Notes under the pieces: model-generated
What the model was told of the DNA's origin: nothing
Database searches by the model: none
Seen by the model: the letters and a program-made list of their open reading frames with translations, nothing else
Program-made: the position numbers and the translations under genes
Assembly: GCF_052425735.1 (NCBI RefSeq)
Contig: NC_135764.1
Location: 6,696,001-6,760,000 of the forward strand
DNA from: Oculina patagonica
Lineage: Eukaryota
Length of the DNA stretch: 64,000 nt
Direction: 5' to 3'
Shown here: positions 1 through 64,000 of the stretch, piece by piece
How the letters are laid out: each line of letters opens with the position of its first letter
Numbering within the stretch: position 1 is the first letter of the stretch

Positions 1-1172
1 CACAATAAGCTATCGCTTCTACGATTATCTGCGTTGGGCGCCAGTTGTCGACAAACACTTTCTTCTTGACACGCCCCGGAATCTGCGAAAGAAAAAAGAA
101 TTAAAGAAAGTGAAGTTGATGATCAGTTTCAACAGTCATGAGGGTGCTGCCTCTCTTGGATATATGGCGAACTCGTCTTTTGGGATGGCGGCAAGTTTGG
201 ACGATGGAGTGAGTCCGTCATTTTTCAAGGAATTTGTAACAAAGCTTGCCCACGCTCGAAACAGCAGGTGAGTTGCGATTTTGTTGTCAGGTGAACTTAA
301 TCTCGTTCCTTGGGCACTCTTCCTTTCAAACATTTCCCTCCCCTTCCACTTTAAAGCAAAAAGTGCCCTGGAACGAGGTTAAGGTAAATCACATGATGCA
401 ATCGTTTCAACGCCAAACACAGTTAATCTTGTCTATAACAGGGACTTTGGGCTAATTCCAAACACAACAGCGCCAGGCCATTGGTCCTTGTTTTCCTCCT
501 GTAGCTTTTGAAGAAACAATTAACAAAAAATCACTTCGTTTGCCGTTCTTTAGGAAGAAAACCGCCGACATTATCGCGGACGCGTTGCAGTTCATGTACA
601 CCCCATGGCCCGACAACAGTGATAAATACGCACTAAGAAGCCAACTTGTGGACCTTATTGGTGATTATCTGTACTTCGCACCAAGCCATGAGGTCGCCGA
701 TATTCACAGCAGAGTTGCTCCAGTGTACATGTACGAGTTCGCTCAGCGTCCAAAGAACGCCAGCATTGTCGAAGAGTGGATGGGTGTGGTTCATGGGGAA
801 AACGTGGCATATGATTTTGGTATCCCGCTTTGGTTCCCAAGGTATAACGCAGCCGACAAAAACGTCAGTTTGTTTATCATGACAGTGTACACGAACTTCG
901 CCAAGACCGGCGATCCAACACCACAGCCAGTTAGCGGTGTTACGTGGGAGAAGTATAACTCCAGTCACAGAGCCTATCTACGAGTTCACCCCAATCCCAA
1001 AATGGCGGCGACGTTTGCTCCTCGGCGAATGGCTTTCTGGAATGATTACCATCCTAAACTGGAGCAAGTAAATTTTGAAATTAAGAAAGATGTGGTCAGC
1101 GGCACTACCGCTTGTGTTGCGATGGCAATGTTTTATCACATTGCACTTGCTGTCGCTTTGGTGATGTTCTGA
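1..1172 (+). CDS. Carboxylesterase/cholinesterase-like gene copy 1, 5'-partial; exons <1..267 and 554..1172
   Basis: Frame from nt 2 reads TISYRFYDYLRWAP...ISFNSHEG...HARNS; donor AG|GTGAGT at 268, acceptor TTCTTTAG|G at 553; exon 2 has WMGVVHGEN (catalytic His) and a hydrophobic tail. Confidence 0.9.
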
Positions 1173-1180
1173 CGTTTAGT

Positions 1181-1335
1181 ATTTGCACACAGAATGGCTT
1201 TCTGGAATGATTACTATCTCAAACTTACGCAAATGAAATTCGATACGAACAAGGATATAGTCAGCGGAGTTATCGCCGGTCATGCTGCGCTTTGGCAGTT
1301 ATTTTTCAGATTTTATTCTCCAACTCTGCTTTGTA
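1181..1335 (+). pseudogene. Relic 3' end of a divergent carboxylesterase paralog directly after the copy 1 stop
   Basis: Encodes MAFWNDYYLKLTQMKFDTNKDIVSG, homologous to MAFWNDYHPKLEQVNFEIKKDVVSG; a hydrophobic tail (ALAVIFQILF) follows in another frame. Confidence 0.75.
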
Positions 1336-1501
1336 GAGTACACATAACGTGCAAAACGAGGACATATATCTCACGGTATTTGTAGTCGTCTCATTACCCC
1401 CCGACAGTGCGAAAAGTTATAAAATGTGGCAAGTCAGCATTTTAGGGAAATAAATCGTTGGATAATAAATCTCTTATAAGACATTTTACTCTACATTTTT
1501 A

Positions 1502-1622
1502 GGATCAATTTAGGTTTCTGGGAAACTGCTCACCTACCCCTCCCCAAACTTAACATTTTGCCCAAAGAAAGAAGTAAGTGTTAATGTTAGGTTAGGGGTA
1601 GGGAGGGGTAGGTAGGCAGTTT
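1502..1622. mobile_element. Truncated palindromic MITE-like repeat
   Basis: AAACTGCTCACCTACCCCTCCCC / GGGAGGGGTAGGTAGGCAGTTT inverted pair. Confidence 0.6.
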
Positions 1623-1776
1623 GTTATTTGTATTTTTACCCGCCCTTCGGACTCGCCAAAATACTACATGACTCGTAAAAATGTACAGCGATACTACATA
1701 CTAAAATGTCTAATAAGATATATGCACTCGCCAAGATTTCAGCGATGTTCTCATATAGTGAAAACGATCGAGTATT

Positions 1777-2144
1777 AGAAAGAAAGATGTAAATAAATTA
1801 CAGAAGGCTTTCGACACACGTCGAAATGAAAGAAAAATTACATGCCCCGAGCAGGATTCGAACCCGCGTCTCCCTGTTACTATTCAGGCGTGACATCGGG
1901 TCACCACGCTGGATACGTGGCAACTCATAGGTGTGTATTGGATCGAACACGGTCAATCCACAGGGCATTTTCTTCCTATTCTTCCACCAGCGTGGTGATC
2001 CGATGAACAGGGAGACGCGGGTTCGAATCCTGCTCGGGGCATGTAATTTCTTTCATTTCAGAGACGTGTGTCGAAAGCCTTCTGTAATTTATTTACATCT
2101 TTCTTTCTGTTTTTAAGGCTTTCATGGCTTCATAAAATTTCTGT
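1777..2144. mobile_element. Foldback element with tRNA-derived arms
   Basis: Arms 1777-1912 and 1987-2108 are inverted; each has B-box GGTTCGAATCC; 12-bp direct repeat CGATCGAGTATT at 1765-1776 and 2145-2156. Confidence 0.7.
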
Positions 2145-2544
2145 CGATCGAGTATTTTCTTCCTTGATCTTCAATTCACGTGAATCACTGGGGCAAATTA
2201 CTGTAGCAAGTAACTGTGTCTTAACAAGGTATCTTTATTTAAGGTCGCGGGGGATACCTGTGCATGAATAAATTCATTAGGCGAAATTTTGTTTGTCCTG
2301 CATCTTTTAAAAGGCTTATATTTCGGTTGTTATGGGTGCGATTAAGCTCAAATTTTACAGCGACTTAAAGAAATGATGAAAGATTATGACTATTATCTTT
2401 TATTTGGTGGATTGTACTTAACGGCGGTGATATAGCCTCGTAAGTGACAAATTACGAGATACATGATTTGGTGGCAGAGTTTACGGATCGACTATGAGAC
2501 AACACACTGTGATCTTGGCAAAAACAGATCAGTCAATATCTCTA

Positions 2545-2684
2545 GTGTGTCATAACAGAAGCGGATTTTTTAATTTTAGGTTTGCCAGAAAGTTGTGATG
2601 GTTTAAATGCGAAAATTTGAATTTAATGCCTTCTACCTCTTTCTAAAAGCGCTCTTTTAAAATTCCGCTTCTGTTATGACACAC
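2545..2684. mobile_element. Small MITE, TA-flanked
   Basis: TIR GTGTGTCATAACAGAAGCGGA / TCCGCTTCTGTTATGACACAC. Confidence 0.75.
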
Positions 2685-3750
2685 TACAGTATTCCTAGTT
2701 TAACTCTCTGCAGTGGAAGGTCATGAAGTTCTGTATCCGCGCTGAATTCTCTGCCACAAAGTTGTCGGAAAAGTCCAAACTTTGAGATTTCCGAAGGTGT
2801 CCCGACCAAAACACGATTTCCAAAGGAGAGATGTAATTATGGTAATTTTAATAATTATATTCCATGCTTTAATTGTGAGAACAATGCGTTTCAAAAAAGA
2901 CACGATTGTTTATGAATATTATTGTGATTACTTCTCTTACAATCTTTATAAATTCATAAAGCTAAGTGTTGCTGTAAATCGGTTAAAAATCCTTATGAGT
3001 TCTAACACTTTTCTTTGTTTTAGAATTCAAGGAAAAAGGAGAATTTTTAAGATCCATACGTCAATTTTGAGTAAACATTTTGTTCACAATCCGTGCTACA
3101 CGCGAACACATCAAATCACGCGCACGCGCTCATATTTTTTTCCAGTCATAAATATCTCGTAAAGTTGTCGATGTCAGTCGTTGTACTTCGTGCATACGCT
3201 TTAAATAAATGCATAATGATGAGCCTAAGGTGTCCCCCGCGACCTTAAGCCCAGTATAAAAGTCACATCCTGTACAATTTGTCGATTTGCAATATCAGCA
3301 GGACTGTGTGGAGTCAACTGACACCATGAGTAACAAAATACGATTACTGAATGTAATGACCATGTATAATAGCAAAGAGAATCGCACGAAAGGGAATGCA
3401 ACCGCTTAGCAGAAATTTTTAACATCAACCGAAACATAGAGGAAGGGCTGTGTATGACTTATTGTGATAGTGAAATATGAATTGTGAAATTTAAAGGCGG
3501 ATTTTGAAGTTGACCCAAATGTAATTCGTTTAAACTTCTCCAATTTTGCTATACATGCCCGCCCTTCTTGGCTCTCCCTTGTTTTTGTTTTTTGACTTCT
3601 TCTACTGTTTTTTCGTATTAACACAAATAAATGACTAGACAGTATTGTTTCCACATTGAACAATTAGTAGGATATTCAAGAACTCTTGAAGAAAATAATT
3701 ATTTTCCCAAAGAAAAGAAAATGTTCTACTGCACTGGTTTTGAAGAAACA

Positions 3751-3875
3751 CAATCTCGAGCCCAGAGTTCATCTAGTCGGTCAGCGGTATGGGATAAAAG
3801 TGTCTACCGGCGACCCTACCGCTGACCAATCGCTGACGGACCGCGGAGCCGGGAGACACTCTGGGCTCGAGATTG
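3751..3875. mobile_element. MITE with 9-bp TSD
   Basis: TIR CAATCTCGAGCCCAGAGT / ACTCTGGGCTCGAGATTG; TSD GAAGAAACA on both sides; empty homologous sites near 15120 and 20530. Confidence 0.85.
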
Positions 3876-5646
3876 GAAGAAACACTAAGAAGCCTGCGTG
3901 TTTCAGCTAACTAATACTTTAATATTGATATCCTGAATGTTTTTGCAGAATCAAAGCCAAGACTACGAAAATAAAATTAACCGGCAGGTTGTCATACGTT
4001 GTAACGTCTTAATTTTTCTTGTATTTTGATGTTTTGACTAATATGTGTATGTTCTTATCACGGGTGAAGCGGGTGGTGGGGGGGGGGGGGGGGGGGGGCT
4101 TGGATATTTCATTGCTTTGCAAATGTTATCTACATGACAATGCCTTGAGAAAGAACATGCCTCGAAATAGTTTCATTGTGACATACGCTTTAATAGCTTT
4201 AAACCGGGTAGTTAATGTTTAACCACTTCTTTGGCTAACAAGAAAGCAAAACGCTTCTGGACAGATCCAGTAGCGTTTATATTTCCTTTTGTTGTTGTTC
4301 AACAAGAAGTGCGTTTTGTTGAAGCGTGACTTTCAAAATACGATACTCGGCCGTCAGTATTAAAGGTCAAAGGCGCTTTGATCGCCTTTTTAGTCCTTTA
4401 AGGTAGAGTTGTCAGAGTTGTTTTCTTTCTACTACTAAAACTCATAAAATGTAGCGTGTCCCATTCATTTATATCTCGCACTGGTCATTTCTAACTGCCC
4501 GGCAGTTCTATTTTGCTCTGTGGTTTAAGCGAAGATTCCTTGTTGAGTTAAACACATGGAAAACGCTTATAACGCACGTAAGTTTAATCCCTCAAGTGGT
4601 TAGTAATTTAAAACATTTCCTCCGTCCCATTCACCTTCCCCCATGGAGGCAATTTCAAGTGGGTGATGAAAGATGACCAGTTTTAAGCTAATCAACATGC
4701 GTGACCTTCAAAGCCCTACCAACAAAAAAACCTGAAGGTAGATTATGAACCGGGGGGGAACCGGACCCCATTCGGTTAAATATAAACGAAAGAGACAAAT
4801 TATATTTGGCGAGTTCTGTGATATTCAATAAAAAGACATCTTTGCAATTGGCCTGAGTAAACAACTACCAGACCGCGTTGGTCTCGAGAAGTATTGTGTA
4901 TCAGGCCGAGGGCTTATACCAGATGTCACGCTACAAGCTAAGATAACGCAACGTTTGTTGAAAAATTATTCAATACAAAAGTTGTCATCTACTTTTATTA
5001 TCATACATTAATTTTTTGACAAATGTCCTGTTAATTATTTAAGACCCCCTTGGGAAACGTCATCGCTTCTGCATGCATTGCGTGCCATTTTTTTTTATAG
5101 GACACAATAAAATGAAACATGATTTAACAGTACGTGTATGACCACCGTGTACAAATATGACCAAATATTGATCTTACACTTTTGAAAGGATTATCGTCTA
5201 AATTTAGAACCGTTGTAAACAATGTGTATAATGGTTCGTTTGCAACGGATGTTATCACAGATATCGCCACGGGTATTATTACAATTATCGTCACGATAGC
5301 ATCATAATAGTCTATAATACGGGGGCAGTGAAAGTTAAGTTATCATTACCCGGGCATGTCGCGTGTTTGCGTGAGGATCCAAAGTTCTATCATCAGAACC
5401 TTATCTGATAGCAAGTTCTGATAAGTATCATAACCAAATATCGTCACGATAACATAACGCAAATGCCTTGATTGAGTACTAAAACATGTAAAATAACACG
5501 CACTGACAGTTCAATTTGCTGACAACACACATTCCTTGGTCAAGCGATTGATGAACTTGTTTCAGTCATTGTCTTCGTGATCCGAAGTGGAGACGTAAGT
5601 TCAAACAATTTTGTGAGGCTGCAAAAAGAATCACACCGAGGGAAAC

Positions 5647-8150
5647 ATGTTTTCGATGCTGCTGCTAAGGTTGTCCATATTCTGCGCGTTTTTGCTGCTT
5701 GTAACATCCGAGTCAGTAAAAGTGTCAACAAAGTATGGAGACATCGAAGGTCTTGTGGCATCATACCCGAATGCCTCGGCTCCGTTCAAGTCTGTCAACA
5801 AGTTTCTTGGCGTTCCTTTCGCTGCTCCGCCGATTGGAGAGCTCAGACTAAAACCACCACAACCGCCAGTGGCGTGGGAAAACGTGCGGCAAGCGACAAA
5901 GAATGGAAACATTTGTTGGCAAAATGAATATTTTGAATTTTATGTCAAAATGTTTGCTACAAAATTCACGTACAGTGAGGATTGCTTGTATCTCAACGTC
6001 TTCAGCCCGAACGTCAGCTTACGTTTACCCGTGATGGTTTATATTCACGGTGGAGGTTACGAGATCGGTTCAGCAATAACACAACCCAGCGATATGTTGG
6101 CTCTTCAAGGTGTGGTAGTAGTTGTCATCCAGTATCGTCTCGGTCCGCTTGGTTTTTTGACGACCGGAGATTCGGCGTCCCTTGGAAATTTCGGAATGTT
6201 GGATCAGGTTCAAGCTCTACAGTGGGTTAAAGAAAACATTGAATATTTTGGCGGGGACCCCAACAAGGTGACCATATTTGGATTAAGTGCTGGTGGATCA
6301 AGTGTATCCCTGCATCTACTGTCGCCTCTATCGCAGGGCCTCTTTCACCAAGTCATCGCAGAGAGCGGAGTGGATTTGAGTCCATTTGCGATTCAACCAG
6401 TTTCTTTAGGTCTCCGTTTTGCCAAAGAGCTCGCTCAAAAGCTGGATTGTACAACAGGCGATCACAGCGCCATGGTTGCCTGCATACGCGAGAAACGAGA
6501 CACGGACATACAGAAAGCCTCCGAGTCAATCGTCTATCCGTTCTATGATTATCTGCGCTGGGCGCCAGTTGTGGACAAACACTTTCTTCTTGACACTCCC
6601 CGGAATCTGCGAAAGAAAGAAGAATTCAAGAAAGCAAAGTTGATGATCAGTTTCAACAGTCAGGAGGGTGGGCAGGCTCTTGGATGGATGGCGAATCTTT
6701 CTTTCGGGATGGCAGCAAGTGTGGACAATGGAGTAAGTCCGTCATTTTTCAAGGAATTCGTAACAAAGCTTGCACATGGGCGAAACAGTAGGTGAGCTGC
6801 AATTTTTTGTCAGGTGAACCCATCCTCGTTCCCAGGGCGCATTTCCCGCCCCTCCCACTTTGAAGGGAAAAGCTCCCTGCGAACGAGGTTGAGGTAAACC
6901 ACATGATGCAATTCCACTCCAAATTTGGTAAATCAAAGAACAGTTCCAAAATATTTTTGTGATTTAAGTTTTTGGGATCATAAATATATTTGCTTGTTCC
7001 TATTTTGGTAAGATGTGCCCTTGTTGAAGTTGAAGCCAGACCCCTTTATCAATATGAGCATGTTTTGCTATAATAATGGGATATAACTTGAAATTTTCCC
7101 ATTGACATGCTCTGTACCCAAATTTCAAAAAATCCTTCACTTTATCTGGTCTTAAAACAAATCGTATCTTCTTTGGAATATTCTTGCTTCTTAACTTCGT
7201 CTGATCAAGGTTTTGCAAAAAAATCTTGATCGGTTGTAGGTCAACACATTTGTCCTTAATTGTTCGGTCTGAGGCCAGATAATTCCGAATTCGATATTAT
7301 AATGATTTCATCGGGCATTGTTGCGAATTTTTGCGGGCTAAAATGGAGAATTCAGTGGGCTGAGTTGGTGGGTCCGGTAATCAAACTCGGCCAAATTGGT
7401 GGGAGGCGAGCACTCTCGCCACTGCGCCATCCCTGTCCCCTAGATGTGATCTCAAGGTTCTTGTTTTTGAACTGTTGGTAACGGGGTAACAATTAACAGC
7501 AACTCACGTCCCCCCTCCCCCTCCTTTTTAGGAAGAAAACCGCCGACCTCATCGCAGACGCGTTGCAGTTCATGTACACCCCATGGCCTGACAACAGTGA
7601 TAAATACGCACTAAGAAGCCAACTTGTGGACCTCATCGGTGATTATATGTACTTTGCACCAAGCCACGAGGTCGCCAATATTCACAGCAAAGTTGCACCA
7701 GTGTACATGTACGAGTTCGCTCATCGTCCAAAGAACGCCAGCATTTTCGCAGAGTGGATGGGTGTGGTTCATGGCGAGAACGTGCCGTTTGATTTTGGAA
7801 TCCCGCTTTGGTACCCCGGGTATGACGCGGCCGACAAAAACGTCAGTTTGTTTATCATGGAAGCATACGCAAACTTCGCGAAGACCGGCGATCCAACACC
7901 ACAGCCAGTCAGCGGTGTTACGTGGGAGAGGTACAACTCCAGTCACAGATCTTATCTGCGAGTTCACCCCAATCCCAAAATGGCGGCGACGTTTGCTCCT
8001 CGGCGAATGGCTTTCTGGAATGATTACCATCCCAAATTGGAGCAAGTAAGTTTTGAAACCAAGAAAGATGTTGTCAGCGGTACTAGCTCCGGTGTTGCCA
8101 TGGCAATGTTTTATCACATTGCACTTGCTTTTGTTTTGGTGATGTTCTGA
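5647..8150 (+). CDS. Carboxylesterase/cholinesterase-like copy 2; exons 5647..6791 and 7532..8150 (587 aa)
   Basis: Signal peptide; FLGVPFAAPPIGELR, SEDCLYLN, HGGG, QYRLG, GNFGMLDQ, FGLSAG, NSQEG, WMGVVHG; GT-AG phase-2 intron joins NSR|KKTAD in frame. Confidence 0.93.
6821..6891. mobile_element. Short intronic MITE (CAACCTCGTTCCCAG family); orthologous copies at ~299-380, ~27961-28050 and ~41621-41704
   Basis: CATCCTCGTTCC...GAACGAGGTTG flanked by AGGTGAACC/AGGTAAACC; absent at the same intron position in copies 3, 5 and 7. Confidence 0.7.
7384..7440 (-). mobile_element. 5' head fragment of a tRNA-derived SINE in the copy 2 intron
   Basis: Reverse complement reads CAGGGATGGCGCAGTGGCGAGAGTGCTCGCCTCCCACC (A-box-like tRNA 5' arm). 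Confidence 0.55.
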
Positions 8151-11100
8151 AATTTAGTTGTACGACGTCGTTATGGTGCAGTGACTTGCTAAGGCATAAA
8201 TATAACATCCCATAAAACACCCGGAGCAATTAGATTCTTATCAGCGTATATTTTCAATGTCTTATTCCAAAATAAGAGTTATAAGACATTTTTTAACTGA
8301 ATGATGTAACGTTTTTAATTCTATGCTCGAGATGCATGCTTTTGCAATGAATCAGTCAGCTGCAGTTGTTTCAAGTAATGACAGGAGCCCATGAGCTCCT
8401 GGTTTTCCAAATATAAGCATATATGCATAATTCGTTCTTAGGAACTACATAAGAAGCAGAATAGAATTTCTTTAACAGTTAGAAATTTACTGATTAAGCG
8501 GCGATGAAATGAAATGTAACATTGTGGAACATAAGCTAACAGGAAAAGTGGACATTGATATATTGTTATCGTATTGCCCAGGTTTGTATTCATGAGTGCT
8601 TTTTTTACGTTTGCCTCTGTTTTCCATTTATCAGGTCGTTTCTGTTTATGGTTCATTTTATAATCATGTAAGCGATTTTGCAGTTCTTTCTATATAGTTA
8701 GAGACTGCTCATTATACTCTACATAGATACTCTTATTTTAAATTTGAATAAAATGAAGTGTATACCACAACCAAATGTTAATTTATGCCAAAGCTCTATA
8801 AAGTGACCACCCTATAAGAGTACAGTTCTCCTTATGGAGACCCTTATAATATAGACACCTCCCTCATACAGGCAGTCAGAGTCTGGTCCGAAACTAACCA
8901 AAATTCATATAAACTCTTCCTTTGTAATACGGTTACCTCCATAGTACGAACACTCTTTCTACCTCTCGGTGTCCATATCAGACCTCTTAAAGGGGCTATG
9001 TCTAGGTATTTTAGGTAATTTTATTTATTTTCGTTATTTAAGAGTTCTCAACTTCAAATTGGCAGAGCAAAAGTCTTTTATTGGCAAAATCACGGCCACC
9101 TAACAAACAAGAATGGTTTTCAAACATTGTAAATGACTTTTTATACAAATTGAGATAAAAAGTTTACCTGAACGCCATCCGTTTTAATCTTCGCGAATTT
9201 TGCCCATCCATGCCCCTTCTTGGCCATTCTGTGTTTCTTTTGAGTTGTTCTACAGTTTTAAGCCGTTATTGTGAAATCTCACGGTAAACAGAGTCACAAG
9301 TCACTTGATAAGTACCTGGTTTTAGATATTTTTGTCAGTCAGTCGATCATTCTCCCGGTTTTTACTGAAATCTACAGGTTATTTCACTTCAATCTCCAGA
9401 TTTCAAGTGCTTTGAGGTTGAGAGATCAGCCATATTAAAGGGACTGTGTCACGGATGTTAGCCAAATTTAGGCATGGGAAATGACCATAAATTCGAAGAA
9501 ATATAAAAAATAACCTCTTAAAAAAGTGAAGAAACATTTTAGTGACACAGCAAATACAAAAGAAGGAAGGATGGGCAAAAGTGACGAAGATTGAAACGAA
9601 TTGCGCTATGGGTTTTTGAAATGTTGTTGGGCTGAACAGTTTTCAAAGTTAATCTCGTTTGCTTGTAACTTTAAATTTTAACGCCCGGGAGACACATTTC
9701 ACTGCAACGAAGCTATGGTGTTGCCATTTAGATTCATGGAAGAAATTTCTTTGCAAACATCAAGTTTCATAACGAGTATTTGGCAAAACATAATGAAATA
9801 CCGGCGTAAAGAGGTTCGACGACTTTACTTGACAAAATATTAGGAAGTACGTTTTATAGTTTAAAGATGAATTCCAGTCCGCACTGCGCAATCTCGGCTG
9901 CAATGTTTATGTGAGCCTCACACGAAGGAATGTTTACAAGCAAAACTGAAAATTCCGTGACAAACTTTACCTTTTTCTTCATTATTAGCACCAGATATCA
10001 TTGCAGAACAAATAAGTGGCGATGTCCTTTAAAGCGGACCATCGCATTTCGGGTCGGAAGGACGTTTTCCTTCAAACTTTGTCCAGTGAACTATCTTGGT
10101 TTATAAGTAAATGTAACGGCATTAGTTTTTTGAAATACGTTAAAATGTTTTTTTCAGAGCCTATAACAGCCAAGGCGACTAAAAGGCTAAATTTTGATGG
10201 TCGCTACAACGAAAAACTGCACAAGTTGACGAGCTCGGCACACAAAAACCACCGACCGCAACAGAAAACTATTATAATCCCATGAAAGGTGGTCCTTAAA
10301 GGCTTGTGAAATCATGTTTGTTTTAATACTTTTTTAAATTTTCAGGTTTGGAAAAATTTATGTCTCAACATCCGTCAGATCGCTTTTTATAAACATGCCA
10401 ATGTACCCTGACTTTGCTGGCCTTTAATTTCCAAGTCCAGACCAGACCATTCTAAATTCCACCTGAATTCTACTAAATGGATGCCAGGGAGCACAGTAAT
10501 CTAAAAATACCTTGCACTTCTTACCTTCTTTCGTCACAGCGACTTCTAACTTTTCGTGTTTTAAGCGAATTTTTCACACACATTATGCAAATGAGGTTGT
10601 AACCCAACTACGATTGTTTTCAACAAAAACGGTTAAATTGTAAAATTTCGACAATGTAGGTGGAAAATACAAGGAGTTTTATAGAAAGAAAACTTGCAAA
10701 TGATATGAGTGGTTAAAATTGACGAATTAAGTTGTCTTGAACTTTGCATGCTTTTAAGACAAATGTCACAATTGATTTGCAAAATGTGTTGTCTGCTGAA
10801 CTTTGACCGATGTTTTCAAACAAACCGTTCTCACTTTTTGAAACTCGCTGTTTTTCATTTAAAAAGGGAAGAACAAATAAGTTCTTACTAAATCTGAAAG
10901 CGTTCAAGGTGTAATATTTGAAAATTCCTTCAGTTTTAACTGGTCTAACAAGTTGGAGTGATGTAACTCTTGAAATAAACAATTTGTGACCTTGTATTTC
11001 AGTTGACATGTTTTGTTGCCACTTTATAAAGTTGCAGTTTTAGTTAGTTAATCTGCTGTTCAAAGTCACTTTCATAAACTTGTTTTGCATAAAGCAGCAA

Positions 11101-11478
11101 TCATTTTTCCTAGCCAGAATTCCCGCGGTCTTTATGATCACTTTCTTCCTTAAGCTTCCTTAGCGCTTTACAACTTTATTTGCGTGACTTTTCGTGTTTC
11201 ATGCAAACAAGATTTTCGTCGGCAAAACCCGACGGTTCGTACCGTCAAAATTCTATTGCCACAATTCACGTTACCAGCTGTAAGGATGTCCAAAGACATT
11301 TGAAATTGTCATTCTGTAACTAGTTTTATTCATAGTTTAGTGTATAGTGTTGTATAATGGCACGAATTTTTAAATAAATGTTAGAGACAGTTCTCGGGTA
11401 AGTATTGTCACTGTGATAATGTAATTAGTTTGAGCCAAAGTTTTGTAATTGGCTCCAAAAATAAAATTTCAAAACAAG

Positions 11479-11867
11479 ATGTCGTGCTTTTTGTCGCAAA
11501 CGGGAAAGTGTGGCGATTCACGAGGCGTTTCAGGTCTTTTCTGCTTGCTTCAGTGCGATGAATCGATAGACAGCCACCTCGCTATTATACATTTATCGCG
11601 AGAGGACATCACAGAATGGCAAATTATCTTGGCCAGAGCTGGCTTTTTTCGATTTAGAGGAGTCGGTTGTCGCAAAAATGACCGTGTGCGCCAAGCATAG
11701 GCACACATTTGGAAAGTTCTGGCGCCCAATAACAGCTTGCCTATATCCAGCGCACCAAGGACGTCCACGAAGAAACCAGTAGGGGCCAAAGAGCCGATAT
11801 TCCGTAAATCTGGAAATGTCAAAGGCTATTCAGAAGATGTACGGTGTTTTCGTTCAAGTTGGATCCG
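11479..11867 (+). pseudogene. Decayed Cys/His-rich coding exon inside the long-TIR element (probable transposon protein N-terminus)
   Basis: MSCFLSQTGKCG...IILARAGFF, frameshift, ...MTVCAKHRHTFGKFWRPITACLYPAH..., in-frame stop, ...MSKAIQKMYGVFVQVGS, then a possible GT donor. Confidence 0.5.
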
Positions 11868-11887
11868 GTGCGTAGAGAGTTACCATA

Positions 11888-12288
11888 CAGTGCCGTAGCA
11901 AGGGGAGGGGCCTGGGGGGGGGGGGGGGGGGGGGGCGTGCCCCCCAGTTTCTTTCCCAAAAAGTAAAACAAACCTGTATAAAATGTTGAAAATACAATTT
12001 TATCTTCCGAGAGGTTTTGAAACAATAAACATTTGTTCTTCTTTTCATTTTGTTTAACGTATGTAGGGTGATGCAGAACAATATTAAACAGCCAAAAACT
12101 AAAACAAACCAGAAATCGTGACAACAATGTCTCAAAAATGTCTCAAAAATGTCAAAATGTCTCAAAAATGTCACAAATTCGCAGTATGCGTAAATCCCAG
12201 ACAGCTTTTGGAGAGCGCTGGAAATTGCATTTTCAAGCCTCTAGATTTCAAAATTTTCTGGGAGGGCATGCCCCCACACCCCCCTAGA
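11888..12288. mobile_element. Truncated G/C-tract non-autonomous repeat nested in the long-TIR element
   Basis: CAGTGCCGTAGCAAGGGG...poly-G...GCATGCCCCCACACCCCCCTAG; interrupts the decayed coding region. Confidence 0.45.
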
Positions 12289-14301
12289 TTAGTTATAATT
12301 GTTTGGCCGTGTCGCGCTAGTTTCCGTTTTGACCGATTGATCTAAATTTGTGTCAAGAAAACAGACAAGTGCTTTTTGAGTAGAGATTTTCTATGAAAAG
12401 TATTTTATTTGCAATGAGAAAGAGTTTTTTTTTCTTTTTTTTGGAAAAGAATGACATAATCTCAAGGTGTAGTAAATTGTACCGTGTAGTGGCAACAGGT
12501 ATCAGACACGTTCTTGTTATAAGCTTAGAGGTAGTTGTGCAAACTGAAATTTGTATAAGGTGTGGTAGCACATCTAAAGATGAAAATCAAATGAATAAGC
12601 AAAAAAGTCGAACGAACCTAGATAAAGAACCACGCGATCGCGATTAGTTCTGAACAGATTAGGTATAAATTACTGGCCGTGTCACGTCAGTTTCCGTTTT
12701 GTTACGGTTAAAGTCGCCCCAGTGATCTATAAAGTTTGAGTCCAGGAAACAGACTTGAAAGTATTTTTTTTCAGTAGAATATTTCTATTAAAAGTATTTC
12801 TTTTGCAATGAGGCAGTATTTTTATTTCCTATTACGGAGGAGAATATATCTCGAGCAGTGGGATGATAATTAAACGTCGATATCCACGGGTTTGTGAGTA
12901 TAAGATGTATGTAAATAAAATTAAGTTCGCACGAGCGAGCTTTTGTGTTAAAATAACTTACTGATACACAGAGTATTACTAAAATTTACTGATATCTGTG
13001 TATGTAACAAAGAAGTTAAAAACGAAATTCATTAGGAAGAAAGGCAATTAGGGCCACAAAGTACCGTCCTCAGCTACGGTAACAGAATAAATTTTTTTTT
13101 TTAATTTCGTACATTGATGTCAGTAATTAAATTAAAATAAAGGAATCCTAGATTTCAATGTGTGGTGGCTAAAATTGAACTTATTACATTGTACATACTG
13201 AGAAAATGTTCAGATTCCAAAAGTAACAAAACTGTTAACTCAACAATAGAAATCAGCAAAACCTAAGAGTACACAATCCAACTAGTAAGTTTACCTGACC
13301 AAGTTTAGCAGACAGCGAAACTGCATAATTAATTCGTAACAAATTCAAAGTTCCAGGACGAATAATTCGCCGTTTTTAACCGCTTAAAACGTTTGCAAGT
13401 GATCGTTCTGTGAAATGACTTGAATTTTTGACTTGCAATGCTGTAAGTCAACGATTAAACCGATTTTGTTAAAAACAACCGTTGCTCGGTTTACAGCCTC
13501 ATTTGCATAATGTGTGTGAAAAATTCGCTTAAAACACGAAAAGTTGGAAGTCGCTGTGACGAAAGAAGGTAAGAAGTGCAAGGTATTTTTAGATTACTGT
13601 GCTCCCTGGCATCCATTTAGTAGAATTCAGGTGGAATTTAGAATGGTCTGGTCTGGACTTGGAAATTAAAGGCCAGCAAAGTCAGGGTATATTTGCATGT
13701 TTATAAAAAGCGATCTGACGGATGTTGAGACATAAATTTTTCCAAACCTGAAAATTTAAAAAATATTAAAACAAACATGATTTCACAAGCCTTTAAGGGC
13801 CACCTTTCATGGGATTATAATAGTTTTCTGTTGCGGTCGGCGGTTTTTGTGTGCCGAGCTCGTCAACTTGTGCAGTTTTTCGTTGTAGCGACCATCAAAA
13901 TTTAGCCTTTTAGTCGCCTTGGCTGTTATAGGCTCTGAAAAAAAACATTTTAACGTATTTCAAAAAACTAATGCCGTTACATTTACTTATAAACCAAGAT
14001 AGTTCACTGGGCAAAGTTTGAAGGAAAACGTCCTTCCGACCCGAAATGCGATGGTCCGCTTTAAAGGACATCGCCACATAATAACGAGTAGAAGAACCTT
14101 GACGCTATTTCAAACCGACGTTTCAGCTCATTACATCGGGAATTCTTGAACGAAACGAACCGTAATGGCGGACTAAAAAACCTCATGTATTCTGTCACCG
14201 AAGTGTAACGTTTTAACGAATTCAAAACGAAAACAAAAACAAACCCCGAGTCTGCGCAGTACGGACTGGAAATCATCTTTAAGTTTGCTTGGATATGACA
14301 G

Positions 14302-14589
14302 AAAGGTAAAGGTAATACGAGTCTAGTGGCCCCCTCAGGCCGGAGCTTATCCCGGTTTTCGTAGTATGAAGCGACTAGGAGTGTTTCTACTCCCCATGGA
14401 TGCGATGCTAGTCCATTGCAGGGTTACCCTCAATACGCCCGCGCCCATTTACACACCATGGTGAATAGAGGCAATATGAGAGTAAAGTGTCTTGCCCAAG
14501 AACACAACGCAGTGACCCTGTCCTGGGCTTGAACCCGGACCGTTCGATCCGGAATCCAGCACGCTAGCCATTGGGCCACCGCGCCTCCC
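14302..14589 (-). mobile_element. Near full-length tRNA-derived SINE (V-domain-like body, L2-like TTTACC tail)
   Basis: Reverse complement: GGGAGGCGCGGTGGCCCAATGG (A-box) ... GGGTTCAAGCCC (B-box) ... GTTGTGTTCTTGGGCAAGACACTTT ... CCCTGCAATGGACTAGCATC ... TTACCTTTACCTT. Confidence 0.8.
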
Positions 14590-15403
14590 ACGGATTCAAA
14601 AAGTCTACTCCCTTAATTTTTATTGTTTCAGTTGAAGTATTTTGTCGATCCGCTACTGTATAATTCGTACGTATAATTCTACGTTGTATCGGTCTCTGCT
14701 TTTAAATTCCTTATTTTGTATTTTAAGCAGATTATATCACTATTGATCTAACGTATACCAGTAGGATTATCGTCCACGGTTGCGTACTTGAACATTTAAT
14801 ATATATACATATATACAATCAATACAAAACCAGTCAATGAAAACGTATTCCGATCAAAGCTGCTGTACCTCTGTTTCGAAACGTTTTTTTTTTTATCCCG
14901 CTTTTAAGACCCCCTCCCAATCTCCCGATATTAGCCCTCCCGTTAAAAGGGCCATTCAATACCCTTTCCAGAGTTTTATAAGGCAAGGGTATATGAACGG
15001 AATTTTATGATATTCAGGAACTGGAATTCTTCTCCCAAAGGAACGAACTTTCATTGCTTTGTACAAGCAATATGATCGCGTGACGTCATGTGAGCATGTG
15101 CTACTGTACTGGTTTTAAAGGGACACATAAAAGCCCGCGTGTTTTTTATTTTGATCGCGTGTTTTTTTTTTAATTTTTGCTGTGCTAGTTTTGATGGACA
15201 CGTAAAAGCCCGCGTGTTTCAGCTGACCGACGCTTTAATACCTGAATGTCTTTGCAGAATCAAAGACTAAGAATAAACAATTAACCAGCAGGTTGCCATA
15301 AATTGTAACCTCTTAAAATTTCTTCCATTGACTATGTGTTGTCGTTATGGGTGGAGCTGGGAACAGTTCATTGCTTGGCAAATGCTATCAACAACATGCT
15401 TAG

Positions 15404-16943
15404 AATGAATGATTTGCCACTAATCGGATCCTGTGTTTTGCGTGGAGGATTCTGGGATCGCTAGGGGGCAAACATTGTAAGTCGCTAGAAGAAAATTTAT
15501 GGCGAAAAGTTGTTTTGACGCTCAAAAATACGATTTTGGAGGGAGATCAAGACTTTTTCACCAGTATTTTATCAGAAATGGATTTGGGCAATGTTGGTTC
15601 GTTGAAAGTGTTAGGTTTTGTCTGAATAACCGTAAGATATGCGATTAAATCTACCGCTTTTATGAAGGTTTACATGTATTGTGAAATAGACATCGCGTAT
15701 TAAACTGGGGTCTCGAAATATTATAAAATTGGAAATCGTAGCTCAATAAAGCCCTTTCAGTAGTTGAATAATATTTAACGTTTGCACAAGCTGTAAATTT
15801 ATAAGTCACGTCTTTTATAAACAAATAATTATTATGGCTTCGTAATATTAAAGGTGACAGACATTCACAGACTCCTACGATCGTGACTATTATAAATTTC
15901 CGAATCGCTTTTGGATTTGGTCGTTTATTAAATCTATTTTGTTTATTACTAGGTTATACTGAATGGGAACTATATCCTGTCAGCTGTATTATTAAGAAGT
16001 GTTTTAAGTTGAGTAGAGCCCTATCAATGCCGCCAGCAAATGTGTAGAGGTCGAAGGTCTGCGTAGTTCCCGCCCGGTAGTACATTTTTACACCTCTGCA
16101 CTGTATTTATTGTTATATCAACTTTATGTATTGGCTATTGGAACTGTTGTGATTTATCTTGGCTCATTTATATAGTGCAAGATGTGCTTTAAATTCGTTC
16201 TGGCAGGACAAGATCTTAACTGATTTTCCGTAAAGATGTTGATTAGTATAGTGTTACGTGAATGTGTTGCGCGCTTCATATCGCGGATGACATGTTTATT
16301 TTTGTTTAGCCACAGGCTGCTTAGCTTTACTTCGAAAAAGATATAACCTTGTTTTAGAGCCGGCCATGCTCATGACAAATCATCTTTCTTATTCTTGGGC
16401 GGGTAGAGTCTTAATATTCCATCGCGAGGAAGAATCTCTTGCCTCTCTGGGTACCTTCGATAGTTATCACATACTGCACAATGATGACAGTGATCGCTAC
16501 CAGCCGGGCATATTACTAAAATTATTTGTATAACTTAGCATAGAAATAATCCTGTACACACGTTAATACAACCCAAAAGGCTTTATTAAGTAATTTCCTC
16601 CCGATATATACCTAACTTGTAATATTTCGAGACCATTTTGAGATGTCAATTTCAAAATAAACCTTACGAAAGCAAGCCTTAGGAGGTTTATTGGTAAACT
16701 TGATCACATATTTCACAGTTATTCAAACAAAAACTTACACTTTCGAGTATCAACAATGCCCAAATCCATTCCTGATAAAACACTCGCGAAAAAGCCTTGA
16801 TCTCCCTCCAAAATCGTATTTTTGAACGCCAAAACAACTTTTCGCCATACATTTTCTTCTAGCGACTTGCAATGTTTGCCCCCTAGCGATCCCAGAATCC
16901 TCCACGCAAAACACAGGATCCGATTAGTGGCAAATCATTCATT
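15404..16943. mobile_element. Non-coding ~1.54-kb long-TIR (foldback) element upstream of copy 3
   Basis: AATGAATGATTTGCCACTAATCGGATCC... and its reverse complement ending 16943; TIR similarity extends ~330 bp; absent from the homologous block near 20795. Confidence 0.85.
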
Positions 16944-17464
16944 ATCGTATTTATTCGATTAAGCGCCCTGGGCGCTTATTAAATAGAACACAATGGAAGT
17001 AGTGAAATTAACATGATCTAACAGTGTGAAGGCCGTGTACAAATATTGATCTCACTTACACTTACCTTAATTTGTCACGGATATTATTACAAATATTGTC
17101 ATGCATATAACTACAATTATCGTCACGACAGCAGAATAATAGTCTACGATATGTAACCATGTGTAACGAGAGAGTTAAGTTGACGACTGATCCAAGTTTT
17201 CACTCCTGGGCATATCGCGTGACTGAGGACCCAAGCTCTGTTCTCATCAGTTATCAAATATCGTCACGGTAATACTTTGCAAGTGTCTTGATTGAGTACT
17301 AAAATAACGCACTTGACAGTTCAATTTGCTGACGACATACATTCCTAGGTTATCATGTAAGCGATTGATGCTCGTGTTTCATATATTCATTTTGTGGTCC
17401 GAATTGTATGCGTTAGGTCAAACAAATCGTGTGAGGTTGCACCTAGAGTCACGGGGAGAGAAGC

Positions 17465-19612
17465 ATGTTTTCGACGATACTGTTATCGTTGTCCATATTT
17501 TGTGCATGTTTGCCGCTGCTCAAGGCCAAGTCAGTAAGAGTGTCAACAAAGTATGGAGAAATCGAAGGTCTTGTGACCTCGTACCCGAATGCCTCGGGTC
17601 CGTTCAAGTCTGTCAGCAAGTTTCTTGGCGTTCCTTTCGCCGCTCCGCCGATTGGAGAGCTCAGACTAAAACCACCACAACCGCCAGTGGCGTGGAAAAA
17701 CGTTCGGCAAGCGACAAAGCATGGAAACATTTGCTGGCAAATGAAACTTTTTGAATATTATTTCAAAATGTTCGCTTCAAATTTCACGTACAGCGAGGAT
17801 TGCTTGTATCTCAACGTCTTCAGCCCGAACCTCAGCTTGGGTTTACCCGTGATGGTTTATATTCACGGTGGAGCCTACGAGTACGGTACAGCAATCACCC
17901 AACCCAGCGATATTTTGGCTCTGTACGGTGTGGTTGTAGTTGTAATCCAATATCGTCTCGGTCCATTTGGTTTCTTGACGACCGGGGATTCTGCCGCCCC
18001 TGGGAATTTTGGAATGTTGGATCAAGTCGAAGCACTCAAGTGGGTCAAAGATAATATTGCAAACTTTGGCGGGGACCCCAGCAAGGTGACCATATTTGGA
18101 TTAAGTGCTGGTGGATCAAGTGTAACCCTGCATCTACTGTCGCCTCTATCGGAGGGCCTCTTTCACCAAGTCATCGCAGAGAGTGGCGTGGATTTGAGTC
18201 CTTTTGCAACTCAACCCGTTTCGTATGGCCTCCGTTTTGCCAAAGAGCTCGCTCAAAAGCTGGATTGTACAACAGGCGATCACAGTGCCATGGTTGCCTG
18301 CATACGCGAGAAACGAGACACAGACATACAGAAAGCCTCAGACACAATTAACTATCGGTTCTATGATTATCTGCGCTGGGCGCCAGTTGTGGACAAACAC
18401 TTTCTTCTTGACACGCCCCGGAATCTGCGAAAGAAAGGTGAATTCAAGAAAGCAAAGTTGATGATCAGTTTCAACAGTCAGGAGGGTGGTGCCTCTCTTG
18501 GATTTATGGCGAACAGTTCTTTTGGAATGGCGACAAGTGTGGACGACGGAGTAAGTCCGTCATTTTTCAAAGAATTTGTAACAAAGCTTGCCCACGCTCG
18601 AAACAGCAGGTAAGTTGCAATTTTGTTGCCAGTTTGAATCACGTGATGCAATCGTTTCCACTCCACGCGCGGAAAAGTGACGAACAAGTGCGAAATATTT
18701 CATTGAAGTTTTTGGAATCATAAATTTATTTACTGGATGATGTGCCCTTTAAAGATTTTTCGAGGTTTAAAAGGTTGAAGTTGTAGACTACTTTATTAAT
18801 ATGGGCATGTTTTGTGACAATAATGACATATACCTTGAAACTCTTCCATTACACATGTTGTGCGCATCAGACATTCACTCACATTGCGCTAATGGTCAGG
18901 TCGTAAGAATCTTAAGGTCCTTGTTTTCCACCTGTTTCATATAAGGGGAACAGATAACAACAAATCACTTTGTTTCCGGTTCTTTAGGAAGAAAACCGCC
19001 GACCTCGTCGGGGACGCGTTGCAGTTCATGTACACCCCATGGCCTGACAACAGTGATAAATACGCACTAAGAAGCCAACTTGTGGACCTCATCGGTGATT
19101 ACATCTACTTTGCACCAAGTCACGAGGTCGCCGATATTCACAGCAAAGTTGCTCCGGTGTACATATACGAGTTCGCTCAGCGTCCAAAGAACGCCAGCAT
19201 TTTTGCTGAGTGGATGGGCGTGGTACATGGCGAGAACGTGGCATTTGATTTTGGAATCCCGCTTTGGTACCCCGGGTATGACGCGGCCGACAAAAACGTC
19301 AGTTTGTTTATCATGGAAGCGTACGCAAACTTCGCCAAGACCGGCGATCCAACACCACAGCTAGTCAGCGGTATTACGTGGGATAGGTACAACTCCAGTC
19401 ACAGAGCTTACCTGCGAGTTCACCCCAATCCAAAGATGGCGGCGACGTTTGCTCCTCGTCGAATGGCTTTCTGGAATGATTACCATCCTAAACTGGTGCA
19501 AGTAAATTTTGAAACCAAGAAAGATGTGGTCAGCGGTACTAGCGCCGGTGTTGCCATGGCAATGTTTTATCACATTGCACTTGCTTTCGTTTTGATGTTT
19601 TCTGAAATTTAG
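17465..19612 (+). CDS. Carboxylesterase/cholinesterase-like copy 3; exons 17465..18609 and 18988..19612 (589 aa)
   Basis: Same motifs; donor GTAAGT at 18610, acceptor TCTTTAG at 18987; a small indel near the stop gives tail ...LMFSEI. Confidence 0.93.
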
Positions 19613-19689
19613 ATGTACGACGTCGTTTTGGTGCAGTGACTTGCTAAGGCTTCCTTTTATATGCAGTAAAAAGTGCTTGTTAGGTTTAC

Positions 19690-19822
19690 CCCGAAATAAC
19701 GATCTTTTCGGTTATCTTACGGCCATATCGTTATATCGGGAGTTTCGATATAACGATTCTTCGATATAACGATATTATTATACTGCTTCCTTGGCATATC
19801 GTTATATCGGGGTTCCACTGTA
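19690..19822. mobile_element. Right end of a Tc1/pogo-type MITE
   Basis: Repeated TCGATATAACGA/TCGTTATATCGG units ending GGGGTTCCACTG-TA. Confidence 0.55.
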
Positions 19823-21018
19823 TAACTTTGTGGAACATAAGCTAAATTAAAAAGTGGACATTGATATATTGTTATCATACTGTACATTTATAGTTTTGTA
19901 TTCATGGATTTTTACATTTGCCTCTGTTTTCCATTTATCATTTCGTTTTTGTTTCAGTATGGTTCATTTTATAATCATGTAAGCGATTTTGCAGTTCTTT
20001 CTATATAGTTGGAGACTGCTCATTATACTCTACATAGATACTCTTATTTTAAATTTGAATAAAATGAAGTGTATACCACACCCAATGCTAATTTCTGCCA
20101 AAGCTCTTTAAAGTGACCACCCTATAAGAGTACAGTTCTCCTTATGGAGACCCTTATAATATAGACACCTCCCTAATACAGGCAGTAAGCCTGGTCCGAA
20201 ACTAACCAAAATTCATATAAACTCTTCCTCTGTAAGGCGGTCATCTCCATAATACGGACACTCTTTCTTGTTCCTTTCTCCGTTTCGAAACGTTTCTTAT
20301 ATGCCGCTTTTACGACACCCCCCCCCCTCCATCCCCCGATATAAGCCCTCCCGTTTAAAAGCCCATCCAATTCCCTTTCCGAAGTTGTATAAGCCCAGAG
20401 CATGTGAGCGAAGTTTTACGATATTCAGAAACTAGAATTCTTCTCCCAAAGGAAAGAACTTTCATTGCTTTGTAAAAGCAATATGATCGTCGTGACGTCA
20501 TGTAAACATGTTCTACTGTACTGGTTTTTAAGGGACACATAAAAGCCCGCGTGTTTTGTATTATGATCGCGTGTTCTTTATTTTTGCTGTACTGGTTTTA
20601 AAGGGGCACATAAAAGCCCGCGTGTTTCAGCTGACCAACACTTTAATATCTGAATGTCTTTGCAGAATCAAAGACTAAGAAAATACAATTAACCAGCAGG
20701 TTGCCATAAATTGTAACCTCTTAAAATGTCTTGTTATGGGAGGAGCTGGGGACAGCTCATTGCTTGGCAAATGTTATCTACAACATGCCTAGAATTAGTT
20801 CCACTCATTGTTTTAAACACCCGCCTTCAATCGTTGTAGTTTTCGACAAAAACGTTGAGCAGGAGAGAAGCAATCGTGCGAAGTGACGTGTATAATTTTT
20901 AGATAGAACACAATGAAATTAACATGATCTAACAGTATGAAGGCCGAGTACAAATATTGATCTCACTTTATTACACTTACCAATTTAGAACCTCTATAAA
21001 CAATGTGTAAAATGGTTA

Positions 21019-21252
21019 AAGAATAAATCTTTGTTCGCTGCGTGGCACTTCTAACTGTCATTAACTGTCAATATTGCGAAAAAAAAGTGTATTGTAAGTG
21101 CCAAAAAGTTCATTATAAACCAAACGTTTCGGGCTTAGCCCTTCATCAGTGGTGAATTGGTCGTGAATTGGACGGTCGTTTTATTTACGACCAATTCACC
21201 ACTGATGAAGGGCTAAGCCCGAAACGTTTGGTTTATAATGAACTTTTTGGCA
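21019..21252. mobile_element. Inverted Penelope-like pseudo-LTR remnant (outermost element of the nested insertion)
   Basis: ~65-bp perfect inverted repeat (21100-21164 / 21187-21252) with a hammerhead motif; the right arm resumes as TTCGCAATATTG at 26364. Confidence 0.7.
21198..21232 (+). ncRNA. Minimal type I hammerhead ribozyme motif (inverted copy at 21119-21153, - strand)
   Basis: ACCA-CUGAUGA-A-GGGC(UAA)GCCC-GAAA-CG-UU-UGGU: stem I ACCA/UGGU, stem II, palindromic ACGU stem III as in PLE hammerheads. Confidence 0.75.
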
Positions 21253-21800
21253 AGCTAAAGCTAGAAAACGCCTGTATTGTCTTTCTCAGTTAAAGCGCTC
21301 AGGCCTAGGTCCTAACGAGTTAGTACAGTTCTATCGTACCTGCATTCGCCCTATCACTGAATATGCCTGTCCAGTTTTCAATGAAAGTCTACCTGCGTAT
21401 CTTTCTCGTGAGCTAGAAGCAGTGCAAAAGAGGGCGATGCGCATCATTTTTCCGTTTTTTAAGTATGAAGAAGCGCTCGACAAGGCAATTCTAGACACTC
21501 TGTCAGGTCGAAGACAAGCCCTGACGGACAAATTGTTTAACAACATTTTAGAGAACAATGACAGTAGCCTGAGGAATTTACTGCCCCCACGGAATCTTAG
21601 TAGTTATAACCTTAGAAAGTCACGCCAGTTTAACCCTGTTTTTAAGACTAATAGATTTAGAAATAGTTTTATTGTCTCTAATGTACTTAAGTTTGTATTT
21701 TAATCACTCTTGTATAGTTCTTTAAATATTTTTACATTTTATCGTTAGTTTTTATAGCTTTATAAATTTGTAAATATGACATAATTCAACCTTTTAGGTT
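21253..21800 (+). mobile_element. 5'-truncated L2/CR1-group LINE 3' end
   Basis: AKARKRLYCLSQLKRSG...FYRTCIRPITEYACPVF...LEAVQKRAMRII...NRFRNSFI (RT C-terminal region), then an AT-rich 3' UTR running into the gap. Confidence 0.8.
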
Positions 21801-22022
21801 NNNNNNNNNNNNNNNNNNNNNNNNNNNNNNNNNNNNNNNNNNNNNNNNNNNNNNNNNNNNNNNNNNNNNNNNNNNNNNNNNNNNNNNNNNNNNNNNNNNN
21901 NNNNNNNNNNNNNNNNNNNNNNNNNNNNNNNNNNNNNNNNNNNNNNNNNNNNNNNNNNNNNNNNNNNNNNNNNNNNNNNNNNNNNNNNNNNNNNNNNNNN
22001 NNNNNNNNNNNNNNNNNNNNNN

Positions 22023-24068
22023 ACGGTCAAGTAACCAACTCCAGTCAAGACTTGTTAGCTTTTAATGCTCTACGTTTCGGCCGTCTCGGCCTTCTTCAGG
22101 AGCGTTTAAACTGTATAACGGTAAGTGTCAACAGAAGTATTTTAAAAAAAGGGATAACAATTGTGATTGGTTACAGCAGTTCACGCGGTAATGTGCACGT
22201 GGTTGATGAAATACAATGCTGAACTAACTATAAAAATGATAAAATATGATGGGACAAATATACATAATACATAGAAAAAAGAAATACAAAAAGTCGAAAA
22301 AAAATAAAATAAAATAAAATAAAATAATAAAAAAATATATATAATAAAATAAAATAAAAGGAACTATCAAATATACAATAAAAAACAACAGTGAGGAAAT
22401 ATAATTGAAAGGTTAGATTAAACTGTTAATTGCCGGCTTCAATTTATTTATCCAGTATTCTTCTCTTGTTCTCCTGGTAAACTGGTCTTTTGCCCGTACT
22501 TTTTCAATAACCGTCAGCTTCATGTTTTCACGGCCACAGACTTTAAAATGTCTCACTGTAGGAATGTTTTTGTTGCCAACGGTTATATCGGAGCGGTGTT
22601 GATTAGCCCTTGTGTTAACGCTGTTACCAGTCTCGCCAACATACTGATCTTTACATTTAGCACATGTTATAAGGTATATTACGTTATGAGTGTGACAGTT
22701 GCTATATTGTTTAAGATTGATAGATTCGCGGGTAGTGTTGCTAGTGACTTTTGTGGCAAATAAACCATACGATTTACAGCAAGCACATCGTGGATCACTA
22801 CCGCAGGGCCAAAATCCTGGTTTGATGTCTCGGGTGGTGTGGTTTTGCTTGTGTACACGGGAGATATGTATTTTAAGGCCTTTGTTGTTGCAGAATGAAC
22901 GGCTACAGATGCTACATTGAGTGGCTGTAGGTGTGTTAGAGTTGGTGGATGGTGCAGGCAGAGGGAGTGGCTCATTAGGGCTGGTTGGTCGCAATCGCCG
23001 GCTTGTTAGGATCTGCGATAAGTTGCGTCCTTTTCTGTAGGCAACTAAGGGGGGGTCGCGGAAAGCATCTCTGCATCTTGGAGACACATGTAGGAGCTGG
23101 TGGGCTTGGCTTAATATTTTATGTAAATTGGGTAGAGCCGGGTTGTAGGTGACTACCAACGGCACTCTGTTGCTGTTTAAGTTGTTGTTGTCTGTATGTA
23201 GCGCCTCCTCTCGGGTTTTGCTTCGAGCTCTTGTGATGGATTCTTTGACTAATCTATTTTTGTAACCTCGCTCTAAGAGTATTGCGTGAAGTTCTTTGAT
23301 TCTATTCTCAAAATAGTTGTTGGTTGAGCAGATGCGTCTCAGTCGGAGGGCTAGGCTGTAAGGAATGGCGGTTTTAGTGTGGCGCGGATGGCAGCTTGTC
23401 CAGTTTAAATATTGATGAGTATCTGTTGGTTTAGTGTAAAGGTCAGTTTCAATTTTGCCGTCTTTAATCATGACTTGTACGTCAAGGAATGGTATGTCGG
23501 TGAGTGAGAAAGACTGTTCAAATTTTATGTGTGGATCGAAGGAGTTGCATTGTTGAAAGAATTCATTTAACTTGATCTCACCATGAGTCCATAGGAAGAA
23601 AATGTCATCAATGTATCTGAACCATACTAACGGTTTGAGAGGCGATTTAGCTAAAAGTTTACTTTCTAGGTGTCCCATGTAGAGGTTTGCATATGTCGGT
23701 GCCATTCTTGTCCCCATAGCGGTGCCAGTTTGTTGGACGAAGTGGCTTTCTTGGAAGACTAAATTATTGCAGGTTAGTACTAGTTTGATGAAATTCAGGA
23801 TGGTTTGGATTTTGTTGTCAGAGAAGTTATCGAGAGTCATGAAGTGGTTGCATGCTTTCATGCCGCCTTCATGTGGAATGTTAGTGTAGAGAAACTTCAC
23901 GTCCCAAGTGACGAGAAGTGTACCAGGGGGTAGTGTGTGGCTGCTGTTAAGGTCAATTAGTTTACGGAGGAAGTCGTTGTCATCTTTAAGATAGGAGGGA
24001 AGTTTCGTGACTAGAGGTTGAAGCTGGTCGTCAACCCACTCGGAGATGTTAGTAGTGGCTGAGTTGAT
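22023..24068 (-). mobile_element. Penelope-like element, 5'-truncated, left (minus-strand) copy; ORF ~24068..22413 with RT and GIY-YIG endonuclease
   Basis: LVTWDVKFLYTNIP, GTAMGTRMAPTYANLYM, FRYIDDIF, TDLYTKPTD, VIYLITCAKCKDQYVGET; frame stays open upstream of 23900 to the junction. Confidence 0.92.
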
Positions 24069-25785
24069 CGCCTCTCAAACCGTTAGTATGGTTCAGATAC
24101 ATTGATGACATTTTCTTCCTATGGACTCATGGTGAGATCAAGTTAAATGAATTCTTTCAACAATGCAACTCCTTCGATCCACACATAAAATTTGAACAGT
24201 CTTTCTCACTCACCGACATACCATTCCTTGACGTACAAGTCATGATTAAAGACGGCAAAATTGAAACTGACCTTTACACTAAACCAACAGATACTCATCA
24301 ATATTTAAACTGGACAAGCTGCCATCCGCGCCACACTAAAACCGCCATTCCTTACAGCCTAGCCCTCCGACTGAGACGCATCTGCTCAACCAACAACTAT
24401 TTTGAGAACAGAATCAAAGAACTTCACGCAATACTCTTAGAGCGAGGTTACAAAAATAGATTAGTCAAAGAATCCATCACAAGAGCTCGAAGCAAAACCC
24501 GAGAGGAGGCGCTACATACAGACAACAACAACTTAAACAGCAACAGAGTGCCGTTGGTAGTCACCTACAACCCGGCTCTACCCAATTTACATAAAATATT
24601 AAGCCAAGCCCACCAGCTCCTACATGTGTCTCCAAGATGCAGAGATGCTTTCCGCGACCCCCCCTTAGTTGCCTACAGAAAAGGACGCAACTTATCGCAG
24701 ATCCTAACAAGCCGGCGATTGCGACCAACCAGCCCTAATGAGCCACTCCCTCTGCCTGCACCATCCACCAACTCTAACACACCTACAGCCACTCAATGTA
24801 GCATCTGTAGCCGTTCATTCTGCAACAACAAAGGCCTTAAAATACATATCTCCCGTGTACACAAGCAAAACCACACCACCCGAGACATCAAACCAGGATT
24901 TTGGCCCTGCGGTAGTGATCCACGATGTGCTTGCTGTAAATCGTATGGTTTATTTGCCACAAAAGTCACTAGCAACACTACCCGCGAATCTATCAATCTT
25001 AAACAATATAGCAACTGTCACACTCATAACGTAATATACCTTATAACATGTGCTAAATGTAAAGATCAGTATGTTGGCGAGACTGGTAACAGCGTTAACA
25101 CAAGGGCTAATCAACACCGCTCCGATATAACCGTTGGCAACAAAAACATTCCTACAGTGAGACATTTTAAAGTCTGTGGCCGTGAAAACATGAAGCTGAC
25201 GGTTATTGAAAAAGTACGGGCAAAAGACCAGTTTACCAGGAGAACAAGAGAAGAATACTGGATAAATAAATTGAAGCCGGCAATTAACAGTTTAATCTAA
25301 CCTTTCAATTATATTTCCTCACTGTTGTTTTTTATTGTATATTTGATAGTTCCTTTTATTTTATTTTATTATATATATTTTTTTATTATTTTATTTTATT
25401 TTATTTTATTTTTTTTCGACTTTTTGTATTTCTTTTTTCTATGTATTATGTATATTTGTCCCATCATATTTTATCATTTTTATAGTTAGTTCAGCATTGT
25501 ATTTCATCAACCACGTGCACATTACCGCGTGAACTGCTGTAACCAATCACAATTGTTATCCCTTTTTTTAAAATACTTCTGTTGACACTTACCGTTATAC
25601 AGTTTAAACGCTCCTGAAGAAGGCCGAGACGGCCGAAACGTAGAGCATTAAAAGCTAACAAGTCTTGACTGGAGTTGGTTACTTGACCGTTACAAATATT
25701 TATTCTTCTCAAGTATTCAAGTTTCCACGATCGCTTCTAGTGATCCTCCGTTACAGACTCTGTGGTCAGCATTGTTTGCGGGACC
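24067..25785 (+). mobile_element. Penelope-like element, more 5'-truncated, right (plus-strand) copy with 3' pseudo-LTR
   Basis: 24067-25690 is the reverse complement of 22023-23646 (1624 bp); ORF ends at 25300. Confidence 0.92.
25610..25646 (+). ncRNA. Minimal type I hammerhead ribozyme motif in the Penelope 3' repeat (mirror copy at 22067-22103, - strand)
   Basis: GCUC-CUGAAGA-A-GGCCG(AGA)CGGCC-GAAA-CG-UA-GAGC. Confidence 0.8.
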
Positions 25786-25946
25786 NNNNNNNNNNNNNNN
25801 NNNNNNNNNNNNNNNNNNNNNNNNNNNNNNNNNNNNNNNNNNNNNNNNNNNNNNNNNNNNNNNNNNNNNNNNNNNNNNNNNNNNNNNNNNNNNNNNNNNN
25901 NNNNNNNNNNNNNNNNNNNNNNNNNNNNNNNNNNNNNNNNNNNAAT

Positions 25947-26363
25947 CCCGGGGGGGGGTACTCAAAGAAGTTTCATACGGGGAGGCTCCGCCCCAAGGTC
26001 TAACCCCTTACCCTTTTATATACCATTTTTGACAAAACATTGTACCCTTTTCGTATACCTTTAACTGAAAAAAGGTACCCCCTTTCATATACCTAAGAGA
26101 CATGGCGTGGACTTAAAATAGGACGTTTTCTTGTCATTTTTATGTAGCGCTTAATAAATTAATATAATACAGCCATAAATTGCGCATGTTCGAAATATTA
26201 TATTGAAAGGCCCTTTTAAATAGCCAAATGACAGATTTCCATACCCTTTCATATACTTAAACTCGTGAAATCCCTACCCTTTTATATACCTGAAGCCTGA
26301 AAAAGGTACCCCTTTCGGGCGGAGCCTCCCCGTATAGGCCATTATAGGGAGTACCCCCCCGGG
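25947..26363. mobile_element. MITE with CCCGGG termini; second copy at 30085-30491
   Basis: CCCGGGGGGGGGTACTC...ATACGGGGAGGCTCCGCCC / GGGCGGAGCCTCCCCGTAT...GAGTACCCCCCCGGG; internal TACCCCTTTCATATAC repeats. Confidence 0.8.
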
Positions 26364-26772
26364 TTCGCAATATTGTAAAATGGTTAGTTTGTCAAGGATA
26401 TTATTACAAATATTGTCACGCATATAACTACAAATATCATCACGACAGCATACAATATGTAACGAGAGAGTTAAGTTGACAACTGATTCAAGTTTTCACT
26501 CCTGGGCATATCGCGTGTTTGCGTGACTGAGGACCCAAGCTCTGTTATCATCAGTTATCAAAATATCGTCACGGTAATACATTGCAAGTGTCTTGATTGA
26601 GTACTAAAATAATGCACTTGACAGTTCAATTTGCTGACGACATAAATTCCTGGGTTATCATGTAAGCGGTTGATGCTCGTGTTTCATATATTCGTTCTCT
26701 AAGCGGTCCAAATTGGATGCGTTAGGTCAAACAATCGTGTGAGGTTGAACCTAGAGTCACGAGGAGGGAAAC

Positions 26773-29150
26773 ATGTTTTCGACGCTACTGTTAGCGTTGT
26801 CCATATTCTGTGCATGTTTGCCGCTGCTCAAGTCAGAGTCAGTAAGAGTGTCAACAAAGTATGGAGACATCGAAGGTGTTGTGACCTCGTACCCAAATGC
26901 CTCTGGCCCGTTTAGGTCTATCAGCAAATTTCTTGGAGTCCCTTTCGCCGCTCCGCCGATTGGAGAGCTCAGATTTAAGCCCCCACAACCGCCAAAAGAG
27001 TGGGAAAACGTTCGGCAAGCGACAAAGCACGGAAACATTTGCTGGCAAATGAAAACTTTTGAATCTTACATCAAAATGTTCGCTCCTAATTTCACATATA
27101 GCGAGGATTGCTTGTATCTTAACGTCTTCAGCCCGAACCTCAGCTTAAGTTTACCTGTGATGGTTTATATTCACGGTGGAGCTTACGAGTTCGGTTCAGC
27201 AGTCACACAACCCAGCGATATTTTGGCTCTGTACGGTGTGGTAGTAGTTGTAATCCAATATCGTCTCGGTCCACTTGGTTTCCTGACGACCGGGAGCTCG
27301 GCGGCCCCTGGGAATTTTGGAATGTTGGATCAAGTCGAAGCACTCAAGTGGGTCAAAGATAATATTGCAAACTTTGGCGGGGACCCTAGCAAGGTGACCA
27401 TATTTGGATTAAGTGCTGGTGGATCAAGTGTAACCCTGCATCTATTGTCGCCTCTATCGGAGGGCCTCTTTCATCAAGTCATCGCAGAGAGCGGAGTGGA
27501 TTTGAGTCCATTTGCGATTCAGCCAATTTCGTTTGGCCTTCGTGTGGCCAAAATGCTCGCTCAAAAGCTGGATTGTACTACAAGCGATCACGAAGCAATG
27601 GTCGCCTGCATTCGCGAGAAACGAGACACGGACATACAGAAAGCCTCAAACACAATGAACTTTCCGTTCTATGATTATCTGCGCTGGGCGCCAGTTGTGG
27701 ACAAACACTTTCTTCTTGACACGCCCCGGAATCTGCGAAAGAAAGGTGAATTCAAGAAAGCAAAGTTGATGATCAGTTTTACCAGTCAGGAAGGTAGTAA
27801 CTCTCTTGGATATATGGCGAACAATTCTTTTGGGATGGCGACAAGTGTGGAAGATGGAGTGAGTCCGTCATTTTTTAAGGAATTTTTAACAAAGTTTGCC
27901 CATGGGCGAAACATCAGGTGAGTTATGTTTATTTTTTTTTTCAAGTTTTTCAGGTGAACCCAAGCTTGTTTCTAGGGCACTTTTTGCTTCCAAGTTTTCC
28001 CACCCCTTCCACTTTCAATTGATGAGACAAAGCGCCCTGGGGACGAGGTTCAGGTGAACCACGTGATGCATTCTTTTCCACTCCAAACTCGGTAATTTGT
28101 TTACAAAATTAATGTTCCTAAGTATTTGTATTTTAGGGGTTTCCAGGTAGAATGGCTTATACCCTGGTTTCTTTTAAGTTGGGTGGAGGGGGATCACAAC
28201 TGCTTGTACTTTTTTGTGTCCAGATAAATGGGCCTATAAGTGGAAGAGCGGGGAAGGGGCTTATCAACCTCATTTCCAGGCCTTTTCCCTTGGGGACGAG
28301 GTTGGAGGTTTATAATTAGGATTTTACAATAATTCCAAACACGACAGCAACAGGCCATTGGTCCTTGTTATTCTCTCGTTGCTTTGGCCGATTCCCTCTA
28401 CTGTGCGTAGTTGTGTTCACCGTTGCTGAGAATCGCGCATGGTTTGATGAATACAACTACCATGATTCCCTGCAGGCGCGTGCCAAAGACGGAATCGTGC
28501 ATTGACAACAATTACTTCGTTTGCCGTTCTTTAGGAAGAAAACCGCTAACCTCATCACGGACGCGTTAGAGTTCATGTACACCCCATGGCCTGACAACAA
28601 TGATAAATACGCACTAAGAAGCCAACTTGTGGACCTCATCGGTGATAACAACTTCTTTGCACCAAGTCACGAGGTCGCTGATATTCAAAGCAAAGTTACT
28701 CCAGTGTACATGTACGAGTTCGCCCAGCGTCCAAAGCACGCCAGTATTTACCCTGAGTGGATGGGTGTGGCACATGGCGAAAACCTGCCGTTTGATTTTG
28801 GAATCCCGCTTTGGTTCCCAAGGTATGACGCAGCCGATAAAAACGTCAGTTTGTTTATCATGGCAGTGTACACGAACTTCGCCAAGACCGGCGATCCAAC
28901 ACCACAGCCAGTCAGCGGTGTTACGTGGGAGAGATACAACTCCAGTCACAGAGCTTACCTGCGAGTTGACGCTCATCCCAAGATGGCGGCGGCGTTTGCT
29001 CCTCGTCGAATGGCTTTCTGGAATGATTACTATCCTCAACTAGTGCAAGTGAATTTTGAAACCAAAAAAGATGTGGTCAGCGGTACTACCGCTTGTGTTT
29101 CTATGGCAATGTTTTATTATATTGCACTTGTCTTTGTGATGTTGTTCTGA
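26773..29150 (+). CDS. Carboxylesterase/cholinesterase-like copy 4; exons 26773..27917 and 28535..29150 (586 aa)
   Basis: Same motifs (FGLSAG, TSQEG, WMGVAHG); canonical splice sites. Confidence 0.93.
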
Positions 29151-29367
29151 AAATAAGCTGTATGGCGACGCTATGGTGCAGTGACTTGCTCAGGTATATA
29201 TATAACGCATAAAACACCTGGTGTAATAACATTTTCTTGACAGCGTTAATTTTCGACTGGTGAAATTAGAAATAAGATTTTTTATTAAACTGAGAGATGT
29301 GACGCCGGTATCGATCGGGGCAGTTCATGTTGTTAATTCTTCGTTCGAGATGCTTTTGCAATAAATG

Positions 29368-29402
<35 letters not shown>
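29368..29402. repeat. (AATC)n microsatellite; shorter paralog near 44317
   Basis: Direct reading. Confidence 0.85.
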
Positions 29403-29702
29403 TTACATATGTGTACCTTCTAACGAGAACTGTATGTACTTTGCTTTAACTGATCCGGTTTTATACTCTATTAAGCAACCAGCGAGAATGAGTTTGGCTT
29501 TTACGAACTCAGTTGAAACTGATGAAATATTAATGAACATAAGCAAACAGTGGACACTGATGTATTGTTGAATGTATTGTACTGCAATTTTATCGGTATT
29601 TATTCAAGTTGTTTTACATTTGCCTCTGCCATTTTGCATTTCGCTTTTGTTTTTGGTTGATTTTATAATTATATAAGCGATTTTGTATTTTTTTTATATC
29701 TA

Positions 29703-29911
29703 CAATGAGCGACAAAAGTCCTTGAGACAGTTGGTTGAAAATAATACTTATTTAACATTCCCATTTTTCCACCTTAAATATGGTCCAGCTTGGGAACCAC
29801 TCCCCCCTTTTGAAGTTGTACACAAACGAGGCAAGTCTTGACTCGGGGTGGAGGGGGTATTATTGAACGGTAAAAAATTGTCCAAGTTACTAACACTTTT
29901 GGCGCCCATTG
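29703..29911. mobile_element. TA-flanked MITE shared with 44613-44877
   Basis: TA-CAATGAGCGACAAAAGT ... ACTTTTGGCGCCCATTG-TA; absent downstream of copies 2 and 3. Confidence 0.7.
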
Positions 29912-30751
29912 TAATAAGCGACTGCTCATTATATTATACATAGATACTCTGTATTTCAATTTGAATAAAAAAGTGTTTACCACACCCAAATGTTAACTTC
30001 TGCCAAAACTCTATAAAGTGACCACCCTTTAAGAGTACAATTGAACCTCACCTTATGGAGACCCCTATTATGTGGACACCTCCCCCCGGGGGGCTACTCA
30101 AAAAAAGTTTTATACGGGGAGGCTCCGCCCCAGGCTCTGACCCCTTACCCTTTTATTTACCATTTGTGACAGAAATTGTACCCCTTTTGTATACCTTTTA
30201 CTGAAAAAGGGTACCCCTTTCATATACCTAAAAGACATGGCATAGACTTAGAACAGGACGTTTTCTTGTCATTTTCACGTAGCGCTTAATACATTAAAAT
30301 AATACAGCCGTAAATTGCGTATATTCGAAATATTTTAATTAAATACCTGAATGACAGATTTCCATACCCTTTCGTATACCAAAACTTGTAAAATCCCTAC
30401 CCTTTCATATACCAGTAAGCCTGAAAAAGGTACCCCTTTCGGGCGGTCCCTCCCTGTATAGGCCATTATAGGGAGTACCCCCCCCCCCCGGCATGTCCCT
30501 AATACAGGTTGTTAGATCGGTCGGAAAGAGACCAAAATTGATGTCAAATTCTCCTCTGTAATATGGTCACCGACATAATACGACACTCTTTCCTGTTCTT
30601 TCTACTGTGCTTGACAAAAATACAGGAAATACTAAGGTTTTTGTGATATCCTGAATAATCAAGGTTCAGTCAACATTATAACAAAGTACGCAAGCAAGCA
30701 AGTGATGCAAGTGTTAAAATGTTCTTTACTGAAACAATTCCCTCTATGGCC

Positions 30752-30877
30752 AATTCCCTCTATGGCGTGCGCCTGCAGGGAATTATGGAAGTTGTATTCA
30801 TCAAACCATGCGCGAGACTTAGCAACGATGAAAACAACTACCGTGATTCCCTGCAGGCGCACGCCATAGAGGGAATC
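30752..30877. mobile_element. Palindromic MITE; related inverted copy in the copy 4 intron (28390-28496)
   Basis: ATTCCCTCTATGGCGTGCGCCTGCAGGGAAT / ATTCCCTGCAGGCGCACGCCATAGAGGGAAT. Confidence 0.75.
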
Positions 30878-31039
30878 ACCCATTGGGTGTCACAGCATCA
30901 CAAATTATAAAAAGTGGACAGATTGCTTGTTGTTATTGAATCAGTTCAACTTTTTTGTTGCTATTTATATGAAATCTCATGCGGATATATACTGCCCAAT
31001 TCTCACATTTGTATAGGAAAACGGTCTGCTTGAGAACAA

Positions 31040-31603
31040 TTAGGCCAGGGCCAGACTTCAAACCTCACGAGTCGAACCTAATGCAAATGACCAAAAACAA
31101 TCTGCATTAGGTTCGACTCATGTGAAGTTCGACGTTTGGCCCAGGCCTTTGGCATTAATTGTACGAGTGAACAGATATGAATTTTTAGTAATTTCCAGGA
31201 AGTCAGAAAAAGTCGGGACTGTTTACAAGTACAATTTATCCCTGAGGCCCAGGCCAAACGTCGAACCTCACATAAGACGAACTTAATTGCAGTTTTGGTC
31301 GACCCAAACAGGTAAAGCTCGACCTTTGGGTCAAACGTCGAACATAATTCGTCGAACCGACCGTCGAACCAAATTCAGAGCAGCAAGAACGAATATTTCG
31401 AGGCTAAAAATACATCAACATTCGAATTTAAAATTTCTTTTTTAAGTTCGTTTCATGAAAAGATCGACGTTTATCCTAAAGTCGACCTTCACACGTTTTA
31501 TCTGTCAGTCGGACGAACTCAACTAAGTCAAACGTCGAACTTATCATGAACTTAATTCGCTCTGTTTAGTTCGTTTCATGTGAAGTTCGACATTTGGGCC
31601 TAA
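31040..31603. mobile_element. Two adjacent MITEs of the GGCCCAGGCCAAACGTCGAAC family; paralogs at ~45602-46145
   Basis: TIR-like CCAAACGTCGAACTTCACATG / CATGTGAAGTTCGACGTTTGG pairs. Confidence 0.65.
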
Positions 31604-31992
31604 TTGTTTCGAGAAAAAAATACCGATTTCCTTTTAATAACAATGCTGATGTAAATACGAGCTTCAGAATACAACAAAGTGTTTACGCGAGTTAAAATGT
31701 GCCAGGCTACCCTTCGGGCGTAGCTTCGCTTTTTGGCTTTGAAGGTCGATTGAAGTGAGCTTTATATTTAAAAGACAACGTAAAATATTACCTTAATGCC
31801 TACTTGCTCTTTCATTTCTGTTTCAGATTAAATTTGTCGATTAGGGCCTTCAACGTTCATTGTTTTTATATCGATCTTCGACTATTCCCAGAAAGAAAGC
31901 TGCGAGTGAAGTCGCGACTCAAGCAGCCTGGAAACGAGTTGTGACAGTGGCGCAGCCGCGTTTTTTGGCGCGAAACTCTGAGCGATGCAATA

Positions 31993-33177
31993 ATATTTTT
32001 TAACAATATACATACAAAAATTTCTGCAAGCTCATTGGCTGAGAGCACGTCAATTAATCCAAAACAATGCAGAAAGTTGAAATTGAGTGATGGATTGACA
32101 GGAAAGTTGGAAAGCGCGCCAAAACAAATTATTATACATTGGTGTCACCAGCTTGATTTTGATTGGCTATAAGCACGCAGCTAATTCTTGCTTGCTGTTT
32201 CTCTTACGTCATACCTACAGACATTAGATTTTACATATGTAGAAGTGACGTCATACCTACAGACAATAGTTTTATGCATGCAGAAGTGACGAAAGGTTGT
32301 AAGCTTATAAAAGTATATAAACAATAAAGTTGTTTACTTACAAGTTGACTGTTGTATATTGATCATTTTTTTGTGCGCGCTCTTGTCTTTACAAGTGCAG
32401 CTCAGGAATGTGCATAATAAAACAATTATTGGATTCGGTTTTCGCATGATAGCGATAATTATCAAGGCCTCAGTTTCTGTTATCCGCCTCAGCCTTCGGC
32501 TTCGGCAGATAACAGAAACTTTGGCCTTGATAATTATCGCTATCATGCTCAACCTCATCCAATAATTGTTAAATGTTAAATGGCGGACTGACGATGTCGG
32601 CGTGTCCGAGAGAGCAAAAATCGAGCAATAACATATCGATTCATGAAAAGTTTGACCGATTTAACGAAAATTATAAGTATATAAACCAAAGTACTAGCAA
32701 CTGGACGTTTGTACAGCACAAGAGATGCTTTACAAGACTACTGAAAGCTACCAATCGCGGATTTTCTTATTTACGCGACGGCTCGTAAAGAAGGAAGATT
32801 TATACAAGCCTGAATTGAAGTTGTACATTTTAGCCCATACCGTTACAACTGAATGAGGATAAAAGCACCTGATAATACATGACAGAGAGCTTTAAAATTA
32901 CCCAGCAGTATATGGATTTTACAAAGCCCGGCAACTCCGTTTTGTTTAAGAACGAATCGGAAAGGTAAGCCACTGAACACGTTTTGTTTGTCATCCACTT
33001 CCAGTGAAATTTTTGTATGTGTATGTTTAAAAAGTAATCACATGATTTTTCTCGTGCAATTTGGGATAAATCAGCACTCGTACATTTTTCAAAGACTACA
33101 AATTTTGTTAGCCTTTGAAAAACTGACCCCTGCTGATTTATCCCAACGGCACTCGAAATCATGTGATTACCTATACT
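31993..33177. mobile_element. ~1.2-kb insertion containing two long hairpins (32420-32570, 33036-33168)
   Basis: Absent from the paralogous site near 46520; internal palindromes, one with a GCCTTCGGC loop. Confidence 0.65.
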
Positions 33178-33427
33178 AATAGCGAAGCGCGCGAGTGACG
33201 TCACGACTCGGACAAGACTCACACAAACAAAAAAAACACTAAACACTTTCATAAAACGGAAACTTTGCCTGATGTTTTCTGAGCCTCTTTGGGGTTATAA
33301 TATTCATTTGCATTCTACTTTTAGACCTCGCGCGCTTCGCTATTGTTTAGCTAGCGATACAATTTGGGATAAATTGATCTGACGTCAACCAATCAGACGT
33401 GAGTATTTACGGGAGCAGTATCTCTAA

Positions 33428-33660
33428 AGGGACTTTGTCACGGATTTTACCAGATTTTTGAAAAGCCAAAATTTATATTTGTGTCGTTGGAAACCTAGAA
33501 ATAATAGTTACAGCAGTAGCTTGATTTCAATCCACAAATTAAGGCTATATCTTCCTTTAGATGTTCAAAGATATTGTTTATTTTTATGGGTTAAGTTGCC
33601 TTCCACTTATTTCAGAATGGTTTGGAACAAAAATCTGCAAAATCTCCGTGCATAGTCCCT
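33428..33660. mobile_element. TTAA-type MITE (AGGGACT..GTCACG family); related ends at ~9440, ~58655, ~62277 and ~63864
   Basis: CTAA-AGGGACTTTGTCACGG ... CCGTGCATAGTCCCT-TTAA; empty site near 46808. Confidence 0.75.
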
Positions 33661-35410
33661 TTAAAAGAAGTCTTCAAGTGTTAAGATAGTTTGATGCAAC
33701 ACAAAAACGGCTTGGATATTCGTGTTCTCAATAATAACTATTAAACGTGCAATCTGTTTTAAAAATACCAATACTAAGTGCTTCTTTAAAACGCTATGTT
33801 AATCCATTAGTTTACACAGATATTTCAAGTGCGCTTAGGAAGTTCCTATTCTTGCATGACACCTTAGTGGAAAGGTAAATTGATTGCAGCAATTCAGAGT
33901 TTCCGTTATTGGATGTGACTTTAACAAGAAAATTGCTACCGGAACATTGTTACACAAATGTTGCACTTTATAATTTCAACTGATGCATGTGTCACTGCAG
34001 CACTGATGACAGGAAATTTCCCAAATTGGCATCTCTTAGCCCAGTAAGTAAACGACATTGTTCTGAAAAGCGACGGTTCACATTTATTTTGAAGTGCTCT
34101 TACGAGAGTCAAGTTGCACGAATCTTGTTACATGCGATTTTACTTAACCCGTGAAATAGAACAGCAACTTGGACAGCAACTTGCAGTTCTGTTACATTAA
34201 AAAGTTCTCAAGTGCAGTATCACAGTTCATCTTTTCTTTGAGCATAAATAAATGACTAGTCACTATCGTTCCCATATTGAAATTTAAGTAGGATATTGTT
34301 TTCAGGAACTTTTAATTAAAAGAATTAATTCTAAAACTTTTGAATATATAAAGAATTCTTTTATTCTAATTCATAATAATTTATAGTTTTCGTTCGTAGA
34401 TCTCACTCCTTTTATAACGGTTTTAACATTTTTTTTATCTTTTTGTCTATTTATAATTTGTACACGACCCCACAAACTTGTAGCTTTTATCTTTTGTCGT
34501 GTTTAAATAAAGGTTGTATGTATGTATGTATGTTCCAAAGAAGAGAGCTTTTATTGGTTTAGAAAACGCAATATCACAAGCGTCACGTCATGAGAATTTT
34601 TGCTGTGCTGGTTTTGAAGGGGCACTAAGAACATGAATATTTAAGCTGACCAATACTCAATTGATTTATTTTTTTGCAGATTTAAAGTCGAGAATAAGAA
34701 AAGACAATTAACCAGCAGGTTGTCATAAATTGTGACTTTTTGATGTCTTACATTGACTAATAAGTGGCATCTTTACGGATATATTGGAGAAGGTTCATTA
34801 TATACTAAGCAAATGCTGTATATGCCGAGGTACTTGAAGAAATAATTATAACATGCCTCGAAAAAGTTCCATTCATTGTAACAGTCAGTCGTTTCATTTT
34901 TCCGCCAATCGTTTCCTTTGTCCGCAGAAATACCGAGTTGGAGAGAAGCCATCGTTCGAAATGACATATAATTTTTTTTATAGACACAATTGAATTCGCA
35001 AGATTTATAGTGAACACTACATATTGATCTCACGTTTATCTTGTTATATTACATCTCGAAAGAATCGCCTATATTTAGAACCTCTCTAAACGATATCGAT
35101 GATGGTCCGTTTGTCACGCGTATTAAAAAATATCGTCACGGATATTATTGCAGATGCCTCGTGACATGTAAAGGAGTTACTAAAATAAAACATGTTAAAA
35201 TTAAGAGACAATTTGCTGACGACATACATTCCGGACAAACACGCATGCATTATATTTTTTGTCAAGTCGGCAATTTGAAAAGTCATTAACTAGCAAGAGA
35301 TTTCAAAAGTTTCATTCATAATCACAGTGATCCGAAGTAGAGACATAAGCTTTTAGGAGTCTCTAAGTATATTTTGAGGCTGTTCTTAGCGCCGTCACAA
35401 GGAGGAAAGT

Positions 35411-37788
35411 ATGTTTTCGACGCTACTGATAAGCCTACCTGTATTCTGTGCGTTTTTGTCGCTGGTCAAGTCAGAGTCAGTAAGAGTGTCAACAAAGTAT
35501 GGAGACGTCGAAGGTCTCGTGGCATCGTACCCGAATGCCTCTGGTCCGTTCAAGTCTGTCAACAAGTTTCTTGGCGTTCCTTTTGCAGCACCGCCGATTG
35601 GAGAGCTCAGACTAAAGTCCCCACAACCGCCAATAGCATGGAAAAACGTTCGGCAAGCGACAAAGCATGGAAACATTTGTTGGCAAAGTAAGCTTTTTGA
35701 ATTTTATATCAAAATGTTTACTCCAAATTTCTCGTACAGCGAGGATTGCTTGTATCTCAACGTCTTCAGCCCGAACGTCAGCTTAAGTTTACCCGTGATG
35801 GTTTATATTCACGGTGGAGGATATGAGGGCGGCACATCAGTCACATACCCCAGCGATATTTTGGCTCTGTATGGTGTGGTAGTGGTTGTGATCCAATATC
35901 GTCTCGGTCCACTTGGTTTCCTGACGACCGGGGACTCGGCGGCCCCTGGGAATTTTGGAATGTTGGATCAAGTCGAAGCACTCAAGTGGGTCAAAGAGAA
36001 CATTGAAAATTTTGGCGGGGACCCCAGCAAGGTGACCATATTTGGATTAAGTGCTGGCGCGACCAGTGTGTCGCTACATTTGCTGTCACCTCTATCAGAG
36101 GGCCTCTTCCACCAAGTCATTGCAGAAAGCGGAGTGGATTTGAGTCCCTTTGCGATTCAGCCAGTTTCGTTTGGCCTCCGTTTCGCCAAAGAGCTCGCTC
36201 AAGAGCTGGATTGTACAACAAGTGACCACGAAGCAATGGTCGCCTGCATACGGAGGAAGAGAGAGACGGACATACAGAAAGCTTCCGAGTCAATAAACTA
36301 TCGGTTCTATGATTATCTGCGCTGGGCGCCAGTTGTGGACGATCACTTTCTTCTTGACACGCCCCGGAATCTACGAAAGAAAGGAGATTTCAAGAAAGTA
36401 AAGTTGATGATCAGTTTTACCAGTCAGGAGGGTGGAGCAAGTGTCGGTTATTTCGCGAACTCGTCTTTTGGGATGGCGGCAAGTGTGGACGATGGAGTGA
36501 GTCCGTCATTTTTCAAGGAATTTATAACAAAGCTTGCCCATGGGCGAAACAGCAGGTGAGTTGCGATTTTGTTGTCTGTTTAATTTGAACCACGCGATTC
36601 GACGGACGAGAAAGTTGACCGGCAAGTGCAAAAAAATTGTGATTTGAGTTCTAGGGATCATAAAAATTTTTACTTGTTTCCATTTAGGTAAGATGGACCC
36701 TTGATATATTTTTTCAAGGTTTAAAATTTGAAGCTAGACTACTTTATTAATGGAAGCATGTTTTGTAACGTACAATAATGGGATATAGCTTCAAAATCTT
36801 CCCGCTGTTTTATTCTGGGTATCAAATTTACTCCTTACCCCACAAACATTTACTCACACTTCGCTAAGAAACGATTCTACTTCTGAACAAAAATGGATCA
36901 ACGTACTCAACACACCTCCACATACGTCAAATGAAGTGAACCTTTTGAAATAAACCAAAAAAAGTACTTCATCTTTTCCGGTCTTGCAACAGATTATACC
37001 TTCTTTTGAAAAGTCTTGCCTCTTCTTTACAACATTTCTGTCAAAACTTTTGAACTCAGACCAAACAATTCAAACTTTACATCGTTGGGTCATTGGGAAC
37101 ATAAGTTCCTTGTTTTCCACCTTATGAGGGGAACAGTTAATAACAAATCACTTTGTTTCGCCTTCTTAGAAAGAAAACTGCCGACCTCATCGCGGACGCG
37201 TTGCAGTTCATGTACACTCCTTGGCCTGACAACAATGATAAATACGCACTAAGAAGCCAACTTGTGGACCTCATCGGTGATTATCTGTACTTCGCACCAA
37301 GTCACGAGGTCGCCGATATTCACAGCAAAGTTGCTCCGGTGTACATGTACGAGTTCGCTCACCGCTCAAAGAACGCCAGTAATTACCCTGAGTGGATGGG
37401 TGTGGTCCATGGCGAGAACGTGCCATATGATTTTGGAGTCCCGCTTTGGTTCCCCAGGTATGATGAAGCCGACAAAAACGTCAGTTTGTTTATCATGGAA
37501 GCGTACGCAAACTTCGCAAGAACCGGCGATCCAACACCACAGCCAGTCAGCGGTGTTACGTGGGAGAGGTACAACTCCAGTCACAGAGCTTACTTGCGAG
37601 TTAACGCTCATCCTAAGATGGCGGCGGCGTTTGCTCCTCGGCGAATGGCTTTCTGGAATAATTACCATCCTAAACTGTCGCAAGTAAAATTTGAAACCAA
37701 GAAAGATGTGGCCAGCGGTACTAGCGCTAGTGTTGCCATGGCAATGTTTTATCACATTGCACTTGTTGTCATTTTGATTATGTTCTGA
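35411..37788 (+). CDS. Carboxylesterase/cholinesterase-like copy 5; exons 35411..36555 and 37170..37788 (587 aa)
   Basis: Same motifs; acceptor CTTCTTAG|A at 37169. Confidence 0.93.
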
Positions 37789-37885
37789 AATTTAGTTATA
37801 TAACGTCGCTAGGGTTCTCTATAGTGCAGGACTTGCTTAGGCATAAATATAACAAGGTATAAATAGTATTTTTTGTCGTTTTATT

Positions 37886-38289
37886 CAGGGGCACCCAACA
37901 GACCGTTTCGTTGAACATCTGTTCGGAAGACCTTTATTCGCCTACGATTTTCGGATTAAAGTGTGATGAAAATCTGGAAATTTCTTAAGCTCCAACGTTC
38001 TTGACATGAGGAAAGTAATACATGTTGTTTTCGGAGGAGAAAAATGTCGTTTTGGGTACGAAAAATGGCTAGCTACAATTTTCGAAAAGGCAACAGCGTT
38101 TGTAAATTCGGGTAATAATATTTCGTTCCCTAAAATTTTCTGAAGATTGAGATTTTAGCTAACGTATCCAAAAATTGCATTTTTCTAAGCATTTAAAAAT
38201 AAGGCTTTAAATCACCCAGTAGATTCACTTATAACGTATAATCGGTGTTTCGACACCCTATAGAAAAATCTTCTCGTTGGGTGCCCCTG
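37886..38289. mobile_element. MITE shared with 50598-51008 (downstream of copies 5 and 7)
   Basis: TIR CAGGGGCACCCAAC / GTTGGGTGCCCCTG, TTTATT on both sides. Confidence 0.8.
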
Positions 38290-40028
38290 TTTATTGGCAG
38301 TTGATAATGTACGAATTGTTTACAAAAAGATTTTTTAATTCATATTAATGGATGTAAGACTTTTTAATGGATTTTTTAATGGGCGTAGCTTGGGGCAGTT
38401 TATATTGTTAATACTTTGCTCGAGATGCTTTTGCAAATTGTCATTATATTACGTAATAGGTTTTCGTTTCACCAATACAAACATTCATTATCGTGTAATA
38501 CCAAACACACATGATTCTTTTTTGGTAACTACATGTTAGAAGCTAAATAAAATTCTTTTATGGGTGAAAAGTCTGCTGATTAAGCGGCTACACGACTCTC
38601 CATAGCGGCTAGTTGGTTAGTTCCTAAAACAGCATTTTGTATTGATTTTATTAATTGTTTTATGCTCTATTGAGCACCTTGTGAATTAACATGGCTTTAA
38701 TTTACCCAGTGGAACATAAGCTAGAGAAAGGGTACATTGATCACTGTCATCTCTTGTGAGTCCTTGAAAAATATCAAAATGTGAATTCTTCCCAAGTACA
38801 TCACGTACGTGTGCAGCCAGGCAAAGAACAGTTCTCACTCCACCCTTGACGACAACACTTAGTCAGTACAAAACATTAAGATACGACAATTTACCTCATT
38901 ATAAGAATATAACGAAGCATTATTTAACGACGCGAACAAAATCTACACGTTATAAAATGCACGCGAATTTGCGAATAATTATGTTTATATGGACTTTATT
39001 AACGCAAATGTGATGCTCTATGCGTAATAACGTCTACAGCAACCTACAATTTTCACAAGACAAAACAATGCCTAACAAGTCTAAAGGCATTTTAAAATAA
39101 ATATTGCATGAATGAATATGTGTCGATCAACCTCGAGGGAGAGGTTGATGGCATGTATCTTTGCTGGAAATAAAGGTGTCTTAAAATATCGATGCTGTTA
39201 CAAGTAATGGCGTAATTTTTAAGTGCATAAAATTAACGCAAACTTTTGAAATTCACGTAAATAACACGCATCGTTAATTTCCTATAATAAGGTATGACAA
39301 CATATTGGTGAACTGGCTATCCGTATTCTTAGTTTTAATTCTGCAAACACATTAAGGATAGTGATTCGGCAGTGAGAACAAGCAAACTTTTTTAAAATCG
39401 CTTTTTTCTTTTGAAATAGAAGTATTCCTACAGAAAGGACCCGAAACAGAAGTGTACAATATGCAGATCGTTTTCACATGACTTCAACTTGACCATTTTG
39501 CTTTTTTTAAACAATGACTAAAAAGTATAATGTTCTTATGCAATAATTTCTATTGTTTGGATATACTAAACTTTCAATTCCTTAGCTTGGTGTTCTATAT
39601 GAAACAATACTGTTTTGTCATTCTCTTGTTCATGATGAAATGGAATTATCGCATGCACCCTTAGAATTTGCATATGACTAATAATACTTTATTCAAATAC
39701 AAATACAAAAAGTAGTATTTTTAAGTAATTAAAAAGGAGGCCATAAGGTTAGTCCTATTTATGTCCTCTGACTACTTTTCCACACAGCCCCCTTGGATTT
39801 CTTTTTCACTGAGTTTGTTTGGCTTGTGATGTAAACAAGATTATCTCGACAGTGTTTGCCTGCGGCCCCGAGTAATTGAAAGCGCAATGCAATGACACAG
39901 CACATTGGGTTAATCACGCATAACATGCATGTATTAGTTTTTTGTCGAGCTTGCAACTACTGAATTCACGAGTCTGCCTTTCCATTCACATACAAGTGGC
40001 TGTTTAAAGAGTTTCCCTCAAGAGAAGC

Positions 40029-40061
40029 ATGTTTTCGACGCTACTGATACACTTACCTTAA
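40029..40061 (+). pseudogene. Orphan start (7 codons) of a deleted copy-8/9-type gene, forming mini-ORF MFSTLLIHLP*
   Basis: 39.3-40.05 kb matches the upstream regions of copies 8 and 9 through AGAGAAGCATGTTTTCGACGCTACTGATA, then switches to copy-3-type promoter sequence. Confidence 0.8.
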
Positions 40062-40441
40062 TTTGTCACGGATATTATTACAAATATTGTCATGCATATA
40101 ACTACAATTATCGTCACGACAGCAGAATAATAGTCTACGATATGTAACCATGTGTAACGAGAGAGTTAAGTTGACGACTGATCCAAGTTTTCACTCCTGG
40201 GCATATCGCGTGTTTGCGTGACTGAGGACCCAAGCTCTGTTCTCATCAGTTATCAAATATCGTCACGGTAATACATTGCAAGTGTCTTGATTGACAGTTC
40301 AATTTGCTGACGACGTACATTCCTAGGTTATCATGTAAGCGATTGATGCTCGTGTTTCATATATTCATTCTGTGGTCCGAATTGTATGCGTTAGGTCAAA
40401 CAATCGTGTGAGGTTGCACCTAGAGTCACGAGGAGGGAAGC

Positions 40442-43400
40442 ATGTTTTCGACGATACTGTTATCGTTGTCCATATTTTGTGCATGTTTGCCGCTGCTCAA
40501 GTCAGAGTCAGTAACAGTGTCAACAAAGTATGGAGACATCGAAGGTCTTGTGACCTCGTACCCGAATGCCTCGGGTCCGTTCAAGTCTGTCAGCAAGTTT
40601 CTTGGCGTTCCTTTCGCTGCCCCACCGATTGGAGAGCTCAGACTAAAGCCCCCACAACCGCCAATGGAATGGAAAAACGTTCGGCAAGCGACAAAGCATG
40701 GAAACATTTGTTGGCAAACGAATCTTTTTGAATTCTATTTCAAAATGTTCGCTTCAAATTTCACGTATAGCGAGGATTGCTTGTATCTCAACGTCTTCAG
40801 CCCGAACGTCAGCTTGAGTTTACCCGTGATGGTTTATATTCACGGTGGAGCTTACGAGATCGGTTCAGCAATAACACAACCCAGCGATATTTTGGCTCTG
40901 TACGGTGTGGTTGTAGTTGTGATCCAATATCGTCTTGGTCCATTCGGTTTCTTGACGACCGGCGATTCGGCGGCCCCTGGGAATTTTGGAATGTTGGATC
41001 AGGTTCAAGCACTCAAGTGGGTCAAAGCTAATATTGCAAACTTTGGCGGGGACCCTAACAAGGTGACCATATTTGGATTAAGTGCTGGTGGAACAAGTGT
41101 ATCCCTGCATCTACTGTCGCCTCTATCGGAGGGCCTCTTCCACCAAGCCATCGCAGAGAGTGGAGTGGATTTGAGTCCCTTTGCGACTCAGCCAGTTTCT
41201 TATGGCCTCCGTTTTGCCAAAGAGCTTGCTCAAAAGCTGGATTGTACTACGAGCGACCACGAAGCAATGGTTGCCTGCATACGCGAGAAACGAGACACGG
41301 ACATACAGAAAGCCTCCGACTCAATGAACTATGGGCTCTATGATTATCTGCGCTGGGCGCCAGTTGTGGACAAACACTTTCTTCTTGACACGCCCCGCAA
41401 TCTGCGAAAGAAAGGAGATTTCAAAAAAGTGAAATTGATGATCAGTTTCAACAGTCAGGAGGGTGGTGCCTCTCTTGGTGTGATGGCGAACAGTTCTTAT
41501 GGGATGGCGACAAGTGTGGACGATGGAGTGAGTCCGTCTTTTTTCAAAGAATTTGTAACAAAATTTGCCCACGCTCGAAACAGCAGGTGAGTTACGGTTT
41601 TTTTTTAGTCAGGTGAACCTAACCTCATTCCTTGGGCGCTTTTCCCTTTCAAGTTTTCCCGCCCCTTCCACTTTGAAGGAAAGAACGCCCTAGGAACGAG
41701 CTTGAGGTAAATCACGTGATGCAATCGTTTCCACTCTAAACTCGGTAAATTTTATAGGTGGTTTTCACTGTCATGCCACTGTAACGTCACGAAAAAATAA
41801 ATCCAAAACTGTCGAGTAAAAAAAAATCAAGAATATTACAGGTTGTAGAGAACTACTATATAAAATTCTTGTCCAAGTCTCTCATGTCTGTTCGTTATTC
41901 CGTACTCGAGCTATCCGTCAAAATGTTTCACTCAAATTTAGAGAGCACAGTATGGAAACGCCATGTTGGAGTCCAACTGCTTGGGCTCCAACACGGCGGC
42001 CGGAAATCAATGAAAACATCTGGCATTTAATTCTGCTACTAAAAGCGGTCAGATCATGAACACCCCCATGAACCAGTTAACATTCCGACGCATAAACACT
42101 CAACTGTTCAAATTGTAAAAAATTGCAGGATGAAGCATTTTTGTTTAAGAAAACGTGACAGCCTTCCGGCCGCCATCTTTGTTCTCGTGTGGCGTGAAAC
42201 TCCGAAATTCAAAATGCTCTATCTTTAAGACGGCGAATGCTATCGAGCTAAAAAAAACCTTCAACAAGTTAATTGCCAATGAAGGATAAAAACTCAGGGA
42301 TTTTGCGATTCTGGGATTTAGAATTTTGATGACGTCACGTAAAAACCAAGAATAACGGGGATTTTGCGGTAATTCCAAACACAACAGCGCAAGGCCATTG
42401 GTCCTTGTTTTTCTTTTGAGGAAACAACTTACAAAAATAGGTCCCCAATGGGTCCATGTGATCTGCCGGTATACTGTAACAGCATTGCTAAAGTTACTGT
42501 CTTCGGTTTTTCGGGTAACACAAGCTGATCCGTCACGAAAGTTATAACTTCATTTAAAACGTTTAAAGGTCGCTACCCTAATCAGTAATGCATGCAAAGC
42601 AACATGCCACCAGAAAGTGGTGGTAAACAAAAAGGTGCAAATTTAGCGAGATTCAGCTGCATTTCGTCAGTCAAGCAAACGTGCAAAAAACATTGGGGTC
42701 AGTCTTCGGATAATTTTATTTGACGATCAGCGTTCGAACATGCGTTAAGCTGTGCATGGCGCTTTCGCGTGAGAAATACAGAAGCCCTCAACAGAATGCC
42801 TTTGGAACATTTGATTCAATTGATCATTTAAAAAAAAACTGCCGCGAGGTTGAGTAGATCAGTTCTCGGATCGTGCAATAAGCGAGCGTTCATCGATTCC
42901 GATAGTACAACAAGCTTGCGTTGACTTCTTCCGATTTTCATATTGTTTCACATATATTTATTCAGTTGATCTAGTGATTGATTTGAAACACATGCACTCT
43001 CATGGCAGCTGAAACCCGTCGTACACAAAATGTGCAAATCAAGCGGGATATAGAGCTCTGGGGAGCCTGGGCTCCTCTTTGTTACACACTTTACATTTAC
43101 ACACACTTATATCAGAAACGGCAAAATTTTGCGTTTATTATTATTATATTATTATTATTAGCAACTCGGCGCTACGCGCCTCGTTGGCTATAACGATCTC
43201 ATATCCAACAAGCGCGAGTAGAATTGCAATATTTGAGCTCCCCAACTGTTTTCGTTGACGCGTATCGGCTACCATATTTGTGGTAAATGGTATATGAGCT
43301 CATATACCATTGCCTGGAATTACGCAGGAATTGAAATATACCATTGCTAGTTTTTAATAAAATTCTATTGTTACACACTTTCTTTTGTTACACACATTCC

Positions 43401-44114
43401 ATTCTCCTTCGATAGCAATATGTACTGAATGGCATTATGCCAAATGGCATAATGGCAGCAGAGCACAACAAATCACTTCGTTTCCCGTTCTTTAGGAAGA
43501 AAACCGCCGACCTCATCGCGGACGCGTTGCAGTTCATGTACACTCCATGGCCTGATAACAGTGATAAATACGCACTAAGAAGCCAACTTGTGGATCTCAT
43601 CGGTGATAACATCTACTTTGCACCAAGTCACGAGGTCGCCGATATTCACAGCAAAGTTGCTCCGGTGTACATGTACGAGTTCGCTCAGCGTCCAAAGCAC
43701 GCCAGCATTTTCGCTGAGTGGATGGGCGTGGTTCATGGCGAAAACGTGGCGTTTGATTTTGGCATCCCGCTTTGGTTTCCCAGGTATGATGCAGCCGACA
43801 AAAACGTCAGTCTGTTTATCATGGCAGTGTACACGAACTTCGCCAAGACCGGCGATCCAACACTACAGCCAATCAGCGGTGTTACGTGGGATAGGTACAA
43901 CTCCAGTCACAGAGCTTACCTGCGAATTGACGCTCATCCCAAGATGGCGGCGGCGTTTGCTCCTCGGCGAATGGCTTTCTGGAATGATTACTATCCTCAA
44001 CTGGCACAAGTGAATTTTGAAACCAAGACAGATGTGGTCAGCGGTACTAGCGCTAGTGTTGCCATGGCAATGTTTCATTACATTGCACTTGTCGTCGTTG
44101 TGATGTTGTTCTGA
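40442..44114 (+). CDS. Carboxylesterase/cholinesterase-like copy 6; exons 40442..41586 and 43496..44114 (587 aa)
   Basis: Same motifs; intron enlarged to ~1.9 kb by repeat insertions. Confidence 0.93.
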
Positions 44115-45105
44115 AAATTGGCTGTATGACGTCGCTATGGTGCAGTGACTTGCTTAGGTATATATGTAACGCATAACCCTGGTGTAATGACATTTCTGTG
44201 ATAGCGTTAATGACAGCATTAATATTTGATTGATGAAATAAGAAATAAGACTTTTTTAACTGAGGGATGTGACGTATCGATCGGAGCAGTTCATGTTGTT
44301 AATTCTTCATTCGAGGAATCAATCAATCAATCAATCATTTAAATTTTGTTTTAACTTATCCGGTTTTATACTCTATTAAGCAACCAGCGAAAATAAGTTT
44401 GGCTTTTACGAACTCAGTTGAAACTGATGAAATGAAAGATTATTGAACATAAGCAAAAAAAGTGGACATTGATATATTGTTACTGTACTGCAGATTTATG
44501 GGTTTTATTCAAGTTTTTTTTATATTTGCCTCTATTTTCCATTTTGCATCTCTATTTTGTTTTTTGTTTGATTTTATAATTATATAAGCGGTTTTGTATT
44601 TTTATATATATACAATGAGCGACAAAAGTCCTTGAGACCGTTGGTTGAAAATAATACATATTTAACATTCCCATTTTCCCACCTTAAATCTGGTGCAGCT
44701 TGTGAACCACCCCTCCCCCCTCCCCCTTTTCAATGTTGTACATAAACGAGGCAAGTCTTGCAGATAGCAAATGCAACATGGTTTTGGGGGAGGGGGTAAT
44801 ATTGAAGGGGTGAGGGGTAAAATTTGTCCAAGGTACTCAAACACTGCCGAGTGTCTCAACACTTTTGGCGCCCATTGTAGTAAGTGACTGTTTATTGTAT
44901 TCTACAAAGATACTCATATTTTAAATTTGAATAAATGAGTGTTTACCACACCCAAATGTTAACTTCTGCCAAAACTCTATAAACCCTAAAAACTCTATAA
45001 AGTGACCACCCTTTAAGAGTACAATCGAACCTCTCCTTATGGAGACCCCTATAATGATATGGAAACCTCCCTAGTTTTTGTGATAACCTGAATAATCAAG
45101 GTTAA

Positions 45106-45447
45106 AGCTGATTTCCAGTCCGTACTGCGCAGACTCAGGGTTTGTTTTCGTTTTTGTTTTGAATTCGTTGAAACGTTACACTTCGGTGACAGCATACATG
45201 ACGTTTTTTAGTCCGCCATTACGGTTCGTTTCGTTCAAGAGTTTCCGATGAGCTGAAACGTCGGTTTGAAATAGCGTCAAGGTTCTTCTACTCGTTATTA
45301 TTTGTTCTGCAAGGATATCTGGCGTTAATAATGAAGAAAAAGGTAAGTTTGTCGCGTAATTTTTAGTTTTGCTTGTAAACATTCCCTTCGAGTGGGCTCA
45401 CATAAACATTGCAGCCGAGATTGCGCAGTACGGACTGGAATTCATCT
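45106..45447. mobile_element. Intact TTAA-flanked MITE (342 bp)
   Basis: TTAA TSD; empty site AAGGTTCAGTCAAC at ~30661. Confidence 0.85.
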
Positions 45448-48177
45448 TTAAGTCAACATTATAACAGAGCATACAAGCAAACCAAGTGATGCAAGTGTTA
45501 AAATGTTCTTTACTAAAAGAATCACAACATCACAAATGATAAAAAGTGGGCAGATTGCTCTTACTGCACAATTCTCACATGTATAGGAAAACGGAGAACA
45601 ATTAGGCCCGGGCCAAACTTCAAACTTCACATGAGTCAAACCTAATGCAAATGACCAAAAACAATAGGTTTTGCTCATCTGCATTAGGTTCGACTCATGT
45701 GAAGTTCGACGTTTGGCCCAGGCCTTAGGCATTAATTGTACGAGTGAACAGATCGGAATTTTAGTAATTTCCACGAGTGGCACAGCCATAGGTGGAAAGT
45801 CCGGACTGTTCACCAGGCCAAACGTCGAACTTCACATGCGACGAACTAAATTGCAGTTTTGGTCGATCCAAAAAGGTTTTAAAAGCTCGACCGTTGGGTC
45901 AAAGGTCGAACATAATTCGTCGAACCTATTTTGAGGCTAAAAATACATCAACATTCGAATTTAAAGTTTCTTTTTTATGTTCGTTTCATGAAAAGATCGA
46001 CGTTTGTAAAATAAAGTCGACCTTCACACGTTCTATCCGTCAGTCGGACGAACTCAACTGAGTCAAACGTCGAACTTTATATCATGAACTTGATTCGCTC
46101 TGTTTAATTCGTTTCATGTGATGATCGACATTTGGCCGAGGCCTTATTGTTTCGAGAAAAAGATACCGATTTTCTTTTAATAAATACGAGCTTCTGAATA
46201 GGTTTGTGCTGTTTCGAGTTAACTGAATGTACCAGGCGTCCCTTCGGGGGTAGCTTCGCTTATTGGCTTTGAAGGTCGATTGAACTGAGTTTTTTGTTTA
46301 AAAGACAACGTAAAATCTTACCATAATGCCTACTTGTTCTTTCATTTCTGCTTCAGTTTAAATTTGTCGATTAGGGCCTTCAACGTTCCTTGTTTTTTGG
46401 ATCGATCTCCGACGATTCCCAGAAAGAAAGCCGCGACTGATCATGAAGCAGCCTGGAAACGACTAGTGACAGTGGCGCAGCTGCGTTTTTTTTGGCGCGA
46501 AACTCTGAGCGATACAATAATTTTAATAGCGAAGCGCGAGTGACGCCACGACTCGGACAAGACTCACACAAACAAAACGAAATGGCGAACGATTTTCTTT
46601 AACCGATGTTACTAAAACACTTTTATAAAACGAAAACTTTGCCTGATGTTTTCTGAGCCTCTTTGGGGTTATAATCAATAATGATATTCATTTGCAATCT
46701 ACTTTTAGACCTCGCGCGCTTCGCTATTGTTTAGCTAGCGATACAATTTGGGATAAATTGATCTAACGTCAACCAATCAGACGTGAGTATTTACGGGAGC
46801 AGTATCATTAAAAGAAGTATTCAAGTGTTAAGATAGTTTGGTGCAAGAGGCACAAAAACGGTTTGGATATTCGTTTTATCAGTTATACGTGCTATCTGTT
46901 TCAAAAACACCGATACTAACTTGTTAAAAAAGCTATTAGTTTACACAGATATTTCAGAGTGCGCTTAGAAGTTCCCATTCTTGCATTACACCTTAGTGGT
47001 CCTTAGTGGAAAAGTAATAGACTGCAGAAATTCAGGGAGTCCCATATTGGATACATGTTTGGATGTACGCAACTTTAACAAGAAAATTGTAATACCGGAG
47101 GATTGCTAAGAAATGATTGTAACTTCCGGCCCACTGTGCTGCATGTAACACTGCATCAGTAATGTCAGATAATTTTCCAAGTTGGCATCTCTAAGCCCTA
47201 GAAGAAAATGACATTGTCCTGAAACGTGACGGTTCGAATTTATTTGAAGTACTCTTTTGACCGCTGTATCACGTGATAAAAATCATTTCTTGCGAGAGTC
47301 ACGTTGCACAAACATTGTTACATGCGATCTTACTACTAAACGGTGAAATAGAAATTGTCGGCTATGTTAATTTAAAAAGTTTGCAAGTGATTTCACAGCT
47401 CATTTTTCCTTTGCGTATAAATACGATTAAATGACTAGGCAATATCGTTCCCATATTGAAAATTAAGTAGGATATTGTGTTCAGGAAACTTTTGGATAAA
47501 TTGTTGAAGCCTTGTATTGACTAATAAGTGGCATCATCACGGATGGAGTGGGTAGGGTTCATTGCTTAGCAAGTGCTCAAGATGCCGAGGTACTTGAGAA
47601 AGAATTATAACATGCCTCAAAAGTTAAATTCATTGTAACACCCGCCTCCAATCTTTTTATTTTTCCTCAGAAACATTGAGTTAGAGAAAAGTCATAGTTC
47701 CAAACTGATTATATGTAATTTTATATAGGACACAATGGAATTTACAAGAGTTAGTGAACAATGAATATTAATCCACGGTTGTCTTTTTATATTTTATACC
47801 TTCTATGTATATTAGAGCCTCGATTTAGAACCTATAGTACGAAAACCATATCGATAATGGTTCATTCGTCAAGCACATTTTTACAAATATCGTCACGGAT
47901 ATTATGGAACAAGCCTCGTGACATGAAAAGGAGTTACTAAAATAAAACATGTTAAAATTAAGAGACAATTTGCTGACGACACACATTTCGGACAAACACT
48001 ACTGAAACGCGCATGTATTATATTTTTTGTCAAGTCGGCAAAAAGAGAAGTCATTAACTAGCAAGAGATTTGAAAAGTTTCTTCATTATCACAGTGATCC
48101 GAAGTAGAGACATAAGCTTTTAGGAGTTTCTAAGTATTTTGTGAAGCTGTCCCTAGCACGGTCACAAGGAGGAAAGC

Positions 48178-50482
48178 ATGTTTTCGACGCTGCTGATAAA
48201 CCTTCCTATATTCTGTGCGTTTTTGCCGCTGCTCAAGTCAGAGTCAGTAAGAGTATCAACAAAGTATGGAGTCATCGAAGGTCTTGTAGAATCGTACCCG
48301 AATGCCTCCGGCCCGTTCAAGTCTGTCAGCAAGTTTCTTGGAGTTCCTTTCGCCGCTCCACCGATTGGAGAGCTCAGACTAAAGCCCCCACAACCGCCAA
48401 TAGCATGGAAAAACGTTCGGCAAGCGACAAAGCATGGAAACATTTGTTGGCAAAGTAAGCTTTTTGAATTTTATATCAAAATGTTTACTCCAAATTTCTC
48501 GTACAGCGAGGATTGCTTGTATCTCAACGTCTTCAGCCCGAACGTCAGCTTAAGTTTACCCGTGATGGTTTATATTCACGGTGGAGGATATGAGGGTGGC
48601 ACATCAGTCACATACCCCAGCGATATTTTGGCTCTGTATGGTGTGGTAGTGGTTGTGATCCAATATCGTCTCGGTCCACTTGGTTTCCTGACGACCGGGG
48701 ACTCGGCGGCCCCTGGGAATTTTGGAATGTTGGATCAAGTCGAAGCACTCAAGTGGGTCAAAGAGAACATTGAAAATTTTGGCGGGGACCCCAGCAAGGT
48801 GACCATATTTGGATTAAGTGCTGGCGCAACCAGTGTGTCGCTACATTTGCTGTCACCTCTATCAGAGGACCTCTTCCACCAAGTCATTGCAGAAAGCGGC
48901 GTGGATTTGAGTCCCTTTGCGATTCAGCCAGTTTCGTTTGGCCTCCGTTTCGCCAAAGAGCTCGCTCAAAAGCTGGATTGTACAACAAGAGACCACGAAG
49001 CAATGGTCGCCTGCATACGGAGGAAGAGAGAGGCGGACATACAGATAGCTTCCGAGTCAATAAACTATCGGTTCTATGATTATCTGCGCTGGGCGCCAGT
49101 TGTGGACGATCACTTTCTTCTTGACACGCCCCGGAATCTGCGAAACAAAGGAGAATTCAAGAAAGTGAAGTTGATGATCAGTTTTACCAGTCAGGAGGGT
49201 GGTGCAAGTGTCGGTTATTTCGCAAACTCGTCTTTGGGGATGGCGGCAAGTGTGGACGATGGAGTGAGTCCGTCATTTTTCAAGGAATTTTTAACAAAGC
49301 TTGCCCATGGGCGAAACAGCAGGTGAGTTGCGATTTTGTTGTCTGTTGAATTTGAACCACGCGATTCGACGGACAAGAAAGTTGACCGGCAAGTGCAAAA
49401 AAATTGTGATTTGAGTTCTAGGGATCATAACATTTTTTGCTTGTTTCCATTTAGGTAAGATGGACCCTTGAAATATTTTTTCAAGGTTTAAAATTAGAAA
49501 CTAGACTACTTTAATGGGATATAGCTTCAAAATCTTCCCGCTGTTTTATTCTGGGTATCTAATTTACTCCTTCCCCCGCAAAAATTTACTCACACTTCGC
49601 TAAGAAACGATTCTACTTCTGAACAAAAATGGATCAACATACTCAACACACCCCCACATACGTCAAATGAAGTGAACCTTTTGAAGGTTGAACCTTTTGA
49701 ACCTTTTGCCTCTTCTTTACAACATTTCTGTCAAAACTTTTGAACTCAGACCAAACAATTCAAACACAACATCGTTGGGTCATTGGGATCATAAGTTCCT
49801 TGTTTTCTACCTTATGAGGGGAACAGTTAATAACAAATCACTTTGTTTCGCCTTCTTTAATAGAAAGAAAACTGCCGACCTCATCGCAGACGCATTGCAG
49901 TTCATGTACACTCCATGGCCTGACAACAGTGATAAATACGCATTAAGAAGCCAACTTGTGGACCTCATCGGTGATTATATGTACTTCGCACCAAGTCACG
50001 AGGTCGCCGATATTCACAGCAAAGTTGCTCCGGTGTACATGTACGAGTTTGCTCATCGCTCAAAGAACGCCAGTAATTACCCTGAGTGGATGGGTGTGGT
50101 TCATGGCGAGAACGTGCCATATGATTTTGGAGTCCCGCTTTGGTTCCCCAGGTATGATGAAGCCGACAAAAACGTCAGTTTGTTTATCATGGAAGCGTAC
50201 GCAAACTTTGCCAAGACCGGCGATCCAACACCACAGCCAGTCAGCGGTGTTACGTGGGAGAGGTTCAACTCTAGCCACAGAGCTTACCTGCGACTTGACG
50301 CTCATCCCAAGATGGCGGTGGCGTTTGCTCCTCGCCGAGTGGCTTTCTGGAATGATTACCATCCTAAACTGTCGCAAGTAAAATTTGAAACCAAGAAAGA
50401 TGTGGCCAGCGGTACTAGCGCTAGTGTTGCCATGGCAATGTTTTATCACATTGCACTTGTCGTCATTTTGATGATGTTCTGA
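48178..50482 (+). CDS. Carboxylesterase/cholinesterase-like copy 7 (close paralog of copy 5); exons 48178..49322 and 49864..50482 (587 aa)
   Basis: Same motifs; near-identical to copy 5 in exons, intron and flanks. Confidence 0.93.
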
Positions 50483-51124
50483 AATTTAGTTATATGACGT
50501 CGTTAGGGTTTGCTATGGTGCAATGACTTGCTTAGGCATAAAAATAACACGGCATAAATAGTATGGTGTAGTAAACGTTTCTTTATAGCGTTTTATTCAG
50601 GGGGCACCCAACAGACCGTTTCGTTGAATATCTGTTCGGAAGACCTATATTCGTCTACGATTTTCGGATTAAAGTGTGATGAAAATCTGGAAATTTCTTC
50701 AGCTCCAACTTTCTTGACATGGGGAAAGTAATAACTGTTGTTTTCGGAAAGAGAAAAATGTCGTTTTGGGTACGAAAAAAGGCCAGCTACAATTTTCGAG
50801 AAGGCAACAGCGGCTCGTAAATTCGGGTTATAAAATTTCGTTCCCTAAAATTTTCTGATGATTGAAAGTTTAGAAAGCGTATCCGAATAGATACATTTTT
50901 CTACGTACGAATTTAAAAATAGGGCTTTTAATGACACAAAAAGGTCATTTATAACGTATAATCGGTGTTCCGACACCTATAGTAAAATTTTCTTGTTGGG
51001 TGCCCCTGTTTATTGGCAGTTGATAATGTAAGAAATATTCGCAAAAAGATTTTTTAATTCATGTACCTTTAATGGATGTAAGATTTTGTAATGGATTTTT
51101 TAATGTACGTAGCTTGGGGTAGTT

Positions 51125-51298
51125 TAGCCTGCGTAGCAGGCGTCTGTTTACGTTTTTTAGCGCGTTTAAAAGAGTGCGCGATCGCGAGAAGGCCGCGCGA
51201 GGAAAAGTCGAGGAAACTCCTCGATTTTTTCCTCGCGTGGCCCCCTTTCACGTTTCCCATACGCGCGCTCGAAACTACGGCGCCTGCTACGCAGGCTA
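51125..51298. mobile_element. MITE with 9-bp TSD
   Basis: TIR TAGCCTGCGTAGCAGGCG / CGCCTGCTACGCAGGCTA; TSD GGGGTAGTT; empty site near 38392. Confidence 0.88.
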
Positions 51299-52129
51299 GG
51301 GGTAGTTTATATTGATAATACTTTGCTCGAGATGCTTTTGCAAATTGTCATTATATTACGTAATAGGTTTTCGTTTTACAAATACAAGCATTCAATATCG
51401 TGTAATACCAAACATACATTCTTCTTTTTGTGGTAACTACCCGGGTAACTACAAGTTAAAGACTAAATGAAACTTATTTTACTGGGTGAAAAGTCTACTG
51501 ATTAAGCGGTCATACGCTTCTCTTTAGCAGCCAGTTGGTTAGTTCCTAAAACAACAGTCATTGCTAACGTGACGACTCAGTTAGTGATTTTGTATTGTTT
51601 ATCAAACTGATTGTTTTATACTCCATTGAGCAACCTTAAATTAGCTTGGCTTTTATTTACTCAACTGAAACTGCCGAAATGGAAGTTTGTGGAACATAAG
51701 CTAGAGGAATAGGGATCATTGATAACTCAGTCATTTCTTGTGAGTCCTTGAAAATATCAAAATGTGAATTCTCCCTCAAGTACATCACGTATATGCAGCC
51801 AGGCAAAGAACAGTACTCACTTCACCCATGACGAACACTTACACAATATAAACTTGATGCTCTATGGTTAATAACGTCTACAGCAACCTACAATTTTCAC
51901 AAGACAAAACAATGCCCAACAAGTCTAAAGGCATTTTAAAATAAATATTAAATGATTATGTGTGGATCACCTTTGAGGGAGAGGTAGATGACATGTATCT
52001 TTTGAGTTTGCTGGAAAGGTGTCTTAAAATATCGATGCTGTAACAAGTAATGGCGTATTTTTTAAGTGCATAAAATTAGCGAAAACTTCTGAAATTCGTG
52101 AAAATAACATGCATCGTTAATTTCCTTTA

Positions 52130-53680
52130 TAATATAGATAGGAGTCTACGCGCGCTCTGATTGGCTAAAAACCTATGTTTTATTTATGGGTTAGAGACTG
52201 TTGTGAGTGTTTTGTTGACAAATACACGCACGCGCTGGCCGCACAATGAACGAGAAATTTTCAATACTGCACGAGGCGTAGCCGAGTGCAGTATTGAAAA
52301 TTTCGAGTTCATTGTGAGGCCATCAAGTGCGTGTATTTGTCAACAAAACACGAACGGACAGACTCTAACCCTTTTAATATACAATCTGAGTACACTGCAT
52401 CGAACTGCAAGCGATCATCGACTTAACGAACTTCAAACAACAAACTTAATGTTTAAAAATAAGAAGTGTAGTAGTACATAATTACACTGGATTACATCAA
52501 AAATATAAAAATCACAAATTAGCCGTACAGAAATAAAGCTTAAAATGGTTCATAGAATCGTTCATCAGCTGTGGTCGTTCATAAATACAGTCAGCGAGAA
52601 GCTTGTTCAATGCAAGTCGATGGCTTTCACAATCAAGCAACTACAAGCAAGTCAATCGCACACAAAAATGTATTTATTAAGCTGCAGTTTACCTTTGAAC
52701 ATGAAAGCGCTTCAAGTTGTTATCCTCTTTGATTTTGTTTGGTATTGGATCGTTGATAATTTGAGGAATATATTTTTCTTCCACTTCTACAAGCCTTGAA
52801 GCTGAAGACATTTTCAATAATGCACGATTTTTGTGCATTATTGTCAATACTGCACTGTCGGAGTTTGCTGACGACAGGTAAAGCAAAATCACGTGATCTA
52901 TTTTAACCAATTGCGCGCGTGGATTTTGGACAGTGAACGAAGATTGTATATTAACAGAGTATAAAACATAGAAAAATCATGTTTTATTGTTTTTCGTCAG
53001 CTTTCCTCGAGTGCTTCGCGCGTCGTTGACTGTTCGTTGGCTATAACCACTCGTATCCAACAAGGGCGAATGGAATAATTGTTTTATTAAATTCCTTTTT
53101 AAGTATAAATCCACTGGACATTTCATTTTGATGTAAACGAAGTGAGGCGGAAAAAATTGTGGCGCGGTGTCCACTGCTTGAGTTGAATGAAACTCGCAAG
53201 GAAAGCGAGCGAGAGAGTTTTCTTTCGAAGATTTTCTTCGACAATCTCCTCTTAAATCGTCTATTCATGCTGGAACTTGATTGTGACAACAATTAAGGTT
53301 TACGGGAATATCCGAAGCAATAGCTTTTCTGGAAATTATACGCCTTGTTCAAGTCGAACGAAGCAAGGGACGGATGTCATCCAGACTACTATATTATGCT
53401 GAGACGAAATTCAGCGAAATTGCACTCGGTGCAGTCGGTGAAGTTTATCGAAGTTCAAAAAGACAAGATCAAGATTAAAAGGTAACAAACTTACCTGAAA
53501 TGCTTAGCCTTAGTTTACGTCGAATACTGAATGAAATTGTGTCAATTTTCTGGTCTTCCCGTAAACTATTTTCTGCTTTTCATCTTTGTTTACTCGCTCT
53601 TGTTGTACATATTTTTAATTAAACTTTTCACTCGCGGTGTCTAAAATCTATATCATAAAGCAAAGAAAGAAGCCTAAGCC
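52130..53680. mobile_element. ~1.55-kb composite insertion with a long central hairpin (52208-52351)
   Basis: Absent from homologous sites near 39290 and 59910; hairpin with a GCGTAGC apex. Confidence 0.6.
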
Positions 53681-54181
53681 ATATTGTTGAACTGTCTTTT
53701 CGTATTCTTAGTTTTGATGCTGCAAACACATTTAGGATTGACCATTTCGCTTTTTTTAACAATGACTTAAGAGTATTTTGTTCCGTTATGCAATAATTTC
53801 TGTTGTTTGGAAATGCTAAACTTTCCTAAGCTTGGTGTTCTATGTGGAACAATACTATTATGTCATTCCCTTGTTGATGATAAAATTGAATTATCGCGTG
53901 CACACTTAGAATTTGCATATGACACTGTCTTACTAATGATATTTTATTCAACTACAAATACAAAAAATATAAATTTTTAGCAATTTAAAAGGAGGCCATA
54001 AGGTTAGCCCTATTTAGGTCCTCTGACTACTTTTCCACATAGCCCCCTTGAATTTCTTTTTTACTGAGTTGGTTTGATTTTCGTTATAAACAAGATTACC
54101 TCGACAGTTTTTACCTGAGACCCCGAGTGATTGAAAGCGTAATAGAATGACAAAGCACATTTCTGGGTCAGTCGTGCATAA

Positions 54182-55471
54182 TGCATCAGTCAATTGAAAC
54201 CCCGGCCCCCCGACCCCCGGGACTTAGCGGGGATTTAACGCGTCCAAAGCCGGGATTTAACGCACTTTTAACGGCGCATTGGCCCCGGCCGGTGGGCGGT
54301 GGATTTAACAAAATGTCAGTAGACCGGGGCCGTGGAGCGGTGATTTAACAGCACGCGATCGCCTGAAGCGGGGAATGCAGCCGGGATTTAACATAAAGGA
54401 CTAAAATGTTTTTTCTCAAAATGTTCGCTCTGAAGAATCCGTTCTAAGAATTAGTCTCCACCCTTCTCCCTTGATAAAGCCTTTCGTGACGCCTGGGTTT
54501 GTAATTAATGTGTTCGCACGATAAAAATAGACTCCTTGTACTTGGAATCTGCCAAGAAAGTAGTTTCTGTTTCTGAGATTTCTCGTGAATTATATCGTAG
54601 ACGGTGAAAGCTGTTTACTTTTAGAAGAAATTCTTCTATTTTGTCTCTTCTTTCGTCCCACATCAGTTGAAAAGACGTCGTCAATAAATCGTTTCCAAAG
54701 GATAGGCTTATTGCTGCTTGTCTGAGTATTTCGACTTCTATTTTGGCCATGAAGATGACAGCAGAAGCTGCGGCGATTGTCGTGCCCATGGCCGTTTGAT
54801 GTGCTTACAGATAATCTTTTCCACTGGAACGAGCGTTCTTGAAAGATCACACTGAGCATCTGTCTTAAAAACCTGTTAGGTACGGGAGGGTTTCCTTGAT
54901 GAAATTCTTCGTATGCTTTACATACAGTGTTAATGAGACAAGGAACGCCTTTTTAGGCTGTTTAGGTATGGCAGTGTAATCTTCTCAATGAAGTTATTAA
55001 AGTCTATCGCACGAAGCCTGTCACTGTGCTATCGGCTGAAGTAGATGGTCAACAAAAGCTGAAATACGTTCTGTAGGGCAATCACACCCCGGTATTATGG
55101 GTCTTCCGGTAGGCGTGTTCATAATGGCTACTTTCTGGGTTGAAATTTGACAAATTTGTGTCTCTGACCACGAAAAACGATTTTTGATAGGTTTTTGGCG
55201 GAAACAAACTACATCAGGTTTCTTTCCTACCACATAACTATATATGGACAATAAATGAAAGAAATAGATTTTTTAACTTTTGCAACGAAATCAAGATTTT
55301 TGTCCGGTTTTTTCCTGAAAGTCGATTCGGATGCCCCCGCTATGCAGGGCTTTTAACAGACGTCTTGGCCCCTAGGGCGGGGAAATAAGCCGGGTTTTAA
55401 CACTTGGTACATGTTAAATTCCCCGGTAAGTCCCGGGGGTCGGGGGGCCGGGGTTTCAATTGACTGATGCA
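54182..55471. mobile_element. PIF/Harbinger-type non-autonomous element (TAA TSD) containing a decayed Penelope RT fragment
   Basis: TIR TGCATCAGTCAATTGAAACCCCGGCCCCCCGACCCCCGGGACTTA; TAA on both sides; empty sites near 39920 and 60853; minus-strand fragments GRPII..CDCPTERISAFVDHLLQP, MGT..A....IFM, WKRFIDDVFS. Confidence 0.85.
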
Positions 55472-55581
55472 TAACATGCATGTATTAGTTTTTTGTCGAG
55501 CCGGCGCAACTACTGAATTCACGGGTCTGCCTTTCCATTCACATACAAGTGGCGGTTAAAAGTGTTTCCCTTAAGAGAAGC

Positions 55582-58527
55582 ATGTTTTCGACGCTACTGA
55601 TAACGTCCGCATTCTGTGCGCTTTTGCCTTTGGTGAAGTCACTAGCAGTGGTGGAGTCAGTAACAGTGCCCACAAATTATGGAGACATCGAAGGTGTTAC
55701 GACTCCATACCCTGACGCCACTGGCCAGTTCAAGTCTGTCAGCAAGTTTCTTGGCGTCCCTTTCGCCGCTCCGCCGATTGGAGAGCTCAGACTAAAGCCA
55801 CCACAACCGCCACAAGAGTGGAAACCGAACGTTCGCCAAGCGAAAACGCATGGGGACGTTTGCTGGCAAGGTGACGACTTTGAATTCTTCCTCAAATTAT
55901 TCACTCCTGTTTTCTCACATAGCGAGGATTGCTTGTATCTCGATGTCTACACCCCGAACGTCAGCTTGAGTTTACCCGTACTGGTTTATATTCACGGTGG
56001 CGGCTACGAGGGCGGTACATCACGAATTTTCCCCAGCGATATCTTGGCTTTGTACGGTGTGGTAGTAGTTGTGATCCAATATCGTCTCGGTCCATTTGGT
56101 TTCCTCACAACCGGAGATTCGGCAGCCCCTGGAAATTTCGGGATGCTAGATCAGGTTCAAGCACTGAAATGGGTCAAAGAAAACATTGAACACTTTGGCG
56201 GAGACCCCGAGAAGGTGACCATATTTGGAGAAAGCGCTGGCGCAACCAGTGTTACCCTACATCTGTTTTCTCCGCTATCAGATGGACTCTTCCACCAAGT
56301 CATTGCAGAGAGCGGTGTAGATTTGACTCCCTTTGCGATTCAACCCGTTTCTTATGGCCTTCGTTTCGCCAAAGAGCTCGCTGAAAAGCTGGATTGTATT
56401 GCAAGCGACCACGAAGCAATGGTCGCCTGCATACGCGAGAAAAAAGGCGCGGACATACAGAAAGCTTCTGAGTCAACAAACTATCGGTTCTATGATTATC
56501 TTCGCTGGGCGCCAGTTGTGGACAATCACTTTCTTCTTGACACGCCTCATAATCTGCGAAAGAAAGGAGAATTCAAGAAAGTGAAGTTGATGATCAGTTT
56601 TAATAGTCATGAGGGTTCAACCACTCTTGGTGTGATGGCAAAATCGTCTTTTGATTTGACAGATAGCGTGGACGATGGAGTGAGCCTTTCTATCTTCAAG
56701 AAATTTGTAAAACATCTTGCCTATGCTAGAACCAACTGGACCAACGGGTGAGTTGAAATGATGTTTTTGTGTTTGTCTTAGCCATTTATTTTAAATTGAG
56801 GTCATTGGACCTTGTGTGAAAACAAATTCATGCTTATCCTAGGAATCGTGGTTTGAATAATACAATTTAACATATATGTAGCGTAATAAACTGCTACTTG
56901 AAAATTCAATGAAGGTGTTGGTATAAATAAGAAGCCACTTATAATGGCATGACATTGCTAAAAATGTACTGTTAAAATCAGTAATCATAAAAAATTGTAA
57001 TTTCACTTTCAACCTTGATAAAGCCAAATCAAGAGACTTCTACAATCTCTTCATTGATAAAATTCACACCGGAGGTCCGACCGGTCCCAAAAGATGGAGT
57101 GAAACACTTTCTTTAAATGATGAACATTGGGCAAAGATATTTAAATTAACACGAAAACTTTGCATGGAAACGAAACTAAAAGAATTTAAATTTAAATTGA
57201 TTCATAGAATCGTTGTGACAAAGAAAGAACTATTCAAATACGGTATTAAAACAGACGATAGATGCTGCTTTTGTGGGGAAAAGGACTCAATCAACCACAC
57301 TTTTATTCACTGCTCTTTTACGAAATCATTCATACAAAAAGTCATTCTGTGGTTTAATACAACGTACAATTTACAGATCTCTCCAACAATAGAGCAACTT
57401 TTATTTGGAATTACCTCTAACTTATATGAGAAAAGTATGACCAACAAATTCAATTACTTTACACTACTTATGCGCTATTATATCTAAAATTGTAAATTAA
57501 ATAATTAGCCTATTGTCCTCCATGACTTTGTGAATGCTGCACAACAAAGAGAACTAATTGAAAACACCGTTGATAACTCAGAAACCAATAGAGGGTAAAA
57601 TATCTCATCTCTCCTTAACGTGTAAGGAGTTATATTGTAAGTAACAAAAAAGAGGAAGAAGATTGTCACCGTAGCTGACTAAGTAACTAAGTAACTGTAC
57701 ATAGAGTAGTTAAGAAAAGTAGGGTAATTTGTAGTTTGTGTTTAAGTCTGCGTAGTATTGTAAGTAATTGTATTGTTGTGTGTTATTAATAAAAAAAATA
57801 AAATAAAATAAAAAAATAAAAAAAATAAAAAAAAATTGTTCAAATGTGGTTTGGTTACGGACGGATATGACAGTAGCGGTTTAAAACTTTGAAAACGTCT
57901 AGCAGACGTTTTTAAATTCGACATTTATTCCATCTATTCACACCTTTTAGAATGGATTATGCCTTTCTTTGTTGTTCAAAGGCTTTGTTGCTGATCACTA
58001 AGTGCACCCTCATAATTCTATCATAGTTAACACTAAAACGTATACGAATTCCCTTGATACTGCCGCTTTAAGCAGCTCTACATTGAGCAGGTGAGCACAA
58101 TAGAGATGTTTCGCATAGCTCCACTGCCTACGCAAATTAGCCACTGTAGTTGAAAACACCTACTAAATAAGCAAGTTACAAATTAAACAATGAAAGACCG
58201 TTTGTTGTCATCAGTTCAACAGCTCTGACAATGTGAATTGTCGATGAGAGTTTGACGAACTCTCGTTCTCGTTTGGCCCTAGTTAGTGATTGTAGATAAG
58301 AGTTGACGAAAACTCTCATGAGAGTTGACTCTCATCAACTCTAATCCTTGTTTGGCCCAGGCTTTACTCCAATCCTATCCATTTCTTTCTGCCTTTGCTT
58401 ACCTTTTGTAACAAAATGGCTTTGTTTCCCGTTCTTTAGAAATAAAACCGGTGACCTCATCGCGGACGCGTTGGAGTTCATGTACACCCCATGGCCTGAC
58501 AGCAGTGATAAATACGCATTGCCATGA
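55582..58527 (+). pseudogene. Carboxylesterase copy 8 (GESAG type), probable pseudogene; exon 1 55582..56747 intact, exon 2 from 58440 with a 484-bp internal deletion and stop at 58525-58527
   Basis: After ...GATAAATACGCA (58518) the sequence jumps to TTGCCATGACAATG, matching copy 9 positions 63252 and 63737; catalytic His and in-frame tail lost. Confidence 0.9.
56999..57830 (+). mobile_element. 5'-truncated L1/Tx1-group LINE in the copy 8 intron
   Basis: FKFKLIHRIV...CCFCGEKDSINHTFIHC (C-terminal CCHC finger), A-rich tail, TSD AAAAATTGT; empty site in the copy 9 intron (~62378). Confidence 0.85.
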
Positions 58528-59036
58528 CAATGTTTCTTCATGTTGGACTTCTCGTTATTTTGGCGCTGCATGTTCTGAATTTCACATGTAGGACCTCACT
58601 AGGATGTTATGACATCCCTAGTTTAAAATTAACGTTGCTTTCTAAAGGCTTTTTAAGGAACTATGTCACGGATTTAACAGATTTTTGAACAGTCAAAACT
58701 TATATAAAGGCTGAATGAAACTTATTTTACGGGGTGAAAAGTCTACTGATTAACCGGCCGCACGCTTCTCTTTAGCAGCCAGTTGGTTAGTTCCTAAAAC
58801 AACAGTCATTGCTAACGTGACGACTCAGTTAGTGTTTTTGTATTGTGTATTAAACTGATTGTTTTATTTACTCAACTGAAACTAACGAAATGGAAGTTTG
58901 TGAAACATAAGCTAGAGGAAAGGGGACATTGATAACTGTCATCTCTTGTGAGTCAAAATGTGAATTATCCCCAAGTACATCACTTATGCAGCTAAGCAAA
59001 GAATGGTACTCACGCCACACATGATGACAACACGTA

Positions 59037-59538
59037 CCTTATTACATGAAATTTTGGCGACACTTTAATTTCGCGAATTTCGCGATTCCAAAAAAGTCGC
59101 GAAATTAAAGTGACGCGAACAATAAGTGTCGCGAACATAACATGACGCGAAAATTAAGTGACTCACATTTTGTCAATAATTAAGAAAAATAAGTTTAGTG
59201 CCACTGAAGGATGGAATTACCAATCTAAATGGACGTTGTCGTCAATTGACTCAAGAACAATAACTCATGCACGTACAAGCATAACCTACTTGTAGACATT
59301 AGCTGCTCAGCTATTGTCGAGATTTAGTCCCACCCTTGCTTTTTTGTTAATTTTGACGTTATTTTTTCATTAATGAAGTCGTTTTAAAGGAAATGTTAAT
59401 TGTATCTTACTCAAAAACGCGAAATTAAAGTGATTCAAAATACAAAATTTTCGCAAAATCGCGAAATTTAAGTGTCGCGAAATATGCCCACCTTAAAATC
59501 GCGAAATTAACGTGTCGCGAAAATTTCATGTAATAAGG
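59037..59538. mobile_element. TA-flanked MITE with subterminal CGCGAAATTAA repeats
   Basis: TIR CCTTATTACATGAAATTTT / AAAATTTCATGTAATAAGG. Confidence 0.85.
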
Positions 59539-60184
59539 TACTCAGTATTATAAGAATATAACGAAACACCATTTTACGACGCGAACGAAATCTACGCGTT
59601 ATGAAATGAACGCGAATTTTCGATGTTTACATGGATTTTATTAAAGCAAATTTGATGCTCTATGCGTAATAACGTCTACAGCAACCTTCAATTTTCACAA
59701 GACAAAACAATGCCCAACACGTCTAAAGGGGATTATGTGTTGACCGACTTTGATAGAAAGAGGTAGATGGCATGTATCTTTGCTGGAAATAAAGGTGTCT
59801 TAAAATATTGATGCTGTTACAAGTAATGGCGTATAATTTTTAAATGCATAAAATTAACGCAAACTTTTGAAATCACGTTAATAACATGCTTCGTTAATTT
59901 TCTATAATAAGGTATGACAACATGTTGGTGAACTAGTTGTCCGTATTCTTAGTTTTCATTCTGCAAACACATTCAGGATATTGCTTCGGCAGTGAGAACA
60001 AGCAAACTTTTTAAAATCGCTTTTTTCCTTTGAAATAGACGTATTCCTACAGAAAGGACCATGTCTTCAACTTTGACAATCTCGCTATTTTTAAACAATG
60101 ACTTAAAAGTATTATGTTCTTATGCAATAATTTCTATTGTTTGGAAATGCTAAACTTTTCTTAGCTAGGTGTTCTATGTGGAAC

Positions 60185-60512
60185 TGAGAGGACTCAATGG
60201 GGTGGTGGCTTTTACGGTTAACGGTTAAAGTTTTGGCTTTTTACGGCTAAAGATTAATTTATTTACCTAACGGTTTACAGAAGTTAACAGTTAATTTTCA
60301 TTGTTTTAAAAGTTAAAAATTAATTGCCATTATTGAACAACATATTTTAGGTCTCAGGGCCATTCTGGGACGATGAAGTGAACTAGTTTGGTTTATTTAT
60401 AATTACTGACCAATTTTTTACGTTTAACATATTTTACGGCTAACGGTTAAAATGTTCCAATTTTTACGGCTAACGGCTACATTTTTGGCCGTTATACCCC
60501 ATTGAGACCCTC
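60185..60512. mobile_element. MITE with 4-bp TSD GAAC and GAG..CTC-like ends (Sola-like, inferred)
   Basis: GAGGACTCAATGGG / CCCATTGAGACCCTC; TTTACGGCTAACGG repeats; empty site GTGGAACAATAC near 53845. Confidence 0.7.
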
Positions 60513-60958
60513 GAACAATACTGTTTTGTCATTCCCTTGTTAATGATGAAATTGAATTATTGCATGCACACTAAGAATTTGCATATGACACTGTTTTACT
60601 AATAATACTTTATTCAAATACAAAAACAAAAAATAGTATTTTTTAGTTATTGAAAAGGAGGACCATGAGGTTAGCCCTATTTAGGTCTTCTGACTACTTT
60701 TCCACACAACCCCCTTGGATTTTGGCTGTTTGTTTGGCTGGCGATGTGAACAAGATTTTCTCGACAGTTTTTGCCTGAGGCCCGGCCCCGAGTGATTGAA
60801 AGCGCAATGCATGCAAAAAATGACAAAGCACATTTTTGGGTCAGTCGTGCATAATAGCATGTATTAGTTTTTTGTCGAGCTTGCAACTACTGAATTCACG
60901 GGTCTGCCTTTTCATTCACATATAAGTGGCTGTTAAAAGTGTTTCCCTTAAGAGAAAC

Positions 60959-63792
60959 ATGTTTTCGACGCTACTGATAACGTCCGCATTCTGTGCGATT
61001 TTGCCTTTGGTGAAGTTAGTAACAGTGCCCACAAATTATGGAGACATCGAAGGTGTTACGACTCCATACCCTGACGCCACTGGCCCGTTCAAGTCGGTCA
61101 GCAAGTTTCTTGGCGTTCCTTTCGCCGCTCCGCCGATTGGAGAGCTCAGACTAAAGCCACCACAACCGCCACAAGAGTGGAAGCCAAACGTTCGCCAAGC
61201 GAAAACGCATGGGGACGTTTGTTGGCAAGGTGACGACTTTGAATTCTTCATCAAGATATTCACTCCAGTTTTCTCATATAGCGAGGATTGCTTGTATCTC
61301 GACGTCTTCAGCCCGAACGTCAACATGACTTTACCCGTGCTGGTTTATATCCACGGTGGCGGCTACGAGGGCGGTACATCAAGAATATTCCCCAGCGATA
61401 TCTTGGCTTTGCACGGTGTGGTGGTAGTTGTGATCCAATATCGTCTCGGTCCATTTGGTTTCCTCACAACCGGAGATTCTGCAGCCCCTGGAAATTTCGG
61501 GATGCTAGATCAGGTTCAAGCACTGAAATGGGTCAAAGAAAACATTGAACATTTTGGCGGGGACCCCGAGAAGGTGACCATATTTGGAGAAAGCGCTGGT
61601 GCAACGAGTGTAACCCTACATCTGTTTTCTCCGCTATCAGATGGACTCTTCCACCAAGTCATTGCAGAGAGCGGTGTAGATTTGTCTCCCTTTGCAATTC
61701 AACCCGTTTCTTATGGCCTCCGTTTCGCCAAAGAGCTTGCTGAAAAGCTGGATTGTAGCACAAGCGACCACGAAGCAATGGTTGACTGCATACGCGAGAA
61801 GAAAGGCGCGGACATACAGAAAGCTTCCGAGTCAATAAACTATCGCTTCTACGATTATCTGCGCTGGTCCCCAGTTGTGGACAAACACTTTCTTCTTGAC
61901 ACGCCTCGAAATCTGCGAAAAAAAGGAGAATTCAAGAAAGTGAAGTTGATGATCAGTTTCAACAGTCATGAGGGTTCAACCACCCTTGGTGTGATGGCAA
62001 AATCATCTTTTGATTTGACAGACAGTGTGGACGATGGAGTGAGCCTTTCCATCTTCAAGAAGTTTGTAAAACAGCTTGCCTATGCTAGAACCAACGGAAC
62101 CAACGAGTGAGTAGCAATGATGCTTTTGTGTTTGACTTTGCCGTTTATTTTAAATTGAGGTCATTGGACCTTGTGTGAAAACAAATTCATGCTTATCCTA
62201 GGAATCGTGGTTTGAACAACACAATTTACATAGCGTAATAAACCTGCATTCCAAACTTAATAAAATACCTAATTAAAGGGACAGTGTCACCCTGAGTTAG
62301 TGCTACTTGAAAATGCAATGAGGGTGTTGGTCATAATGGCCTAGCTGACATTGCTAAAATGTACTGCACTAATCATGAAAATTGTTCAAAGATGGTTTGG
62401 CTACCGACGGATATGACAGTAGCGATTTAAAACTTTTAAGATTGTTTCCGCACAATTTTCGAGCAATACAGGCAAAAATAAAGTTACCAAAAAAGCCCTC
62501 TTAGCATGGCAACAGCTTTAGTACAGCTAACAAAAACCTGCCAAAAATTTAGCACTAAAGCTGACCCCGCGAGAGAAAAATGGATTTGAAGTTGTCTTTA
62601 TTTCAGTTAAAGCGGACGTTTTGCGCCAGTTCAAAACAAAATAGCGCGCGTTTTATACATTTTTCGAGGTTTGACTTTAATTTTCTCGAGAATGCTTTAG
62701 AATTTAATTGCGGGGTCACTAAGACAAATGAATTTCGATGAGATCTTTTAAATAGTATACAAAATGTTGCCGTGCAATGAGTAGATTTTTGGTACTTAAT
62801 TTTCGCACTCATTGCTCGAACTTTGAGCGGAATCCGTCTTAAAACGTCTGACAGACGTTTTCAAATTAAACATTTATTCCATCTATTCACACCTTTTAGA
62901 ATGGATTATGCTTTTCTTTGTTGTTCAAAGGCTTTGTTGTTGTTTTTTTTTTTAATGTTTTGTTGTTTATCACTAAGTGCGCCCTCATAATTCTATCAAA
63001 GTTAACACCAAAACGTAAAAGAATTACCGTAATACTGTCACTTTAAGCAGCTCTATATTGTGCAAGTGAACACAATAGAGTATCTATTTCGCCCGTCTTA
63101 CTCCAATCCTATCAATTTCTCTATGCCTTTGATTACCTTTTGCAACAAAATGACTTTGTTTCCCGTTCTTTAGAAATAAAACTGGTGACCTTATCGCAGA
63201 CGCGTTGGAGTTCATGTACACCCCATGGCCTGACAACAGTGATAAATACGCACTAAGAAGCCAACTTGTGGACCTCATCGGTGATTATATCTACTTTGCA
63301 CCAAGTCACGAGGTCGCCGATATTCACAGCAAAGTCGCTCCGGTGTACATGTACGAGTTCGCCCATCGGCCGAAAAACGCCAGCATTTACCCTGAGTGGA
63401 TGGGTGTGGTTCATGGCGAAAACGTGGGTTTCGACTTTGGAACTCCGCTTTATTTTCCCAATTATGACGAGGCCGATAAAAATGTCAGTTTGTTTATAAT
63501 GGCAGCATACGCAAACTTCGCCTGGTTCGGCAATCCAACACAAACGCCAGTCAGCGGTGTCACGTGGGAGAGGTACAGCACGAATACCCAAGCTTACCTG
63601 CGAATTGATGCTCATCCCAAGATGGAGACGGCGTTTGCTGCACGTCGAATGGCTTTTTGGAATGACTACTATCCTAAGCTGCAGGAAGTGAAGTTTGACA
63701 CCGAAAAAGAAGTACCTAAGGCTGGTAGCTCTAATGTTGCCATGACAATGTTTCTTCAGGTTGGACTTCTCGTTATTTTGGCACTGTTCTAA
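60959..63792 (+). CDS. Carboxylesterase/cholinesterase-like copy 9 (GESAG type); exons 60959..62106 and 63174..63792 (588 aa)
   Basis: ATG at 60959; FGESAG, NSHEG, WMGVVHG; splice GA|GTGAGT ... TTTAG|A; hydrophobic tail. Confidence 0.93.
62440..62838. mobile_element. TTAA-flanked MITE in the copy 9 intron
   Basis: TTAA-GATTGTTTCCGC..TCGAGCAAT / ATTGCTCGA..GCGGAATCCGTC-TTAA; absent in the copy 8 intron (~57890). Confidence 0.75.
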
Positions 63793-64000
63793 ATTTCACA
63801 TGTAGGACCTCGCTAGGATTTTATGACTTCCTTAGTTTAAAATTAGCGTTCTCAGTTTTATAAAGGGACTATGTCACGGATTTTAACAGATTTTTGAACA
63901 GCCAAAATTCATATTTGTGTCATAGGAAACTTAAAAATAATGGTCCATTATTATAAACAATTGATATTTTAGAACACTAAAACTTTTTAAAGACTCGTTT

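What the first reader, a model, noticed from the sequence alone, without database searches (positions are those of the whole stretch)
1..63792. Array of nine or more surface-anchored cholinesterase-like hydrolases diversified at gorge-lining positions
Seen: the scaffold is highly conserved, but differences cluster in short blocks. Omega loop after CWQ: NEYFEFYVKMFATK / MKLFEYYFKMFASN / MKTFESYIKMFAPN / SKLFEFYIKMFTPN / TNLFEFYFKMFASN / GDDFEFFLKLFTPV. Post-oxyanion segment: GYEIGSAITQ / AYEYGTAITQ / AYEFGSAVTQ / GYEGGTSVTY / GYEGGTSRIF. Acyl-loop region: SIVYPF / TINYRF / TMNFPF / SMNYGL. Helix after the catalytic Glu: GQALGW / GASLGF / SNSLGY / GASVGY / STTLGV. Also GDYLYF / GDNNFF / GDNIYF and HGENVAY / VPF / LPF / VGF. 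Known: in the AChE/carboxylesterase fold these segments line the active-site gorge. Inference: a repertoire of extracellular membrane-tethered esterases with tuned specificities, e.g. for microbial or symbiont lipids, signals or allelochemicals. This is the best candidate for an undescribed system here.
Basis: partly seen in the sequence, partly recalled or inferred. Interest (0 to 1): 0.8.

Follow-up and report, generated by a model that had tools for sequence, protein, structure and literature searches.

The report
Coral tandem array of membrane-tethered carboxylesterases
This stretch of the stony coral Oculina patagonica carries nine tandem copies of a cholinesterase-like esterase gene whose differences concentrate in the loops around the active site, an ordinary kind of lineage-specific enzyme-family expansion that no paper I could find describes for corals.

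Summary
The window (Oculina patagonica, CM126641.1, about 6.70-6.76 Mb) holds nine same-strand, two-exon COesterase (PF00135) genes. Seven are complete and intact. c1 starts off-window. c8 is broken by a 484-bp deletion. Both assembly gaps are intergenic, beside a Penelope-like element, and touch no esterase exon.

The proteins have a signal peptide, an intact Ser-Glu-His triad and oxyanion hole. Their C-terminal hydrophobic tail ends the protein and aligns with the Torpedo AChE GPI peptide. They fail the tests for true cholinesterases and for neuroligins.

Amino-acid differences are enriched about threefold in active-site loops (38/82 against 103/463 sites, p=1.5e-5). Across 114 coral homologues, 21 of the 30 most variable columns lie there, while the catalytic Ser and Glu stay conserved.

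dN/dS is below 1 overall (0.44 in loops, 0.27 elsewhere). Site models give omega of about 2-3 at 2-3% of codons. This is significant with 19 sequences and borderline with the window copies alone. It is also confounded by demonstrable gene conversion.

c3 is transcribed and spliced as modelled.

Verdict: a real birth-and-death esterase family whose substrate pocket has diversified. It is a new member of a known kind. The substrates are unknown, and the symbiont or microbe role is untested.

The parts
1..1172 (+). c1: end of exon 1 (1-267), intron, exon 2 (554-1172). The gene starts upstream of the window; the full product is P0005, 584 aa.
5647..8150 (+). c2 (= ACROYT_G024569, P0008): exon 1 5647-6791, exon 2 7532-8150; 587 aa; GLSAG elbow; intact triad.
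   Evidence: RNA k-mer share 0.49-0.55 in one study
17465..19612 (+). c3: exon 1 17465-18609, exon 2 18988-19612; 589 aa. Transcribed and spliced exactly as modelled.
   Evidence: zero depth over the intron; GT..AG joint 18609>18988 in 3 runs
21801..25943 (.). Intergenic stretch: two assembly gaps (21801-22022, 25786-25943) around a perfect 1624-nt inverted repeat (22023-23646 / 24067-25690) of a Penelope-like retroelement (RT + GIY-YIG). Not part of any esterase gene.
26773..29150 (+). c4 (= ACROYT_G024572, P0002): exon 1 26773-27917, exon 2 28535-29150; 586 aa.
35411..37788 (+). c5 (= ACROYT_G024573, P0003): exon 1 35411-36555, exon 2 37170-37788; 587 aa.
40442..44114 (+). c6 (= ACROYT_G024575, P0001): exon 1 40442-41586, 1909-nt intron, exon 2 43496-44114; 587 aa. 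AlphaFold2 model has pLDDT 94.
48178..50482 (+). c7: exon 1 48178-49322, exon 2 49864-50482; 587 aa. Youngest pair with c5 (95% aa identity, dS 0.095).
55582..58700 (+). c8 (= ACROYT_G024577, P0027, annotated as 417 aa): exon 1 55582-56747 is intact (GESAG). The exon 2 remnant from 58440 has a 484-bp internal deletion after 58518, which shifts the frame and removes the catalytic His. The intron carries a transcribed retroelement fragment (about 56997-57780).
60959..63792 (+). c9 (= ACROYT_G024578, P0022): exon 1 60959-62106, exon 2 63174-63792; 588 aa; GESAG elbow. The most divergent copy in the window.

Best explanation
The window is part of a cluster of at least 210 kb of type-B carboxylesterase (COesterase, cholinesterase-fold) genes in the stony coral Oculina patagonica.

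**What each intact copy encodes.** Each encodes a secreted, N-glycosylated enzyme of about 587 aa. It has a working Ser-Glu-His triad and oxyanion hole. It is held on the outer face of the cell membrane by a C-terminal tail, most probably exchanged for a GPI anchor.

**How the array evolves.** It grows and decays by tandem duplication. The c5/c7 pair is recent and c8 is dying. The copies also exchange sequence by gene conversion or unequal crossing-over.

**Where the copies differ.** The fold is under purifying selection. The residues that line the substrate gorge are the family's hypervariable positions, and a handful of them carry a signal of diversifying selection. These residues are the entrance part of the omega loop, the segment after the oxyanion hole, the first half of the acyl loop, the helix after the catalytic Glu, and positions 398-400, 432 and 444-446 in Torpedo numbering.

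**Most likely consequence.** The array is a repertoire of ecto-esterases with different substrate preferences, analogous to insect carboxyl/cholinesterase or mammalian CES expansions.

**Shown here:** gene models, domain, fold, triad conservation, non-random location of the differences, recombination, and transcription and splicing of c3.

**Inferred:** catalytic activity, GPI anchoring, and that the differences change specificity.

**Unknown:** the substrates.
For: **Identity and fold**
- Pfam COesterase at E=3e-112 for exon 1 and 7e-28 for exon 2.
- The AlphaFold2 model has pLDDT 94.2 and TM-score by target length 0.86-0.92 to neuroligins, CES1, BChE and AChE.
- The triad and oxyanion residues align with Torpedo S200, E327, H440 and G118-G119.
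- Ser is kept in 112/114 and Glu in 114/114 scleractinian homologues.
- The C-terminus aligns with the Torpedo AChE H (GPI-signal) peptide and ends within 0-3 residues of the hydrophobic stretch.

**Location of the differences**
- Window copies: odds ratio 3.0, p=1.5e-5; pN is 2.7-fold higher in the loops with similar pS.
- Family-wide: 21 of the 30 most variable columns fall in 67 loop positions out of 360 (odds ratio 14, p=1e-10).
- Omega is 0.44 in loops against 0.27 elsewhere (p=0.007).

**Site models on 19 exon-1 CDS**
- M1a/M2a p=5.5e-4, M7/M8 p=3.9e-5, M8a/M8 p=2.3e-5.
- Best sites are c3 L95 (Tc D72 equivalent) and S274. Next come Y140 (Tc 122), A343/S344 (Tc 330/331), S351 and S105.

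**Expression and spread**
- RNA contigs show the c3 exons, an empty intron and the GT..AG joint.
- The same two-exon arrays exist in other coral assemblies.
- The family reaches Montipora, Porites and Desmophyllum.
Against: - No activity, anchoring or substrate data exist.
- Omega in the active-site loops is significantly below 1 (p=1e-6).
- With only the window copies, M1a/M2a is not significant for exon 1 (p=0.086) or exon 2.
- Recombination is detectable (PHI p<0.001; exon 1 and exon 2 trees differ). It inflates site-model tests.
- With separate trees for thirds of exon 1, only the first third is clearly significant.
- The site models are my own GY94 implementation. Branch lengths were only rescaled in most fits, and posteriors are NEB.
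- I had no coordinates. 'Gorge-lining' therefore rests on sequence alignment to TcAChE/BChE, and the omega-loop alignment contains a 4-residue length difference.
- The residue before the nucleophile is Leu instead of the usual Glu in c1-c7, which might lower activity.
Confidence: 0.6

Rival explanations
1. Neutral relaxation. The copies are redundant esterases. After each duplication the flexible active-site loops simply drift faster than the core, and the apparent omega above 1 at a few codons is an artefact of gene conversion among paralogues.
For: - Loop omega is 0.44, well below 1.
- M1a/M2a is not significant in the window copies.
- PHI shows recombination.
- The partitioned tests lose most of the signal.
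- One copy (c8) is already a pseudogene.
Against: - The enrichment persists within coil and within helix classes.
- The same positions are hypervariable across 114 homologues while the catalytic residues and neighbouring positions stay fixed.
- The first third of exon 1 keeps a significant omega of 3-4 class with its own tree.
- The overall omega of about 0.3 shows the copies are maintained.
Confidence: 0.25
2. Non-catalytic surface recognition or adhesion proteins (cholinesterase-like adhesion molecules such as neuroligin, glutactin or gliotactin). The variable loops around the gorge mouth would form a binding surface for partners such as neurexin-like proteins, symbionts or skeleton matrix.
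For: - The best PDB sequence and fold matches for exon 1 are neuroligins.
- NCBI names relatives 'neuroligin-4, X-linked-like'.
- A Desmophyllum skeletal-proteome preprint lists 'neuroligins' among matrix proteins. Their identity with this family could not be checked.
Against: - The nucleophile Ser, the Glu and the His are all retained, family-wide for Ser and Glu. Neuroligins lack the Ser.
- There is no transmembrane-plus-cytoplasmic tail.
- AChE, BChE and CES score practically the same as neuroligins, and AChE scores best for exon 2.
- No esterase or neuroligin term occurs in the Oculina skeletal proteome paper or its supplements.
Confidence: 0.07
3. True cholinesterases serving neuronal or non-neuronal acetylcholine signalling, duplicated for dosage or tissue-specific expression.
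For: - Exon 2 matches acetylcholinesterases best (E=5e-24).
- The GPI-type tail resembles the Torpedo AChE H form.
- The next named relatives outside corals are amphioxus 'cholinesterase 2-like'.
Against: - The choline-binding Trp84 is Phe or Tyr in 110/114 homologues.
- Glu199 is Leu in c1-c7.
- Tc Y121, F330, F331 and Y334 are Glu, small residues or variable residues.
- The third cholinesterase disulfide is absent.
- The omega loop is 4 residues shorter and matches carboxylesterases best.
Confidence: 0.05

Closest known systems
Insect carboxyl/cholinesterase (CCE) and mammalian CES expansions (type-B carboxylesterases, Pfam PF00135, ESTHER block C)
   Same: Same fold, triad, HGG(G/A) oxyanion motif and two N-terminal disulfides. 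Tandem lineage-specific arrays, birth-and-death evolution, and variation concentrated in the substrate pocket. The omega-loop region matches pNB esterase and CES2 best.
   Different: The coral proteins carry a C-terminal membrane or GPI signal, not an ER-retention signal or free secretion. The residue before the nucleophile is hypervariable (E46, L30, V13, A8 and others), not a fixed Glu. The substrates are unknown.
Acetylcholinesterase, GPI-anchored H form (Torpedo californica, e.g. PDB 2w6c, 6g1u)
   Same: Overall fold (TM-score by target length about 0.89-0.91). Best sequence match for the C-terminal third. The C-terminal 'SGTS + hydrophobic tail' aligns with the Torpedo H peptide. Ecto-enzyme topology.
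   Different: Lacks Trp84, Glu199 (in c1-c7), the aromatic gorge lining and the C402-C521 disulfide. The omega loop is shorter. It is therefore not a member of the cholinesterases proper.
Neuroligins / cholinesterase-like adhesion molecules
   Same: Top PDB hits by sequence for exon 1 and by Foldseek. GenBank names relatives 'neuroligin-4, X-linked-like'.
   Different: The catalytic Ser is retained. There is no single-pass transmembrane segment followed by a cytoplasmic PDZ-binding tail. The name is an annotation artefact of best-hit transfer.

Membership tests
Type-B carboxylesterase/lipase (Pfam PF00135 COesterase) | Profile match above the curated threshold | tested here: met
   376.6 bits for exon 1 and 98.3 bits for exon 2, against a cut-off of 27.
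Type-B carboxylesterase/lipase (Pfam PF00135 COesterase) | Alpha/beta-hydrolase fold of the cholinesterase type | tested here: met
   AF2 model pLDDT 94.2; Foldseek TM-score by target length 0.86-0.92 to NLGN, CES1, BChE and AChE.
Type-B carboxylesterase/lipase (Pfam PF00135 COesterase) | Ser-Glu-His triad (GxSxG elbow) and HGG(G/A) oxyanion motif | tested here: met
   G(L/E)SAG, SQEG/SHEG and VHGEN align with Tc S200, E327 and H440. IHGG(A/G) aligns with the oxyanion glycines. c8 has lost the His through its deletion.
Type-B carboxylesterase/lipase (Pfam PF00135 COesterase) | Hydrolytic activity on carboxylic esters | not testable with these tools
   Needs recombinant protein.
True cholinesterase (AChE/BChE) | Choline-binding Trp84 (Torpedo numbering) | tested here: not met
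   Phe in all window copies. Family-wide counts are F84, Y26, H3, W1.
True cholinesterase (AChE/BChE) | Glu199 next to the nucleophile, and an aromatic gorge (Y121, F330, F331, Y334) | tested here: not met
   Leu in c1-c7 (Glu in c8 and c9). Glu at position 121. Small or variable residues at 330, 331 and 334.
True cholinesterase (AChE/BChE) | Third disulfide C402-C521 | tested here: not met
   Ala at the 402 position. No Cys in the catalytic part of exon 2.
Neuroligin / CLAM | Loss of the catalytic Ser | tested here: not met
   Ser present in all nine copies and in 112/114 homologues.
Neuroligin / CLAM | Transmembrane helix followed by a cytoplasmic tail with a PDZ-binding end | tested here: not met
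   The proteins end 0-3 residues after the hydrophobic segment.
GPI-anchored ecto-protein | N-terminal signal peptide, plus a C-terminal hydrophobic stretch at the very end preceded by small residues (omega region) | tested here: inconclusive
   Both features are visible: MFSTLLL... at the start, and ...VVSGTS(S/A)G followed by about 18 hydrophobic residues at the end. HMMER aligns the tail with the Torpedo AChE H peptide. No dedicated GPI predictor was available, so a tail-anchored transmembrane helix is not excluded.
GPI-anchored ecto-protein | Release by PI-PLC / lipid anchor chemistry | not testable with these tools
   Experimental.

The most novel reading that the evidence does not exclude
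The array is a diversity-generating repertoire at the coral's interface with its algal symbionts and microbes. Gene conversion would shuffle short gorge-lining cassettes among paralogues; for example, the same 'GGAYEYGTAIT' or 'GGGYEGGT' blocks recur on different backbones. Diversifying selection would keep the cassettes distinct. The result would be a panel of GPI-anchored ecto-esterases that hydrolyse microbial or algal ester signals or lipids.
Probability: 0.12. Interest if true: 0.7.

Novelty: new member of a known kind. Interest (0 to 1): 0.35.

Why it matters
Corals depend on chemical exchange with symbiotic algae and a surface microbiome, yet their extracellular hydrolases are almost unstudied.

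This family is large. More than 100 distinct exon-1 sequences at 67% identity or more turned up across stony corals. Its members look catalytically intact, are probably displayed on the cell surface, and vary exactly where substrates bind. It is currently mislabelled 'neuroligin-4-like' or 'hypothetical'.

Correct annotation matters for two reasons:
- It prevents false inferences about coral 'synaptic' genes in expression and skeletal-proteome studies.
- It marks a tractable set of enzymes for substrate profiling, and for comparing symbiotic with aposymbiotic colonies of this facultatively symbiotic species.

Conceptually it adds another example of a familiar pattern, not a new mechanism.

Tried and rejected
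- **Gaps breaking a gene.** Rejected: both gaps are intergenic.
- **Extra degenerate copies in the long spacers.** None found by tblastn.
- **Antisense ORF 7611-8117.** It lies inside c2 exon 2 on the other strand and is a by-product of the coding frame, so I did not pursue it.
- **Fetching more of the array.** Two look-ups (P0005, P0090) were not on record, so the full extent of the cluster was not walked.
- **Residue-level 3D mapping.** Not possible, because the structure tools return no coordinates. I used HMMER alignments to Torpedo AChE and human BChE instead. TcAChE itself never came into the top five printed alignments for the omega-loop or oxyanion region, so that part rests on motif anchoring.
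- **Literature.** Nine searches found no paper on this coral family. The carboxylesterase expansion in Acropora tenuis (PMC12314368) concerns PF02230, a different family. The Oculina skeletal proteome paper and its supplements mention no esterase or neuroligin. The Desmophyllum preprint's 'neuroligins' could not be traced to accessions.
- **Earlier scan notes.** Searching them for esterases elsewhere in this genome gave nothing.
- **Expression of c8 and c9.** Only weak, patchy contig coverage and no splice joint, so this is inconclusive.

Full report
**1. What is in the window**

ORF listing shows a repeated pair of + strand ORFs, one of about 382-400 aa followed by one of about 195-225 aa.

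The ends of the first ORFs and the sequence upstream of the second ORFs share a canonical donor (AG|GTGAGT or GTAAGT) and acceptor (TTTAG|). These join the two in phase 2. Spliced in this way, seven genes give uninterrupted products of 586-589 aa.

tblastn with one product finds exactly nine copies and no stray fragments.
- c1 begins upstream of the window; only its last 89 exon-1 codons (1-267) and exon 2 are present.
- c8 has an intact exon 1. Its exon 2 lacks 484 bp relative to c9 (c9 63253-63736). This shifts the frame and removes the catalytic His. GenBank annotates it as a 417-aa protein (P0027).

**2. The assembly gaps**

The gaps at 21801-22022 and 25786-25943 lie in the 7.2-kb spacer between c3 and c4. 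Between them sits a perfect 1624-nt inverted repeat (22023-23646 / 24067-25690). It starts at the very edge of the first gap and encodes a 5'-truncated Penelope-like element with RT and GIY-YIG domains.

No esterase exon is within 2 kb of either gap, and no esterase frame crosses one. The finding therefore does not depend on continuity across the gaps. I did not try to fill them.

**3. Origin**

Five of the spliced products are contained in or identical to annotated Oculina patagonica proteins: ACROYT_G024569, 572, 573, 575 and 578. c9 lies at 6,756,959-6,759,792 of CM126641.1 (GCA_052425735.1). The window is therefore stony-coral nuclear DNA.

More COesterase genes lie outside it.
- One is 7 kb downstream. 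It is intronless, divergent, has an intact triad and is also hydrophobic-tailed (L001 19662-21428).
- Two more lie about 125-138 kb upstream, one on the opposite strand (L002).

The cluster thus spans at least 210 kb, and 'nine or more' is correct.

**4. What the proteins are**

*Domain and fold.* Both exons match Pfam COesterase far above threshold. PDB sequence searches hit neuroligins, carboxylesterases, BChE and AChE at nearly equal E-values for exon 1. AChE is best for exon 2. pNB esterase and CES2 are best for the omega-loop and oxyanion region. An AlphaFold2 model of c6 is confident (pLDDT 94.2, pTM 0.90). It superposes on all these families with a TM-score by target length of 0.86-0.92.

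*Landmarks from the HMMER alignments (Torpedo numbering):*

| Torpedo landmark | Coral state |
|---|---|
| S200 | Ser in G(L/E)SAG |
| E327 | Glu in S(Q/H)EG |
| H440 | His in VHGEN |
| G117-G119 | GG(A/G) |
| C67-C94 | disulfide present |
| C254-C265 | disulfide present |
| C402-C521 | disulfide absent |
| W84 | Phe |
| Y121 | Glu |
| F288 / F290 | invariant Asp / Leu |
| E199 | Leu in c1-c7, Glu in c8 and c9 |

These features file the proteins under type-B carboxylesterases. They exclude membership of the true cholinesterases. Because the Ser is retained and there is no cytoplasmic tail, they also exclude the neuroligins.

*Topology.* There is a hydrophobic N-terminal signal sequence and six conserved N-x-S/T sequons. 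The C-terminus reads ...VVSGTS(S/A)G followed by about 18 hydrophobic residues and then the stop. HMMER aligns this tail with the GPI-signal (H) peptide of Torpedo AChE. A GPI anchor is therefore the most likely tether. A tail-anchored helix is not excluded.

**5. Are the differences really clustered at the gorge?**

From the alignments to TcAChE and BChE they map as follows.

| Coral block | Torpedo / BChE equivalent |
|---|---|
| Three residues after CWQ | Tc 70-72 (peripheral-site Y70 and D72; BChE D70) |
| Residues after K(M/L/I)F | Tc 85-87 |
| GG(A/G)YE(x)G... | Tc 119 and 122-128 |
| (S/T)(I/M)(V/N)(Y/F)(P/R/G)(F/L) | Tc 281-286, the first half of the acyl loop |
| G/S-x-x-(L/V)-G-x after the Glu | Tc 329-334 (BChE A328, F329, Y332) |
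| GD-x-x-x | Tc 398-400 (BChE F398 position) |
| I(F/Y/V)(A/P/E) | Tc 431-433 (W432) |
| HGEN(V/L)(A/P/G)(F/Y) | Tc 444-446 |

The omega-loop assignment is anchored on the Cys and contains a 4-residue length difference, so it is less certain.

*Window copies.* I used eight segments defined from those landmarks (82 codons).
- 46% of sites vary among c2-c7, against 22% elsewhere (odds ratio 3.0, p=1.5e-5).
- Nonsynonymous divergence is 2.7-fold higher (permutation p<0.0002). Synonymous divergence is similar (p=0.07).
- The enrichment holds within coil and within helices of the AF2 model.

*Family-wide.* I aligned 114 exon-1 sequences from many stony corals.
- 21 of the 30 highest-entropy columns fall in the five exon-1 segments (odds ratio 14, p=1e-10).
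- The Ser (112/114) and the Glu (114/114) are kept.
- The residue before the nucleophile is itself hypervariable (E46, L30, V13, A8, G6 and others). This extends the GLSAG/GESAG dichotomy noted earlier in the scan (s1-271199).

**6. Selection**

Pairwise dN/dS is 0.22-0.31. I wrote a GY94/F3x4 maximum-likelihood implementation.

| Data set | Test | Result |
|---|---|---|
| Window copies, exon 1 | M1a/M2a | 2dlnL 4.9, p=0.086 |
| Window copies, exon 1 | M7/M8 | 2dlnL 11.5, p=0.003 |
| Window copies, exon 1 | M8a/M8 | 2dlnL 8.2 |
| Window copies, exon 2 | M1a/M2a; M7/M8; M8a/M8 | 2dlnL 1.95; 5.4; 2.5; not significant |
| 19 exon-1 CDS | M1a/M2a | p=5.5e-4 |
| 19 exon-1 CDS | M7/M8 | p=3.9e-5 |
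| 19 exon-1 CDS | M8a/M8 | p=2.3e-5 |

A partition model gives omega of 0.44 in active-site segments against 0.27 elsewhere (p=0.007). The loop omega is significantly below 1.

The 11 added exon-1 CDS come from another Oculina paralogue and from arrays in four other coral assemblies. With them, omega is 2.2-2.9 at 2-3% of codons.

The best sites are c3 L95 and S274 (posterior above 0.95). Next come Y140, A343, S344, S351 and S105. Five of the ten candidate sites in the mature part lie in the active-site segments (p=0.024).

*Caveats.*
- The PHI test shows recombination among the copies (p<0.001).
- Exon 1 and exon 2 give different trees.
- The same gorge cassettes recur on different backbones.
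- With separate trees for thirds of exon 1, only the first third (omega loop) stays clearly significant: M1a/M2a p=0.007 and M8a/M8 p=0.0007. The last third is marginal at p about 0.06.

I conclude that diversification at the pocket is real. Adaptive change is plausible for a few positions but not proven.

**7. Evolutionary pattern**

In the exon-1 tree, c8/c9 and c5/c7 group with sequences from at least one other coral assembly. The c1-c4 and c6 copies form a group with only two sequences from a second draft assembly. The array is therefore a mix of older types and a recent local burst.

Promoter-proximal sequence of about 400 bp is shared within subgroups. Introns are largely unalignable and differ in length from 378 to 1909 nt. 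The same two-exon tandem architecture is present in the other assemblies.

**8. Expression**

RNA-library contigs from four runs were laid on c3.
- All four cover both c3 exons and give zero depth over the intron.
- Three carry the exact GT..AG joint 18609>18988.

c2 is held at 0.49-0.55 of its words by the runs of one study, but at only 0.10-0.18 by the runs of two other studies that hold c3 well. This hints at paralogue-specific expression. c8 and c9 are weakly and patchily covered, with no joint seen.

**9. Comparison and novelty**

Tandem, pocket-variable expansions of this very family are classical in insects (CCEs), mammals (CES), nematodes and amphioxus. The coral family differs in three ways:
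- its membrane or GPI tail;
- its variable elbow residue;
- its current mislabelling as neuroligin-4-like.

I found no paper that describes it. It is a new member of a known kind and of moderate interest. The suggested role towards symbiont or microbial esters remains a hypothesis.

Noticed in passing
window 22023-23646 and 24067-25690: A perfect (100%) 1624-nt inverted repeat of a 5'-truncated Penelope-like element (RT + GIY-YIG, with a weak C2H2 zinc-finger match at E=7e-4). It starts exactly at the edge of the first assembly gap and ends 95 nt before the second. It may be a real inverted dimer or a fold-back assembly artefact.
   Followed up: partly
window 58440-58700 (c8 exon 2): A 484-bp internal deletion relative to c9 (63253-63736) makes c8 a truncated gene or pseudogene. 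The C-terminal tail remnant is still recognisable out of frame (58524-58688).
   Followed up: yes
window 56997-57780 (c8 intron): A retroelement fragment (ORF 57164-57487 with a zf-RVT-like Cys/His motif). It is present in long RNA-library contigs of all four runs at depth 15-57, with the same five substitutions, so the transcripts probably come from other copies of the element.
   Followed up: partly
L001 19662-21428 (about 7 kb downstream of the window): An intronless, much more divergent COesterase gene (588 aa, GESAGG, intact triad, hydrophobic C-terminus) follows the two-exon array. It may be an older family member or a retrocopy.
   Followed up: partly
window 6280-6294 and the homologous elbow in all copies: The residue before the nucleophile Ser is Leu in c1-c7 and Glu in c8 and c9. 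Across 114 coral homologues it is hypervariable (E46, L30, V13, A8, G6, Q4 and others). This is unusual for a family where it is normally a fixed Glu.
   Followed up: yes
window, all copies (e.g. c3 exon 1 resembles c6, while c3 exon 2 resembles c2): The paralogues are mosaics. Exon 1 and exon 2 give different trees, the PHI test is significant, and identical gorge cassettes recur on different backbones, also in another coral's array (L003, L004).
   Followed up: yes
window 39600-40030 (upstream of c6) vs 60510-60955 (upstream of c9): A stretch of about 430 nt lying 415-840 nt upstream of the c6 start codon is 84% identical to the promoter-proximal 445 nt of c9. It may be the remnant of a lost c8/c9-type copy or a duplication-unit boundary.
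   Followed up: no
window 7611-8117 (- strand): A 168-aa ORF antisense to c2 exon 2. It has no independent support and is most likely a by-product of the coding strand.
   Followed up: no
window 58946-59733: An intergenic repeat with very high summed contig depth in RNA libraries (up to 1668). It is a high-copy transcribed repeat unrelated to the esterases.
   Followed up: no
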